Virus record (IMG/VR): IMGVR_UViG_3300045988_054362
Location: 1-35,819 of that record
Source of the DNA: a virus
Reading direction: 5' to 3' (one strand)
Length of the DNA: 35,819 nt
The position numbers and the translations under genes were made by a program. Of the stretch, positions 1-35,819 are shown one piece after another; position 1 is the stretch's first letter; each line of letters opens with the position of its first letter. Below the pieces are notes generated by a model. That model was not told the origin of the DNA. It saw nothing but the letters and a program-made list of their open reading frames with translations, and searched no databases.

Positions 1-29
1 CAATCTATGGTGAAAAGAGAAAAGAAAAA

Positions 30-120
30 GGGTCAATTTATAGACCCCAAAAGTCACCCCTAAAATTGACCCCAAATTAGACCCCAAAAATAATGACCCC
101 AATTAAAATTGGTTACCCAA
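30..120. repeat. Cluster of GACCCCAA short repeats (putative protein-binding iterons)
   Basis: Exact GACCCCAA at 43-50, 68-75, 80-87 and 95-102. Degenerate GTCACCCC at 53-60 and TTACCCAA at 113-120. Inverted GGGTCAA at 30-36. These are GC-rich islands in AT-rich non-coding DNA. Confidence 0.75.
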
Positions 121-131
121 TTCCACAGATG

Positions 132-159
132 AAAAGAGCGATTAATTTCGCTCTTTTTT
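132..159 (-). terminator. Rho-independent terminator after the leftward lysogeny operon (potentially bidirectional)
   Basis: Stem GAGCGA (136-141) / TCGCTC (148-153) with loop TTAATT, flanked by an A-run and a T-run. It abuts the stop codon of the 158-802 minus-strand gene. Confidence 0.7.
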
Positions 160-802
160 AGTTTGGAAACCATTGTATTTCTTTAAAAGTTGGTGCTTCA
201 TCAGTGTTTCCTGTCCAATCACAAGTAATGACAAAGCCAAGTTTCTTATCATCTACATATGCGTATCCTTTTACTGCATAAGAATTATCTTGTTTAATCC
301 AATCGAAATTTGAGATTTTATCTAATTCAGATATATTGAAATCTGAATGAATTGCGATTGCCATGTTTACCCAATCATATAAAGCTTCTTTTTCTGCTAG
401 TGTCATAATAACAGTTCTAGGCATTCTAGTAACTGAACCATTTTCATAGAATACTGTTTCATCTTTTTTAACAGTGCTTACAGTATCATCTTTAATATTA
501 AAAGTAATATCAGTGTCTATATATTTAATTGTGCAAGAATCCTCATCTAAATGAGTGATATGAAGTTTTGATTTTTTAATTCCTAGTTTTTTTGCAACTG
601 ATACAATAGATTTTACTTCTTTTTCCGGAACATCCCAATTTTCTGCTATTTCTTCAGTGTATGTAAGCTTTTTTTGTGGTTCACTAGGAGCAATAGCAAT
701 AATTGCATAAAAAACGACAATAATAATTGCACACCATAATAATATCTTTTTCTTCTTACTTCCACCTTTTTGAATAGGTGGTGTTTTAGTTTTGTTCCGC
801 AT
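158..802 (-). CDS. Membrane-anchored protein co-transcribed with the repressor (superinfection-exclusion candidate)
   Basis: 214-aa ORF with a basic N-terminus followed by one hydrophobic helix (ILLWCAIIIVVFYAIIAIA). It overlaps the repressor gene 3' end by 17 nt. No recognisable catalytic motif. Confidence 0.6.
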   Translation of the reverse strand: MRNKTKTPPIQKGGSKKKKILLWCAIIIVVFYAIIAIAPSEPQKKLTYTEEIAENWDVPEKEVKSIVSVAKKLGIKKSKLHITHLDEDSCTIKYIDTDITFNIKDDTVSTVKKDETVFYENGSVTRMPRTVIMTLAEKEALYDWVNMAIAIHSDFNISELDKISNFDWIKQDNSYAVKGYAYVDDKKLGFVITCDWTGNTDEAPTFKEIQWFPN

Positions 803-1163
803 TGTCTAATTCCTTAATGATTCCATAAATGAAATCTAATAACCTTTCCTTTGTTTCTTCACTTGATTTTAAGTAAGCCTTTATAAGTGGCTTTTGGTTT
901 GGGTTGATTTGGTATTCTTCTATGAGTTCGTCAATAGTGTTATCCGGCAATTCTAGAAACATATTGCCTTTACCCTCAGTTAGCCAAAAGTAATCAACAT
1001 TATATTCTTTACAGATTAATTTGATTGTTTGGTCACTAGGATTGTTTACACCTTTTTCAAGGTGGTTAACACTGCTTCGAGTTATACCAATCTTCTTTCC
1101 GAATTTCTCCATGCTTAGGTTCAAGTTAGACCTAATCGCATATATTCTTTCTCCGATTGTCAA
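786..1163 (-). CDS. XRE/cI-like HTH repressor (no S24 peptidase domain)
   Basis: The N-terminus (IGERIYAIRSNLNLSMEKFGKKIGITRSSVNHLEKG) is a classic HTH_XRE motif. The SD AAGGAGG lies on the minus strand just upstream. The gene is divergent from the early operon. Confidence 0.85.
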   Translation of the reverse strand: MTIGERIYAIRSNLNLSMEKFGKKIGITRSSVNHLEKGVNNPSDQTIKLICKEYNVDYFWLTEGKGNMFLELPDNTIDELIEEYQINPNQKPLIKAYLKSSEETKERLLDFIYGIIKELDNAEQN

Positions 1164-1221
1164 AGTACAAAACCTCCTTCATATACATGATATCACGTGA
1201 AAATAAAAAATGTATATCAAA

Positions 1222-1303
1222 GTTACAAAAAACGCTTTACAAAGTAGAGCTAATTTACTATAATGTGTATGTAAGTTACAAAACATTACAAAATATTACA
1301 AAA
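1222..1303. promoter_or_regulatory. Operator-like (G/A)TTACAAAA repeats flanking the early promoter
   Basis: GTTACAAAA at 1222-1230 is upstream of the -35. Three tandem copies with 10-bp period (GTTACAAAA 1275, ATTACAAAA 1285, ATTACAAAA 1295) lie between the -10 and the first SD. Confidence 0.55.
1236..1264 (+). promoter_or_regulatory. Early rightward sigma-70-type promoter
   Basis: TTTACA (1236-1241), a 17-nt spacer, then TATAAT (1259-1264). On the minus strand the overlapping TTGTAA plus TGATAT could serve the repressor gene. Confidence 0.6.
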
Positions 1304-1320
1304 CATGGAGGATACAAGAA

Positions 1321-1608
1321 ATGAAAACAATGGATGAGGTTTTTAATGAAAGACGTAGACAGATTGAAAGGTGTAGAAAAATTTGTGGTTCATTAAATGA
1401 AGGTTTAAGTACACCTAGATATACGTATCGGTATGATGATTGTGAAAGCGGTTTCACTAAGTTCTATTTTATATTAAATACGGGTGCTGAAATGTTGGTT
1501 AGAACCGTTAAGAACGAGTTTCTAGAAACAGATGAAAGTAAAATTCTTTCGGACTACAGTCCATGTCGTGAACAATTATTGTTATGGAGTATTCAAGGAC
1601 TGTTATAA
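1321..1608 (+). CDS. Hypothetical early protein (first gene of the rightward operon, no obvious HTH)
   Basis: ATG is preceded by GGAGGA at 7 nt. 95-aa ORF. Confidence 0.6.
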   Translation: MKTMDEVFNERRRQIERCRKICGSLNEGLSTPRYTYRYDDCESGFTKFYFILNTGAEMLVRTVKNEFLETDESKILSDYSPCREQLLLWSIQGLL

Positions 1609-1630
1609 AAGTAGAAAAGAGGAACAAGAA

Positions 1631-1864
1631 ATGAGAAAAGAAATTGAAAAGTTTCTAGTAAGAGTGAATTGGAAAATTGAAAGCAAAAAGCGTTCAATTG
1701 AACAAGAAAAAGAATGGCTTGTTAAACAAGCTCAAAGAGTGAATACAAATTGCGCAAAACTATCTTGCGAAAGAATTAAACAACTTGAAGATGAAATACT
1801 AATTCACGAAACATACAAATACGAATTAGAAGCAATTTTAAAATGGGAGGATTTAAAAAAATGA
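1631..1864 (+). CDS. Hypothetical coiled-coil protein
   Basis: An internal ATG at 1631 follows AAGAGGAA. The track ORF 1532-1864 overlaps the previous gene. The sequence is K/E-rich. Confidence 0.55.
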   Translation: MRKEIEKFLVRVNWKIESKKRSIEQEKEWLVKQAQRVNTNCAKLSCERIKQLEDEILIHETYKYELEAILKWEDLKK

Positions 1865-2052
1865 GTTGTATTCAAGAAATGAAATCATTGTATATAAACG
1901 ATTCTTACAAAGGCAAATGTTACAAATGGAACACGGATGATTTATTAATGTATTTATATGTTGATGAACGAGTTATAGCAATCCCATTGAAATATGATGT
2001 GAGTTTAAAAGAAACAGACAATCGTATTGATATTAAAGTATGTCGAAACTAG
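1861..2052 (+). CDS. Hypothetical protein
   Basis: ATG at 1861 follows GGGAGG and overlaps the previous stop (ATGA). Confidence 0.5.
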   Translation: MSCIQEMKSLYINDSYKGKCYKWNTDDLLMYLYVDERVIAIPLKYDVSLKETDNRIDIKVCRN

Positions 2053-2118
2053 CCAATAGGCTAGTCTGCTAGAGATGACCTACTAGCACTGATGATGACA
2101 GGTCATGGAGGTGAAACA

Positions 2119-2244
2119 ATACTAGATAAGAGAATTTTCGAAGCTCTAGGCTTACTTGAAAAGAAAGGCTATGAGCTATCTGAATTCGATAAAGGGTATA
2201 TCGCTTGTATCCTTAACGAATCCAAAAAAGAAGAAAAGAGGTGA
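2119..2244 (+). CDS. Small hypothetical protein (start ambiguous: ATA 2119 after GGAGGTG, or ATG 2092 without an SD)
   Basis: An unlisted open frame runs from 2092 to 2244. GGAGGTG lies 7 nt before ATA 2119. Confidence 0.3.
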   Translation: MLDKRIFEALGLLEKKGYELSEFDKGYIACILNESKKEEKR

Positions 2245-2249
2245 ATGAA

Positions 2250-2429
2250 ATGACTAGAACGTATCATGTAACCTTCGATGTGACTGCAAATGTCACATTC
2301 GAAGTTGAAGCACATGATGAAGTTGAAGCGCAAGAAATTGCGAATCAATTGAATGTTAGAGATTTGGATGAAGTGAATAAAATCAATACTTGTGAATCTA
2401 GAATGGAGGTGTATGCGTGTGATTATTAA
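2250..2429 (+). CDS. Hypothetical acidic protein
   Basis: ATG at 2250 follows AGAGGTG. It lies within the track ORF 2241-2429. Confidence 0.55.
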   Translation: MTRTYHVTFDVTANVTFEVEAHDEVEAQEIANQLNVRDLDEVNKINTCESRMEVYACDY

Positions 2430-2670
2430 TTACAAAGCCTTATTAGATAAAGATGATTTAATTTCATTGTTTGAATGGGGTAATTTATCAACAGGAGGGC
2501 AACGAAACAACGCAAATAAGGTTATGAAATCAATTCGTGAACAATACAAAAAAGACAATGGAATTGATTGGAAAGACACGTTTATTTATAAGAATGTTTC
2601 ACAAAATGTTATTCCAACAGAAACATTCTTAAAATGTTGTCCGGAATTTAAAAAAAGCTTTAGGAGATAA
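2413..2670 (+). CDS. Hypothetical protein
   Basis: ATG 2413 or GTG 2419 follows GGAGGTG. It lies within the track ORF 2392-2670. Confidence 0.5.
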   Translation: MRVIINYKALLDKDDLISLFEWGNLSTGGQRNNANKVMKSIREQYKKDNGIDWKDTFIYKNVSQNVIPTETFLKCCPEFKKSFRR

Positions 2671-2674
2671 AGAT

Positions 2675-2905
2675 ATGCAAGACATTAGAATGAACACAAT
2701 ACAGGAAGATGAAATGGAGTTGAGCATTTATCCATTTAATCCAAAACGAATACATTTAAGCAAGGAAGAAAAAGAACTTTTAAGAGAAAAAAGGTATCAA
2801 AAAAGAATCACAAATTGCGTGAATGTAATTCTAATTACAACAATCGTGATTCTACTTATTTCAATAGCTTGTTTGGGTAAGTCGTATGCAATGTTATTTC
2901 TATAA
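2675..2905 (+). CDS. Hypothetical protein with a C-terminal transmembrane helix
   Basis: ATG follows TAGGAGA. The C-terminus (VNVILITTIVILLISIACLG) is hydrophobic. Confidence 0.55.
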   Translation: MQDIRMNTIQEDEMELSIYPFNPKRIHLSKEEKELLREKRYQKRITNCVNVILITTIVILLISIACLGKSYAMLFL

Positions 2906-3005
2906 AAAGAGGTGCGCACCCTACAAAAAGCACGCACACACAAGAAATGACGTTCTTAAATTAAGAACACATACATTATAGCAGAAAAAAAGGAGAAACG
3001 GAAGA

Positions 3006-3671
3006 ATGGAAGAAAAGAAAATGAATGTATATGAAAAGCTATCTCATATACAAAACGAAATGAAAGTGGGGAAGAATCAATATAACAAGTTTGGTAAATA
3101 TAGTTATAGGTCGGCAGAGGATATCTTAGCAGAAGCAAAAAAGATTTGTGTTAAGTATAGAGCAACTCTAATCCTTACAGATGAAATTGAAGTTATTAAA
3201 GATAGATATTATGTTGTGGCAAATGCAATCTTAAACGATTGGGATTCAAATGAATCAATTGAAGTGAAAGCAATGGCTAGAGAAGAAGAAAACAAAAAAG
3301 GAATGGACGCTTCTCAAGTAACAGGTTCATGCAGTTCATATGCTAGAAAGTATGCGTTAAACGGTTTATTCAACTTAGATGATACAAAAGACGCAGATAC
3401 AGATGAGCAACATGAAGCCATTCAAAATGCACAAACAAAGCAACAGAAATCAGAAAACAATGACAAGTTAAATGAAATTCGTATGAGGTGTTTTAAGGCA
3501 CAAAATGAATTACAGAAGCTAGGAATTGATACACATTCAGAAGCGTTTTGCGAGCATTTAAAAGCCGAATATAAAATCAGTTCACAAGATATTCCTAATC
3601 TAAATGGAAACGGTCTAGTGGCATTAATTAAAGCATACGGAGCTATTTACAAAGAAAATGCGAAAGCATAA
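3006..3671 (+). CDS. erf: ERF-family single-strand annealing recombinase
   Basis: The N-terminus (NVYEKLSHIQNEMKVGKNQYNKFGKYSYRSAEDILAEAKKI) is typical of ERF superfamily proteins. AGGAG lies 10 nt upstream. Confidence 0.75.
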   Translation: MEEKKMNVYEKLSHIQNEMKVGKNQYNKFGKYSYRSAEDILAEAKKICVKYRATLILTDEIEVIKDRYYVVANAILNDWDSNESIEVKAMAREEENKKGMDASQVTGSCSSYARKYALNGLFNLDDTKDADTDEQHEAIQNAQTKQQKSENNDKLNEIRMRCFKAQNELQKLGIDTHSEAFCEHLKAEYKISSQDIPNLNGNGLVALIKAYGAIYKENAKA

Positions 3672-3684
3672 GGAGGAAAGAAAA

Positions 3685-3990
3685 ATGGAATTAGTAAACG
3701 TAACAAATGGACAAATTGAAATTCAAAAGGAAGCACTGAACAAATTGAAATCATTTCAAGAATACAAAAAAGAAATGGATAAATTAGAAAAAGATATTAA
3801 GAAAAATATCTTAGAAGCAATGGAAAAGAACGGTATCAAATCATTTGAAAATGATGTTGTGAAAATTGCATATGTAGAACCATACACAAGAACAACTATT
3901 GATACAAAGTTAGTGAACGAATTAGGTCTTATGCACCAATTAGCAAAGGAAACACAAGTTAAATCTAGTGTTAAGGTAACTTGGAAATAA
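3685..3990 (+). CDS. Hypothetical coiled-coil protein
   Basis: ATG at 3685 follows AAGGAGGAAAG. It lies within the track ORF 3658-3990. Confidence 0.55.
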   Translation: MELVNVTNGQIEIQKEALNKLKSFQEYKKEMDKLEKDIKKNILEAMEKNGIKSFENDVVKIAYVEPYTRTTIDTKLVNELGLMHQLAKETQVKSSVKVTWK

Positions 3991-4277
3991 AACGAGATAA
4001 GTCAATTTTGCAAAAAGACATGTCTAAATGTTATGTATGTGGTTCTACTTTAGATTTACATACACATGAAATATATTTCGGCACTGCAAATAGAAAGAAA
4101 TCAATTGAGCATGGTTGCTATGTACGTCTATGTGCTAGACATCACAATATGAGTAGTGAAGGAGTACATTTCAATCACAAATTAGACATGAAACTTAAAA
4201 AGGAATGCCAAAAGGCATTTGAAGAAGTACACACAAGAAATGAATTTATGAAGATATTTCATAAAAACTATCTATAG
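3981..4277 (+). CDS. Cys/His-rich small protein, putative HNH/NinG-like nuclease (start uncertain: 3981 TTG, 3987 ATA or 4020 ATG)
   Basis: CYVCGS ... HTHEIYFG ... LCARHHN resembles a zinc-binding nuclease pattern. The family assignment is from memory only. Confidence 0.4.
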   Translation: MEIKRDKSILQKDMSKCYVCGSTLDLHTHEIYFGTANRKKSIEHGCYVRLCARHHNMSSEGVHFNHKLDMKLKKECQKAFEEVHTRNEFMKIFHKNYL

Positions 4278-4286
4278 GAGGTAAAT

Positions 4287-4517
4287 ATGCATTCATACAA
4301 TGTTATCACGAATCAAGAATCATATCCTAGAGAAATTTATTATTCTCAAGCTAAAAGGATTGAGGATTTAGAAAATTACATCATGGATGAGAATTTCAAT
4401 CCGTATCAAGATTCATGGACGGATGTTAATAGAATGAAAGAGCTAGGAATTACAGAAGAGCAAATGGAACTTTTCAGAATTCAAAAATTTGAAGAAATGG
4501 AGCAAATGAGATTTTGA
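4287..4517 (+). CDS. Hypothetical protein
   Basis: ATG follows TAGGAGGT at 6 nt. Confidence 0.6.
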   Translation: MHSYNVITNQESYPREIYYSQAKRIEDLENYIMDENFNPYQDSWTDVNRMKELGITEEQMELFRIQKFEEMEQMRF

Positions 4518-5065
4518 AAACAAAACTAATAGGTAACTTCATCCGAAAATCAAGAAATGAAGATGGAAACCTAGAAATAACATTTGAATTAACTGAGCCA
4601 ATATATGAATATTACGCTCAGACACTAAAAAAAGGGGCATACAGTGTAGTTATAGATTCGGTTAAACATTTACGTACACTTAAACAAAATGACCTTATGT
4701 GGGGCTTAATTGGAGATATATGTAGCAATGAAAACGCAAGCCATAGAGACACGTGGGATATGTACTGCGAGTTTTTGAGAATGGCAAAGCAAAAATATAC
4801 ATATGTTTTAGTCGTTAAAGAAGGCTACGACGATTTATGTGTTGCGCATGGAGTTAGAGCAGTACAGGCGTTAGGTACAGAAACAAGAGATAACGGAAAA
4901 GAATTTATAAAATGTAGAGTATTTATAGGTAGTTCACGGATGAATACAAAAGAAATGGGAAATTTAATTGATTGCATATTATATTATGCAGAACAGTTAG
5001 GAATCAACACTAAATACTACTTAGATGAAGGAATCAAGGTGGAAGAAAATAAAATTTGTAATTAA
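4514..5065 (+). CDS. NinB/Orf-like recombination mediator
   Basis: RTLKQNDLMWGLIGDIC and IGSSRMNTKEMGNLIDCILYYAEQLGI parallel lambda NinB (RSLDQNRKLWACLGDVS and GQSTSRMRVGEFAELLELIQAFG), recalled from memory. TTG start in a TTGA overlap. Confidence 0.6.
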   Translation: MKTKLIGNFIRKSRNEDGNLEITFELTEPIYEYYAQTLKKGAYSVVIDSVKHLRTLKQNDLMWGLIGDICSNENASHRDTWDMYCEFLRMAKQKYTYVLVVKEGYDDLCVAHGVRAVQALGTETRDNGKEFIKCRVFIGSSRMNTKEMGNLIDCILYYAEQLGINTKYYLDEGIKVEENKICN

Positions 5066-5417
5066 AGGAAAGCTAGATGGATTGAATGAATATATTAATG
5101 CTTGCAGAACAAATCGGTACAAAGGAGCAGAAATGAAGAAAAAGAATGAGCGATTAATTATGGCTTATATCTTACAGGCAGTAAACTTCGGTGAAATTTA
5201 CGAAGTTAAGAACTACCCAATTAAATTAAATATTAATTGGTATGAACCGAATTCAAGGCGTGATGTTGATAACGTAACATTTGCAACTAAATTCATTCAA
5301 GATTCATTAGTTAGAACGGGAATACTTGAAGATGATTCAAGGAAATACATTAATCAAGTGAATCATACAGTATTTACAGATAAAGAGAATCCAAGAATAG
5401 AGGTAGAGATTTTATGA
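5025..5417 (+). CDS. rusA: RusA-family Holliday junction resolvase (start 5025 ATG, or ATA 5049 after AAGGTGG)
   Basis: KFVIKGKLDGLNEY ... RRDVDNVTFATKFIQDSLV ... DD matches the RusA architecture, including the D-x-D-N acidic motif. Confidence 0.7.
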   Translation: MKESRWKKIKFVIKGKLDGLNEYINACRTNRYKGAEMKKKNERLIMAYILQAVNFGEIYEVKNYPIKLNINWYEPNSRRDVDNVTFATKFIQDSLVRTGILEDDSRKYINQVNHTVFTDKENPRIEVEIL

Positions 5418-5773
5418 GAGAGCAAGAAATGGCAATAAATGTAGCAAAACAAATTTATTTTGATAATATAGAGAATTTTTACAAAATTGCAAATGAGCGA
5501 AACGAAAACGCAAGCGCAAATGATTTATTTAACGAAGCAGAAACATTCAGACAGATAACGAAACAGTTTATATTAAGAGCTAAAACAATCTGCTCGTATA
5601 CACGTGAGAAATTAAATGAAGTAAGAGTTATATGTATTTACAGAGGACTTGAAGAAGAAGGATATATAAGCGATACGCAATTTATAGAATATCTAAAATA
5701 CACCGACAAGATTATTGATGAAATTCTAAAGCAAGTCGTAGTGCTTGGAGGTGAGCAAAATAGCAGTAATTAG
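5414..5773 (+). CDS. Hypothetical protein
   Basis: ATGA overlap with rusA. 119-aa ORF. Confidence 0.55.
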   Translation: MREQEMAINVAKQIYFDNIENFYKIANERNENASANDLFNEAETFRQITKQFILRAKTICSYTREKLNEVRVICIYRGLEEEGYISDTQFIEYLKYTDKIIDEILKQVVVLGGEQNSSN

Positions 5774-6488
5774 AATTATTAAGAACAAAAACTATACAGT
5801 GATGAGCAATACACATTTAAAAGATAAACGCTTATCACTAAAAGCAATAGGCTTATTAAGTGTTGTTCTTAGTTTACCGGATAATTGGCATTATACAGTG
5901 AATGGATTAGTTGGAATTGTAAAAGACGGTGAAAGAGCAGTAAATGGGGCATTATCTGAATTAAAGGAAAATGGATATTTAAGAATAGAAAAACTTTATC
6001 CAAATAAAGAGGGAAGAAGTAAAATTGAATATCAATATATTTTCAGTGAAACACCTCAAGACCTACAAAATGTAGGTCTACATAATGTAGGACTACAAGA
6101 TGTAGGTTTACAAAATGTAGGTACTTATAAAAATACTAATAAACCAAATACTAATAAATTAAATACTAATAAACAAAGTAAACATAAATATGGAGAATAT
6201 TCACACGTGTTACTTACAGATAAAGAACACACACACCTATTAGATTTATATGGTGATTCATTAGATGAGCATATAAAGATATTAGATGAATATATTGAAA
6301 CGAGTGGAAAGAAATATAAAAATCATTCACTCGTGATTCAGAAGTGGGTACATGATGAATGGACTAAAAGAAATAAAGATAAGCCTATCACACTTGATTC
6401 AAAGTTTTACGCAGAGCAAAGCACAAAGACAGATAAAGAAGTACAAGATGAATTTAATAGGCTTAGAGCACAACTATTTGGAGCATAA
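5760..6488 (+). CDS. Replication initiator / replisome organiser (N-terminal wHTH, C-terminal DnaD-like domain); probable ATA start
   Basis: NYTVMSNTHLKDKRLSLKAIGLLSVVLSLPDNW is typical of a phage replication-protein N-terminus. The C-terminal part (VLLTDKEHTHLLDLYG ... KYKNHSLVIQKWV) is DnaD-like. GGAGG lies 8 nt before ATAGCA at 5760. The TTG 5745 and GTG 5751 alternatives sit inside the SD. Confidence 0.7.
   Translation: MAVIRIIKNKNYTVMSNTHLKDKRLSLKAIGLLSVVLSLPDNWHYTVNGLVGIVKDGERAVNGALSELKENGYLRIEKLYPNKEGRSKIEYQYIFSETPQDLQNVGLHNVGLQDVGLQNVGTYKNTNKPNTNKLNTNKQSKHKYGEYSHVLLTDKEHTHLLDLYGDSLDEHIKILDEYIETSGKKYKNHSLVIQKWVHDEWTKRNKDKPITLDSKFYAEQSTKTDKEVQDEFNRLRAQLFGA
6062..6175. repeat. Putative phage origin: four 15-bp iterons plus three 15-bp AT-rich repeats inside the initiator gene
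   Basis: NCTACAnnATGTAGG occurs four times in tandem (6062, 6077, 6092, 6107), each with a CTACA/TGTAG inverted core. AAATACTAATAAAnn follows three times (6131, 6146, 6161). All are in frame (LQNVG and NTNK peptide repeats). Confidence 0.7.
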
Positions 6489-6501
6489 AAGGGGTGAATA
6501 A

Positions 6502-7167
6502 ATGGAAAAAATACAGATTTTAGAACTGTTTGGAGGTATCGGTTCTCCAAGATGTGCGTTAAGAAATATTGGAGTTCCAGTTAAAGCTATCGATTATGTA
6601 GAAATAGATGAAAAAGCAGTTCGTTCTTATAACGCAATGTTTGAAGATGAATTAGCGTATAAAACTCAATCTGTAGTAGGTTGGAATTTAAGACCAGACA
6701 TTTTGATACATGGAAGTCCATGCCAAGATTTCTCGATTGCAGGGAAACAAAAAGGAGCGGATGAAGGCTCCGAAACTCGTAGTTCATTGATGTGGGAAAC
6801 AATTCACATCATTCAACAAATGGGAGTATGGAAGCCTAGATATGTAATTTGGGAAAACGTGAAAAACGTATTGTCAAAACACATGATTCATAACTTCAAT
6901 CGTTATTTGAAAGAAATGGAAAAGATGGGATATACAAATTCGTTTGAAATATTAAATGCAAGAGAATTTGGATTACCGCAAAACAGAAATAGAGTGTTCA
7001 CAGTCTCGATTTTAGGAAATGAATATTTTGAATTTGATGATTTAATCAGAACAAAAGAAAAGAATATCAACGATTTTTTAGAAAAAACATTTGAAGATAA
7101 ATACGTAGTTCGACAAAAAAAGTATGTTAAAAAAAAATTAAATCTAAAGATAGCAGCTTTAAAGTGA
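6502..7167 (+). CDS. DNA (cytosine-5)-methyltransferase, N-terminal part (motifs I-VIII)
   Basis: Motifs seen: FGGIGS (I), GSPCQDFS (IV), ENV (VI), QNRNRVF (VIII). The frame ends shortly after the A9 tract at 7129-7137. Confidence 0.85.
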   Translation: MEKIQILELFGGIGSPRCALRNIGVPVKAIDYVEIDEKAVRSYNAMFEDELAYKTQSVVGWNLRPDILIHGSPCQDFSIAGKQKGADEGSETRSSLMWETIHIIQQMGVWKPRYVIWENVKNVLSKHMIHNFNRYLKEMEKMGYTNSFEILNAREFGLPQNRNRVFTVSILGNEYFEFDDLIRTKEKNINDFLEKTFEDKYVVRQKKYVKKKLNLKIAALK

Positions 7168-7475
7168 AAGTGATTAAAGATTATTGCGATACGATAACGT
7201 GCAAACAAGTACGCAGTCCAAACGCAGGTGTAATTAGATTAGATGATGGAAGATATAGATATTTGACGGAACGTGAATGTTGGAGACTTCAAGGATATAC
7301 GGATGAGGACTTCGATAATGCAGCAAGGGTCAATCCAGGAAAAGAAGGATGTATGAATGGTGCGTTGTATAAGCAAGCTGGTAATTCAATACCTGTTCCA
7401 ATCTTTGAAAGTATATTCCGAAAGATAATACTTAATCAAACTGATATGAGTAATAAAGGAAACAGATTATTTTGA
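7164..7475 (+). CDS. DNA (cytosine-5)-methyltransferase, C-terminal part (TRD end, motifs IX-X)
   Basis: RYLTERECWRLQGY (IX) and GNSIPVP (X). This frame is open from 7131 and lies at -1 relative to the N-terminal part. Confidence 0.8.
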   Translation: MKVIKDYCDTITCKQVRSPNAGVIRLDDGRYRYLTERECWRLQGYTDEDFDNAARVNPGKEGCMNGALYKQAGNSIPVPIFESIFRKIILNQTDMSNKGNRLF

Positions 7476-7484
7476 GGTGATTAA

Positions 7485-7742
7485 ATGATTAATTGGATTT
7501 GTGGAGCTATATGTGGAAGTGGTGCAACACTTCTTCTATATAGCCTAATGGTAGGAAAAAGGATTCAAGAAGAACAGGATAAAGCTACGAAATGTATCTT
7601 CAAGTATGAAGAATACAGAAGAAGAATCAGAACGCTTGAATATCAAAACAAAGAACTAGAAAAAAGAATAATAGAATTACAAACGAAGCACGGTGAAGTC
7701 GTAAGCGTTGAATATTATTCGGATTTTGATGAGGTGAAATAA
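7485..7742 (+). CDS. Small membrane/coiled-coil protein
   Basis: ATG follows GAGGTG. N-terminal hydrophobic helix followed by a K/E-rich coil. Confidence 0.55.
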   Translation: MINWICGAICGSGATLLLYSLMVGKRIQEEQDKATKCIFKYEEYRRRIRTLEYQNKELEKRIIELQTKHGEVVSVEYYSDFDEVK

Positions 7743-7827
7743 ATGGATTACTTAAAGCCAAAAAAAAGAAGAAAAATGTAATAAATGCAAATATGAATAT
7801 TTATCAGAATGTGAACATCCTTGTATC

Positions 7828-8244
7828 GTGTGCAGATGGAAAGTTAAAGAGAGAGGTTTAGCTTTTTTTGGAAAGTTGAGTTATTTCGAACCTAAAGAAG
7901 AAAAAAATGATGATGAAATCGACATGGTCAATCATCCTCAACATTACAACAGAGATGGAGCAATGGAGTGTATTGATGAAATGATAGCAGTATTTGGAAA
8001 AGATATTGTCGCTTGTTTCTGCTTGTGCAATGTATGGAAATATAGATACAGAGCTTCAGATAAGGGACATGAAGAGGACTTATCTAAATCTGACTATTAT
8101 ATGGATAAGTATAAGGAATTAATTACGGGACGCAGTGTATTAGGCTTTGAAAGTGTTATGGAACTTGAAGAATTAGAAGATATTGTAAAAGAAAAATTAG
8201 ATAAATTGTATTTAGAAAGAGAGATTAGAAGGCATGACAAGTAA
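7828..8244 (+). CDS. DUF3310-family protein (true start probably upstream, see findings)
   Basis: NHPQHYN ... MECIDE is the DUF3310 signature as I recall it. The frame is open from 7756 and encodes a CxxC...CxxxC..C segment before the listed GTG. Confidence 0.65.
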   Translation: MCRWKVKERGLAFFGKLSYFEPKEEKNDDEIDMVNHPQHYNRDGAMECIDEMIAVFGKDIVACFCLCNVWKYRYRASDKGHEEDLSKSDYYMDKYKELITGRSVLGFESVMELEELEDIVKEKLDKLYLEREIRRHDK

Positions 8245-8749
8245 AGAATATGGATTGATTAAAGAAATGTTGCATAAGCAAGCAGAATTAGATAAATCAA
8301 TTATGAGTGCATACGGATTAACTGAAATTGATGAAGAGAATTTAAGAATGGCTATCCTTGATGAAGTAGGCGAATTAACACACGAACTTAAAGGAGATTG
8401 GTGTTGGTGGAAAAAGACTCAAGCACCTGTTGACGATAAAAAAGTTTTAGGAGAATTAATTGATGTTTGGCATTTCGTTTTAAGTTATCAGAATCATTTC
8501 AATGGTGGTGAAAATGGAATTTTAAATGCTTTAATGTTTATAAGAAATTCAGATAATATATTCAAGCTTTTAATGACTAATGAATATAAGTTAAGTGAAA
8601 CATTGACTGATTTAGCTACATGGAATATTCATAAAATGGAAAGATTAATTGCAATCTCAGAATACTTAGGTTTCACAATTGAGCAAGTATATGAATGCTA
8701 TTGTGATAAAAATAAAATCAACTATCAAAGACTAGAAAGTGGGTACTAG
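8234..8749 (+). CDS. dut: Dimeric (all-alpha, MazG-like) dUTPase family protein
   Basis: LDEVGELTHELKGDWCWWKK and ELIDVWHFVLS resemble the metal-binding helices of dimeric dUTPase / NTP-pyrophosphohydrolases. Confidence 0.6.
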   Translation: MTSKEYGLIKEMLHKQAELDKSIMSAYGLTEIDEENLRMAILDEVGELTHELKGDWCWWKKTQAPVDDKKVLGELIDVWHFVLSYQNHFNGGENGILNALMFIRNSDNIFKLLMTNEYKLSETLTDLATWNIHKMERLIAISEYLGFTIEQVYECYCDKNKINYQRLESGY

Positions 8750-8751
8750 GC

Positions 8752-8991
8752 ATGTGGATTAGAAGCCAAGATGGAAAAATTTTAATGGATTGCGACTTTT
8801 TCGCAGTTGAAGAACACGGCGTTAAATATGCAGTGATTACATTAAGTGGCAAAAGTGGTATAAGCGTTAATTTAGGTACATATACTACTAAATATAAAGC
8901 TTTAGTAGTTTTAAATGATATTCAAGAATGGTACGAATGTTCATACGGTGAAACATTCCAAATGCCACAAGATGAGGATGTGAAATTATGA
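8752..8991 (+). CDS. Hypothetical protein
   Basis: 79-aa ORF in the operon. Confidence 0.5.
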   Translation: MWIRSQDGKILMDCDFFAVEEHGVKYAVITLSGKSGISVNLGTYTTKYKALVVLNDIQEWYECSYGETFQMPQDEDVKL

Positions 8992-9158
8992 CGTTTGATG
9001 AATTCAAAGAAATTAGAAAAAAATACAATCTTTTAATAACATTCAATGACAATATTGAAGCTATGTCAAAAGAGGAATACGAAAATCTCGTAAATAACTT
9101 AATTGAATCAATTGAAGATATGTACAATGATGATTCAAATGAGGAGGATGATTTTTAA
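8988..9158 (+). CDS. Small acidic hypothetical protein (not in the ORF track)
   Basis: ATGA overlap with the upstream gene. The 56-codon frame (MTFDEFKEIRKKYN...) ends with TAA at 9156-9158, directly before the next ATG. Confidence 0.5.
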   Translation: MTFDEFKEIRKKYNLLITFNDNIEAMSKEEYENLVNNLIESIEDMYNDDSNEEDDF

Positions 9159-9650
9159 ATGGAAGAAAAAGAATTATTAGAAAAAAACAGATTCACAGAA
9201 GAAGAGTATAAAAAAAAGGTTAAAGAACAATTTAGACAAATGCTTGAGGATGATTCAAAAAAAGAACAAGAATTAATTATGAAGAAACTGAGAAAAAAGC
9301 AAAACGCAAGTTTGAGGAAACTAAAGAAAATGGTGCGAATCAAAAAAGAAACTGATGAATTTGTTAAAAAAGCTAAAGGAGCAAGAACAATGATTAAAAC
9401 AAGGATTGAAGAAGGACTTGATTCTTTAATTGAAATGTACACTATAGAAATTGATGATGACACAGAATGTCTAAAAAAGTATAAAGATGAGTTGGAGAAT
9501 GTTTTAAAAGAATCTGACTGCTTATCAGAAGTTGATAATAGCAGAATATGTAGTTTGCACAAAATTGTAGAAAGAAAGGCAAACCAAATCGCTTTGAAGA
9601 AAGAATTTTTACTCAATTTAAATTGTATTAGAGAGGCAAACGATGATTGA
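9159..9650 (+). CDS. K/E-rich coiled-coil hypothetical protein
   Basis: ATG follows GAGGAGG. 163 aa. Confidence 0.55.
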   Translation: MEEKELLEKNRFTEEEYKKKVKEQFRQMLEDDSKKEQELIMKKLRKKQNASLRKLKKMVRIKKETDEFVKKAKGARTMIKTRIEEGLDSLIEMYTIEIDDDTECLKKYKDELENVLKESDCLSEVDNSRICSLHKIVERKANQIALKKEFLLNLNCIREANDD

Positions 9651-9888
9651 AGAAAGAATTGATAAATTAATCATCGTTTATCAAGCAAGAATTAGAATGG
9701 AAAATAAATTCAGAGATGAAGAGCTTGAGGAATTGAAAGTTAAAATCTTAAAAGATTCGTTAGTTAGTATAGAAGATAAATACACTGATTTAGCCCAAAG
9801 AATAGACCATCGTGAAAAAGAAATACATAGAATGGAATATTTTATGAATGAATTGAAATTGATAAAAAAGGAGATTGAAAATGAATAG
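9643..9888 (+). CDS. Coiled-coil hypothetical protein
   Basis: Overlapping start. 81 aa. Confidence 0.5.
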   Translation: MIEERIDKLIIVYQARIRMENKFRDEELEELKVKILKDSLVSIEDKYTDLAQRIDHREKEIHRMEYFMNELKLIKKEIENE

Positions 9889-9955
9889 CAATAAAAAGTT
9901 TAACTGCAAATGAGTTAAAAGCAGTGCAACAACAGATGAAGGAATCGGGGTGGTC

Positions 9956-10174
9956 ATGATGAGCACAATAGAAACATTTGAAGAACTCGGATATAAGAAG
10001 AATGTAGGAAATGGGAAAATAACTTATTCGCAAGATTTTGGAAGTGGATATTTTGAAATCATATTTGATTTATCAGAAAACGAAATTGAAATAGAAACTA
10101 ATATGGAAGTTGTAATCGAAGATGATTTATTACTAGCGATTAATCAACTATGTAAAGAATTGGGGTGGATTTAA
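9956..10174 (+). CDS. Hypothetical protein
   Basis: ATG 9956 follows a GGGGTGG purine tract. It lies within the track ORF 9950-10174. Confidence 0.5.
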   Translation: MMSTIETFEELGYKKNVGNGKITYSQDFGSGYFEIIFDLSENEIEIETNMEVVIEDDLLLAINQLCKELGWI

Positions 10175-10674
10175 TGACAACAAAAGAAGAATATGAAAAA
10201 GCATTAAAAGAAATGAATGACGCTTTTTACGGTATTACTTTTTTAAACAGTCAAACGAGAAGATTTGACGACAATTTAAATCTTTTACGTGAATTAGTAA
10301 ATGAACATTTTGAAGAAAAAAAAGAGTCTAACCTTGAACATTATAAAGAAGAAATCAAAAGTGCAGGCTATGATTTTGCACTAGTGAATGGAAAACCAAC
10401 AACGTGCAAATGGATTTTGTGTGACCAATGTTTTTTCAACGATAGGATTTTATGCGCTAAAAAGAGAATTGAATGGATGTTAAAACCATTTAAGCGAAAG
10501 TATAAATTAACTCAGTTTGAATATGATTTATTACAAAGTTATGCAAGTGGATACAAGTTTAAAGATATAATGCCTTTAATCGTAATGAAAGAAAAAGGGT
10601 ATTTCAAAGACATTAATAAGGATGAAAAAATTACAGATATTTTATGGAATTGTGGGGTAATAAAAAATGATTAA
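10174..10674 (+). CDS. Hypothetical protein
   Basis: ATG in a TAATG overlap. It lies within the track ORF 10165-10674. Confidence 0.5.
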   Translation: MTTKEEYEKALKEMNDAFYGITFLNSQTRRFDDNLNLLRELVNEHFEEKKESNLEHYKEEIKSAGYDFALVNGKPTTCKWILCDQCFFNDRILCAKKRIEWMLKPFKRKYKLTQFEYDLLQSYASGYKFKDIMPLIVMKEKGYFKDINKDEKITDILWNCGVIKND

Positions 10675-11149
10675 TGTAGCAGTAATAGTAGGACATCTAA
10701 CTAAAGATGTTGAACTATCAAAAACACAGAACGGAAATAGCGTAGCAAAGTTTACGGTAGCAGTAAATGGATACAATGATACTACAGATTTTATTAATTG
10801 CGTGGCATGGAACAAACTCGCAGATATTGTAAATATGTATTGCAAGAAAGGTGATTTAGTTACAGTAGAAGGAAGAATCAGTGTTAGAAATTATGATAAT
10901 CAACAAGGACAAAGAATATATATCACTGAAGTTGTAGCTAGTAATGTACAATTACCGCCTAAAAACGCTTCTAATGGGCAAAATTACAATCATAATGTAA
11001 ATACATATCAACAACCTAATCAAGCATATAACAACACTTACGGCGTTCAAAACACATATACGCAACCTAGTTTGACACAACAAATTGCACAACAAGAATA
11101 TAACGGTGAAAGTGATTTAGATATTGCTTCAGATGATTTACCATTCTAG
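10667..11149 (+). CDS. ssb: Single-stranded DNA-binding protein
   Basis: OB-fold N-terminus (MINVAVIVGHLTKDVEL ... FINCVAWNKLA ... GDLVTVEGRI), a Q/N/Y-rich linker and an acidic tail ending DDLPF. Confidence 0.9.
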   Translation: MINVAVIVGHLTKDVELSKTQNGNSVAKFTVAVNGYNDTTDFINCVAWNKLADIVNMYCKKGDLVTVEGRISVRNYDNQQGQRIYITEVVASNVQLPPKNASNGQNYNHNVNTYQQPNQAYNNTYGVQNTYTQPSLTQQIAQQEYNGESDLDIASDDLPF

Positions 11150-11161
11150 GAGGTGGTTTTA

Positions 11162-11356
11162 ATAGAAATGAATTATGAAGAAAGGATTAAAGAGTTAATT
11201 TCAAAGAATAATAAATTAGGAAGGACAAATATTAAGCTTAATCAGACTATAAAAGAAAGAAGCGAAACAATTCATACTCAAGCTAAAGAAATCAAGAAAT
11301 TAAGAAGTGAAGTTGGCGAATTAAAGGATAGATTGTATAAGGTATACAGTTCATGA
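11162..11356 (+). CDS. Small coiled-coil protein (start ATA 11162 at 8 nt from AGGAGG, or ATG 11168)
   Basis: Track ORF 11153-11356. The GTG at 11153 lies inside the SD. Confidence 0.5.
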   Translation: MEMNYEERIKELISKNNKLGRTNIKLNQTIKERSETIHTQAKEIKKLRSEVGELKDRLYKVYSS

Positions 11357-11679
11357 GTACATATGAAGATGTAAAACGACACTTCTTGTGTGAATGCCAA
11401 TCATACACATACTATGAGCAAAAGATAGCAGAGCTACAAAGGGATGAAGCTATTTATCCTTTAAAAGCCGAGCTATTCTTGGCTCATGCAGATTATGCAA
11501 GAAGAATGAACTATGTAAAAGACAAATTAAGCCAACTTGATGATACGACTCGAGCCATGATTGAGTATAGATATATAAAGGGATTCAGTGCAGAAAAGAC
11601 ATCTAATATTGTAGGTTATGCACGAGAAGAAATTCCAAGAAAAATAAACAAGAACTTAAAGAAAGTGCTCACAATGTGA
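11353..11679 (+). CDS. ArpU/RinA-like late-gene transcriptional activator (sigma region-4-like HTH)
   Basis: The C-terminal part (IEYRYIKGFSAEKTSNIVGYAREEIPRKINKNLKKV) resembles sigma-70 region 4. Its position immediately upstream of the packaging genes fits this family. Confidence 0.6.
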   Translation: MSTYEDVKRHFLCECQSYTYYEQKIAELQRDEAIYPLKAELFLAHADYARRMNYVKDKLSQLDDTTRAMIEYRYIKGFSAEKTSNIVGYAREEIPRKINKNLKKVLTM

Positions 11680-11688
11680 GCATTTTTT
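11667..11688 (+). terminator. Intrinsic terminator overlapping the stop codon of the late regulator
   Basis: GCTCAC (11667-11672), loop AAT, GTGAGC (11676-11681), then ATTTTTT. Confidence 0.6.
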
Positions 11689-11690
11689 CA

Positions 11691-11699
11691 TGTAATAAT
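11691..11699 (+). promoter_or_regulatory. Possible extended -10 promoter (TGTAATAAT) for the tRNA gene
   Basis: TGn plus AATAAT ends 7 nt before tRNA position 1 (A11706). No good -35 is present. Confidence 0.3.
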
Positions 11700-11705
11700 T
11701 GTTTT

Positions 11706-11781
11706 AGCAGGATAGAGCAGTAGTAGCTCGTCGGTCTTATTAGCCGAAGGTCGAACGGTGCAAATCCTTCTCCTGCAACCA
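11706..11781 (+). tRNA. Initiator-type (tRNA-fMet-like) tRNA with anticodon UAU
   Basis: Hand-folded cloverleaf. Acceptor stem AGCAGGA/TCCTGCA with an A1xA72 mismatch. D-stem GAGC/GCTC (A11:U24). Anticodon stem TCGGT/GCCGA with loop CTTATTA (anticodon TAT at 11738-11740). Variable loop AGGTC. T-arm GAA(C)GG-TGCAAAT-CCTTC. Encoded ACCA end. Long blocks are identical to bacterial tRNA-fMet as I recall it. Confidence 0.7.
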
Positions 11782-11863
11782 TGATTACAAAGCCTATCAG
11801 TAAGTCCTTCCCAAATTAGATATTAAATACCAACAATGGCATACAATTAGGCTTTGATATATT

Positions 11864-11888
11864 ACCGAGCGTTTGTCTCGGTTCTTTT
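11864..11888 (+). terminator. Intrinsic terminator downstream of the tRNA
   Basis: ACCGAG (11864-11869), 7-nt loop, CTCGGT (11877-11882), then TCTTTT. Confidence 0.6.
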
Positions 11889-11906
11889 AATAATAAGGAG
11901 GAGAAT

Positions 11907-12185
11907 ATGGGTTCAAAAGAATTTCAAGAATTAGCAATGAATGCAGTATTTCGAGTAAACCCAAATATTGCAATCAGTGAAATGTTCGTTGTATGGATGG
12001 TTAAAGTACTTCAAAACAATAAAGCATTGATTAGTGCTATGAGCACGGATGATTATTATGAAGTAACGTATAACGGCGATAAAAATGAATTATACGTTGA
12101 TGAATACAAGGGTGATAAAACAGAAACTATTAGATTAAAGATTGATGACATCGCACATTACGAAAAGAATGCACCACAAAGTTGA
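11907..12185 (+). CDS. Hypothetical protein upstream of terminase
   Basis: ATG follows AAGGAGGAG at 5 nt. 92 aa. Confidence 0.6.
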   Translation: MGSKEFQELAMNAVFRVNPNIAISEMFVVWMVKVLQNNKALISAMSTDDYYEVTYNGDKNELYVDEYKGDKTETIRLKIDDIAHYEKNAPQS

Positions 12186-12242
12186 TTTGGAACATTGCAC
12201 ACCAAAAATATTGAGTGATAAATATAGAAAGGGGATGTAATA

Positions 12243-12629
12243 ATAGCGAATGGAAAAGTTGGAAGACCTAACAAGGATTTCGACAAAGAAGAATTTGAAA
12301 AATTGTTAGCTATTCAATGCACGCAAGCAGAAGTATGCTACTTTTTTAACACGACAGATAAGACATTATCAAATTGGTGTAAACGTACATATGGAACTGA
12401 TTTCTCCGAATGTTTAAAAAGGTTCGGCGCACAAGGAAGAATTTCGTTACGAAGAGCGCAATTTAAACTTGCTTCAAAGAGTCCTGCAATGGCTATTTTC
12501 TTAGGAAAACAATTCCTAGGTCAAACTGATAAGGTAGAAACACACTTTGACGCTTCAGAAGTAAATGCAATTAATAAAGCTATGATTACAGATGTAGCAA
12601 AAGAAAGAAGAATTGAAGATTTTGAATAA
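12243..12629 (+). CDS. terS: Terminase small subunit (ATA start)
   Basis: GRPNKDFDKEEFEKLLAIQCTQAEVCYFFNTTDKTLSNWCKR is an N-terminal HTH typical of TerS. The frame opens at 12228 after a TAG. GGGGA lies 7 nt before ATAGCG at 12243. The first canonical codon (TTG 12303) would cut the HTH. Confidence 0.7.
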   Translation: MANGKVGRPNKDFDKEEFEKLLAIQCTQAEVCYFFNTTDKTLSNWCKRTYGTDFSECLKRFGAQGRISLRRAQFKLASKSPAMAIFLGKQFLGQTDKVETHFDASEVNAINKAMITDVAKERRIEDFE

Positions 12630-13947
12630 GCCTGCGCCTTTTAATCAAAAGCAATTAGCTTATCTTAAAAGAACATTTGATTCATGGCTTAATGTGTTAG
12701 AAGGTGGGAAACGTGGAGGAAAGAACGTACTCAACACATACGCTTTCTGTATAGCGTTAGAAACACATCCGGATAAGTTTCATTTAATAGCAGGAACAGA
12801 TACATCATCTGCACGTGTAAACATTGGAGATTGTAATGGATACGGATTGCAAAACTACTTTGCGAATAGATTCAAGGTAGGGAAGTATGAAGGTAAAGAT
12901 TGCTACTACATCAACACAAAGGTTGGCGAAAAGGTTGTATTCTTTGCCGGTGGTGCTAAGAAAGGCTCAGAGAATGCAATACATGGATATTCATACGGCA
13001 TGGCTTACATTACCGAAGCAAATTTATGTTGCATTGAATTCTTACAAGAAGTAATGGATAGAACGATAGCTTCAAGCAATCGAAAGATATTTCATGATTT
13101 AAACCCCAAAGGCAAGAATCATTGGTATTACATAGATTTCTTAAAGTATCATGAGGAGCAACAGAATAAAGATTCTACATATGGTTATAACTATGGGCAT
13201 ACCACCTTAGTTGACAATTATTCTTTAAGTGATGAGCAGATAAGAACGGTCTTGAAATCATACGATAAGAATAGTGTTTATTACAAAAGAGATATAAAAG
13301 GACAAAGGGAAGAAGCCGAAGGACTTGTATTCCCTTATTTTGCTAATGACTGCAAACCTTACCTATTCAAATATCAACATTTAAAAGAGAAGATGAAAGA
13401 ACAAGGAAAAAGGTTCAGTCATTTAATCATAGGAGTTGACTTTGGAGACAATGGCTCGAAATATTCTTGGCATTTAACAGGATTCACAAATGATTGGGAT
13501 TATATGTGGGCACTTGATGAAGGAGATATGGCAAAGTCAAATGCAATAGACGCAACAAAGTTCTGCAAAGCATTTGTAAGATTCTATAAGCGTTGTATTG
13601 AATGTTACGGATATGTAGAATGGATATTTCCGGACAGTGCTTCTAATACGTTGATAAACACGCTTAGAGCTTATTTTTACGCCGAAGGATTAGACGGAAG
13701 TATAATTGCACCGGTCAAGAAGAATGAGCTTACAGACCGTCCTATAACGGTTGATAGCTTACTTGTTACAGGTAGATTGAAAATAGAAGAACATTGTAAG
13801 AACTTAATAAACGCATTGAGCGAATTAGTATGGGATGAAAAGAAAGACATTCCAAAAGATGAGAACGTAAACAATATCAATGATGATTGGGATTCGTTCT
13901 GCTATACATTTATCACACATAGTGGATATATAGATTTAAGGAGGTAA
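12613..13947 (+). CDS. terL: Terminase large subunit (PBSX/XtmB-like)
   Basis: 444 aa with a Walker-A-like GGKRGGKN, an ATPase plus nuclease architecture, and the position after terS. TTG start overlapping the terS end. Confidence 0.85.
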   Translation: MKILNKPAPFNQKQLAYLKRTFDSWLNVLEGGKRGGKNVLNTYAFCIALETHPDKFHLIAGTDTSSARVNIGDCNGYGLQNYFANRFKVGKYEGKDCYYINTKVGEKVVFFAGGAKKGSENAIHGYSYGMAYITEANLCCIEFLQEVMDRTIASSNRKIFHDLNPKGKNHWYYIDFLKYHEEQQNKDSTYGYNYGHTTLVDNYSLSDEQIRTVLKSYDKNSVYYKRDIKGQREEAEGLVFPYFANDCKPYLFKYQHLKEKMKEQGKRFSHLIIGVDFGDNGSKYSWHLTGFTNDWDYMWALDEGDMAKSNAIDATKFCKAFVRFYKRCIECYGYVEWIFPDSASNTLINTLRAYFYAEGLDGSIIAPVKKNELTDRPITVDSLLVTGRLKIEEHCKNLINALSELVWDEKKDIPKDENVNNINDDWDSFCYTFITHSGYIDLRR

Positions 13948-13950
13948 GAA

Positions 13951-15354
13951 ATAGAAACATCTAACACACGTAGACCGTGGTTTCAGAATTACCTAAACGA
14001 TAGAGGGTATTATGTAGATACAAATGCAATTGAGATTATTGAATTGTGTAATAAGTGGTATACAAATACCGAAACAGAATTTCATACGGCATATACCTTG
14101 AACAATGAGGAATACACGTTGGATAAGACAGACTTTGCAAAGCGTTTATGTGAGGATGACGCAAATCTCATTGAAATCCTAGATATAAACGCAACCGAGG
14201 ACAGTGCCACAAATGACATTATTTCAGACATTCTAAACAAGAATAGGTTTGATGTAATGTACAGGAAACAAGTTGAGCAAATGTCTGCAAATGGTACGGT
14301 AGGAGCTTATGTAACGGTATCAAATGCCGAGATTTATGAAGATGGTACATTCAGTGGAGGAGAAATCAGAATCAATTATTGTGATTCAATGAATATCCTT
14401 CCATTAACTGTTATCAATGATGAAATTGTGGAAGTGGCTTTCGTTGGAGTAAATTATGAGAAGTTAAAAAAAGTATATGTGATGGTCATGTTCTTAAAAG
14501 GACAAGACGAAAGATATATTGCAGAAACACATTACTTTAAAGATACAGGCGAAGAAATAAAAGACCGTGCTCAAATTGTTCAATTAGATGTAGTTAAGCC
14601 GTTTGCAATTATGAGAAACGCAAAGGTAAACAACTTACAAATGCAAGGTTACGGCTTACCGAAGATTTGGAGCGCAATTGCTCCACTAAAAACAATTGAT
14701 TTAACAATGACAATGTGGAATCGAGATTTGTTGAAATCAGATAAAATCGTTCTTGTGAATGAAGCATTAATGCAGAAAGACAAGGATGGAAAAGTAAAAC
14801 AGAATCCACAATTAAAGAATATCTTTGTTCAGTTAGGTAGAGATAAGCTACCGGAAGAAAAAGCTTTATGGCAAGAATATAATCCGACAGTTAGAACGGC
14901 AGAAGTTGTGCAATCACTAGAAACGGCGTTAAGTATCTTATCAATGATGTTTGGATTCGGTACAAAGAAATACACGTTTGAGAGTGGAAGAATTGTGACG
15001 GCTACAGAATATATCGGCGAAAACCAAGACGCAATGAAGGAAGTAAATGCACAACGTAAAGAATCTACGGCATATATTCAAGATATTATTCAAGCAATAG
15101 CGTACTTCTATGAATTGACACAAGGCAGAAAGCTTAATATCAATTCATTAGACATTGCTATTGATTATGACGATACATATATCGAGGATAAACAAAGCAC
15201 GGCACAAGCGTTAAGGAATGACGCATTAACATTTGATATTCCAAGATTGAAGATTATGTACTTTATGAAACAATACGGTTTCACAGAAGAAGAAGCAACG
15301 GAGTTATTAAATGAAGAAATTCAAGATGATGGAGAGGGGGATGACGAAGAATAG
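13951..15354 (+). CDS. Portal protein (SPP1 gp6-like), ATA start
   Basis: Size and position match a portal. AGGAGG (13939-13944) lies 6 nt before ATA 13951. The frame opens one codon earlier, at the terL stop. 31 codons have no ATG/GTG/TTG before TTG 14044, which lacks an SD. Confidence 0.8.
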   Translation: METSNTRRPWFQNYLNDRGYYVDTNAIEIIELCNKWYTNTETEFHTAYTLNNEEYTLDKTDFAKRLCEDDANLIEILDINATEDSATNDIISDILNKNRFDVMYRKQVEQMSANGTVGAYVTVSNAEIYEDGTFSGGEIRINYCDSMNILPLTVINDEIVEVAFVGVNYEKLKKVYVMVMFLKGQDERYIAETHYFKDTGEEIKDRAQIVQLDVVKPFAIMRNAKVNNLQMQGYGLPKIWSAIAPLKTIDLTMTMWNRDLLKSDKIVLVNEALMQKDKDGKVKQNPQLKNIFVQLGRDKLPEEKALWQEYNPTVRTAEVVQSLETALSILSMMFGFGTKKYTFESGRIVTATEYIGENQDAMKEVNAQRKESTAYIQDIIQAIAYFYELTQGRKLNINSLDIAIDYDDTYIEDKQSTAQALRNDALTFDIPRLKIMYFMKQYGFTEEEATELLNEEIQDDGEGDDEE

Positions 15355-16157
15355 CAACTACATATTTTCCATTTGTATCAAGAAATGGCGATAGATTAGT
15401 CTTATATGACGCTTTCAGAAGATTGTTCTCAAGTTACTTCACAAATGGAGTGTTCGTAGACGATTCTAGTTCAGACCATTTAAGAGTTGAGAAAGCTCAA
15501 GGCTTAACGCTTACAGTTAAGGCAGGACGAGCAAATATTAATGGAGCGTTCTATTGGCAGAAAGATGACGAAACCATCACACTAGAAAAGAATAGTGCTA
15601 CTAAAAGCTACAATATTATTCTTAGGTTGAATGATAATGACGCATACAGAAACATTTCCTTAGTAGCAAGTGATATTAATAGTGGAATTACAAGAAGCGG
15701 TTCTATTTATGATTTAGTATTAGCTACAGTTACAGTTGAAGGAAGCGCAAGTGAAATCAAAGGCTCAAGTATCACTGATACAAGGTTAGATTCAACACGT
15801 TGTGGAGCAGTTACAAATGCCATAAAGAGTGTTGAAACATTAGATTTATTTACGCAAATGACCGAACTATTCAAAGAAGTAAAAGAGCAGAATCAATCTG
15901 AAATGAGTGCAAATGAAAATGAATTCAATGAATGGTTCGCAAGCGTAAAAGATACGTTGGATTCAAATACCGCAGGTAAGTTAATGAACCGAATTGCAAA
16001 TGTAGAACAAATGCTTATGAATAACCATTTCACTACGATTCTATTAACAGAAGATGGAACACTAGTGGATGAGAACGGTCATGAAATACTAGCCGATTGG
16101 GCGTATGAAGTTGAGTCGGGTGAAGTAGGTACAGATTGGACTTACAAGGTGAAATAG
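15351..16157 (+). CDS. Fibre/receptor-binding-module structural protein, ATA start
   Basis: ATAGCA overlaps the portal stop (aATAGca). The frame opens at 15345. The N-terminus (TTYFPFVSRNGDRLVLYDAFRRLFSSYFTNGV) resembles the conserved fibre-base N-termini of Gram-positive phages (from memory). Confidence 0.55.
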   Translation: MATTYFPFVSRNGDRLVLYDAFRRLFSSYFTNGVFVDDSSSDHLRVEKAQGLTLTVKAGRANINGAFYWQKDDETITLEKNSATKSYNIILRLNDNDAYRNISLVASDINSGITRSGSIYDLVLATVTVEGSASEIKGSSITDTRLDSTRCGAVTNAIKSVETLDLFTQMTELFKEVKEQNQSEMSANENEFNEWFASVKDTLDSNTAGKLMNRIANVEQMLMNNHFTTILLTEDGTLVDENGHEILADWAYEVESGEVGTDWTYKVK

Positions 16158-16168
16158 AGGAGGTATAT

Positions 16169-18199
16169 ATGAACATTATTGAAGTTGATGTAGGAAAGAC
16201 AAAGCTATTTAGCATTGGGCAACAATACAATAGCAATGCGTTAGTGATTCATTTTGTAAATTTACCGAATCAAAAGAATAAATACATCTATTATAAGATT
16301 GATGATATTGAAGAAGAAATTCCTTTAGTAAGCGATTTATTTATCGTATCTAGACCATTAATGCTTCACAGTGGAGAAGTTAAAGCTCAAATCATCACAC
16401 GTGATGAGAACAATTCAATAATTGAATTAACAAAGAACTTCACAATGCGAATACAACCTAGCAATTACAGTGGAATCGGCGAAGACGAGAACTACCCTGA
16501 TGACCCAAATATCAAGAACTACTATGTTAAAATTGACGGAAAAATTCAGTCAATGGATGAATTGATTGCTTTAGTACAATCTAAATTGGATAAAGGAGAA
16601 TTTGTAGGCGCTCAAGGTCCGAAAGGTGAAAAAGGAGAACCCGGTGATGTAACTGAGGAATACAAAAATCTAGCGAATCAAGTCGCGCAAAATGCAACAA
16701 ACGCTCAGAAGATTTTGGATGATACGAAAGAATTTGCGAATCAAACAAAAACAGAATTGAATCAAATTAAAACTGATACAAGTGCATTAAAAGATGAAGC
16801 TAATACAAGCGCAGTAAATGCGAAAGCTTCTGAAACAAAAGCAAAAGAATATGCCGACAATTTGCAAGCATCCACTGATGATATTAGTAAACTAAAGGAA
16901 GATTTAGATAACCTGCGAGAGATAGAGTTTTATCCAAATCTTCTTAACAAGGCAGAGTTTATTGCTGGTAAACAGATGGTTACAAGTGCAGGTTCTACCC
17001 CAGATGACCTTGTAGATAATGAGAATACAACCACAACCAATATTATTAATTGTGATGGCGATGAATACTTTGAAACTAATCTACCTAATGGTCACACGGT
17101 AATTCTTGCGTATTTTTGGTATCAAGAAAAATGGTATAGAAGCCAATTTATTTCTACATTAGAAACAGAAGGTGACCATTATAAATTTAAAATAAATGCA
17201 CAAATGAAAAAGATACGAATATACTGTACATCTAATATGATGCCTGCTAATCCAATATTAACAAAACAAGGTGAATATGACGAAAGTAAACCAGAGTTTT
17301 TTCCAAAAGGAAAAATTAAATTAACGCCTAGCGGATGTGTAGGATATGATAACTTAGACGAGGATACTAAGCAAAGAATTAATAATAAAACTAGCAACTA
17401 TTCAGAATATATTCCATTTTACGGTAAAAAAATTGTAGGAATTGGAGACAGTATTATGGTTGGTATTAATTCAGATGGCTCTGCTATCATAGATGGAATT
17501 TGTGAAAATGGTTTGCCGTGCACAGACCAAGGATACCAAATTAATAGTACAGGTGGATTTCTAGGTGAATTAAGAAAAAAATATCCATCTATTAATGTAG
17601 TAAATATGGGTGTTGGTAGCACTACGATGCAAAGGAATGATAATGTTAATGTAAATAAAGTTTATAAATGTATAATGGATAGAATTGATAATATACCAGA
17701 TGATGCAGATATTATCATCCTTGAGGGTGGTATAAACGATTTCTTTCATGCTAGTAAAGGATGTGTGTTAGGAACGTATAAAGATAGCTTATATAAATAT
17801 CCGACATCTGCTAAATATGAAAATGGAGCTTACAGTTACGTTGAATTTGCAGTAGATACAACACTCGATGCAAGTACATTTTGTGGAGCACTTGAAATTG
17901 CACTGACAAAAATTCTCGTAAGATTTGTTGGAAAGCCATTTATCTATGTAATACCGCACAATCCATCCGCCAGTGCTGATATTGATACTTTTTTTAATAG
18001 TGCAAAAGAGATTTGCAAGAAATATGGAGTACCTGTAGTTGATATTCGTAAAGTTGGTTGCATGCCAAGAATTTATACGCTCTCTGGTAAAACTGATGGT
18101 ACATCCGCATTCACACAAGATGGTGTGCATCCAAATCCATTAGGCTATCAATTACATTACGTCCCAGTAATTGCATCTGCATTAAAAAATATTATGTAA
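16169..18199 (+). CDS. Tail-fibre-like protein with a short collagen-like segment, coiled coil and a C-terminal SGNH/GDSL esterase domain
   Basis: ATG follows AGGAGG at 5 nt. GAQGPKGEKGEPGD gives five GXY triplets. SGNH blocks are GDSIMVG, GINDF and DGVHPN. Confidence 0.75.
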   Translation: MNIIEVDVGKTKLFSIGQQYNSNALVIHFVNLPNQKNKYIYYKIDDIEEEIPLVSDLFIVSRPLMLHSGEVKAQIITRDENNSIIELTKNFTMRIQPSNYSGIGEDENYPDDPNIKNYYVKIDGKIQSMDELIALVQSKLDKGEFVGAQGPKGEKGEPGDVTEEYKNLANQVAQNATNAQKILDDTKEFANQTKTELNQIKTDTSALKDEANTSAVNAKASETKAKEYADNLQASTDDISKLKEDLDNLREIEFYPNLLNKAEFIAGKQMVTSAGSTPDDLVDNENTTTTNIINCDGDEYFETNLPNGHTVILAYFWYQEKWYRSQFISTLETEGDHYKFKINAQMKKIRIYCTSNMMPANPILTKQGEYDESKPEFFPKGKIKLTPSGCVGYDNLDEDTKQRINNKTSNYSEYIPFYGKKIVGIGDSIMVGINSDGSAIIDGICENGLPCTDQGYQINSTGGFLGELRKKYPSINVVNMGVGSTTMQRNDNVNVNKVYKCIMDRIDNIPDDADIIILEGGINDFFHASKGCVLGTYKDSLYKYPTSAKYENGAYSYVEFAVDTTLDASTFCGALEIALTKILVRFVGKPFIYVIPHNPSASADIDTFFNSAKEICKKYGVPVVDIRKVGCMPRIYTLSGKTDGTSAFTQDGVHPNPLGYQLHYVPVIASALKNIM

Positions 18200-18258
18200 T
18201 TGATTAACTAAATAAGAATATAGTTGATTAATTGAATATAGAAAAAAGGAGGAATAAC

Positions 18259-19254
18259 ATGGTAGGAAAACAAGTTACAGAGCTAAACGCATTGCCTAGC
18301 TTTACAGATAATAGCCTATTGCCTGTACACAATGGCGCAGGATTAAAAAAAGGTTTATTATCTCAATTAGCAAACTATCTAGGAACTAAATTTAGCAATC
18401 CGAATTTATTGATTAATCCGGACTTTAAAGTAAATCAACGTGCGCTTGCAACGTACAGTGAAAATGATTATTCGTTTGATAGATGGAAAATTTACAATAC
18501 AACAGTAAAGCAATTAGGTAATGGGATAAGCTATAAAGGTGGAAGCGCAACAACTAACTCTCTAGGAAATTTAGACAATTATATAAGCCAAATATTGGAT
18601 ACTGAATTAAATGAGGAATTTACAATTTCGATAAAGGTGTCTTCTATTGTAGGTTCGTTCAGACTTGAAGCTATGAAAAAAGGAGGAGACAGTCTTCATG
18701 GTAAAGACGCTCTCATTGGAAAAAAAGAAATCACAACAAACGGAATCCATACGCTAACACTTGATGGTTCAAATGCACCATTAAGTATTATCAGATTTGG
18801 TACTACATCGCAAAGTGGGGCTTGTACAATCGAATGGGTTAAATTGGAAAAAGGTAAACACGCTACTGCTTTTATTCATCCAATTTATAGCGAAGAATAC
18901 GTGAAATGTATGTGGTATTTTCAACCACTTGTCGGAGCTAGAAGCGGTTATGTTTCAAACGGCACTATCTACATTAATGTTCCGGAGGTTAATTCAATGA
19001 GAAATTCTAAACCATCTGCGAATAACAATAAGATGAATTTAGGCGGTTTTATTTATACAGGAACAAACACTTTAATCACGGTTAAAAGGTCAGATATTAT
19101 CGGTGCTATGGTTGACGATTATAAAGAGTTACAGTTAAATCCTTCAAGCGAATTGAAGAATAAATTGAAAGCAATTGGAATTACTACGATTAACTATGAT
19201 ATTGAACCTAGTGGTGGAATTTATCTAGACGCAGAAATTTACGATGATGAATAG
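18259..19254 (+). CDS. Receptor-binding / tail fibre protein candidate
   Basis: ATG follows AAAGGAGG. The N-terminus (VTELNALPSFTDNSLLPVHNGAGLKKGLLSQLANYL) is fibre-attachment-like. The position fits the fibre module. Confidence 0.5.
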   Translation: MVGKQVTELNALPSFTDNSLLPVHNGAGLKKGLLSQLANYLGTKFSNPNLLINPDFKVNQRALATYSENDYSFDRWKIYNTTVKQLGNGISYKGGSATTNSLGNLDNYISQILDTELNEEFTISIKVSSIVGSFRLEAMKKGGDSLHGKDALIGKKEITTNGIHTLTLDGSNAPLSIIRFGTTSQSGACTIEWVKLEKGKHATAFIHPIYSEEYVKCMWYFQPLVGARSGYVSNGTIYINVPEVNSMRNSKPSANNNKMNLGGFIYTGTNTLITVKRSDIIGAMVDDYKELQLNPSSELKNKLKAIGITTINYDIEPSGGIYLDAEIYDDE

Positions 19255-19265
19255 GAGAAGCGAAC

Positions 19266-19607
19266 ATGGTAAGAGTATATATTAACAAAGATTCAGAAAA
19301 TAACATTACATCTATTAATTCAGAAATCTTCTTATCGCAAGAAGAAATTCAAACAATGACAGAAATTGACCAGGGGCAAGGAGATAAATATGCTCACGCT
19401 CAAGGTATGTATCTAGAAAAAGGACTAGTTGATAAATACGGTCGATATAACTACAAATATGTAAATAGTAAGGTGGTTGAGGTTGCAGAAGCAGATAAAC
19501 CAACAATTGAAGAACCAAAAGCAGTGCCTACTGAGCAAGAGAAGATTAACGCACAATTAATGTTACAAATTGCACAGATAAAAGCTCAAATGAATGGGGT
19601 GAAGTAG
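19266..19607 (+). CDS. Fibre-module accessory protein (XkdW-position)
   Basis: ATG follows AGGAGA. It precedes the XkdX-like gene. Confidence 0.4.
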   Translation: MVRVYINKDSENNITSINSEIFLSQEEIQTMTEIDQGQGDKYAHAQGMYLEKGLVDKYGRYNYKYVNSKVVEVAEADKPTIEEPKAVPTEQEKINAQLMLQIAQIKAQMNGVK

Positions 19608-19608
19608 T

Positions 19609-19728
19609 ATGAGTTATGAATTAATCAAATCGTATTATGAATTAGGCTTATTTACAAAGAGTGATTTAGAAATGTTTGCTTCTATCGGTTGGATTGCAGA
19701 AGCTCAGAGAAAAGAATTAATTAAATAG
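19609..19728 (+). CDS. xkdX: XkdX-family small protein (not in the ORF track)
   Basis: 39-aa ORF (MSYELIKSYYELGLFTKSDLEMFASIGWIAEAQRKELIK), similar in size and pattern to XkdX, following the fibre genes. Confidence 0.55.
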   Translation: MSYELIKSYYELGLFTKSDLEMFASIGWIAEAQRKELIK

Positions 19729-19744
19729 GCTTTAAAAGCGTTTT

Positions 19745-19767
19745 AAAGGGCTTAAATGCCCTTTTTC
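19745..19767 (+). terminator. Intrinsic terminator closing the fibre module
   Basis: AAAGGGC (19745-19751), loop TTAAAT, GCCCTTT (19758-19764), then TTC. An alternative hairpin CTTTAAAA/TTTTAAAG (19730-19748) overlaps it. Confidence 0.55.
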
Positions 19768-19784
19768 TGTAGGAGGGCATATAA

Positions 19785-20969
19785 ATGTTAAGTGAAGAAG
19801 AACAAAGGGAACAAGAACGTAAAAAAAGGCAAGAAGAGAGAAAGCAAGAACGCCTACAAAAGCAGATTGAGAAAAGAAGAAAGCTTGAAGAAAGAGAAAG
19901 AAGAAGCGTAAAGCGTGCTAGTGTATTTGAATTAGGCGTGATGATATTCATTTCAAATAAAATTCGTGAGGTTTTAGAGAAAAACGCCGAAGAAAATGCA
20001 AAATTTAATGAGATATTAGCAAAATCACTCGTAGATTTGCGTAAATTCACAAAAAAAGAATCAAAAAGCCTAAAAAAAGATGTAATTAAGGAATCTAAAA
20101 AGGACTTTGAAGAAAATAAGCAAGGAACATTAGAATTGATTCAAGAAGCAACCAAAAAAAAGATGGATGGAAGCATTGCAAAACATATTGCGTATGTGAA
20201 TCCACAAAAGGACACTGCAAAGCGTTGGAAAAAATATATCAAGACAAGTGCTAACACGTATGCAATCGGTAAAGATAAACTACCGGTATTCTTTACAAAG
20301 GTAGTTCAAGAAGAAGTTAAAAATGTAGTAGGTGGCAAATGCACAATTGATGATTCTTGTAGAAAAGCTATTTCTAAACTAGCAGACAGTGGCGTAAAGA
20401 TTGTTGAATATGATACAGGCGTTAAAAGAAATGTGGATGTATGGGTAAGACAACAAATGCAGTACGCAGAAAAGGAATCATCACAAGAAATTAACAATAA
20501 ATACGCTAAAGATATGGGAATTACTGTATTCGAGTTTGACGCTCACGCAAACGCACGCCCAAGTCATAAGAAGTGGCAAGGGAAACGATACGACACGCAA
20601 GGGAAGCTATATCCTAGCTTGTTTCAGTTGACGCATGGAGAAGAAAAAGATTATGGATGTAAGCACTTTGCACAACCTGTATGGGATGTGGATATGCCTT
20701 ATGCCTACACAAAAGAACAGTTAAAGAATATTGATACAAAACCTTTCACATTCCAAGGGAAAAAATATGAAGGATATGAAGCTAGACAGTACCAAAGAGA
20801 ACTAGAAAGAAATATCAGAGCGTTAAAAAGGGAAGTAATCTTATTGGATAATCAAGGACTAGGCAGTACAGAAGCCAAAATCAAGCTAAAACACGCAAAT
20901 GCAGTATATAAAGCTTTCAGTTCTGAAATGGGAGATAGAGTTCACAACGATAGGCTTAGAATCGGATAA
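19785..20969 (+). CDS. Minor head / head-morphogenesis protein (phage minor capsid protein 2-like)
   Basis: ATG follows TAGGAGGGC. The N-terminus is K/E-rich. The family call rests on its position before the scaffold and capsid genes plus weak motif memory (ARPSHKKWQGK). Confidence 0.55.
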   Translation: MLSEEEQREQERKKRQEERKQERLQKQIEKRRKLEERERRSVKRASVFELGVMIFISNKIREVLEKNAEENAKFNEILAKSLVDLRKFTKKESKSLKKDVIKESKKDFEENKQGTLELIQEATKKKMDGSIAKHIAYVNPQKDTAKRWKKYIKTSANTYAIGKDKLPVFFTKVVQEEVKNVVGGKCTIDDSCRKAISKLADSGVKIVEYDTGVKRNVDVWVRQQMQYAEKESSQEINNKYAKDMGITVFEFDAHANARPSHKKWQGKRYDTQGKLYPSLFQLTHGEEKDYGCKHFAQPVWDVDMPYAYTKEQLKNIDTKPFTFQGKKYEGYEARQYQRELERNIRALKREVILLDNQGLGSTEAKIKLKHANAVYKAFSSEMGDRVHNDRLRIG

Positions 20970-21064
20970 AACGCTCACATTGTGAGCTATTATTCAATAT
21001 AAAATATAGTTAGCCAAAACCATACCGGAGAAGATTCGGTTTATAAAAGACTTTAGGAGGGCAC

Positions 21065-21649
21065 ATGAAAAACATTATTGAAATTTTAAAAGAATCAAAC
21101 ATTGAATTAACCAAAGAACAAGAGGAGTCAATTACAAAGCTAGTAAATGACAACTATAAGACGATTGCAGAGTTCGACAAGCAAAAAGAAAAGCTATCTT
21201 TAGCAGAGAACAATGCAAAGGAAATTCAAACAAAGTTTGATAATTTCAAGAAAAGCTATGATGGAGTTGATGTAGAAGAATTGAGAAATAAAATCAATAC
21301 ATTGACGAATGATATTGATACTCAAAAGACTACATACGAAACTCAGATTAGCAAAATGAATCTTGATTCTGTATTAAGTGCAAAAGCTAAAGAATACGGA
21401 TGTAAAGATTTCGATTTAGCAAAATCACAATTCAACTATGATGATTTACTGAAATCAAAAGACCAAACAAATGATATTGACAAAGCTTTCAAGAATTTGA
21501 AAGAGAATAAGCCAATTTTATTTGGAGAAGAACAAACTGAGCCTACTGTTAAAGGCAATATTGTTGGAAACAGTGGACAAGGAGCAAACCCAAACGCCGA
21601 AGATTTATTATTAAGACAAGTAATGGGTTTAACTACAGAGAAGAAATAA
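21065..21649 (+). CDS. Scaffolding protein (GP20-like)
   Basis: ATG follows TAGGAGGGC. It is alpha-helical and K/E-rich, and lies directly upstream of the capsid gene. Confidence 0.65.
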   Translation: MKNIIEILKESNIELTKEQEESITKLVNDNYKTIAEFDKQKEKLSLAENNAKEIQTKFDNFKKSYDGVDVEELRNKINTLTNDIDTQKTTYETQISKMNLDSVLSAKAKEYGCKDFDLAKSQFNYDDLLKSKDQTNDIDKAFKNLKENKPILFGEEQTEPTVKGNIVGNSGQGANPNAEDLLLRQVMGLTTEKK

Positions 21650-21662
21650 GGAGGATTAATTA

Positions 21663-22532
21663 ATAGCAAATGAAATTGCATTAGCTAAAACGTATGTCTC
21701 AAATCTTGATGAGGTTTACAAATTAGCTTCAGTAACAGGTGATTTAAACGCCGACGCTACAATGGTTAGAGCAGGAGCAAACGCAAAAGAAATCATCTAT
21801 CCACAGATTGCCGTTAAAGGTTTAGGAAACTACGACAGAAACAATGGTTATACATCTAACTCAGTTAAATTGGAATGGAAAACTGCAACATTCGACTACG
21901 ATAGAGGAACTAAAATCTCAGTTGATACACAAGACAATGCAGAATCAATGAATATTGCGTTCGGTAGAGCAGGAGCAGAATTAATGCGTACAAAGGTAGC
22001 ACCGGAAGCGGACGCTTACACATTCGCTAAAATTGCCGGTACAACAGGAATCACAAAAGTTTCAGAAGATTATGCAAGTGCAGAAGAGTTCTTGAGTGCA
22101 TTGTTAAAAGCGGTTACTAAAATGGATGAGGATGAAGTGCCAAGTGAACAACGTATCTTGTATTCTACTCCTACATTATTGAATAGCGTTAAAGCTTTAG
22201 ATACTTACAAATCACGTGAAGCTTTACAAGGATTCGCAAAGGTAGTTCCTGTACCTGCTAGTCGTTTCTATACAAAGATTAAATTGTTGAGTGGAGCAGA
22301 TACAGAAGCAGAAGGTGGATATACTAAAGCAGAGGATGGACACGTTATCAACTTCTTGATTGTTCATAAACCTTCTGTTATGAAATGGGATAAACACACT
22401 GTTTCAAATGTAATTCCGGCAAGCAATAACATTGAATCAGATTCAGATGTATTGAAATATCGTAAGTATGGAATCGTTGATGTATACGCAAATAAGGTAG
22501 CAGGTATTTACTTATCTGCTAGTGCTAAGTAA
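21663..22532 (+). CDS. Major capsid protein, ATA start
   Basis: AAGGAGG lies 8 nt before ATAGCA at 21663. The frame opens at 21660 after a TAA. 33 codons (ANEIALAKTYVSNLDEVYKLASVTGDLNADAT) precede the first ATG (21762), which has no SD. Confidence 0.8.
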   Translation: MANEIALAKTYVSNLDEVYKLASVTGDLNADATMVRAGANAKEIIYPQIAVKGLGNYDRNNGYTSNSVKLEWKTATFDYDRGTKISVDTQDNAESMNIAFGRAGAELMRTKVAPEADAYTFAKIAGTTGITKVSEDYASAEEFLSALLKAVTKMDEDEVPSEQRILYSTPTLLNSVKALDTYKSREALQGFAKVVPVPASRFYTKIKLLSGADTEAEGGYTKAEDGHVINFLIVHKPSVMKWDKHTVSNVIPASNNIESDSDVLKYRKYGIVDVYANKVAGIYLSASAK

Positions 22533-22636
22533 TGGCGAAAGAAATCGGATGGGGTTATCCTTCTAAAGTTGAAAAGTCTAAAAAAGGTAAACCTCAAACA
22601 AAAAAAGAGGAAGCTAAACCTCAAAAAGAAAAATAG
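22532..22636 (+). CDS. Small lysine-rich ORF (speculative)
   Basis: ATG in a TAATG overlap with the capsid stop. 34 aa (MAKEIGWGYPSKVEKSKKGKPQTKKEEAKPQKEK). No SD. Confidence 0.3.
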   Translation: MAKEIGWGYPSKVEKSKKGKPQTKKEEAKPQKEK

Positions 22637-22656
22637 CATAAAAAGGGGGTTGTAAA

Positions 22657-23004
22657 ATGAACAACATTTTAGATTGGGAATATTACAATTCCAATTTTCC
22701 TAAATTCGATGAAAATCAATTCAATCAGTATTCTTACAAAGCCGAAGCAATGGTATTGAAGTATGTGAATGTTGGTTCTATTAATGAACAGAACGAAGAT
22801 ACTTTAAAAGATTGTATCTGTGATGTCTTAAACAATGTAATCTTTCAAGATTCAATTGATGGTGTATCAAGTATTTCAAACGGTGGATATTCCAAAAGCT
22901 TTATAAACACTACACACTCAGACAGAAGAAACACGCTTGAGGATATTATAGCCTTTTGGTTAGGCGATACAGATTTAATGAAAGAAAGATGGATTGCATT
23001 ATGA
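22657..23004 (+). CDS. Head-tail connector (gp6-like) protein
   Basis: ATG follows AAGGGGG. Size and position fit a connector. Confidence 0.5.
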   Translation: MNNILDWEYYNSNFPKFDENQFNQYSYKAEAMVLKYVNVGSINEQNEDTLKDCICDVLNNVIFQDSIDGVSSISNGGYSKSFINTTHSDRRNTLEDIIAFWLGDTDLMKERWIAL

Positions 23005-23420
23005 TAGGATTCTTTGACGATTCAATCACACTTGTTAATCACTACTACGATACATTGACAAGAGAAGATAGGTTTCAAGCTTATATTCTTGATAAATGTA
23101 TGTGGAGACAATCTACTATTAGGACTGCAAATGGTAATATTCTGAGCATAGCCACATCCACAAATATTACCATTCTGTATCGTGAGGGATATATTGAACC
23201 TTACGCATACGCAAAGCTTTCAAATGATGAGAAACAAAAACACTTCACATTAAATACAGATAAGACAGATTTCGTGTTCTTTGGAGAAGTGGAAGAAGAT
23301 TTATCCACAATTAAAGCAATAAACGAAGCTAAAAAGAAATACAAATGGACAACAATTCAGAGCGTAACAGATTGTACGAATGTCGATATGTTGAAGCATT
23401 GGGAGGTTGTCGGTCAATAG
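23001..23420 (+). CDS. Head-tail joining / head closure protein
   Basis: ATGA overlap. It lies within the track ORF 22956-23420. The call is positional. Confidence 0.4.
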   Translation: MIGFFDDSITLVNHYYDTLTREDRFQAYILDKCMWRQSTIRTANGNILSIATSTNITILYREGYIEPYAYAKLSNDEKQKHFTLNTDKTDFVFFGEVEEDLSTIKAINEAKKKYKWTTIQSVTDCTNVDMLKHWEVVGQ

Positions 23421-23422
23421 GA

Positions 23423-23779
23423 ATGAAAGTCAAACTTGATGTTGAATCAATACCCAAAATTAAGCAGTCAAGAGGACTTGAAGAACGTGGACGAGTACAA
23501 CAAATGATTGATTCTGAGGTCATTAGGCTTATGTCCCCCTATACGCCTAGAGACACAGGAGCATTGATTAACTCGGCTACACGATTAACACAAATCGGTA
23601 GTGGATTAGTAAAGCAAGGTGGGCCAAGTGCTCCATATGCTAGACGGTGGTATTACAACGAAGAGAATGCTCATTTCGTAGGAGGTAAAACAGACCATTG
23701 GTTTGATAAAGCTATGCGAAATGGTGGAGCAGAGACAATCTTAAAGAAAGCACAACAAATGATAGGAGGTAGTGAATGA
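23423..23779 (+). CDS. HK97 gp10-like head-tail joining protein
   Basis: The ATG lies after the upstream stop. YTPRDTGALINS resembles the gp10-family P-x-D-T-G motif. Confidence 0.5.
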   Translation: MKVKLDVESIPKIKQSRGLEERGRVQQMIDSEVIRLMSPYTPRDTGALINSATRLTQIGSGLVKQGGPSAPYARRWYYNEENAHFVGGKTDHWFDKAMRNGGAETILKKAQQMIGGSE

Positions 23780-24195
23780 CAGTATCAAAAGCATTGATTC
23801 AGTGGCTATATGGCTATGGAAATATACAGATAGATGAACGTATTGAAACGGATGTTTTAGCGCAACAAGCTATCTCTTATGCATTGTATAAAGAACCTAA
23901 TGCAATTGTAGATACATACATTGACGGCTCTCAAATGCGTACTGAATACTACACATTTCTAGCTCGTAGGAATACACAGATTGAATCAGAAAGACAAGAC
24001 AATAATGTTTTTCTAGAAGAATTAGAAAATTGGATTGATGAAAAGAATTTAAACGGAGAATTGCCACAACTAGACGGAAACAGATATTGTCAAGATGTTT
24101 CCGTTTCAAGTGGTTTATATCTATATACAAATGAGGATAATCAAGCAGTATATGCGTTGACTATTCAAATTAAATACAGAAAGGAGCTTAATTAA
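23776..24195 (+). CDS. Tail completion protein candidate
   Basis: ATGA overlap. It sits immediately upstream of the major tail gene. Confidence 0.4.
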   Translation: MTVSKALIQWLYGYGNIQIDERIETDVLAQQAISYALYKEPNAIVDTYIDGSQMRTEYYTFLARRNTQIESERQDNNVFLEELENWIDEKNLNGELPQLDGNRYCQDVSVSSGLYLYTNEDNQAVYALTIQIKYRKELN

Positions 24196-24701
24196 TAGCA
24201 ACTCAAGGAACTGAAGTAAATACAGGACAGACAGTCAAGAAGTATATGATTGGATTGTTCTTAGAAATGGGAACAGGTTACAAGCGAATTAAGAAGTCTA
24301 CAACTTTAGATATTTCGTTTAACAGTGAAACTGAAACGTATGACTTTATCGCAGATAAGAACCCAACAGAATCATTAAAGAGTTATTCACCTCAGATTTC
24401 GCAAGATTTAACAATGATTAAAGGCGAAGATGATTTTGAATACATTTACGAACAAATGATGAAATCCGTACCAAACAACGAAGAAGTAAATACAAAAGCT
24501 TTACTTGTATTCATGTTTGACGGAGACAAAACTAAAGGCTATAAAGCGTGGGAAGTTGACGCTAAATTGATTTTCGATACATTAAGCGGTGTCGATTCAA
24601 AAATCAACTTCAATATTAACTTTGCAAGCGATATTCGTGTCGGTGCTGCAAAGGTAGCAGATGGAACAGTAACCTTCACAGAAGGTACATCAGAAGTATA
24701 A
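24195..24701 (+). CDS. Major tail protein, probable ATA start
   Basis: AAGGAG lies 8 nt before ATAGCA at 24195, in a TAATA overlap with the upstream stop. The frame opens at 24192. The first ATG (24246) lacks an SD. Confidence 0.6.
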   Translation: MATQGTEVNTGQTVKKYMIGLFLEMGTGYKRIKKSTTLDISFNSETETYDFIADKNPTESLKSYSPQISQDLTMIKGEDDFEYIYEQMMKSVPNNEEVNTKALLVFMFDGDKTKGYKAWEVDAKLIFDTLSGVDSKINFNINFASDIRVGAAKVADGTVTFTEGTSEV

Positions 24702-24719
24702 AGAAAGAAGAGGTAAATC

Positions 24720-25082
24720 ATGAATAGAATCACGTACGAAGGAAAGCAGTATGAAATCCCACCTAAAACAATTGAAGTATTAAAAGCAGAGGATGCTTGT
24801 AATGCATTTCACGCTACACATGAAGAAGCATATCGAGCAAAATTCGACTATCTGAAAACAGTATTAACAGATGAACAAATTGAAAGCATGTTAGGAAGTG
24901 CAGACTTTGAACAGGTTGATTTGATGGAAGTATTGTATATTGTCAATTTGATTGATGATGAATATTCAAAGAAAACGGTTGAACAGTTAGAAAAGAAATT
25001 AAAAACAACATTCGGAACAAATGGAATGAAGCAATTTCTTGACGCAAGCAAAACTGTTTCTAGCATTTCGGCGAAGAAATGA
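24720..25082 (+). CDS. Tail assembly chaperone-position protein
   Basis: ATG follows AGAGGT. It lies between the major tail and tape measure genes. Confidence 0.45.
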   Translation: MNRITYEGKQYEIPPKTIEVLKAEDACNAFHATHEEAYRAKFDYLKTVLTDEQIESMLGSADFEQVDLMEVLYIVNLIDDEYSKKTVEQLEKKLKTTFGTNGMKQFLDASKTVSSISAKK

Positions 25083-25642
25083 TTGATTTACGCATAAAAG
25101 GCTTGCCAAATAGCATTCAGTCGCTAGATGGCGAGCCTATTTTATTAAATACAGATTTTCGGTTGTGGATAAGATTCTATGAAGAATTAGAACGATTCAA
25201 CAATCATGTTGTTGATGAAGTAGATTGTTCTTATTTATTCGCAGATGAACCACCTATCATAGATAAGCATATTTTAAAAGAGTTAGAACGATTCTTATAT
25301 AACCCTTCTAGTACGCCTAGAAGTGATTCTACAGGCGTTAAGACTTTAGACTATGTACAAGATGGGGAATATATTTATTCGGTTTTTATGCAACTTTACG
25401 GCATTGATTTAACAGAATGCGATATGCATTGGCATAAGTTTCTAGCGCTAGCTAATAATATCGTTGGTGATTCAACTTTATGGGGATATGCAAAGAGTGT
25501 TAGAGGGTACGAAAAACCTTCAAAAAATGATACACAAGATAAAGCATATCAAAGAGCAAAAGAAGCGTGGTCTTTCCCAATCGAATTAACAATAGAGGAA
25601 CAAGAAATGAAAGATGAATTCGATTCATATTTTGATGTTTAG
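25079..25642 (+). CDS. Phage Gp15-family protein (tail assembly region)
   Basis: ATGA overlap. LNTDFRLWIRF resembles the Gp15 family signature as I recall it. Confidence 0.45.
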   Translation: MIDLRIKGLPNSIQSLDGEPILLNTDFRLWIRFYEELERFNNHVVDEVDCSYLFADEPPIIDKHILKELERFLYNPSSTPRSDSTGVKTLDYVQDGEYIYSVFMQLYGIDLTECDMHWHKFLALANNIVGDSTLWGYAKSVRGYEKPSKNDTQDKAYQRAKEAWSFPIELTIEEQEMKDEFDSYFDV

Positions 25643-25662
25643 AAAAGGAGGTGGCAAATTGA

Positions 25663-28242
25663 ATATCAGACGGAACATTAAAGTTTGATACAAAGATTGA
25701 TACAAGTGGTCTAGAGAATGGACTGAAATCCGTTCATGAAGTCACAAGTGGAGCTACAAATGCTATCAAAGAAACTTCAAAAGCGATTGATAAGTTAGGT
25801 TCTGATGGTTCAAAAGCACCACCAAAGATTAGAGATAAACTTAAAGATTTAAACGAAGAGCAAAAGAATACACAGACAGAAACGCAAGAAACAGGTTCTA
25901 AATTTGATGTATTTAAACAAGTAGGAAACAGTGCCTTAGAATCAATTCAAGGTGGATTTGATGGACTATTAGGAAAGATTCAGAATATTAGTCCGGAAGC
26001 TTCTGCAATCACTGAAACATTAACAGGATTAGGAGTTGGAGGTGTTGTAGGTGTTACTGCCGTAGCAGGAGCTATCGGTGGTATGGCACTAGCAATTAAG
26101 ACAGGTGTTAACCAAGCTACAGAACTAGATGACGCTATGGCTAAATTCCAAGCTCAGACAGGTGCTTCAAGCAATGAAATGAGCAAATTTAAAAACATTG
26201 CTCGTGATGTTTGGTCTAATAATTTTGGTGAAGATATTTCAGATGTTGCCGATATGATGGGCAGAGTCAAGCAACAAATGCAAGGCATAAGTGACGTTGA
26301 CCTAAAGAACGTGACCGAGGATTTATTAACTTTAAGAGATACATTTGATATGGATGAGAATGAAACTCTTAGAGGTGCTCAACAATTAATGAAGCAATTC
26401 GGAATCACTTCTCAAGAAGCTTTCGACCTTATGGCTACAGGTGCTCAGAATGGTTTAAACAAATCAGATGAGTTAGGCGACAACATTTCAGAATACTCCG
26501 GTAAATTCGCACAAGCAGGATATTCGGCAGATGAATATTTCCAATTAATGCAGAATGGATTAGATGGTGGAGCTTATAACCTTGATAAAGTTAATGACGC
26601 AATCAACGAAGTTACCACAAGGTTAGTTGATGGAACTATTGAAGGAGCTTTAGATAGTTTTGATACCAAAACACAAGATGTATTTAAGGCATGGCAAGAA
26701 GGAAGAGCAACTCAAAAAGATGTTGTGAATGCGATTGTAGAAGATATTTCAAAGACTACAAATGAACAAGAAAAGTTGAATAAATCTGCAACGGCTTTCG
26801 GCACAATGGGAGAAGATTTCAACGCCGGATTCATTCAGTCCTTAACGACAGTAGGGAATAAATATAAAGACGTAGAAGGGGCAATGGATAAAGTTAAAGA
26901 TATCGCAAATGGTGGCTTAAAGAACGCTTTAAGTGGCTTAGGACGCGCATTTCTTGATTCATTTACTCCAATAGGCGAACTTATTACCCCTATTCTTGCA
27001 GGCATTGTAGGATTAATTACAGTAGCAATTCAAGGCATTCAACAAGGATTTGCTAAAGTTGGTGATGTAATTTCAAGCGTATTAAGTAAGATTGATACAA
27101 GTGGAATTACAGAATTAACAAATCAAGTTTCCGAAGTGTTAGCTCCTGCGTTTGATGAAGTTAGAAAAGCTATTGATGAAATGAAAGTTGCGCTTGAACC
27201 TATTGCAAAAGAAATCTTAGGTAAAATTGGTAACGCAATTCAAAATGTTGTTAACCAAGCTCAAAAGATTCTTAGCGTTGTAGGACCACCGATTCTAGCA
27301 ATCATTAAGAAGATTATTCAAACAGTTATCGGTATGATTCCTGTAATAACATCTATTCTTCAAGTAGTTGGAAGTGTGGTAAGTGGAATCATTTCATTTA
27401 TAACTATGGTTGTGAAGTATGTCGGAACTGCAATTGCAACAATACTAGGATTTATCATGCCTATTGTTCAAATTGTTGCTACAATCGTAGCGAATATTTG
27501 GTCTGTAATATTAACGGTTGCTCAAAATATTTGGAGCAAGATTAGCGAAGTGGTTACTGCAATTATTGGATTTGTCAACAATTTGTTTAAGACGGTTTCG
27601 GATATCATAAACAATATTTGGAGCAAGATTCAAGATACAATGAACAGAGTAGGAGATAAAGTTAAAGGTGTTATTGATAATATCAATAAATATTTCAATA
27701 ATATCAAATCTACGGTTTCTGATGTATTCAATGGCATTTGGGCTAAAGTTCAAGGTGTAATGGATAATGTAGGAAATAAAATTTCAAATGTTTTACAAGG
27801 AATACAAAATTCATGGAGTGGTTTAAAAGGATTTGTAAGTGGTGTATTTGGTGGAATTGAAGGAGCAGTTAGTTCGTTAGTTGGAAGTGTAAAAGGAATG
27901 GTAAATGGTGTTATCGGTGGCATTAACGGTGCAATCGGTATCATCAATAAGATTCCCGGAGTTCACATTGGAAAGATTCCAAGACTAGAGCGTGGTGGTG
28001 TATTGAAGCGTGGCCAAATCGGTTTATTAGAAGGTAATGGAGCAGAAGCGGTTGTACCTTTAGAAAGAAATAAAGCATGGATTCGTGCCGTAGCTAAAGA
28101 TATGGCTCAAATCATGCCTAGTGTAACCACAAACAACAATGGGCAGACTATCAACTTCTACAATAAAGCTCAAAGTCCGGATGAAATCGCTCGAATGTTA
28201 CGCATGCAGGCAAGATATGGATATGGAGGTGTAGTTCAATAG
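25663..28242 (+). CDS. Tape measure protein, ATA start
   Basis: There is an in-frame TGA at 25660-25662, then ATA. GGAGG lies 11 nt upstream. 140 codons have no ATG/GTG/TTG before ATG 26083. The N-terminus (SDGTLKFDTKIDTSGLENG) is TMP-like. Long helical/hydrophobic repeats (NIWSKI...) follow. Confidence 0.8.
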   Translation: MSDGTLKFDTKIDTSGLENGLKSVHEVTSGATNAIKETSKAIDKLGSDGSKAPPKIRDKLKDLNEEQKNTQTETQETGSKFDVFKQVGNSALESIQGGFDGLLGKIQNISPEASAITETLTGLGVGGVVGVTAVAGAIGGMALAIKTGVNQATELDDAMAKFQAQTGASSNEMSKFKNIARDVWSNNFGEDISDVADMMGRVKQQMQGISDVDLKNVTEDLLTLRDTFDMDENETLRGAQQLMKQFGITSQEAFDLMATGAQNGLNKSDELGDNISEYSGKFAQAGYSADEYFQLMQNGLDGGAYNLDKVNDAINEVTTRLVDGTIEGALDSFDTKTQDVFKAWQEGRATQKDVVNAIVEDISKTTNEQEKLNKSATAFGTMGEDFNAGFIQSLTTVGNKYKDVEGAMDKVKDIANGGLKNALSGLGRAFLDSFTPIGELITPILAGIVGLITVAIQGIQQGFAKVGDVISSVLSKIDTSGITELTNQVSEVLAPAFDEVRKAIDEMKVALEPIAKEILGKIGNAIQNVVNQAQKILSVVGPPILAIIKKIIQTVIGMIPVITSILQVVGSVVSGIISFITMVVKYVGTAIATILGFIMPIVQIVATIVANIWSVILTVAQNIWSKISEVVTAIIGFVNNLFKTVSDIINNIWSKIQDTMNRVGDKVKGVIDNINKYFNNIKSTVSDVFNGIWAKVQGVMDNVGNKISNVLQGIQNSWSGLKGFVSGVFGGIEGAVSSLVGSVKGMVNGVIGGINGAIGIINKIPGVHIGKIPRLERGGVLKRGQIGLLEGNGAEAVVPLERNKAWIRAVAKDMAQIMPSVTTNNNGQTINFYNKAQSPDEIARMLRMQARYGYGGVVQ

Positions 28243-29111
28243 ATATCAATAAAGTAAGAGTTATTGTCCGTAGGGATGATGGAAAAGAATTTGAAATCGA
28301 CAACCAAAAAAGATGGAAGATTCCTTCAAGTAGTGGTTTAGATGGATTTGATTATGTAGCACCTTCATATACAACTCAAGACAATGCATTCGGAAACGGT
28401 GCTAGATTAATCGGTTCACGTATTCCTACAAAAGAAAGAAGCGTGAAAGCTACCTTTAAAGGCTCACTAGAAGAAAAAAGAGAAGAAAGGGAGAAGCTAC
28501 GGCGCTTCTTCCAATATTCTCATATATTTGATGTGATAGTCGAGTACATGGGAGAAAAGAAATATTGCAGAGGTAGATTATATGCGTATAGCTTACCAAC
28601 TGCTAACATCTACAAAGAATTAGAACTTGACTTTACGATATTATGCACACAACCTTTATTACTTTCATTTGATGATTTTGCAATGAATATTGCAGAAATT
28701 GGGGAAGGTTTAGCGTTCAATTTTGAAATACCGGAAACAGGCGTAAACTTTGGAACATTTACATTCGCTAGAGAAATCTATATTGATAATCAAGGCGATA
28801 CAGAAACATACTGTAGAGCAGTTATTGAAGCATTTGGAGATGTAACGAATCCAAAACTATTCAATAAAGATAAATATATTCGTGTATTAGATACACTACA
28901 CAATGGTGATGTATTAGAAATTGATTTAGTTTCTGAGCCTATTTCGATTAAAAAGAATGGTGTGAATTGTATCGGCAAAGTTGACAGAACCTCATCATTC
29001 AATGATATGACGATTCATTTAGGTGAGAATATCATAGGATATACGGCAGACAATGGAGATACGAATCTAGCTTGCACGGTTTATTACAATGAAAGGTATT
29101 TAGGTTTATAG
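28239..29111 (+). CDS. Distal tail protein (Dit), ATA start
   Basis: ATAGAT overlaps the TMP stop (caATAGat). GGAGG lies 9 nt upstream. 68 codons without a canonical start precede GTG 28443 and encode a typical Dit N-terminal domain. Confidence 0.7.
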   Translation: MDINKVRVIVRRDDGKEFEIDNQKRWKIPSSSGLDGFDYVAPSYTTQDNAFGNGARLIGSRIPTKERSVKATFKGSLEEKREEREKLRRFFQYSHIFDVIVEYMGEKKYCRGRLYAYSLPTANIYKELELDFTILCTQPLLLSFDDFAMNIAEIGEGLAFNFEIPETGVNFGTFTFAREIYIDNQGDTETYCRAVIEAFGDVTNPKLFNKDKYIRVLDTLHNGDVLEIDLVSEPISIKKNGVNCIGKVDRTSSFNDMTIHLGENIIGYTADNGDTNLACTVYYNERYLGL

Positions 29112-29112
29112 T

Positions 29113-30126
29113 ATGTCTTATTTTGGATTAGATAAAGATTTCAATATTGTTACACATCTAGCACCTTATAACGTGCAGTGGAATCGGCGATATTATGAAA
29201 CAGGAGATTTCGAGATTTATATTGATATAGGGCAGTATTCAAGCAATATCAAATATATTTATTCGACTGAGGATAAAGAGTTAGGAATTGTAGAAATACC
29301 ACATTATTCGGTTTCAAATAACACGAAACAAATGTTGCTAAAAGGCTCTTTCTTTGAAAAGATACTAGCAGATGATTGTATTTATCCTACATTTGCAAGT
29401 AGTGGAAAGATTGTTGATGTAGTAAAAAAGCTATTAGACAAGTATTGCTCATGGAAAATGGGATATAGATATGATGAATCCATCACAGATAGAGTAGACT
29501 TTCAAGAAACAGGAGAGAACCTTGATAAGAAGTTATATGAGTTACTCTATCCGTTAGAATTGTCGTTCCGCATAGAATATGACTATGTGTCAAGTACGTT
29601 CACATTCGTGTTGTATCGTGGTCGTGACTTGACTCAGAACAATGCAGATGGAAACAACTTTGTTACATTCTCTACAGAGTTTGGAAACATTGAAGAACCG
29701 GATGTTATGATTGATTCTAGTAAATACAAGAACTATGCAATCATTTGTGGTGAAGGACAGTCAGAAGAGCGTATTTATGTAGAATATGACGCTAGAATAG
29801 ATAAGAATGAAAGAATTAAAAAATTGTTCGTAGACGCACGTTCTGAGCGTATGGGTGATGATGTGACACTTGAGGATTACAAGAAAGCATTGATTCAAAA
29901 AGGAATTGAAAAACTAGCGGATTGTCAAATTGAAGAGAATGTGAATTTCAATTTAAATACGGATTCATACGAATACAAGGTTGATTATGATTTAGGTGAT
30001 AAAGTTGATGTTATAGTGGCAGATATCGGTTTAGTAATGACGGCAAGAATTAGAAATATATTTGAAGTCATTAAAAGTGGATATAGAACCTTAGAATTAG
30101 AGGTTGATAATTTAAAAATCATGTAA
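29113..30126 (+). CDS. Siphovirus Gp37-like tail-tip protein
   Basis: The N-terminus (YFGLDKDFNIVTHLAPYNVQWNRRYYETGDFEIYI) matches the Sipho_Gp37 pattern (from memory). It follows Dit. Confidence 0.55.
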   Translation: MSYFGLDKDFNIVTHLAPYNVQWNRRYYETGDFEIYIDIGQYSSNIKYIYSTEDKELGIVEIPHYSVSNNTKQMLLKGSFFEKILADDCIYPTFASSGKIVDVVKKLLDKYCSWKMGYRYDESITDRVDFQETGENLDKKLYELLYPLELSFRIEYDYVSSTFTFVLYRGRDLTQNNADGNNFVTFSTEFGNIEEPDVMIDSSKYKNYAIICGEGQSEERIYVEYDARIDKNERIKKLFVDARSERMGDDVTLEDYKKALIQKGIEKLADCQIEENVNFNLNTDSYEYKVDYDLGDKVDVIVADIGLVMTARIRNIFEVIKSGYRTLELEVDNLKIM

Positions 30127-30138
30127 GGAGTGAATTTA

Positions 30139-30651
30139 ATAGAAAAGAAAAATGGAGGATTTAAACAAATAGCAAGAAGTATGTTTTTTCTAGATAAGAT
30201 TAATGCAATGTGTGGTGTTGCCGTAGCCGTATTAACATACGTATTAGGTGAACATTGGTATTTATTCGCATTCTTCTTATTTATGAATGTAGTGGATTAT
30301 ATTACAGGGTGCATGAAATCGGCTATCGCTCATAAAATCAATAGCAACAAAGGTTGGACAGGTGTTTTAAAAAAGCTAGGCTATTGGATTATGATTGTTG
30401 TTGCGTTCACATTTAGTGCATTTCTAGTAGAAGTAGGAGAAATTCTAGGAATTGATTTCCATGTATCTACATTGTTAGGTTGGTTTGTGTTAGCTTCGTT
30501 ATGTATTAATGAATCTCGTAGTGTTATGGAGAATTTATTACAATGTGGTTACAATGTACCAAAAGCATTAACTAAAGGATTAGAAGTAGCAGATAAACTC
30601 ATTAACGAAAACGAAGAACAAGACAATGACGAATCAAGTACCTTGGAATAA
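30139..30651 (+). CDS. Holin (LL-H/phiLC3 family); start ambiguous (ATA 30139, ATA 30169 or ATG 30181)
   Basis: Three hydrophobic helices and the DYITG motif. AAGGAG lies 8 nt before ATAGAA at 30139. The listed GTG 30130 is inside the SD. Confidence 0.7.
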   Translation: MEKKNGGFKQIARSMFFLDKINAMCGVAVAVLTYVLGEHWYLFAFFLFMNVVDYITGCMKSAIAHKINSNKGWTGVLKKLGYWIMIVVAFTFSAFLVEVGEILGIDFHVSTLLGWFVLASLCINESRSVMENLLQCGYNVPKALTKGLEVADKLINENEEQDNDESSTLE

Positions 30652-30892
30652 GATTATTCTTGAAGAATTTATTAATCTAGCTTTATTAACTAAAGATGAA
30701 GAAATGATTCTAAGAACTAGAATATACGGATGGACAGTCAGAGAACAAGCCGATAGATTAAATATGAGTGTTTCTAGCGTTAATAGAATCATCAAAAAGA
30801 TTAAGAACAAGTATGATGAAGTAGAGAAGTATAGCGCAGTCCTACCACCAAGAAAAAGCAGTGAAAAAGAAATGTATCTAGATAAGAATTAA
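30626..30892 (+). CDS. Small sigma-70 region-4-like HTH regulator
   Basis: LTKDEEMILRTRIYGWTVREQADRLNMSVSSVNRIIKKIKNKY resembles a region-4/LuxR-type HTH. It overlaps the holin 3' end. Confidence 0.5.
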   Translation: MTNQVPWNKIILEEFINLALLTKDEEMILRTRIYGWTVREQADRLNMSVSSVNRIIKKIKNKYDEVEKYSAVLPPRKSSEKEMYLDKN

Positions 30893-30917
30893 GAGGTTGA
30901 AAAACCTCTTTTTTTTT
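30891..30917 (+). terminator. Strong intrinsic terminator
   Basis: AAGAGGTT, loop GAAA, AACCTCTT, followed by T7. Confidence 0.8.
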
Positions 30918-30995
30918 GACATTTATCTGATATTAATGTGAAAACAAACTGAAACTGCCTATGAATATAATTATGAGTGTAAAGAGGTGAGCGAA

Positions 30996-31421
30996 ATGTA
31001 TAATCCAATCAATGACAGAATTAACAATTTAATGAATCAAAAGCAGATGATTGAATCACAGTTACAAAACATTCAACAGTTAGCAAATATTCCACCTATT
31101 AACATAAACAACCAAATCACGCCTAACATGGCATTGAATGATTTCAATGGAAAATGGGTTAATAATGAGCAAGAAGCAAGGAATATGATGGTGAATGGTT
31201 TGCCTAGTATTATGCTAGATAGAAATGATTCAGTATTCTATATGAAGTCTTTAGACGGCAGTTTCAAAAAATACAGATTCCAAGAAGAAACAGAGCCAAA
31301 GAAAGACAACATAGAACAACGCTTAGACAAGCTAGAAGCTATGATATTAGGTCTAACAAACGGAAGTAATATAAATACAAAGGCAGAGAAAGAAACGCCT
31401 AGAAAGGAGCTTAAAGCGTGA
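30996..31421 (+). CDS. Q/N-rich hypothetical protein
   Basis: ATG follows AGAGGTG at 6 nt. No recognisable domain. Confidence 0.5.
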   Translation: MYNPINDRINNLMNQKQMIESQLQNIQQLANIPPININNQITPNMALNDFNGKWVNNEQEARNMMVNGLPSIMLDRNDSVFYMKSLDGSFKKYRFQEETEPKKDNIEQRLDKLEAMILGLTNGSNINTKAEKETPRKELKA

Positions 31422-31627
31422 ATCCTTTAATGAATATGATGAACCCTCAACAAATGTTATTGGGTATGTTACAACAAAGAAATCCACAAGCATTTAATCA
31501 AGTTCAACAATTAATGCAAAGTGGACAGAATCCCCAAGTATTGCTTAACAATATGATGGGACAACTAACGCCACAACAGAAACAACAGTTTGAAAATGTG
31601 GCTTCTCAGTATGGGCTAAAACGCTAA
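31418..31627 (+). CDS. Small Q/M/N-rich protein with NPQ repeats
   Basis: GTG follows AAGGAG at 8 nt. Low-complexity sequence with repeated NPQ..M(L/M) motifs. Confidence 0.45.
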   Translation: MNPLMNMMNPQQMLLGMLQQRNPQAFNQVQQLMQSGQNPQVLLNNMMGQLTPQQKQQFENVASQYGLKR

Positions 31628-31651
31628 TTGCGTTGAAAGGAGGAAATATAA

Positions 31652-32263
31652 ATGGAAAGCATGAATGGTATTCAACCAATGTACGATTTAGCAGACAGAA
31701 ACAACAATGAATTTGGTGGAGGATATTGGATTTGGATTATCCTTTTATTCTTACTATTTGGTGGAAACTGGGGTAACAATGGCAATATGCAGAATGACGC
31801 ATTAATGAATCAAGAATTTATTAAGCGTGATTTATTCAACACAAATCAGAATGTATCTAGCCAAGGCTATCAAAATTCAAGAGACATTTTAGAAAGCCGA
31901 TACACTACACAATTAGGCTTACAGAATCTAGGTCAACAGACTCAAGAATGTTGTTGCGTGAAGCAAAGAGCGATTGATGGAGTAAATGCACAAAACTTTA
32001 AGAACACGTGTGATATTACCACTGCAATCCACTCAGAAGCCGAAGCAACAAGAGCATTGATTAATGCTAACACAATGCAAGAATTGCGTGATAAATTAGC
32101 AGACAGAGATAGAGATTTATTGACTGCGAACTTCCAATTAAGTCAACAGGCGCAATCTGCAAATATCATCAATACATTGCAACCAACGCCAAAACCTGCA
32201 TATCTTACTTGCTCACCTTATTATGCGTATAATATGACAGGTTGTGGATGTAACCAAATCTAG
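31652..32263 (+). CDS. Membrane-anchored, cysteine-rich Q/N-rich protein
   Basis: ATG follows AAAGGAGGA. Gly-flanked TM segment (GGGYWIWIILLFLLFGGNWG). Cys clusters at ECCCV and CSPYYAYNMTGCGC. Confidence 0.55.
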   Translation: MESMNGIQPMYDLADRNNNEFGGGYWIWIILLFLLFGGNWGNNGNMQNDALMNQEFIKRDLFNTNQNVSSQGYQNSRDILESRYTTQLGLQNLGQQTQECCCVKQRAIDGVNAQNFKNTCDITTAIHSEAEATRALINANTMQELRDKLADRDRDLLTANFQLSQQAQSANIINTLQPTPKPAYLTCSPYYAYNMTGCGCNQI

Positions 32264-32298
32264 CTCGAAAGAGATTAGGCAATAGCCTTTGGATTATA

Positions 32299-32327
32299 GG
32301 GTAGTCGAAAGGCTACCCATTTATTTT
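32299..32327 (+). terminator. Intrinsic terminator with a GNRA-type loop
   Basis: GGGTAGTC, loop GAAA, GGCTACCC, then ATTTATTTT. Confidence 0.65.
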
Positions 32328-32345
32328 ATATAGGAGGAAAAGAAA

Positions 32346-32765
32346 ATGATTAATAGTATAGCAACGGCAGTACAGACAGTAGCAAACGGACAAAATGTAT
32401 TATTTCCAACGGACAGAGTAAGAACGAAATCTTGTCAATGTGCTTGTAAAGGTTGGCTTGCTCATGATGTAGGAAGTGGACTATTTACATTGACGAAACA
32501 AGGAATTTATGAAGTAGAATATACGGCAGACATCACAAGTGCAACAGTAGGAGTCGCTTCTTTAGAGCTAGAACAGAATGGAGAAGCAGTAGGAGGAACA
32601 GAATCTCTATATAATGTAGCTACTGCAAGTGCATATGGAAATGTTAGTGGCGCAACATTGATTCAAGTACCTTGTGGAGCTTCTTACACAATCACGCTAG
32701 GAAATAACAGTGGTTTAGATTTATCTGTTCAAAATGCAAATATCATCATTAAGAAATTAGCGTAG
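32346..32765 (+). CDS. BclA-C-terminal/C1q-like beta-sandwich domain protein (candidate)
   Basis: ATG follows TAGGAGGAA. The pattern GIYEVEYTADITSA ... LELEQNGEAVGGT ... ATLIQVPCGASYTITL ... NANIIIKKL resembles exosporium BclA-type globular domains (from memory). Confidence 0.4.
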   Translation: MINSIATAVQTVANGQNVLFPTDRVRTKSCQCACKGWLAHDVGSGLFTLTKQGIYEVEYTADITSATVGVASLELEQNGEAVGGTESLYNVATASAYGNVSGATLIQVPCGASYTITLGNNSGLDLSVQNANIIIKKLA

Positions 32766-32772
32766 GTGTATC

Positions 32773-33210
32773 ATGCAAGAGGTTAGAAAAAGGAATCTAG
32801 ACCTCTTAACAGAAGCAATGAGAGGACTAGAAAAAGGATACAATGATTTAGATTTTAAAGTCATGAGCCAAGCTTTAGACAATATCAAAGACATTGATAC
32901 AATACTAGCTATGGATGATGGAAGAACGGCTATAAATGCATTAAAAACAAATGATACAGATATTGAAGGAACGGAAATTGATGATAATATTGCATTGATG
33001 AATAGCCATTTTAGGAAATACATAGAAGCTAAAAAAGAATATAGAAAAGATAACAATGAAATTGATAAACGAAATTCGATTCGTGAATTAGAAGCTTTTT
33101 TGAATGCTATGTATGGAATCTTAGAAGAAATGAAAACATCTAGCGATTTTCAAGAAGAAAGAGAAATGGTCAGAGATAAATTAAGAGAAATGTTCTCAGT
33201 ATATCAGTAA
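32773..33210 (+). CDS. Hypothetical helical protein
   Basis: ATG follows TAGGTG. 145 aa. Confidence 0.5.
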   Translation: MQEVRKRNLDLLTEAMRGLEKGYNDLDFKVMSQALDNIKDIDTILAMDDGRTAINALKTNDTDIEGTEIDDNIALMNSHFRKYIEAKKEYRKDNNEIDKRNSIRELEAFLNAMYGILEEMKTSSDFQEEREMVRDKLREMFSVYQ

Positions 33211-33220
33211 TAAAAACCTC

Positions 33221-33237
33221 TTTTATGTGCTATAATT
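33221..33237 (+). promoter_or_regulatory. Extended -10 promoter (TGcTATAAT) in front of the endolysin; copy 1 of a 17-nt repeat
   Basis: TTTTATGTGCTATAATT with TATAAT at 33231-33236. An identical 17-mer occurs at 34088-34104. Confidence 0.5.
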
Positions 33238-33261
33238 AGTGCATAAAGGAGGATTTTTTTA

Positions 33262-34023
33262 ATAAATTATCAAAATTTCAAAAAAGCCGTATTAGGCAAA
33301 GCATTCGACATTGACGGATACTATGGTTCGCAATGTTGGGACGGATTCGCAAAGTACATGATTGATTTAGGCTATCAAGCTATTCATTGCACAACGAGTA
33401 AATTTGTTAAGGACATTTGGAACAACAGAAAGACAAACGGAATCTTAAACTACTGCAATGAAGTTTCAATTATGCAACCTGGAGACATTGCCGTCTTTAA
33501 AGAAGTAGCAGGATGGACGCCATACAGTCATATTGCTATTTTTGATTCAGATATTGACGGTAAATTTGGATGGTTCTTAGGACAGAACCAAGGTGGAAAG
33601 AATGGAGCATTTACACTTTGCAAATTGCCTTATTACGCAACGTTTGATACCGCATTTAGACCTAAATGTTTCGCAAATAGTGGAGCTACAAGTCCAAGCA
33701 TTCCACAACCTGTGGAAGCAATCGACCAAATCTTACACGCAGGAAGTTACGTAACATCAGTTCAAATGAAGATTGGCAATCAAGGATTGAAAAACATCAA
33801 TAACGAGACTTGTGCTTATTTACCACAATTAGGCGGTTTGTTTCCAATTCGTATGGTTGACAAAGTTCGCTATTCTGATGGATATAATGATAACGTATTG
33901 CATACAACAAATGCCGTTGTCTATGTAACTAGAATTCGTGTTGATGAAGTCAATGTGCAAAAGAATCTTGCAAAAATCGGTGGAATTTGGGTAAATTGTG
34001 ACCCATTAATTGAAGTAGCATAA
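33262..34023 (+). CDS. Endolysin, N-terminal CHAP amidase/peptidase plus a C-terminal wall-binding domain, ATA start
   Basis: The CHAP motifs are DIDGYYGSQCWDG (catalytic Cys), YSHIAIF (His) and LGQNQGG. The Cys is encoded at about 33334, upstream of the first ATG (33358). The frame opens at 33247. GGAGG lies 9 nt before ATA 33262. Confidence 0.8.
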   Translation: MNYQNFKKAVLGKAFDIDGYYGSQCWDGFAKYMIDLGYQAIHCTTSKFVKDIWNNRKTNGILNYCNEVSIMQPGDIAVFKEVAGWTPYSHIAIFDSDIDGKFGWFLGQNQGGKNGAFTLCKLPYYATFDTAFRPKCFANSGATSPSIPQPVEAIDQILHAGSYVTSVQMKIGNQGLKNINNETCAYLPQLGGLFPIRMVDKVRYSDGYNDNVLHTTNAVVYVTRIRVDEVNVQKNLAKIGGIWVNCDPLIEVA

Positions 34024-34060
34024 ATTACATATAAAACCTTAAACTATTTTTCGTATATTA

Positions 34061-34091
34061 GACCGTATAATTTTGTACGGTCTTTGTTTTT
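34061..34091 (+). terminator. Intrinsic terminator after the endolysin
   Basis: GACCGTA, 8-nt loop, TACGGTC, then TTTGTTTTT. Confidence 0.7.
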
Positions 34092-34104
34092 ATGTGCTAT
34101 AATT
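34088..34104 (+). promoter_or_regulatory. Extended -10 promoter, copy 2 of the 17-nt repeat (no ORF downstream)
   Basis: TTTTATGTGCTATAATT with TATAAT at 34098-34103. Confidence 0.45.
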
Positions 34105-34109
34105 TATAT

Positions 34110-34175
34110 GGCTTTGAGGTTAATATACATTTTGATATTAATTTATGGTAGCTCTGTTTATACAGGGCTTTTTTT
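34110..34175 (+). ncRNA. Candidate small RNA (orphan promoter-to-terminator unit, about 66 nt)
   Basis: The predicted start is about 7 nt after the -10. The terminator is AGCTCTG, loop TTTATA, CAGGGCT plus T7 (34150-34175). No SD-preceded ORF lies inside. Confidence 0.3.
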
Positions 34176-34192
34176 ATTTTCCTAAAAAAACA

Positions 34193-34230
34193 CTTTACAA
34201 GTACATACTTGTATGCTATACTATATATGT
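34193..34230 (+). promoter_or_regulatory. Promoter/operator cassette, copy 1 (38-bp exact repeat)
   Basis: TTTACA (34194-34199), 17-nt spacer, TGc-TATACT (34217-34222). The spacer carries the palindrome ACAAGTA-CA-TACTTGT. Confidence 0.6.
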
Positions 34231-34268
34231 GGTCAGAGATAAGGAATATTTGTTTTAGGAGGTAAAAT

Positions 34269-34391
34269 ATGAAAACAAATGAAAAAAGCAATCACAAAGC
34301 AGAACGAGCTAACATCTACTTAGAGATTGCTAAGAATGTTATTGAGATTATAGTGTTAATAATAACATTCATCAAGAGTTTAGGGAATTAA
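34269..34391 (+). CDS. Small hydrophobic-tailed peptide (40 aa; toxin- or holin-like candidate)
   Basis: ATG follows TAGGAGGT. MKTNEKSNHKAERANIYLEIAKNVIEIIVLIITFIKSLGN. A palindromic hairpin TTAGGGAATT/AATTCCCTAA overlaps the stop codon. Confidence 0.45.
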   Translation: MKTNEKSNHKAERANIYLEIAKNVIEIIVLIITFIKSLGN

Positions 34392-34439
34392 TTCCCTAAC
34401 TCTTTACTTCATTGTACCACATAAAAGGAGGAACAAGGA

Positions 34440-34529
34440 ATGGAAAAGCTAGAAAAAATTAAAATGATTTTAGACGCAATTATTATTGTATTATTAATTG
34501 CAATATTGATTGTATGGTTCGTTAAGTAA
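34440..34529 (+). CDS. Small transmembrane peptide (29 aa)
   Basis: ATG follows AAAGGAGGAA. MEKLEKIKMILDAIIIVLLIAILIVWFVK. Confidence 0.45.
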   Translation: MEKLEKIKMILDAIIIVLLIAILIVWFVK

Positions 34530-34550
34530 TATATAAGGAGGACGCAAGAA

Positions 34551-34829
34551 ATGATAGATACCGCTAATGCAAAATGGGACTTCTCAAAAGAAGAAAAATA
34601 TGTTATTAAATGGTTCAATGATAATGGATTTAACGGAAAGATAATAAAACAATATGTAAGCAAGACAATTTTTGAAATAGAAAAAGACAACATAGTTGAT
34701 AAATTTGAATTACCTCAAGGAATTGTGTTTCACAATATATCATCCTACATGAAACAATTCCAAAAAAACTGGGATATGATATGTGAATTACACAAATTGA
34801 GACAATTGAATAGGAGGAAACAGAAATGA
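34551..34829 (+). CDS. Hypothetical protein
   Basis: ATG follows TAAGGAGGA. 92 aa. Confidence 0.6.
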   Translation: MIDTANAKWDFSKEEKYVIKWFNDNGFNGKIIKQYVSKTIFEIEKDNIVDKFELPQGIVFHNISSYMKQFQKNWDMICELHKLRQLNRRKQK

Positions 34830-35029
34830 CAAATTTAAAACAATTGCAAAAGGTATGTAAAGAAGTAAATGAAAAGATGGATACAGTTAATGAAGAAGAA
34901 TTGAAAGAAATCGTAAATGGATATTACAAGAATGATGTAATATCTTGCAGACAATGGGATTTCTTAATTGGCTACATTGAAAGAAAAGAAAAGATTAGTG
35001 ATAATTTCGCATTTATGTATAGCGAATAG
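34826..35029 (+). CDS. Hypothetical protein
   Basis: ATGA overlap following AGGAGGAA. 67 aa. Confidence 0.55.
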   Translation: MTNLKQLQKVCKEVNEKMDTVNEEELKEIVNGYYKNDVISCRQWDFLIGYIERKEKISDNFAFMYSE

Positions 35030-35037
35030 GAGGTATC

Positions 35038-35220
35038 ATGGTTTCAGAAGCAAAGATTAGAGCTAACAATAAATCGAATAAGATTAATACAACGACGGTT
35101 TGCGTTCGTTTAAGTTACAACACGGACGCAGACATCATAAAGAAATTAGATGAAGTTGATTCTAAAATGGGATATATCAAAAAATTAATCAGAAAAGATA
35201 TGCAGACTAAAAAAAAATAG
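35038..35220 (+). CDS. Ribbon-helix-helix (Arc/CopG-like) DNA-binding protein candidate
   Basis: ATG follows TAGGAGGT. TTVCVRLSYNTDADIIKKLDEVDSKMGYIKKLIRKDM fits a strand-helix-helix layout. Confidence 0.45.
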   Translation: MVSEAKIRANNKSNKINTTTVCVRLSYNTDADIIKKLDEVDSKMGYIKKLIRKDMQTKKK

Positions 35221-35229
35221 TCTGTTTTC
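35203..35229 (+). terminator. Intrinsic terminator overlapping the RHH gene stop
   Basis: CAGACTA, A8 loop, TAGTCTG, then TTTTC. Confidence 0.6.
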
Positions 35230-35239
35230 TTTAAAAGTT

Positions 35240-35277
35240 CTTTACAAGTACATACTTGTATGCTATACTATATATGT
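35240..35277 (+). promoter_or_regulatory. Promoter/operator cassette, copy 2 (38-bp exact repeat)
   Basis: Identical to 34193-34230. TTTACA at 35241-35246 and TATACT at 35264-35269. Confidence 0.6.
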
Positions 35278-35309
35278 AAAAAGTACTTAGGTACTAGGAG
35301 GAACAAGAA

Positions 35310-35519
35310 ATGAAAAAAGAAGAGTATTTAGATGAATATCGATTAGAATTATTTGGAATGAGTAATGAATATCTGTTATTTGAATTAGGTTATATTGCAA
35401 AAAAAATAGGAAGATTTGAAAAAATGAATGAACATGACCAAAACACAGATGCGATTTTAGAAAAATATAGAAAGCAGTATAAGGTATGTGAAGAATATAT
35501 TTTATCAAGAATGAAATAA
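35310..35519 (+). CDS. Hypothetical protein
   Basis: ATG follows TAGGAGGAA. 69 aa. Confidence 0.55.
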   Translation: MKKEEYLDEYRLELFGMSNEYLLFELGYIAKKIGRFEKMNEHDQNTDAILEKYRKQYKVCEEYILSRMK

Positions 35520-35537
35520 AGAAAAGAGGAACAGGAA

Positions 35538-35819
35538 ATGACAAATTTAGAAAAGGCAGTACAGATAATTGTAAACGACTATAAAACAACACTTCAAAAT
35601 GACTATTCGGATTGGGATATTAATTCATGGTCAGATATGATTGAAGCATTTGGGCAAGATTCAAGAGGTGTTAAAGAAGATGTTATTTATGTATTAATGG
35701 GAGCAAATATTTATTTAAATGATGATTGTGAATTAGAGGAACAAGATGGTACTACAATTAGCTACAGAAAGTTAATGAATGAAGTTAGAAAAGAAATGAA
35801 AAATAGAGTATTTAAATAA
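35538..35819 (+). CDS. Hypothetical acidic protein
   Basis: ATG follows AGAGGAACAGGAA. Its stop codon is the last triplet of the window. Confidence 0.55.
   Translation: MTNLEKAVQIIVNDYKTTLQNDYSDWDINSWSDMIEAFGQDSRGVKEDVIYVLMGANIYLNDDCELEEQDGTTISYRKLMNEVRKEMKNRVFK

Follow-up and report, generated by a model that had tools for sequence, protein, structure and literature searches.

The analysis of a 35,819-nucleotide viral record (IMG/VR IMGVR_UViG_3300045988_054362, positions 1 to 35,819), the whole of which is called the window here, reveals a phage tRNA gene in which an initiator-type scaffold carries the anticodon UAU in place of CAU, accompanied in the same genome by a set of genes that begin with ATA. 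The gene itself is real and under selection and is not debris. A phage-encoded initiator tRNA, altered from CAU to UAU and decoding AUA start codons, is the likely explanation of these observations, with its charging, formylation and expression being inferred.

Structure and conservation of the UAU tRNA gene

The gene lies at 11706..11781 on the + strand and, as read from the sequence, forms a 76-nt cloverleaf with A73 and an encoded CCA end, which is also its minimum-free-energy fold. The acceptor stem (AGCAGGA/UCCUGCA) leaves A1xA72 unpaired, U8 is followed by the D-stem GAGC/GCUC with its A11:U24 pair, and the anticodon stem UCGGU/GCCGA closes the loop CUUAUUA (CTTATTA, 11736-11742, + strand), in which the anticodon tat (UAU) occupies 11738..11740 (+) and U37 falls at 11741. 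A variable loop AGGUC and the T-arm GAA(C)GG / UGCAAAU / CCUUC complete the molecule. The Rfam tRNA model RF00005 recognizes the gene in Infernal with 49.1 bits (gathering score 29, E = 1e-7, span 11706-11778), its alignment gives the same anticodon register, and our own covariance model R1 scores it at 97.6 bits. The first-pass annotation, which was made from sequence alone, had claimed this cloverleaf with these stems and loops and a UAU anticodon at 11738-11740, and the claim held throughout.

ARAGORN called no tRNA in the window, probably owing to the bulged T-stem and the G55 T-loop. Specifically, the window allele has neither the canonical elbow (G18 G19; T54 Psi55 C56) nor a regular 5-bp T-stem, but a D-loop AGUAGUA, a T-loop UGCAAAU in which G55 occurs together with A18, and one bulged T-stem base. 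The canonical elbow is present in the alleles of L039, L145, L146, L147 and L160, and the homologues with a canonical T-arm in the first four of these are called by ARAGORN as tRNAs with the anticodon tat.

The tRNA occupies the same position in at least 46 related contigs of the temperate Holdemanella phage and recurs in the diverged lineages L145 (an Amedibacillus isolate prophage), L146, L147 and L160 (43% GC). No allele seen departs from UAU followed by U37, across 13 distinct UAU alleles (12 from relatives and the window's own), and the whole loop reads CTTATTA everywhere except in L146 (TTTATTT). In an alignment of 7 distinct sequences, with L160 assessed separately, 13 of the 20 stem pairs have changed on both sides while 99.3% of cells are paired, and neither value was matched in any of 500 shuffles. 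The earlier claim that compensatory stem changes point to selection and not to decay is thus upheld. CAU versions were encountered only in more distant phages (L096, L151), and close relatives with a CAU anticodon and only ATG starts, which would have refuted the first-pass reading, were not seen, all close relatives having UAU together with ATA starts. A scan of genome contigs with a pattern specific to the window allele returned only CAU initiators and one CCU variant; L152 and L153, retrieved from IMG/VR with a loose U37 pattern, were discarded as chance matches. The 1.6 kb around the tRNA showed no DNA similarity to known phages beyond the tRNA itself, and no annotated close relative of the phage is available because its TerL is at most 41% identical to that of any deposited phage.

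The features that set initiators apart are largely retained. The 1x72 mismatch is found in all seven aligned sequences, as AxA in the window and its close relatives and as CxA in L146 and L147, and L160 has GxA; the remaining six acceptor pairs are always paired, and three of the six co-vary. The formyltransferase determinants G2:C71, C3:G70 and A73 are invariant in the same seven sequences and in L160. The 11:24 pair is A:U in 7/7 (alignment columns 11 and 25), and A11:U24 is an initiator-defining pair. A description of initiator-defining features, including the formyltransferase determinants, is available (PMC5389676). The run of three G:C pairs at 29:41, 30:40 and 31:39 is incomplete: the window allele has G:C, G:C and U-G, the majority allele has A:U, G:C and U-G, and only G30:C40 and U31-G39 are invariant in this part of the stem. 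Initiators of the au/GC/gu type do occur in nature, with position 31 still a purine (PMC5389676), and U31-G39 is also present in the CAU initiators of several bacteria and phages. The CAU anticodon and A37 of the tRNA-fMet type are likewise not met (UAU, U37). The requirement for a cognate codon at gene starts is met indirectly, in that AUA is used as a start and its decoding by the tRNA itself is inferred.

Comparison with known genes shows that the likeness of the tRNA to initiators is real. Its best E. coli matches are metZWV, three tandem tRNA-Met genes between mltA and amiC, with 79.2% identity over positions 2-76, and the phage collection yielded only CAU initiator genes as matches, at 78-81% identity. 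The 1x72 mismatch, G2:C71, C3:G70, A73, A11:U24 and G30:C40 are shared with tRNA-fMet of E. coli (metZWV/metY) and of the phage CAU types L096, L097 and L151, and phage-borne CAU initiators have the same 5' half as the window tRNA, even the A18/G55 elbow. In contrast to tRNA-fMet, the window tRNA has UAU and not CAU, U37 and not A37, U-G at 31:39 and a bulged T-stem, most alleles have A:U at 29:41, AUA is the presumed cognate start, and an amino acid other than methionine is probable. Overall, the likeness to tRNA-fMet and the marks 1x72, G2:C71, C3:G70, A73 and A11:U24 claimed in the first-pass annotation held, the marks being invariant in diverged homologues, while its claim that G29:C41 and G30:C40 are retained held only in part, since G30:C40 is invariant and the majority allele has A29:U41.

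The tRNA gene is placed between two terminator-like hairpins. The upstream one (TGCTCAC-AAT-GTGAGCA followed by TTTTTT, 11666..11688, +) was read from the sequence and is kept in relatives; it closes the upstream operon and holds the stop codon of a 108-aa ORF, and the terminator scan lists its palindrome on the minus strand. The downstream one (ACCGAG-CGTTTGT-CTCGGT and a T-run, 11864..11889, +), found by the terminator scan, lies about 85 nt 3' of the tRNA. Relatives were located through the 108-aa ORF (11353..11679, +, ATG start), which directly precedes the tRNA and is 96-100% identical across 36 IMG/VR contigs. It has no Pfam match, its positional equivalent in L147 has a weak Sigma70_r4_2 match, and a role as a late-gene regulator is a possibility. 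No convincing sigma-70 promoter was found directly upstream of the tRNA. The tRNA gene is about 11 kb from the integrase/attP end, and the prophage junction adjoins ecfA, not a tRNA gene.

ATA-start genes and their association with the tRNA

About 10 to 11 genes of the phage have a strong Shine-Dalgarno sequence followed after 6-11 nt by ATA, with no ATG, GTG or TTG nearby in frame. The set includes TerS, portal, head protein, major capsid, tail, tape measure, Dit and endolysin. In the window, 35 GGAGG sites precede an ORF of 60 codons or more; a canonical start follows 20 of them, and ATA follows 9 of the remaining 15 at a spacing of 6-11 nt (P about 8e-7). Position -1 is A in 9/9 of the window's ATA starts as against 12/18 of its ATG starts. 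The ATA starts are also supported by protein profiles: in the major head protein, head protein and endolysin, read from their ATA starts, PHROG alignments begin at residue 2 or 3, and for portal, tail, tape measure, Dit and TerS the PHROG alignment begins ahead of the first canonical start. Moreover, ATA is kept although the upstream sequence is mosaic among relatives, and the overlaps ATAG and TAATA parallel the familiar coupling motifs ATGA and TAATG.

All ATA-start genes lie on the + strand. The portal gene (13951..15354) starts at ATA 6 nt after AGGAGG; the phrog_533 alignment begins at residue 22, before the first canonical start at residue 32, full-length portal homologues start 'ME..' precisely where the ATA aligns, and the site is kept in 41 locus matches. 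The head protein gene (15351..16157) overlaps the portal stop codon (ATAG), with phrog_1220 aligning to residues 3-229 and a third codon that varies synonymously (ACT, ACA, ACC) among relatives. For the major head protein (21663..22532, AGGAGG + 8 nt + ATA), residues 2-288 match profile positions 2-294 of the 297 in phrog_422, and the first canonical start is 33 codons downstream. The endolysin (33262..34023, AGGAGG + 9 nt + ATA) is matched by phrog_291 (residues 2-78 to profile positions 5-86) and has its first canonical start 32 codons downstream. The small terminase subunit TerS (12240..12629) starts at one or other of two tandem ATA codons (12240 or 12243) after AGGGGA and has a first canonical start codon 20 codons downstream of ATA, and gene callers give only a 46-aa fragment of it in relatives. 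A probable tail protein (24195..24701) overlaps the previous stop codon (TAATA), with phrog_3099, of unknown function, aligning residues 10-167 to profile positions 4-169 of 171. In the tape measure gene (25663..28242), ATA is the first codon past an in-frame stop, after AAAGGAGGTGG, and the first canonical start comes only 140 codons downstream; its stop codon is overlapped in turn by the distal tail protein gene Dit (28239..29111, ATAG).

Three further genes extend the set. The 64-aa coiled-coil gene (11162..11356, AGGAGG + 8 nt + ATA) has a mosaic upstream region in which the Shine-Dalgarno sequence and then ATA are always kept among the twelve upstream contexts compared, drawn from 79 locus matches. 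A replication-initiator-like gene (HTH_36; 5760..6488, TGGAGG + 8 nt + ATA) probably starts with ATA as well: phrog_11718 aligns residues 2-99 to profile positions 2-99, and an alternative TTG five codons upstream sits within the Shine-Dalgarno sequence and is missing in some relatives. The same is probable for a holin-family gene (30139..30651, AAGGAG + 8 nt + ATA), in which an alternative GTG directly abuts the Shine-Dalgarno sequence and for which the Phage_holin_4_1 match is on a homologue.

Five lineages combine the tRNA with ATA starts. The portal gene starts with ATA in L145, L146, L147 and L160, all of which bear the tRNA, whereas the portals of the control phages L149 and L150, which lack it, and of L151, which has the CAU version, all start with ATG. 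At orphan GGAGG sites of these three phages, ATA was found in 0/35 cases, and the host genes flanking the prophage start with ATG in 7/7 cases, these being the only host genes checked. The co-occurrence of the tRNA with ATA starts is thereby shown; that the tRNA reads these starts is inferred from correlation, with no expression, charging, formylation or N-terminal data available. The first-pass proposal of an AUA-reading phage initiator scaffold is accordingly supported by the invariant scaffold, the ATA starts and their co-occurrence, its function remaining inferred.

Proposed mechanism and rival explanations

In the proposed mechanism, the tRNA would be made from the small unit between the two terminator-like hairpins, placed just upstream of the packaging/late-gene region of a temperate Holdemanella (Erysipelotrichaceae) siphophage. 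Formylation, handling by IF2, exclusion from EF-Tu and placement in the P site would be expected of it because of its tRNA-fMet-like acceptor end (1x72, G2:C71, C3:G70, A73) together with A11:U24 and G30:C40. Pairing of UAU with AUA in the P site would make ATA behind a Shine-Dalgarno sequence an efficient start for about 10 to 11 genes, and the change of A37 to U would probably add a fourth base pair with the A at -1 (A-AUA with UAUU). In E. coli, initiator position 37 has been shown to pair with mRNA position -1, also in an A37U mutant (PMC10018350). The likely benefit would be a start codon that is efficiently usable by the phage alone, so that translation of capsid, packaging and lysis genes would require the presence of the phage tRNA. 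Formylation, the amino acid, the 37/-1 pairing and the regulatory benefit are all inferences.

Several features weigh against this mechanism. The three G:C pairs are incomplete (GC/GC/UG in the window, AU/GC/UG in the majority), the bulged T-stem and G55/A18 of the window allele could impair folding or factor binding, U37 stacks poorly beside an all-A/U codon-anticodon helix, and MetRS should not accept U34. By E. coli rules, the pairs that IleRS uses for identity are absent from the tRNA. The charging enzyme is unclear, as neither MetRS nor IleRS evidently fits; isoleucine, loaded by an IleRS that reads the anticodon, is the most likely amino acid, but this is no more than a guess. Moreover, a simple late-gene switch does not fit every case, since at least two ATA-start genes (5760 and 11162) belong to the early or middle region, upstream of the tRNA.

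The main rival, which we regard as unlikely, is an ordinary elongator tRNA-Ile(UAU) serving internal AUA codons, with the ATA starts read weakly by the host initiator. In its favour, ARAGORN labels the homologues tRNA-Ile(tat), AUA-decoding tRNA-Ile genes are common in temperate Latilactobacillus phages, usually with CAU and once with UAU (PMC10688831), and AUA makes up 17 of the 28 Ile codons of TerL alone. Internal AUA usage is 17.2 per 1000 codons in the phage versus 8.0 in the host, about twice as high, the host sample being small (1615 flank codons); an elongator role would likewise explain this high usage. Of the features expected of an elongator tRNA-Ile, the AUA-reading anticodon is met, and a Watson-Crick 1:72 pair and a purine at 37 are not. 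Neither are the pairs C4:G69, U12:A23 and C29:G41, in place of which the window tRNA has A4:U69, G12:C23 and G29:C41; these are identity pairs of the E. coli-type IleRS, and the rules of Erysipelotrichaceae may differ. Against an elongator stand the conserved initiator marks 1x72 and A11:U24, and a 1x72 mismatch is known to disfavour EF-Tu binding. U37 also excludes the t6A37 typical of ANN-reading tRNAs, and the closest sequences are initiator genes. Furthermore, this rival offers no reason why the major head protein, tail and portal, which are the most abundant structural proteins, should use a start that the host initiator reads poorly, and it leaves the restriction of ATA starts to phages with this tRNA unexplained.

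A tRNA-like RNA working outside decoding is very unlikely, whether as a decoy or cleavage-resistant substitute against anticodon-loop nucleases or as an RNase P/Z processing signal between early and late transcripts. In favour of such roles, altered anticodon loops of phage tRNAs have been proposed to evade tRNA-targeting defences (PMC10264068), a working tRNA would not usually have such a U34/U37 loop or so odd an elbow (A18/G55, bulge), and the gene lies at an operon boundary, flanked by terminator-like hairpins. However, neither role would require diverged lineages to keep an invariant UAU together with the encoded CCA, A73 and the formylation determinants, neither predicts the co-occurrence with ATA starts, and the T- and D-arms are fully canonical in some homologues (L039, L145-L147, L160). 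A functionless remnant, either a decaying captured host tRNA-fMet gene or a piece of an attachment site, is all but excluded. The departures from consensus (bulged T-stem, G55, U37), the empty ARAGORN result for the window and the frequency with which phages integrate into tRNA genes speak for it, but the gene is full-length and far from the integrase/attP end, and the prophage junction found here is beside ecfA and not beside a tRNA gene. The gene is also kept both in dozens of contigs and across several lineages, where its stem changes are compensatory and UAU with U37 never varies. The attachment-site or pseudogene idea was rejected on this position and covariation.

Relation to known systems and implications

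The principle behind an AUA-decoding phage initiator is known from engineered initiator anticodon mutants (amber CUA, GAU, GAC, AAC), in which a change of anticodon alone redirects tRNA-fMet to the complementary codon (PMC11744186, PMC3643588, bioRxiv 10.1101/2021.05.25.445580). Those are laboratory constructs, whereas the phage tRNA is natural, viral and conserved and is accompanied by matching ATA-start genes. The UAU anticodon and AUA codon are shared with tRNA-Ile(UAU) of Mycoplasma mobile and Lactiplantibacillus plantarum (PMC3575796), and AUA decoding in temperate phages of low-GC Bacillota is shared with Latilactobacillus prophage tRNA-Ile (PMC10688831). These tRNA-Ile all serve in elongation, for which a paired 1:72, A37 and a non-initiator D-stem would be expected, whereas the phage tRNA has initiator marks and finds its codon at gene starts. 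Phage suppressor tRNAs that accompany stop-codon recoding of late genes are a familiar case of a phage tRNA gating the proper translation of a gene set; they act in elongation and at stop codons, while the phage UAU tRNA would act at initiation and on a sense codon. In mitochondria, a dedicated tRNA-Met (f5CAU) reads AUA as a start and also as an internal Met codon (PMC2655697, PMC11775629), and there C34 is modified in the Met tRNA, whereas here U34 is encoded in the gene of a bacterial virus. The first-pass annotation had stated that no natural precedent was known to it, and in the literature searched we found only engineered systems and no natural non-AUG initiator tRNA in phages; subscription journals were mostly outside this search, and an earlier description is not excluded.

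If the reading is true, this would be the first known natural, virus-borne initiator tRNA with a changed anticodon and matching non-AUG starts in key genes, an arrangement so far only built in the laboratory as 'orthogonal initiation', and start-codon reassignment would join suppressor tRNAs and stop-codon recoding among the translation controls of phages. It would also provide a natural test bed for how IF3 and the P site judge codon-anticodon pairing as opposed to AUG itself, for the number of G:C pairs needed, for the fourth pair at 37/-1 and for formyl-isoleucine starts. A bolder reading, which as a whole can be offered only as a possibility, is that start-codon reassignment by phage initiator tRNAs is a general, unrecognized strategy, that UAU and U37 with A-AUA form a four-base translational lock above transcriptional control, and that capsid, packaging and lysis genes are translationally silent until the tRNA is made.

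The same scaffold occurs with a CCU anticodon in L104 and in the Lachnospiraceae MAG L017, the latter also with U37, and may hint at AGG-initiating tRNAs. Two candidate AGG starts were identified in L104, namely a portal ORF whose phrog_12 alignment begins at residue 2 and another ORF, with AGGAGG + 9 nt + AGG. They are ambiguous, as an out-of-frame ATG lies 8 nt upstream of the portal candidate and only a single contig is involved.

The consequences extend to annotation: in this phage group, a common one in human gut metagenomes, about 10 genes of each genome are truncated or missed by standard gene callers. The protein neighbouring the tRNA is indexed in 174 blocks of the collection, and the truncated portal cluster has 1406 members. 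A cultured lysogen, Amedibacillus sp. YH-ame6 (GCA_053848845.1), exists, and direct testing is therefore feasible.

The UAU tRNA gene and its conservation

The UAU tRNA gene at 11706-11781 (+), with the sequence AGCAGGAUAGAGCAGUAGUAGCUCGUCGGUCUUAUUAGCCGAAGGUCGAACGGUGCAAAUCCUUCUCCUGCAACCA, was scored by Infernal at 49.1 bits against Rfam RF00005 (threshold 29), with UAU in the anticodon position, and the cloverleaf is its minimum-free-energy fold. The first-pass annotation had folded this gene by hand into a 76-nt initiator-type cloverleaf with its anticodon at 11738-11740, and all of its structural elements held, each found as stated. It had also proposed checks with RF00005 and ARAGORN; the former was passed in both score and register, while ARAGORN reported no tRNA in the window, a miss that probably stems from the T-stem, whose 5' strand has one base too many, together with the UGCAAAU T-loop (G55). 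The closest sequences in the collections are true CAU initiator genes, namely E. coli metZWV (a tandem trio of tRNA-Met genes flanked by mltA and amiC; 79.2% identity over positions 2-76) and one initiator each from Salmonella and from a Listeria phage record (78-81%). Structurally the UAU tRNA falls within the group of bacterial initiator tRNAs, of whose defining features it lacks two: CAU together with A37 in the anticodon loop, and the complete trio of G:C pairs.

The 108-aa ORF directly upstream (11353-11679) is found at 96-100% identity in 36 IMG/VR contigs, all 36 of which carry the tRNA at the same position behind the same hairpin, as do 10 more ENA/Logan contigs. More distant phages with the UAU tRNA were reached via portal homologues of 55-61% identity (L147, L146 and L145, the last a prophage of Amedibacillus sp. 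YH-ame6, which is a cultured isolate), and scanning metagenomes brought in one more contig, L160, with 43% GC. Thirteen distinct UAU alleles were collected, the window's and twelve from relatives, and ARAGORN called the anticodon as tat in the related contig L039 and in L145, L146 and L147. The anticodon stem of the majority allele, CUAGU/GCUAG, differs from UCGGU/GCCGA in the window by three double compensatory changes, and a minority allele (L039 and further copies from metagenome contigs) has a D-loop AGUGGUG and a fully canonical T-arm, GGAGG UUCAAAU CCUUC. Across an alignment of seven distinct sequences, stems were paired in 99.3% of cells with both-side changes in 13 of 20 pairs, values reached by 0/500 shuffles, and shifting the register of the same alignment lowered the paired fraction to 38-53%. 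Position 1x72 is always unpaired (AxA, CxA or GxA), and G2:C71, C3:G70, A11:U24, G30:C40, U31-G39 and A73-CCA are invariant, as is the UAU anticodon followed by U37, within a CUUAUUA loop everywhere except L146 (UUUAUUU). We have little doubt that this is a conserved gene whose structure is under selection.

The window allele combines a bulged T-stem, for which we have no explanation, with an unusual elbow. A D-loop AGUAGUA, with A at the G18 position, is always paired with a UGCAAxx T-loop, with G at the Psi55 position (window 11719-11725 and 11759-11765; phage loci L096 7522-7596 and L013 6999-7074), and G18G19 alleles carry a UUCxAxU T-loop. The A18/G55 combination occurs in three distinct lineages of phage tRNA, of which two carry CAU (L013 and L096), and may represent a tolerated covariation of the elbow tertiary pair.

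ATA start codons and their co-occurrence with the tRNA

Start codons were scanned at GGAGG sites followed by an ORF of >=60 codons. Among 35 such sites in the window, 20 have a canonical start at spacer 4-11, and 9 of the remaining 15 "orphan" sites have ATA at spacer 6-11 (binomial P ~8e-7), compared with 3 occurrences of the runner-up codon; the six orphan sites without ATA are all intragenic. Putative ATA starts were assigned to TerS, the small terminase (12240/12243-12629), the portal (13951-15354), a head protein (15351-16157, ATAG overlap with the portal stop), the major head protein (21663-22532), a tail protein (24195-24701, TAATA overlap with the preceding stop), the tape measure (25663-28242), Dit (28239-29111, ATAG overlap with the tape-measure stop), the endolysin (33262-34023) and, upstream of the tRNA, a 64-aa coiled-coil gene (11162-11356), with probable ATA starts in a replication protein (5760-6488) and a holin-family gene (30139-30651). 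The first 20 codons of the TerS ORF contain no in-frame ATG, GTG or TTG, AGGGGA is followed by two tandem ATA codons, and gene calls in relatives recover TerS only as a 46-aa fragment.

PHROG protein alignments agree with the ATA starts. Residues 2-288 of the major head protein match positions 2-294 of the 297 in phrog_422, with the first canonical start at residue 34, and alignments begin at residue 3 in the head protein (phrog_1220; first canonical start at residue 25), 2 in the endolysin (phrog_291; 33), 22 in the portal (phrog_533; 32), 7 in the tape measure (phrog_58; 141) and 30 in Dit (phrog_33; 69). In the portal alignment, full-length proteins of other phages begin "ME..." exactly opposite the window's ATA-GAA. 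The ATA codons are kept among relatives despite mosaic upstream sequence, and in the variants listed for site 11162 every upstream context preserves a Shine-Dalgarno, 7-8 nt and ATA. Codon 3 of the head-protein gene varies synonymously (ACT/ACA/ACC) among relatives, as fits translated sequence. Use of ATA as a start codon by this phage, inferred from sequence alone, is in our judgment very probable.

Two side observations concern these genes. Public gene calls for these phages consistently lack N-terminal residues (P0046, 436 aa, 1406 members; loci L086-L088, L136 and L137) because gene callers disallow ATA starts, giving 436 versus 467 aa for the portal, 719 versus 859 aa for the tape measure and 187 versus 290 aa for Dit. 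In a different frame, 12235-12246 reads ATG TAA TAA TAG (ATG CAA TAA TAG in a variant allele), a start codon followed immediately by three stops that overlaps the TerS Shine-Dalgarno/ATA-ATA region and could conceivably influence TerS initiation.

The UAU tRNA and ATA starts occur together, a relationship that is correlative. Among the diverged tRNA-bearing lineages, the portals of L145, L146 and L147 start with GGAGG, 7-9 nt and ATA, a GGAGG/ATA pattern also seen in the L145 capsid and tape-measure genes, and the L160 portal starts with AAGAGG, 7 nt and ATA, its phrog_533 alignment beginning at residue 15 and its first canonical start lying ~104 codons downstream. Further tRNA-bearing metagenome contigs show the same pattern. 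As controls, related phages L149 and L150 (portals 52-55% identical, 33-36% GC) have no tRNA within 10 kb by Rfam at E up to 1 or by our own covariance model, and L151 has an initiator-like tRNA, but with CAU. All three start the portal with ATG, and ATA was found at 0/35 of their combined orphan GGAGG sites. All seven host genes next to the prophage have an ATG start preceded by a Shine-Dalgarno, a sample limited to these genes and not host-wide.

Proposed decoding of AUA and alternative explanations

The 1x72 mismatch with 2:71 and 3:70 and the anticodon-stem G:C pairs are the formyltransferase-substrate and P-site features of tRNA-fMet (PMC5389676). These are kept in the UAU tRNA, except that its G:C pairs are reduced from three to one or two; au/GC/gu stems occur in natural initiators of mycoplasmas and alpha-proteobacteria (PMC5389676), and U31-G39 is present in CAU initiators of several bacteria and phages. 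Engineered initiators with altered anticodons begin translation at the complementary codon (PMC11744186, PMC3643588). From the retained features and this precedent we infer that the UAU tRNA is likely an initiator decoding AUA, every functional step being a sequence-based inference. The phage requires its major capsid, tail and portal proteins in quantity, and their synthesis is unlikely to rest on the host's CAU initiator mis-reading AUA. MetRS is known to depend on C34, so isoleucine would be the default guess for the loaded amino acid.

Expression in E. coli increases when initiator position 37 is complementary to the mRNA base at -1, an effect that extends to an A37U mutant (PMC10018350). 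The -1 base is A at 9/9 scan-detected ATA starts in the window versus 12/18 ATG starts, at the window's remaining ATA-start genes outside the scan, at 6/8 ATA-bearing orphan sites of L145, L146, L147 and L160, and at the L160 portal start, which lies outside the GGAGG scan. The A37-to-U change would permit a four-base A-AUA:UAUU pairing that strengthens an all-A/U helix; this remains a tentative suggestion with modest statistical support, since A is in any case the most frequent base at -1.

The main alternative, an elongator tRNA-Ile(UAU) compensating for codon usage, fits an internal AUA frequency about twice that of a small host sample and the frequent occurrence of AUA-decoding tRNA-Ile in Latilactobacillus prophages (PMC10688831). 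We regard it as unlikely, as it leaves unexplained the conserved 1x72 mismatch, A11:U24, U37 and initiator-like sequence, together with the tracking of ATA starts with the tRNA. Readings as a decoy or processing-signal RNA give no reason to expect an invariant anticodon, a CCA or ATA starts and appear very unlikely. A decay product or attachment-site remnant is all but excluded, being ruled out by the covariation and by the distance of 11 kb that separates the gene from the integrase end.

The AUA-decoding initiator would work like engineered orthogonal initiator tRNAs, as inferred from its sequence, and follows a logic similar to that of phage suppressor tRNAs, by which stop codons are recoded in late genes. 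The literature searched, with incomplete coverage, yielded no naturally occurring phage initiator whose anticodon differs from CAU, and no account of phages using ATA starts systematically.

Related initiator-like tRNAs and genomic setting

The same scaffold carries CAU in related phages L096, L097, L115 and L151, so the UAU form probably evolved from a phage-borne initiator. Other unusual forms were observed. A CCU anticodon, reading AGG, sits on the same initiator-type scaffold (A1xA72, G2:C71, C3:G70, A11:U24) in L104, another IMG/VR phage (8127-8201, -), and in L017, a Lachnospiraceae MAG (4983-5056, +) in which U37 is also present. L104 has two candidate AGG starts, an ORF with AGGAGG, 9 nt and AGG, and the portal ORF (phrog_12 from residue 2), where the start is only a possibility and is ambiguous given a nearby out-of-frame ATG. 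In L005, a 62-kb high-GC phage contig, an initiator-like tRNA (9631-9709, -) with loop CUUAUAA (UAU but A37), G1-U72 and no encoded CCA might be an independent origin of the AUA-reading form. Beside the CAU initiator-like tRNA of L096 lies an aberrant tRNA-like gene of ~85 nt (7736-7821, +; Rfam tRNA 33.5 bits), called "tRNA-???" by ARAGORN with a two-base anticodon (gg).

The phage that encodes the UAU tRNA is temperate, a siphophage of ~38 kb and 33% GC whose terminase is <=41% identical to that of any deposited phage. In one contig the right end of the prophage abuts ecfA1-ecfA2-ecfT-truA-rplM-rpsI, and L13, S9 and TruA from this flank exactly match Holdemanella porci/biformis proteins. Terminator-like hairpins lie before the tRNA at the end of the early/middle operon (11666-11688) and ~85 nt downstream of it (11864-11889), and the sequence immediately ahead of the tRNA showed no convincing sigma-70 promoter. 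The tRNA and its two hairpins directly precede a variable region, followed by the packaging genes. The tRNA-to-TerS segment serves as a hypervariable cargo slot (some 200-3000 nt past the tRNA in L083-L092; window equivalent 11900-12300). Depending on the relative it holds DUF6275, ParB_N, TAGT (transglycosylase family), a 435-aa protein, QueT or an acetyltransferase, contents that suggest 7-deazaguanine DNA-modification modules. The large-terminase gene (12613-13947, +) uses ATA for 17 of 28 isoleucine codons, versus 21% of Ile codons genome-wide. In the early region, 2041-2107 (+) matches the Rfam Hammerhead_II ribozyme (RF02276) at 37.8 bits (E = 2.5e-4), barely over the gathering score of 37.

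Follow-up and report, generated by a model that had tools for sequence, protein, structure and literature searches.

A candidate second start codon, ATA, and a matching initiator-derived tRNA in a phage group from gut metagenomes

A phage group from gut metagenomes probably uses a second start signal, A-AUA, that would be decoded at the P site of the ribosome by a tRNA derived from the bacterial initiator and encoded by the phage. The window analyzed here, the whole 35,819-nt stretch IMGVR_UViG_3300045988_054362:1-35819, contains 13 genes that open with ATA after a strong Shine-Dalgarno (SD) sequence, about one fifth of its roughly 60 genes, including those for the replication initiator, small terminase (TerS), portal, major head, tail, tape measure (TMP), distal tail (Dit), holin and endolysin proteins. 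Eleven of these sites (5760, 11162, 12243, 13951, 15351, 21663, 24195, 25663, 28239, 30139, and 33262) had been proposed in an initial annotation made from the sequence alone, and all of them hold, each with an SD match 4–11 nt upstream of an ATA that opens a long frame or lies close to its opening; the other two are at 2119 and 23417. The first in-frame ATG, GTG, or TTG lies 17–140 codons downstream of the ATA in the eight main cases. Where an SD motif is not followed by a canonical start, the triplet that most often opens the frame is ATA, both in the window (8 occurrences) and across related loci totaling 401 kb (102 occurrences), and ATA is outside the top 12 triplets in 334 kb of distant, ATG-using relatives. 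The SD duplexes are stronger at ATA genes than at ATG genes (−14.0 vs. −10.7 kcal/mol, p = 4 × 10⁻⁴). The sequence of the window shows a normal ATG at about 45 other starts and at 233 internal codons. Truncation by standard gene callers, anticipated in the initial annotation, is seen in the public gene calls on the source contig, which shorten TerS to 46 aa, the major capsid protein to 256, TMP to 719, and Dit to 187.

All ATA-start genes are on the + strand. The gene for a replication initiation/DnaD-like protein (5760..6488, SD GGAGGTGA) has ATA in relatives, and PHROG alignments of its product start at residue 2–5. A small protein at 11162..11356 (SD AGGAGGTG) has a probable ATA start, with an ATG two codons downstream and an A-ATA that is unchanged over eight upstream haplotypes. 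The possible small ORF at 2119..2244 (SD GGAGGTGA, A at −1) is the weakest case because an in-frame ATG is found at 2092, nine codons upstream. For terS (12243..12629) an ATA start stands, and the exact codon, given initially as 12243, is ambiguous because ATA occurs in tandem at 12240 and 12243. Other terS alleles in the clade open with ATA-GCA-GAG, ATA-GCA-AGA, or ATG-GCA-AGA, and homologous alleles open with either ATG-GCA-AGA-AAA or ATA-GCA-AGA-AAA. The ATA start of the portal gene (13951..15354, SD AAGGAGGT) agrees with relatives, PHROG profiles, and codon-position variation. The next gene (15351..16157), whose ATAG overlaps the portal stop, had been labeled a fiber-module gene; its PHROG matches are instead "head protein," consistent with a head/virion structural protein, and position 8 of profile phrog_1220 aligns to its residue 3. 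The major head protein gene (21663..22532, SD AAGGAGG) has ATA in 35 clade contigs and ATG at the aligned codon in 56 distant homologs; position 2 of phrog_422 aligns to residue 2. A minor head/head–tail protein gene (23417..23779, SD GGAGGT), absent from the initial list, also overlaps the upstream stop as ATAG. The gene at the major-tail position (phrog_3099; 24195..24701) has a TAATA overlap and starts with ATG in a few relatives. In the TMP gene (25663..28242), 140 codons precede the first canonical start, and variable sites in this extension number 30/19/92 at codon positions 1/2/3. The Dit gene (28239..29111) overlaps the TMP stop as ATAG. Domain and PHROG alignments accompany the ATA starts of the holin gene (Phage_holin_4_1; 30139..30651), which starts with ATG in a few relatives, and of the CHAP-domain endolysin gene (33262..34023), whose CHAP domain begins at residue 18, the first ATG being found only at residue 33.

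Several comparisons show that the ATA codons are not a chance occurrence. All ATA sites are kept as ATA in 24–35 related contigs from at least seven datasets; the same 10–13 sites carry ATA in almost every one of ~35 contigs, and reversions are few, with alternation of ATG and ATA at the same codon within the clade for the tail, holin, and 18259 genes and the terS alleles. The initial annotation described the upstream extensions as family-typical sequence; residues 2–6 of the ATA-initiated proteins align to PHROG profile positions 2–10, and the CHAP domain begins before the first ATG. Variable sites in the stretches between ATA and the first canonical start are distributed 86/53/246 over codon positions 1/2/3 (chi-square p = 9 × 10⁻³⁷). 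ATA starts are confined to the clade that carries the tRNA, and outside that clade the closest relatives of the capsid (≤62% identity) all have ATG. The ATA sites thus combine the features of genuine starts, namely SD spacing of 4–11 nt, frame opening, and alignment with homolog N termini, and judged by these comparisons the ATA start positions are real.

The base preceding the start codon distinguishes the two kinds of gene. In the window, position −1 is A at 13/13 ATA starts vs. 22/43 canonical starts (p = 9 × 10⁻⁴), and clade-wide it is A in 41 of 46 ATA-start contexts, the exceptions resembling false calls. At ATA starts −1 is fixed as A although positions −5 to −2 vary, whereas at ATG starts −1 varies freely. 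Position 37 of tRNAfMet is known to pair with mRNA position −1, complementary bases favoring each other, and the variants tested included A37U (PMC10018350). The invariant −1 A fits a predicted four-base AAUA:UAUU pairing with the phage tRNA.

The UAU initiator-like tRNA that the initial annotation had placed at 11706 is corroborated by its nearest relatives and its identity elements. The gene (11706..11781, +; Rfam RF00005) encodes CCA and scores 49.1 bits with the RF00005 tRNA model at 11706–11778; ARAGORN detected no tRNA at 11706–11781. Its anticodon loop, CUUAUUA, is the initiator loop CUCAUAA with only two changes, C34U and A37U. Position 1:72 is an A1xA72 mismatch rather than a Watson–Crick pair in the window and in all nine variants, and the formylation determinants G2:C71 and C3:G70, the discriminator A73, and the purine–pyrimidine D-stem pair A11:U24 are invariant. 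Pairing in the cloverleaf reaches 99.4% across the nine variants from related contigs, the anticodon stem contains three compensatory pairs, and the loop CUUAUUA, A1xA72, A11:U24, and G30:C40 do not change. The run of three consecutive G:C pairs (29:41, 30:40, and 31:39) is not kept, only G30:C40 being invariant: in the window the three pairs read GC/GC/ug, most relatives show au/GC/ug, a single variant carries C:G at 31:39, and the orientation of the 31:39 pair is opposite to that of known natural initiator variants. G30:C40 is the one essential pair among the three GC pairs, and natural initiator tRNAs with au/GC/gu exist (PMC5389676). The elbow is unusual, with a short 7-nt D-loop (AGUAGUA) without G19, G at position 55, a T-stem with a one-base bulge, and the T-loop UGCAAAU, so the tRNA could function poorly.

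The closest matches point to the same ancestry. The nearest relatives are bacterial initiator tRNAs with 75–81% identity; the annotated best BLASTN matches in 50,697 phage/GenBank records are all tRNA-Met(CAU), and the four tRNA relatives retrieved are true initiators with C1xA72, GGG/CCC, and CAU. An elongator tRNA-Ile(UAU) has a paired 1:72, a purine at 37 (t6A37), and a pyrimidine 11:purine 24 pair; these features are absent from the phage tRNA, which has A1xA72, U37, and A11:U24. By these sequence features, the phage tRNA is descended from an initiator tRNA. ATA is also an internal codon in the phage genes (13 per 1000), so the tRNA could be an elongator.

All 31 portal-anchored related loci that extend at least 5.3 kb upstream contain the tRNA, in agreement with the co-occurrence with ATA starts that the initial annotation had proposed to survey. 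A single contig, L007, combines ATA starts in its head and tail genes with no tRNA in its readable part, and is either a mosaic or a chimeric assembly. The tRNA forms a compact unit on the + strand. Directly before it, a terminator-like hairpin with a T-run (11666..11688) ends the upstream replication gene block; the scan placed this hairpin at 11682–11666 on the minus strand, TTTTTT follows on the + strand, and it is kept in all relatives. An extended −10-like element, TGtAATAAT (11691..11699), 6 nt before tRNA position 1 and kept in all upstream flanks (TGcGATAAT in some relatives), is a putative promoter of the tRNA itself. A conserved hairpin of about 70 nt (11788..11856; fold z = −2.6), with the outer helix AAAGCCUA/UAGGCUUU in the window and AAAGUUUA/UAGACUUU in relatives, lies between the tRNA and an intrinsic-terminator-like hairpin with a T-run (11864..11890) that closes the unit and is conserved in relatives.

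We infer that the phage expresses this tRNA, that it becomes charged and formylated, and that the ATA starts are read by it. C34U would make the anticodon complementary to AUA and A37U would let position 37 pair with the A that is invariant at mRNA −1, so that initiation would take place on four A-U pairs (AAUA:UAUU), aided by stronger-than-average SD pairing, and the phage tRNA would be needed for about 13 genes out of roughly 60. An anticodon UAU makes a poor substrate for E. coli MetRS, and isoleucine is therefore a likelier guess than methionine for the first amino acid.

A rival account, which we consider improbable, is that the ATA codons are near-cognate starts for host fMet-tRNA(CAU) acting through extended SDs and that the UAU tRNA is an elongator tRNA-Ile or non-functional. 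The ordinary initiator of Firmicutes can use AUA with an extended SD, and S. aureus infC, ccpN, and citZ start at AUA behind extended SDs with 10–30% of AUG efficiency (bioRxiv 10.1101/2025.06.19.660503). The stronger SD duplexes at ATA genes are in keeping with this account, as are the internal ATA frequency of 13.2 per 1000 in the clade vs. 9.2 in co-occurring phages without the tRNA, and a co-occurring phage group in which a single gene has an ATT/ATC start without a special tRNA. However, it leaves the invariant −1 A unexplained, because the host A37 would favor U at −1 (PMC10018350), and it gives no reason for an elongator to have initiator ancestry, a 1x72 mismatch, A11:U24, G2:C71, and C3:G70. 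It would also mean that the most abundant virion proteins start from an attenuating codon, and ATA starts occur only where the clade carries the tRNA.

There is a real though minority chance that the phage tRNA reads the ATA starts without any regulatory purpose, G-to-A changes at starts with −1 A having been tolerated and having drifted in. Alternation of ATG and ATA at the same start among close relatives, the presence of ATA genes in both early and late modules while most late genes keep ATG, and an AT-rich genome (33% GC) would suit drift; the persistence of ATA at the same 10–13 sites in nearly all ~35 contigs, with few reversions, and the enrichment of ATA in late, abundant, or essential proteins (p = 0.026) would not. 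Retention of the tRNA in 31/31 loci also speaks against drift, but dependence alone would also give that. Systematic G-to-A miscalls could in principle arise from sequencing, assembly, or base modification, with true codons of ATG. Such an artefact is refuted for practical purposes and its probability is negligible, given identical ATA codons in ~35 independent contigs from at least seven datasets, the normal ATG codons at the ~45 other starts and 233 internal positions of the window, and the existence of a matching tRNA.

The preferred reading, a phage tRNA serving its own start codon, can be set against known systems. The phage tRNA resembles bacterial tRNAfMet(CAU) in its 1:72 mismatch, G2:C71, C3:G70, A11:U24, A73, and G30:C40 and in loop positions C32, U33, A35, U36, and A38; it differs in having UAU rather than CAU and U37 rather than A37, only one or two of the three GC pairs, a shortened D-loop, G55, and a bulged T-stem, and in being a phage-encoded gene that adjoins ATA start codons. 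In phage stop-codon recoding with phage suppressor tRNAs, structural and lysis genes are affected and a timing or lock role has been proposed. There too, a phage tRNA whose anticodon is unusual lets a codon mean something that host machinery alone supplies poorly, but a stop is reassigned in elongation, whereas here a second start codon would act in initiation and internal ATA codons require no new meaning. Animal mitochondria likewise use AUA as a regular start codon; a single tRNA-Met with a modified C34 serves AUG and AUA alike, in initiation as well as elongation, AUA being Met throughout, whereas in the phage the initiator-type tRNA is a distinct molecule whose anticodon is a true UAU. 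Near-cognate AUA/AUU starts (infC autoregulation; S. aureus infC, ccpN, and citZ) share AUA behind an extended SD and a low-GC Gram-positive setting, but they concern a few genes per genome, are attenuating, and have no dedicated tRNA; in the phage, about 20% of genes, including that for the major capsid, have ATA starts with a fixed −1 A and a matching tRNA. As in engineered orthogonal initiators (amber and tRNA(AAC)), where a changed anticodon moves initiation to the complementary codon (bioRxiv 10.1101/2021.05.25.445580), and in tRNAfMet position-37 mutants, where 37 pairs with −1 so that U37 should favor −1 A (PMC10018350), the tRNA changes would shift start selection. Those are laboratory constructs, whereas the phage system is natural and clade-conserved, combines both changes, and has matching recoded genes. 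We found no description in the literature of a natural second start codon with its own initiator tRNA, which is what the phage system looks like.

The initial annotation had proposed that a private initiation codon, together with the UAU tRNA, licenses or locks late genes. All comparative tests agree with a private codon served by the tRNA; the late-gene lock is partly contradicted. More speculatively, the system may be a natural orthogonal initiation channel for proteins starting with (formyl-)Ile, used as a switch that needs the presence of the tRNA; if so, synthesis of proteins for replication, virions, and lysis would require the tRNA and might persist under host initiation shutdown or attack on the host initiator tRNA. 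Against a lock on late genes in particular, three ATA genes (2119, 5760, and 11162) are in the early/replication region, and 18 of 28 late-region genes start with ATG, GTG, or TTG, including those for TerL, the scaffold, a minor capsid protein, tail chaperones, and a Gp37-like tail protein. Late enrichment is modest, with ATA starts in 10/28 late-region genes vs. 3/31 elsewhere (p = 0.026).

The initial annotation proposed that essential late genes of this phage lack an ATG, GTG, or TTG start and open with ATA instead, and all 11 sites that it listed hold (5760, 11162, 12243, 13951, 15351, 21663, 24195, 25663, 28239, 30139, and 33262). At every site an ATA stands where a long frame opens, or close by, and a strong Shine–Dalgarno (SD) sequence lies 4 to 11 nt upstream; in the eight main cases the ATA is followed by 17 to 140 codons without an in-frame ATG, GTG, or TTG. 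We added the minor head protein gene at 23417, with GGAGGT and an ATAG overlap with the upstream stop, and, as a weak case, an open reading frame (ORF) at 2119; about 45 other genes of the window have ATG or GTG behind an SD. An earlier start-calling heuristic with decoy codons was too noisy, and an orphan-SD test was used instead, in which strong SDs with no canonical start (ATG, GTG, or TTG) within 3 to 14 nt were collected and the triplets opening a long frame at 5 to 10 nt were ranked. ATA tops the ranking both in the window, with 8 sites, and in related loci, with 102 in 401 kb, and it is not among the top 12 triplets in 334 kb of distant relatives. SD pairing is stronger at ATA starts than at canonical starts (mean −14.0 versus −10.7 kcal/mol, p = 4e-4), which fits a weak all-A-U codon–anticodon helix. 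G at +4 is enriched at ATA starts (10/13 versus 10/43 canonical) and is not essential, because the capsid gene reads ATA-CCA in most relatives.

Searching with the capsid protein translated from its ATA retrieved 78 loci in IMG/VR. In all 35 contigs at 91 to 99% identity, the codon aligned to the start is ATA. In 56 distant homologs from IMG/VR and GTDB (34 to 62% identity) it is ATG, with the same Pro/Ala-Asn-x-Ile motif after it. Every other ATA site has ATA in 24 to 35 related contigs, and since these come from at least seven datasets, a sequencing artifact at the ATA codons is excluded. Within this group of about 35 contigs (the ATA clade), a few carry ATG instead of ATA in the tail and holin genes, and a few carry ATA in the gene at 18259, which has ATG in the window. 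Homologous terS alleles open either "gacac ATG GCA AGA AAA AAA ATT ATT" or "tataaa ATA GCA AGA AAA AAA ATT ATT". The N termini of homologs agree with the ATA starts, as PHROG profile positions 2 to 10 align to residues 2 to 6 of the ATA-initiated proteins (residue 2 to position 2 in the major head protein, 3 to 8 in a head protein, 2 to 5 in the endolysin, and 2 to 2 in the replication protein), and in the endolysin the CHAP domain runs from residue 18, the first ATG being residue 33. Across relatives, variable sites in the stretches between ATA and the first canonical start are distributed 86/53/246 over codon positions 1/2/3 (p = 9e-37); these stretches are thus evolving as protein-coding DNA in the ATA-defined reading frame.

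The window sequence matches the ENA metagenome scaffold BRIT16-1_SAMN02334078 scaffold_776, from which public gene calls were taken. As the initial annotation predicted, the calls are shortened, with large unannotated gaps: between 12243 and 34023 (and in L180), ATA genes are shortened or missed, with gaps of up to 441 nt, and the called lengths are 46 aa for terS, 436 aa for the portal, 256 aa for the MCP, 719 aa for the TMP, and 187 aa for Dit. Whatever the mechanism, about a fifth of the genes in ATA-clade phages are shortened or missed by standard callers, and as a result the capsid, portal, tape-measure, Dit, terS, and endolysin proteins of this clade are clipped in public databases, the clipped endolysin being without the start of its CHAP domain.

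The 35.8-kb genome (33% GC, almost every gene on the plus strand) has the gene content of a siphovirus in a temperate-type layout. An early block comprises a cI-like repressor on the minus strand (789–1163), which suggests a temperate phage, and then Erf, NinB, the replication initiator, a DNA methyltransferase, and SSB; the late block comprises terS, terL, portal, head proteins, scaffold, major head, tail, chaperones, tape measure, Dit, a Gp37-like tail protein, holin, and CHAP endolysin. No integrase was recognized in the window, and a 214-aa ORF on the minus strand (161–802) has no PHROG match. The genetic code is standard: an alternative code is ruled out because TGA ends 14 of the 56 genes (TAA 26, TAG 16) and the frequency of TGG is normal. 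A PHROG scan of the other genes detected no synthetase, formyltransferase, deformylase, or tRNA-modifying enzyme encoded in the window. Megablast of the late region against GenBank phages gave no match, and no close prophage was detected in GTDB genomes, the best match being a Clostridia MAG with 62% capsid identity and an ATG start.

Upstream of terS, the Rfam tRNA model scores 49.1 bits at 11706–11778, followed by CCA (tRNA gene 11706–11781, plus strand). ARAGORN reported no tRNA in the window, a false negative due to the bulged T-stem and odd loops. The acceptor stem is AGCAGGA/UCCUGCA with an A1×A72 mismatch and discriminator A73; the D-stem is GAGC/GCUC (A11:U24) with the short loop AGUAGUA; the anticodon stem is UCGGU/GCCGA with the loop CUUAUUA (anticodon UAU, U37); the variable loop is AGGUC; and the T-stem is GAA(c)GG/CCUUC, with one bulged base, closing the T-loop UGCAAAU. 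Among 50,697 phage/GenBank records, the best annotated blastn matches are tRNA-Met(CAU) genes, and the four inspected (from Salmonella, Listeria, Staphylococcus, and faecal phage) are textbook initiators with C1×A72, GGG/CCC, and CAU, to which the phage tRNA is 75 to 81% identical. Its loop differs from the initiator loop CUCAUAA of these genes at exactly two positions, C to U at 34 and A to U at 37. Nine variants of the tRNA are found in related contigs, with a cloverleaf 99.4% paired across them; the loop, A1×A72, G2:C71, C3:G70, A11:U24, A73, and CCA are constant in all nine, and the anticodon stem occurs in two forms, UCGGU/GCCGA and CUAGU/GCUAG, three compensatory pairs apart. G30:C40 alone of the classical three GC pairs is invariant, and it is the essential pair in a mutational study that also lists natural au/GC/gu initiators (PMC5389676). 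In a survey of co-occurrence, the tRNA was present in 31/31 portal-anchored loci with sufficient upstream sequence, at 2.2 to 5.2 kb from the portal gene.

The tRNA lies in a small unit of its own, consisting in order of a terminator hairpin, TGnNATAAT, the tRNA, a hairpin of ~70 nt, and a second terminator. The conserved extended −10-like element TGnNATAAT (in the stretch 11691–11705, plus strand) ends only 6 nt before tRNA position 1, so the transcript may begin at or beside the mature 5′ end, and RNase P processing could be bypassed. The conserved hairpin between the tRNA and the terminator (11788–11856, plus strand; fold z = −2.6) could be a cotranscribed small RNA or a processing element; its outer helix changes from AAAGCCUA/UAGGCUUU to AAAGUUUA/UAGACUUU in some relatives, and two relatives have unrelated sequence at this position. 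Elsewhere in the genome, a Type II hammerhead ribozyme at 2041–2107 (plus strand; Rfam RF02276, 37.8 bits, gathering score 37) has its CUGAUGA, GAAAC, and GUC core motifs intact. Its 3′ end adjoins GGAGGTGA, the SD of the ORF at 2119 that may start with ATA, and the ribozyme itself contains the in-frame ATG at 2092.

The mRNA base before the start codon (−1) is A in 13/13 ATA starts versus 22/43 canonical starts of the window (Fisher p = 9e-4). Clade-wide, in 46 ATA-start contexts that include alternative terS and early genes missing from the window, −1 is A in 41, and the five others look like false calls. Among relatives, positions −5 to −2 of ATA sites vary while −1 is constantly A (eight upstream haplotypes occur at 11162); the −1 base of ATG and GTG sites is free to vary. 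Position 37 of a tRNA in the P site faces mRNA −1. High-throughput analysis of E. coli tRNAfMet position-37 variants, including A37U, found that complementarity between position 37 and −1 favors translation (PMC10018350). Given U37 in the phage tRNA, the signal would seem to be AAUA, read through four A-U pairs by UAUU. The A37 of the host initiator would favor U at −1, so that the constant A speaks for the phage tRNA and against that of the host.

The start sites and their conservation, the initiator ancestry and co-occurrence of the tRNA, and the −1 rule, all read from sequence, indicate that the phage tRNA is probably the initiator at A-AUA starts, with 13 genes dependent on it. With its UAU anticodon and U37, it would read A-AUA as a start signal, and it would be expressed, charged, formylated, and used in the P site. 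Isoleucine is the better guess for the first amino acid at ATA starts, since C34 is a major determinant for E. coli MetRS and mutant initiators accept the amino acid matching their anticodon. Near-cognate reading of AUA by the host initiator seems unlikely: S. aureus infC, ccpN, and citZ provide a precedent, using AUA with extended SDs at 10 to 30% of AUG efficiency (bioRxiv 10.1101/2025.06.19.660503), but such reading leaves unexplained the A at −1, the existence of an initiator-type tRNA, and the confinement of ATA starts to the clade that carries it. Codon usage is compatible with the tRNA being an elongator and does not decide against it, internal ATA occurring at 13.2 per 1000 in the clade versus 9.2 in co-occurring phages without the tRNA, but the tRNA itself lacks elongator features.

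The initial annotation interpreted dependence on the phage tRNA as a licence for late genes. ATA is enriched in the late region (10/28 genes versus 3/31 elsewhere, p = 0.026), but the licence is not established, as ATA also opens the replication initiator gene and two small early genes, and ATG or TTG opens terL, scaffold, minor capsid, the chaperones, and further tail genes. Equally possible is drift, by which G-to-A changes at starts with A at −1 would have been tolerated once the tRNA existed. The ATA channel may also serve to maintain phage translation under impaired host initiation.

A literature search, with most subscription journals outside its scope, found no description of a natural phage initiator tRNA with a non-CAU anticodon or of a phage clade with systematic ATA starts. 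Among known systems the nearest are engineered orthogonal initiators, recoding of stop codons by phage suppressor tRNAs, near-cognate starts of the infC type, and mitochondrial AUA starts; each differs in a defining respect. If the phage tRNA acts as its sequence implies, the system would represent a natural expansion of the start codon, in which the virus owns a second start signal and the initiator tRNA for it; to our knowledge, start-codon expansion has so far existed as a laboratory construct only. It would allow a test of whether mobile elements can recode initiation as they do termination, would offer synthetic biology a ready orthogonal pair of initiator and start signal with a built-in fourth base pair, and makes it conceivable that some natural proteins have a first residue other than methionine.

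Pattern scans of IMG/VR found the tRNA in 35 contigs, all of the ATA clade, and the sole other match is in L005 (IMGVR_UViG_3300043595_000031), a 62-kb phage of 62% GC. Its tRNA(UAU) (9634–9709, minus strand) has initiator-like D and anticodon arms, and ARAGORN labels it tRNA-Ile; with G1·U72, A37, U73, and no ATA starts seen in 9.7 kb, it was rejected as a second case and is probably an elongator. Beside it, at 9462–9534 of L005, lies an odd tRNA-like gene whose anticodon was called as two bases. An IMG/VR scan for canonical initiator bodies whose position 34 is A, G, or T detected none. A metagenome scan, which did not find the ATA clade itself, returned 15 other initiator-like UAU tRNAs on unrelated contigs (L224–L239), some with a 1×72 mismatch. 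Examples are L225 and L239 (C1×A72, 37% GC, CCA encoded), L228 (A1×A72, 68% GC), and L234 (canonical initiator body, C34U only). No ATA-start pattern is visible in the short flanks of the 15, and some may be organellar or decayed copies.

A second phage group from the same metagenomes (L181–L222, 40 to 47 kb) has segments of ~90% identity in common with the ATA clade and carries neither the UAU tRNA nor ATA starts; a 13-nt match to the tRNA in this group was a chance match inside a gene. Another contig, L007 (IMGVR_UViG_3300029219_000010), has ATA-start head and tail genes in its right part, and the tRNA was not found in the 16 kb examined. Because its leftmost 5.9 kb matches a contig of the second group at 100% identity, which is without ATA starts and tRNA, L007 is either a natural recombinant with the tRNA elsewhere or an assembly chimera. 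The second group also encodes a conserved 82-aa gene with an apparent ATT or ATC start behind AAGGAG, and several of its contigs have a tRNA-Asp(GTC) at their end, probably an integration site.

Follow-up and report, generated by a model that had tools for sequence, protein, structure and literature searches.

The endolysin gene and its upstream region

The window analyzed here, a stretch of 35,819 nt of viral DNA (the whole of IMG/VR record IMGVR_UViG_3300045988_054362), carries an endolysin gene whose first canonical start codon lies at codon 33. The following features were found at this locus.

33217..33252, + strand: 16-bp terminator-like hairpin, CCTCTTTTATGTGCTA/TAAT/TAGTGCATAAAGGAGG (terminator scan and folding)
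33228..33236, + strand: extended -10-like motif TGCTATAAT, within the hairpin 5' arm and loop
33245..33252, + strand: Shine-Dalgarno (SD) sequence AAAGGAGG, 9 nt 5' of the ATA, doubling as the hairpin 3' arm
33254..33260, + strand: run of seven T, both SD-to-start spacer and hairpin U-tract (5, 7 or 8 T in relatives)
33262..34023, + strand: endolysin gene as read from ATA, 253 codons plus stop, with an N-terminal CHAP domain and a C-terminal wall-binding half
33262..33264, + strand: proposed lysin start codon ATA, invariant in 18 related contigs
33334..33336, + strand: Cys25 codon TGT, CHAP nucleophile, invariant in a 35-sequence alignment
33358..33360, + strand: first canonical start, ATG at codon 33, with no SD and a product lacking Cys25
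33529..33531, + strand: His90 codon CAT (YSHIAIF), CHAP catalytic His, invariant in the same alignment
34060..34083, + strand: terminator-like hairpin 3' of the lysin gene (terminator scan)

A TAA at 33244-46 closes the lysin frame, which is open from 33247. An earlier note on this DNA had claimed that no in-frame ATG, GTG or TTG precedes 33358 and that an SD lies 9 nt from the ATA, and all of its sequence statements were verified; the 9-nt spacer is ATTTTTTTA. The stretch DIDGYYGSQCWDG, with Cys25, is encoded between ATA 33262 and ATG 33358, and His90 lies downstream of the ATG. A product begun at 33358 would thus lack the nucleophile, as that note had argued. When both starts were searched, Pfam CHAP (PF05257) matched only the long form, at residues 18-97 with an E-value of 1.5e-5 and 25.8 bits, just below the family's gathering score of 26 bits; the 33358 form had no match. 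The domain spans about residues 5-115 and matched the PDB CHAP domains of lysin L2 and LytN (E 2.4e-5), with GSQCWD of the lysin aligned to GWQCFD of solved CHAP domains, placing Cys25. PHROG endolysin families also matched, and C25, H90, Q24, D27, N109 and Q110 were invariant in 35 lysin sequences. By sequence, the protein belongs to the CHAP-domain endolysins, with a predicted peptidoglycan-cleaving activity.

Of 531 homologues found, the majority are 252-264 aa long and span the full query. The N-terminal CHAP domain of the Streptococcus agalactiae phage B30 / PlyGBS-type lysins is 58% identical to that of the window lysin, and both begin M-x-Y-x-x-F/Y-K and carry the Cys at the equal position. 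The B30-type lysins start with ATG and have extra Acm/SH3b domains that the window lysin lacks; its C-terminal half is different, shorter and common to prophages of Faecalibaculum and other Erysipelotrichaceae. No near-identical annotated phages were found, and protein matches in cultured phages were all below 60% identity, so that no annotated start call was usable for comparison. A GTDB scan with the lysin protein gave no match, and with the lysin alignment the matches were confined to relatives of the CHAP half, from Erysipelotrichaceae and Streptococcus. We infer a temperate human-gut siphovirus with an Erysipelotrichaceae-type host.

All 17 distinct sequences, drawn from 18 contigs, keep the lysin ATA. 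ATG took its place in 4 contigs with another upstream context and in all distant and GTDB relatives, and Met1 of the homologue N-termini (MNYEQFK/MTYQEFK) aligned exactly with the ATA codon. Among the 17 distinct sequences, codons 2-32 varied at positions 1, 2 and 3 in the ratio 8/6/19, so this segment evolves in a coding manner, and the invariant ATA, the Met1 alignment and the third-position bias together exceed chance as judged from these alignments. In the public calls the lysins of close relatives are read through the SD or begun at Met71. The length of the T-run differs among related contigs (5, 7 or 8, with 7 in the window), and therefore the reading frame upstream of the ATA is not conserved. 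The CHAP search, the alignments and the homologue N-termini agree with the previous claim that the catalytic Cys can be reached only through a non-canonical start, namely ATA 33262, and translation from this codon to give a 253-residue CHAP lysin is the best explanation of the sequence data.

The upstream hairpin has a predicted energy of -23 kcal/mol (z = -6.7), with none of 200 shuffles equally stable, and with the T-run (33217-33260) it has the form of an intrinsic terminator. It was kept in 14 sequences, where 11 one-sided changes preserve pairing and 2 cells of the comparison are broken. There were no double compensatory changes among relatives, because the compared sequences are too similar, and covariation is weak. 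The extended -10 motif pointed out earlier (TGnTATAAT, 33228-33236) is present and, as a sequence motif, also conserved in relatives, which makes it a putative sigma-70-type promoter. No -35 match accompanies it, and for this reason a two-hexamer promoter scan did not list it; an exact second copy of 17 nt lies at 34087-34103. On this reading, promoter and terminator would both be active. The terminator-like hairpin would end the upstream operon and bury the lysin SD in read-through transcripts. Initiation from the promoter within the hairpin, with a predicted transcription start at about 33243, would give a short leader in which the SD stays unpaired and free.

ATA starts across the phage genome

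SD and ATA together open the frames of 9-10 genes; nine genes besides the lysin start in this way.

5760..6488, + strand: replication initiator gene, SD GGAGGTG and ATA start
12240..12629, + strand: small terminase (terS) gene, probable ATA start at 12240 or 12243
13951..15354, + strand: portal gene, SD AAGGAGG and ATA start; ATA in 32/32 relatives
21663..22532, + strand: major head protein gene, SD AAGGAGG and ATA; ATA in 35 close and ATG in 21 distant relatives
23417..23779, + strand: minor head protein gene, probable ATA start; relatives ATA 34, ATG 1
24195..24701, + strand: tail gene (major-tail position), ATA start; relatives ATA 30, ATG 1
25663..28242, + strand: tape measure gene, ATA as the first codon of the frame; ATA in 32/32 relatives
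28239..29111, + strand: distal tail protein (Dit) gene, ATA start; ATA in 28/28 relatives
30139..30651, + strand: holin-like gene, ATA start; ATA in 23, with ATG variants among relatives

For the tape measure gene the first ATG lies 140 codons downstream of the ATA, and for the major head protein positions 2-294 of the 297-position PHROG profile align to residues 2-288. Across about 35 relatives the start ATA was either kept or exchanged with ATG in both directions, while ATG controls were invariant. ATT or ATC starts were not seen. The public portal cluster P0121 is a truncated call of 436 aa. Pfam and PHROG searches of the non-structural ORFs detected no formyltransferase, deformylase or IF-like helper.

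It had been proposed earlier that the ATA serves as a lysin-specific translational brake on lysis. That idea was not supported: the same SD and ATA arrangement is used by about ten genes, including major head, portal and tape measure, and the nine genes besides the lysin speak against a lysis timer based on a weak ATA start. Any translational control of the lysin is more likely to come from SD occlusion combined with tRNA dependence than from a weak codon.

A phage tRNA with anticodon UAU

One further feature bears on how these codons might be read.

11706..11781, + strand: phage tRNA with anticodon UAU, the complement of AUA (Rfam)

Rfam scored this sequence at 49 bits, with the loop CUUAUUA and with 1:72 flagged as a non-pair. 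ARAGORN reported no tRNA in the window and rejected 11706-11781, the D- and T-loops of which are non-canonical. Initiator tRNAs are defined by an unpaired 1:72, A11:U24, and G2:C71 / C3:G70 / A73, and the unpaired 1:72 disfavours use by EF-Tu. The phage tRNA has an A1xA72 mismatch, G2:C71, C3:G70, A11:U24, A73 and an encoded CCA. Among 64 copies in 10 variants, A1xA72, A11:U24, A73 and CCA were invariant, and the formylation determinants G2:C71 and C3:G70 were present in every copy. Compensatory changes occurred at 12 of 20 pairs, and 4:69 covaries while 1:72 stays unpaired.

The best E. coli matches, at 79% identity, were in the mltA-amiC tRNA-Met cluster (4 places per genome), and identity to a Listeria tRNA-Met(CAU) with C1xA72 was 81%; the phage tRNA aligns with Listeria, Staphylococcus and E. 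coli tRNA-Met(CAU) bearing C1xA72, A11:U24 and the three G:C pairs of the anticodon stem. As judged from these alignments, its nearest relatives are initiator tRNAs rather than tRNA-Ile. It shares the anticodon of an elongator tRNA-Ile(UAU) but lacks the paired 1:72 and the purine 37; position 37 is an invariant U, a base seldom found there in any tRNA. Since the anticodon is UAU and not CAU, it is a derivative of the initiator family and not a tRNA-fMet. A search of other phages for initiator-arm tRNAs with a base other than C34 returned only this clade. The three consecutive G:C pairs at 29-31:39-41 are present in full in CAU-type phage tRNAs and bacterial initiators, and not in tRNA(UAU), which has two of three in the window (G:C, G:C, U-G) and one of three in most variants (A:U, G:C, U-G). 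IF3 monitors these three pairs of the initiator anticodon stem (PMC9723500).

The tRNA was present in 16/16 near-complete contigs with an ATA lysin versus 0/4 with an ATG lysin. The co-occurrence as a whole covers only two independent lineages plus related contigs, with absence scored by exact pattern. The ATA/ATG count at SD-backed openings was 68/193 in tRNA-bearing loci versus 29/387 elsewhere. The second lineage is a prophage on contig JBSPEZ010000008.1 of Amedibacillus sp. YH-ame6 (GCA_053848845.1). It carries the tRNA, which ARAGORN calls there as tRNA-Ile with anticodon tat, together with ATA starts at terS, portal, capsid, tail and tape measure. ATG starts are used by relatives whose initiator-type tRNA has a CAU anticodon and by those with no tRNA, and ATA starts in relatives without the UAU tRNA were at background level.

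These observations led us to the reading that an anticodon-switched initiator tRNA of the phage makes ATA a phage-private start codon, to which we assign a probability of roughly 0.65. The tRNA would have descended from a bacterial initiator tRNA-fMet by a change of anticodon from CAU to UAU. In the ribosomal P site, UAU would form a complete match with AUA and so allow ATA to act as a private start. We infer from its sequence features that the tRNA acts in initiation, and it is likely the reason why ATA works as a start. The ATA genes, which include those for the replication initiator, packaging, head, tail, holin-like protein and lysin, would be made efficiently only when the tRNA is present, and timing or gating of these genes would be its role. 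If it behaves like engineered initiators with a switched anticodon, IleRS is the probable charging enzyme, and the proteins would begin with (formyl-)Ile and not Met. The broader proposal is one of natural orthogonal initiation, in which the UAU initiator starts about one third of the genes at ATA, probably with formyl-Ile, and in which the tRNA dependence of replication, virion and lysis proteins provides a lock against leaky prophage expression; we would give this even odds. Finally, the altered anticodon arm (U34, U37, G39) may let initiation persist if a VapC-type nuclease destroys the host initiator tRNA.

Alternative readings and known systems

The alternative that survives best, although we consider it unlikely, is that host fMet-tRNA(CAU) reads the ATA starts, tolerating a C-A mismatch with the aid of strong SDs, and that tRNA(UAU) is an Ile elongator or unrelated. 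In S. aureus, AUA with extended SDs at infC, ccpN and citZ gives 10-30% of AUG (PMC13009471), and in optimised E. coli in-vitro extracts an AUA mRNA behaved like AUG. Because AUA can be read by an ordinary initiator with an extended SD, a dedicated tRNA is not strictly required; in E. coli, the efficiency of the wild-type initiator on AUA is only 0.1-1%. The incomplete G:C pairs of tRNA(UAU), the tRNA-Ile label given to the Amedibacillus copy and the 58 internal ATA codons of the late genes also fit this alternative. It does not fit well with ATA at high-copy structural genes (major head, tail), nor with the background level of ATA starts where the UAU tRNA is lacking, and a relaxed initiator would be expected to permit the ATT and ATC starts that we did not see. 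An elongator role is further opposed by the maintenance of the unpaired 1:72 despite covariation at 4:69, by A11:U24, G2:C71 and C3:G70, and by the kinship with initiators.

Two other explanations were rejected as very improbable. The first is that the lysin is translated from a canonical upstream start (e.g., GTG 33239, or TTG in relatives) with transcriptional or ribosomal slippage on the T-run. The run of 7 nt is variable, and in 5-T and 8-T relatives the open upstream frame has been called as MVHKGGF.... The frame is nevertheless closed 5 codons upstream in the window and 6 relatives, and in 3 more it is open but has no start. None of the upstream candidates has an SD, and their positions are no later than the predicted transcription start; the "KGG" residues are what the SD encodes when translated, and nine other genes show the ATA geometry with no T-run. 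The second is that the lysin is a decaying pseudogene or an assembly error, yielding only a 221-residue product from ATG 33358 or nothing. Gene callers do give only the short ORF, and internal-start wall-binding fragments of some other endolysins provide a precedent. Against this, 17 distinct sequences from several metagenomes preserve both the ATA and the N-terminal 32 codons, with variation of the coding type; no SD precedes 33358, and no catalytic domain is recognisable in the short form. Least probable of all, and likewise rejected, is a reassignment of AUA to Met in phage or host as in vertebrate mitochondria, which the interchange of ATA and ATG at start positions would suit, but at internal positions ATA is aligned with Ile in 56% of cases and with Met in only 3.7%, the same profile as ATT and ATC.

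The evidence points to a private ATA start codon as something not described in nature so far; neither a natural phage initiator tRNA(UAU) nor systematic ATA starts were found in a literature search that mostly covered sources other than subscription journals. If the tRNA does initiate at AUA, this would be the first case in nature of a virus enlarging the set of start codons by means of an initiator tRNA of its own. Such a system would do for initiation what phage recoding does for stop codons, and would give engineered orthogonal initiation a natural precedent. ATA is ignored by standard gene callers, which leads to N-terminally truncated or read-through proteins in public databases. The mis-called entries already number in the thousands, among them portal cluster P0121 (1406 members) and lysin cluster P0020, and cloning the annotated ORF would yield a recombinant lysin devoid of the catalytic Cys. 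The system is directly testable in YH-ame6, a cultured isolate whose prophage carries the tRNA and ATA starts.

In mitochondria, one modified f5C34 tRNA-Met reads AUA as Met everywhere, including at initiation, whereas the phage has a separate UAU tRNA and its internal AUA stays Ile. The regulatory non-AUG starts of E. coli infC (AUU) and S. aureus infC, ccpN and citZ (AUA) use the normal initiator, and the S. aureus starts resemble those of the phage in their extended SD and Firmicute-type initiation region (PMC13009471). These are single regulatory genes of low expression with no dedicated tRNA, while in the phage one third of SD-backed genes are concerned, including the major capsid gene. 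Mutating the anticodon of an initiator tRNA moves initiation to the complementary codon, and the new anticodon also determines which amino acid is used (PMC11744186; bioRxiv 10.64898/2025.12.21.695813). Engineered orthogonal initiators, such as the amber tRNA-CUA and the i-tRNA-AAC for GUU, follow the same logic as that proposed for the phage tRNA. They are laboratory constructs in E. coli, whereas the phage tRNA is natural, is found in 64 copies and accompanies about 10 native ATA-start genes, and it differs from them in its U37 and in keeping just 1-2 of the 3 G:C pairs. Gut phages with suppressor tRNAs recode stop codons, with structural and lysis genes enriched (bioRxiv 10.1101/2021.08.26.457843; PMC9523058). 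In those phages, as in this one, a phage-borne tRNA would alter codon reading, and the concentration in late genes suggests translational gating. Stop-codon recoding alters stop codons during elongation and termination; in this phage the sense code is unchanged, and only initiation would be extended.

The lysin start

Around the CHAP endolysin (lysin) gene (33262..34023, +; 253 codons read from ATA), the window reads TAA (33244-46) AGG AGG ATT TTT TTA ATA (33262) AAT TAT CAA. Re-reading it bore out everything the earlier note had said of the sequence there: the Shine-Dalgarno sequence (SD), the ATA, the ATG at 33358, the Cys and His placement and the promoter motif.

Features of the lysin start, read from the window sequence
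33228-36, +, extended -10-like promoter motif TGCTATAAT
33245-52, +, lysin SD AAAGGAGG
33254-60, +, run of seven T between SD and ATA
33262, +, lysin ATA start
33334-36, +, Cys25 codon TGT, in GSQCWDG, between ATA 33262 and ATG 33358
33358, +, ATG, codon 33, next in-frame ATG/GTG/TTG after ATA 33262
33529-31, +, His90 codon CAT, in YSHIAIF, 3' of ATG 33358

Because the first in-frame ATG, GTG or TTG is at 33358, the ORF listing of the window holds only a 221-aa lysin. Pfam CHAP matched the ATA-started form (residues 18-97, E 1.5e-5) and gave no match to the form from 33358. The match to PHROG endolysin families begins at residue 2, and the CHAP domain is 58% identical to that of the Streptococcus phage B30 lysin. 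Solved CHAP domains align with GWQCFD opposite GSQCWD, and Q24, C25, D27, H90, N109 and Q110 are invariant among 35 aligned homologues.

Most of 531 lysin homologues are 252-264 aa long and begin MNYEQFK or MTYQEFK, with Met1 aligned exactly to ATA 33262. The closest are called in two ways, either through the ribosome-binding site (MVHKGGFLINYQ, in which KGG is AAAGGAGG read as protein) or from Met71 (183 aa); public clusters hold the same mis-called versions, truncated to 183 aa or extended through the SD (MVQKGGF...). The SD-T-run-ATA cassette was found in 18 of 22 related viral contigs. Its T-run numbers 5, 7 or 8, so the frame upstream is not conserved, and an upstream canonical start is absent from 10 of 19 cassette sequences (the window and 9 of the 18 contigs). 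In four contigs whose upstream junction differs, the codon is ATG, and in more distant relatives, from genomes of Erysipelotrichaceae and Streptococcus, the start is always ATG, at most 2 codons from the equivalent position. Across 17 distinct sequences the ATA is invariant, and variation in codons 2-32 is spread over positions 1, 2 and 3 as 8, 6 and 19. These comparisons indicate that the N-terminal segment is translated and that ATA 33262 is its only sensibly placed start.

Some relatives differ locally: L019 carries a tandem duplication directly 3' of the start (about 470-500; ATA AAT TAT CAA GAA ATT TAT CAA GAA), and L015 has TTG directly 5' of the ATA (2998-3003). Two ATG-start contigs, L010 (3964-4039) and L011 (3971-4046), end with a tRNA-Asp(GTC) ~200 nt downstream of the lysin, probably an integration site.

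A 16-bp hairpin at 33217-33252 (-23 kcal/mol, z = -6.7) runs straight into the T-run and is terminator-like. Its 5' arm and loop contain TGCTATAAT. Since its 3' arm is the SD and the T-run comes next, the variable T-run is both U-tract and SD-start spacer. In the predicted fold of a transcript starting near 33243 the SD is unpaired. The hairpin is kept in 14 sequences, among which one-sided changes preserve pairing and no double changes occur. Both promoter and terminator activity may reside at the lysin start. An exact 17-nt second copy of the promoter motif TTTTATGTGCTATAATT lies directly 3' of the lysin's own putative terminator and is followed, after ~65 nt, by another terminator-like hairpin (34150-34169); the stretch 34087-34176 (+) resembles a short non-coding transcription unit.

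ATA starts across the phage

At ~33% G+C, the window is a siphovirus of the temperate type; a repressor on the minus strand is followed by Erf, RusA, a methyltransferase, a MazG-like protein and SSB. Its relatives come from human gut metagenomes, and the nearest named hosts are Erysipelotrichaceae. An SD-based scan placed SD and ATA at the frame opening, or within a few codons of it, in nine genes besides the lysin.

ATA starts from the SD-based scan
5760, replication initiator
12240, terS (probable)
13951, portal
21663, major head protein
23417, minor head protein (probable)
24195, tail protein
25663, tape measure
28239, Dit
30139, holin-like

The major head protein's profile, 297 positions long, is matched from position 2 onward, and the gene has its first ATG at codon 34; in the tape measure the first ATG lies 140 codons 3' of the ATA. 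Among ~35 relatives ATA is kept at the portal (32/32), tape measure (32/32) and Dit (28/28). Elsewhere the swap between ATA and ATG runs both ways: at the capsid gene 35 close relatives have ATA and 21 distant ones ATG, at the tail gene 30 have ATA and 1 has ATG, and gene 18259 starts with ATG in the window but with ATA in 3 relatives. Control genes with ATG starts never vary. On this pattern ATA is a general start codon of the phage. High-copy structural genes also start with it, so it cannot be a weak codon kept for holding back the lysin alone.

Public entries P0121, P0020, P0001 and P0157 include mis-called ATA-start proteins; portal cluster P0121 is a truncated call (436 aa, 1406 members), and the Amedibacillus portal is short by ~55 residues. 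The early region also holds a candidate type II hammerhead ribozyme (2041-2107, +; Rfam 37.8 bits, gathering score 37). A C5 cytosine DNA methyltransferase is apparently split (6502-7475, +; ORFs 6502-7167 and 7164-7475, 4-nt overlap).

A tRNA(UAU) with initiator features

Between putative terminators, bordering the packaging and late module, lies a tRNA (11706-11781, +; Rfam match 11706-11778, 49 bits). ARAGORN, run on the window, missed it, probably on account of U37, a D-loop that lacks the usual GG, the T-loop UGCAAAU and a bulge in the T-stem. The anticodon loop, CUUAUUA, gives anticodon UAU, the exact complement of AUA. The tRNA has A opposite A at 1:72, G2:C71, C3:G70, A11:U24, A73 and an encoded CCA. 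In E. coli it is closest to the three tRNA-Met genes of the mltA-amiC interval, which we take to be metZWV, and it matches four places per genome, the number of initiator copies. It is ~80% alike when aligned with Listeria and Staphylococcus tRNA-Met(CAU) (C1xA72, A11:U24, three G:C pairs), from which the anticodon arm differs by G31U, C34U, A37U and C39G.

Viral and human-gut metagenome contigs yielded 64 copies in 10 variants, with A1xA72, A11:U24, A73 and CCA invariant, positions that the search pattern had left out. The wider family has compensatory changes in 12 of 20 pairs, with 99.5% of cells paired. A pattern search of viral contigs for an initiator arm with non-C at position 34 returned only this clade.

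The tRNA was present in 16/16 near-complete ATA-lysin contigs and 0/4 ATG-lysin contigs (Fisher p = 2e-4). At SD-backed ORF openings the ATA/ATG count was 9/17 for the window and 63/180 for loci that bear the tRNA, against 4/86 where relatives have a tRNA(CAU) of initiator type and 1/39 at unrelated genome loci. The Amedibacillus sp. YH-ame6 prophage, with a portal 54% identical to the window's, is an independent lineage in which tRNA and ATA starts occur together. Just upstream of terS it carries a tRNA with the same anticodon loop, A1xA72 and A11:U24 (ARAGORN anticodon tat), and it has SD and ATA at terS, portal, capsid, tail and tape measure. The D- and T-loops of this tRNA are canonical, with U37 as in the window.

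Distant relatives gave other RNA matches (L099/L103, 8839-8918 and 9260-9331; L115, 3772-3853). Where the capsid gene starts with ATG, a skipping-rope RNA and an initiator-type tRNA(CAU) lie just 5' of it; a RAGATH-28 RNA was found in another relative.

Who reads the ATA

We favor, at a probability of about 0.65, a reading in which the anticodon-switched phage initiator tRNA(UAU) makes ATA a phage-private start codon. Anticodon-mutated initiators in E. coli start efficiently at complementary codons (PMC11744186). Another, i-tRNA-AAC, starts at GUU only, with Val/fVal (bioRxiv 10.64898/2025.12.21.695813), the anticodon thus deciding which amino acid is carried. If the phage tRNA behaves likewise, it would carry Ile and be formylated by way of the determinants in its acceptor stem.

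Three points limit that estimate and leave a smaller probability for a rival in which the host initiator reads ATA and the phage tRNA serves as an elongator. The normal S. aureus initiator reads AUA at 10-30% behind extended SDs (PMC13009471), although that of E. coli does so at only 0.1-1% of AUG (PMC11744186); the three G:C pairs of the initiator anticodon stem are only partly present in the phage tRNA, and IF3 discriminates against tRNAs lacking them (PMC9723500); and a U at position 37 is uncommon among tRNAs of any kind. That ATA might encode Met in elongation is ruled out, since internal ATA codons align with Ile at 56% and Met at 3.7%, and the elongation code is thus standard.

Pfam and PHROG searches of the window's non-structural ORFs turned up no translation-related helper protein. 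A full-text literature search found no phage whose natural initiator tRNA has switched its anticodon, nor ATA starts used systematically; the known systems that it did find were AUA starts of single regulatory genes, engineered orthogonal initiators and stop-codon recoding by phages.
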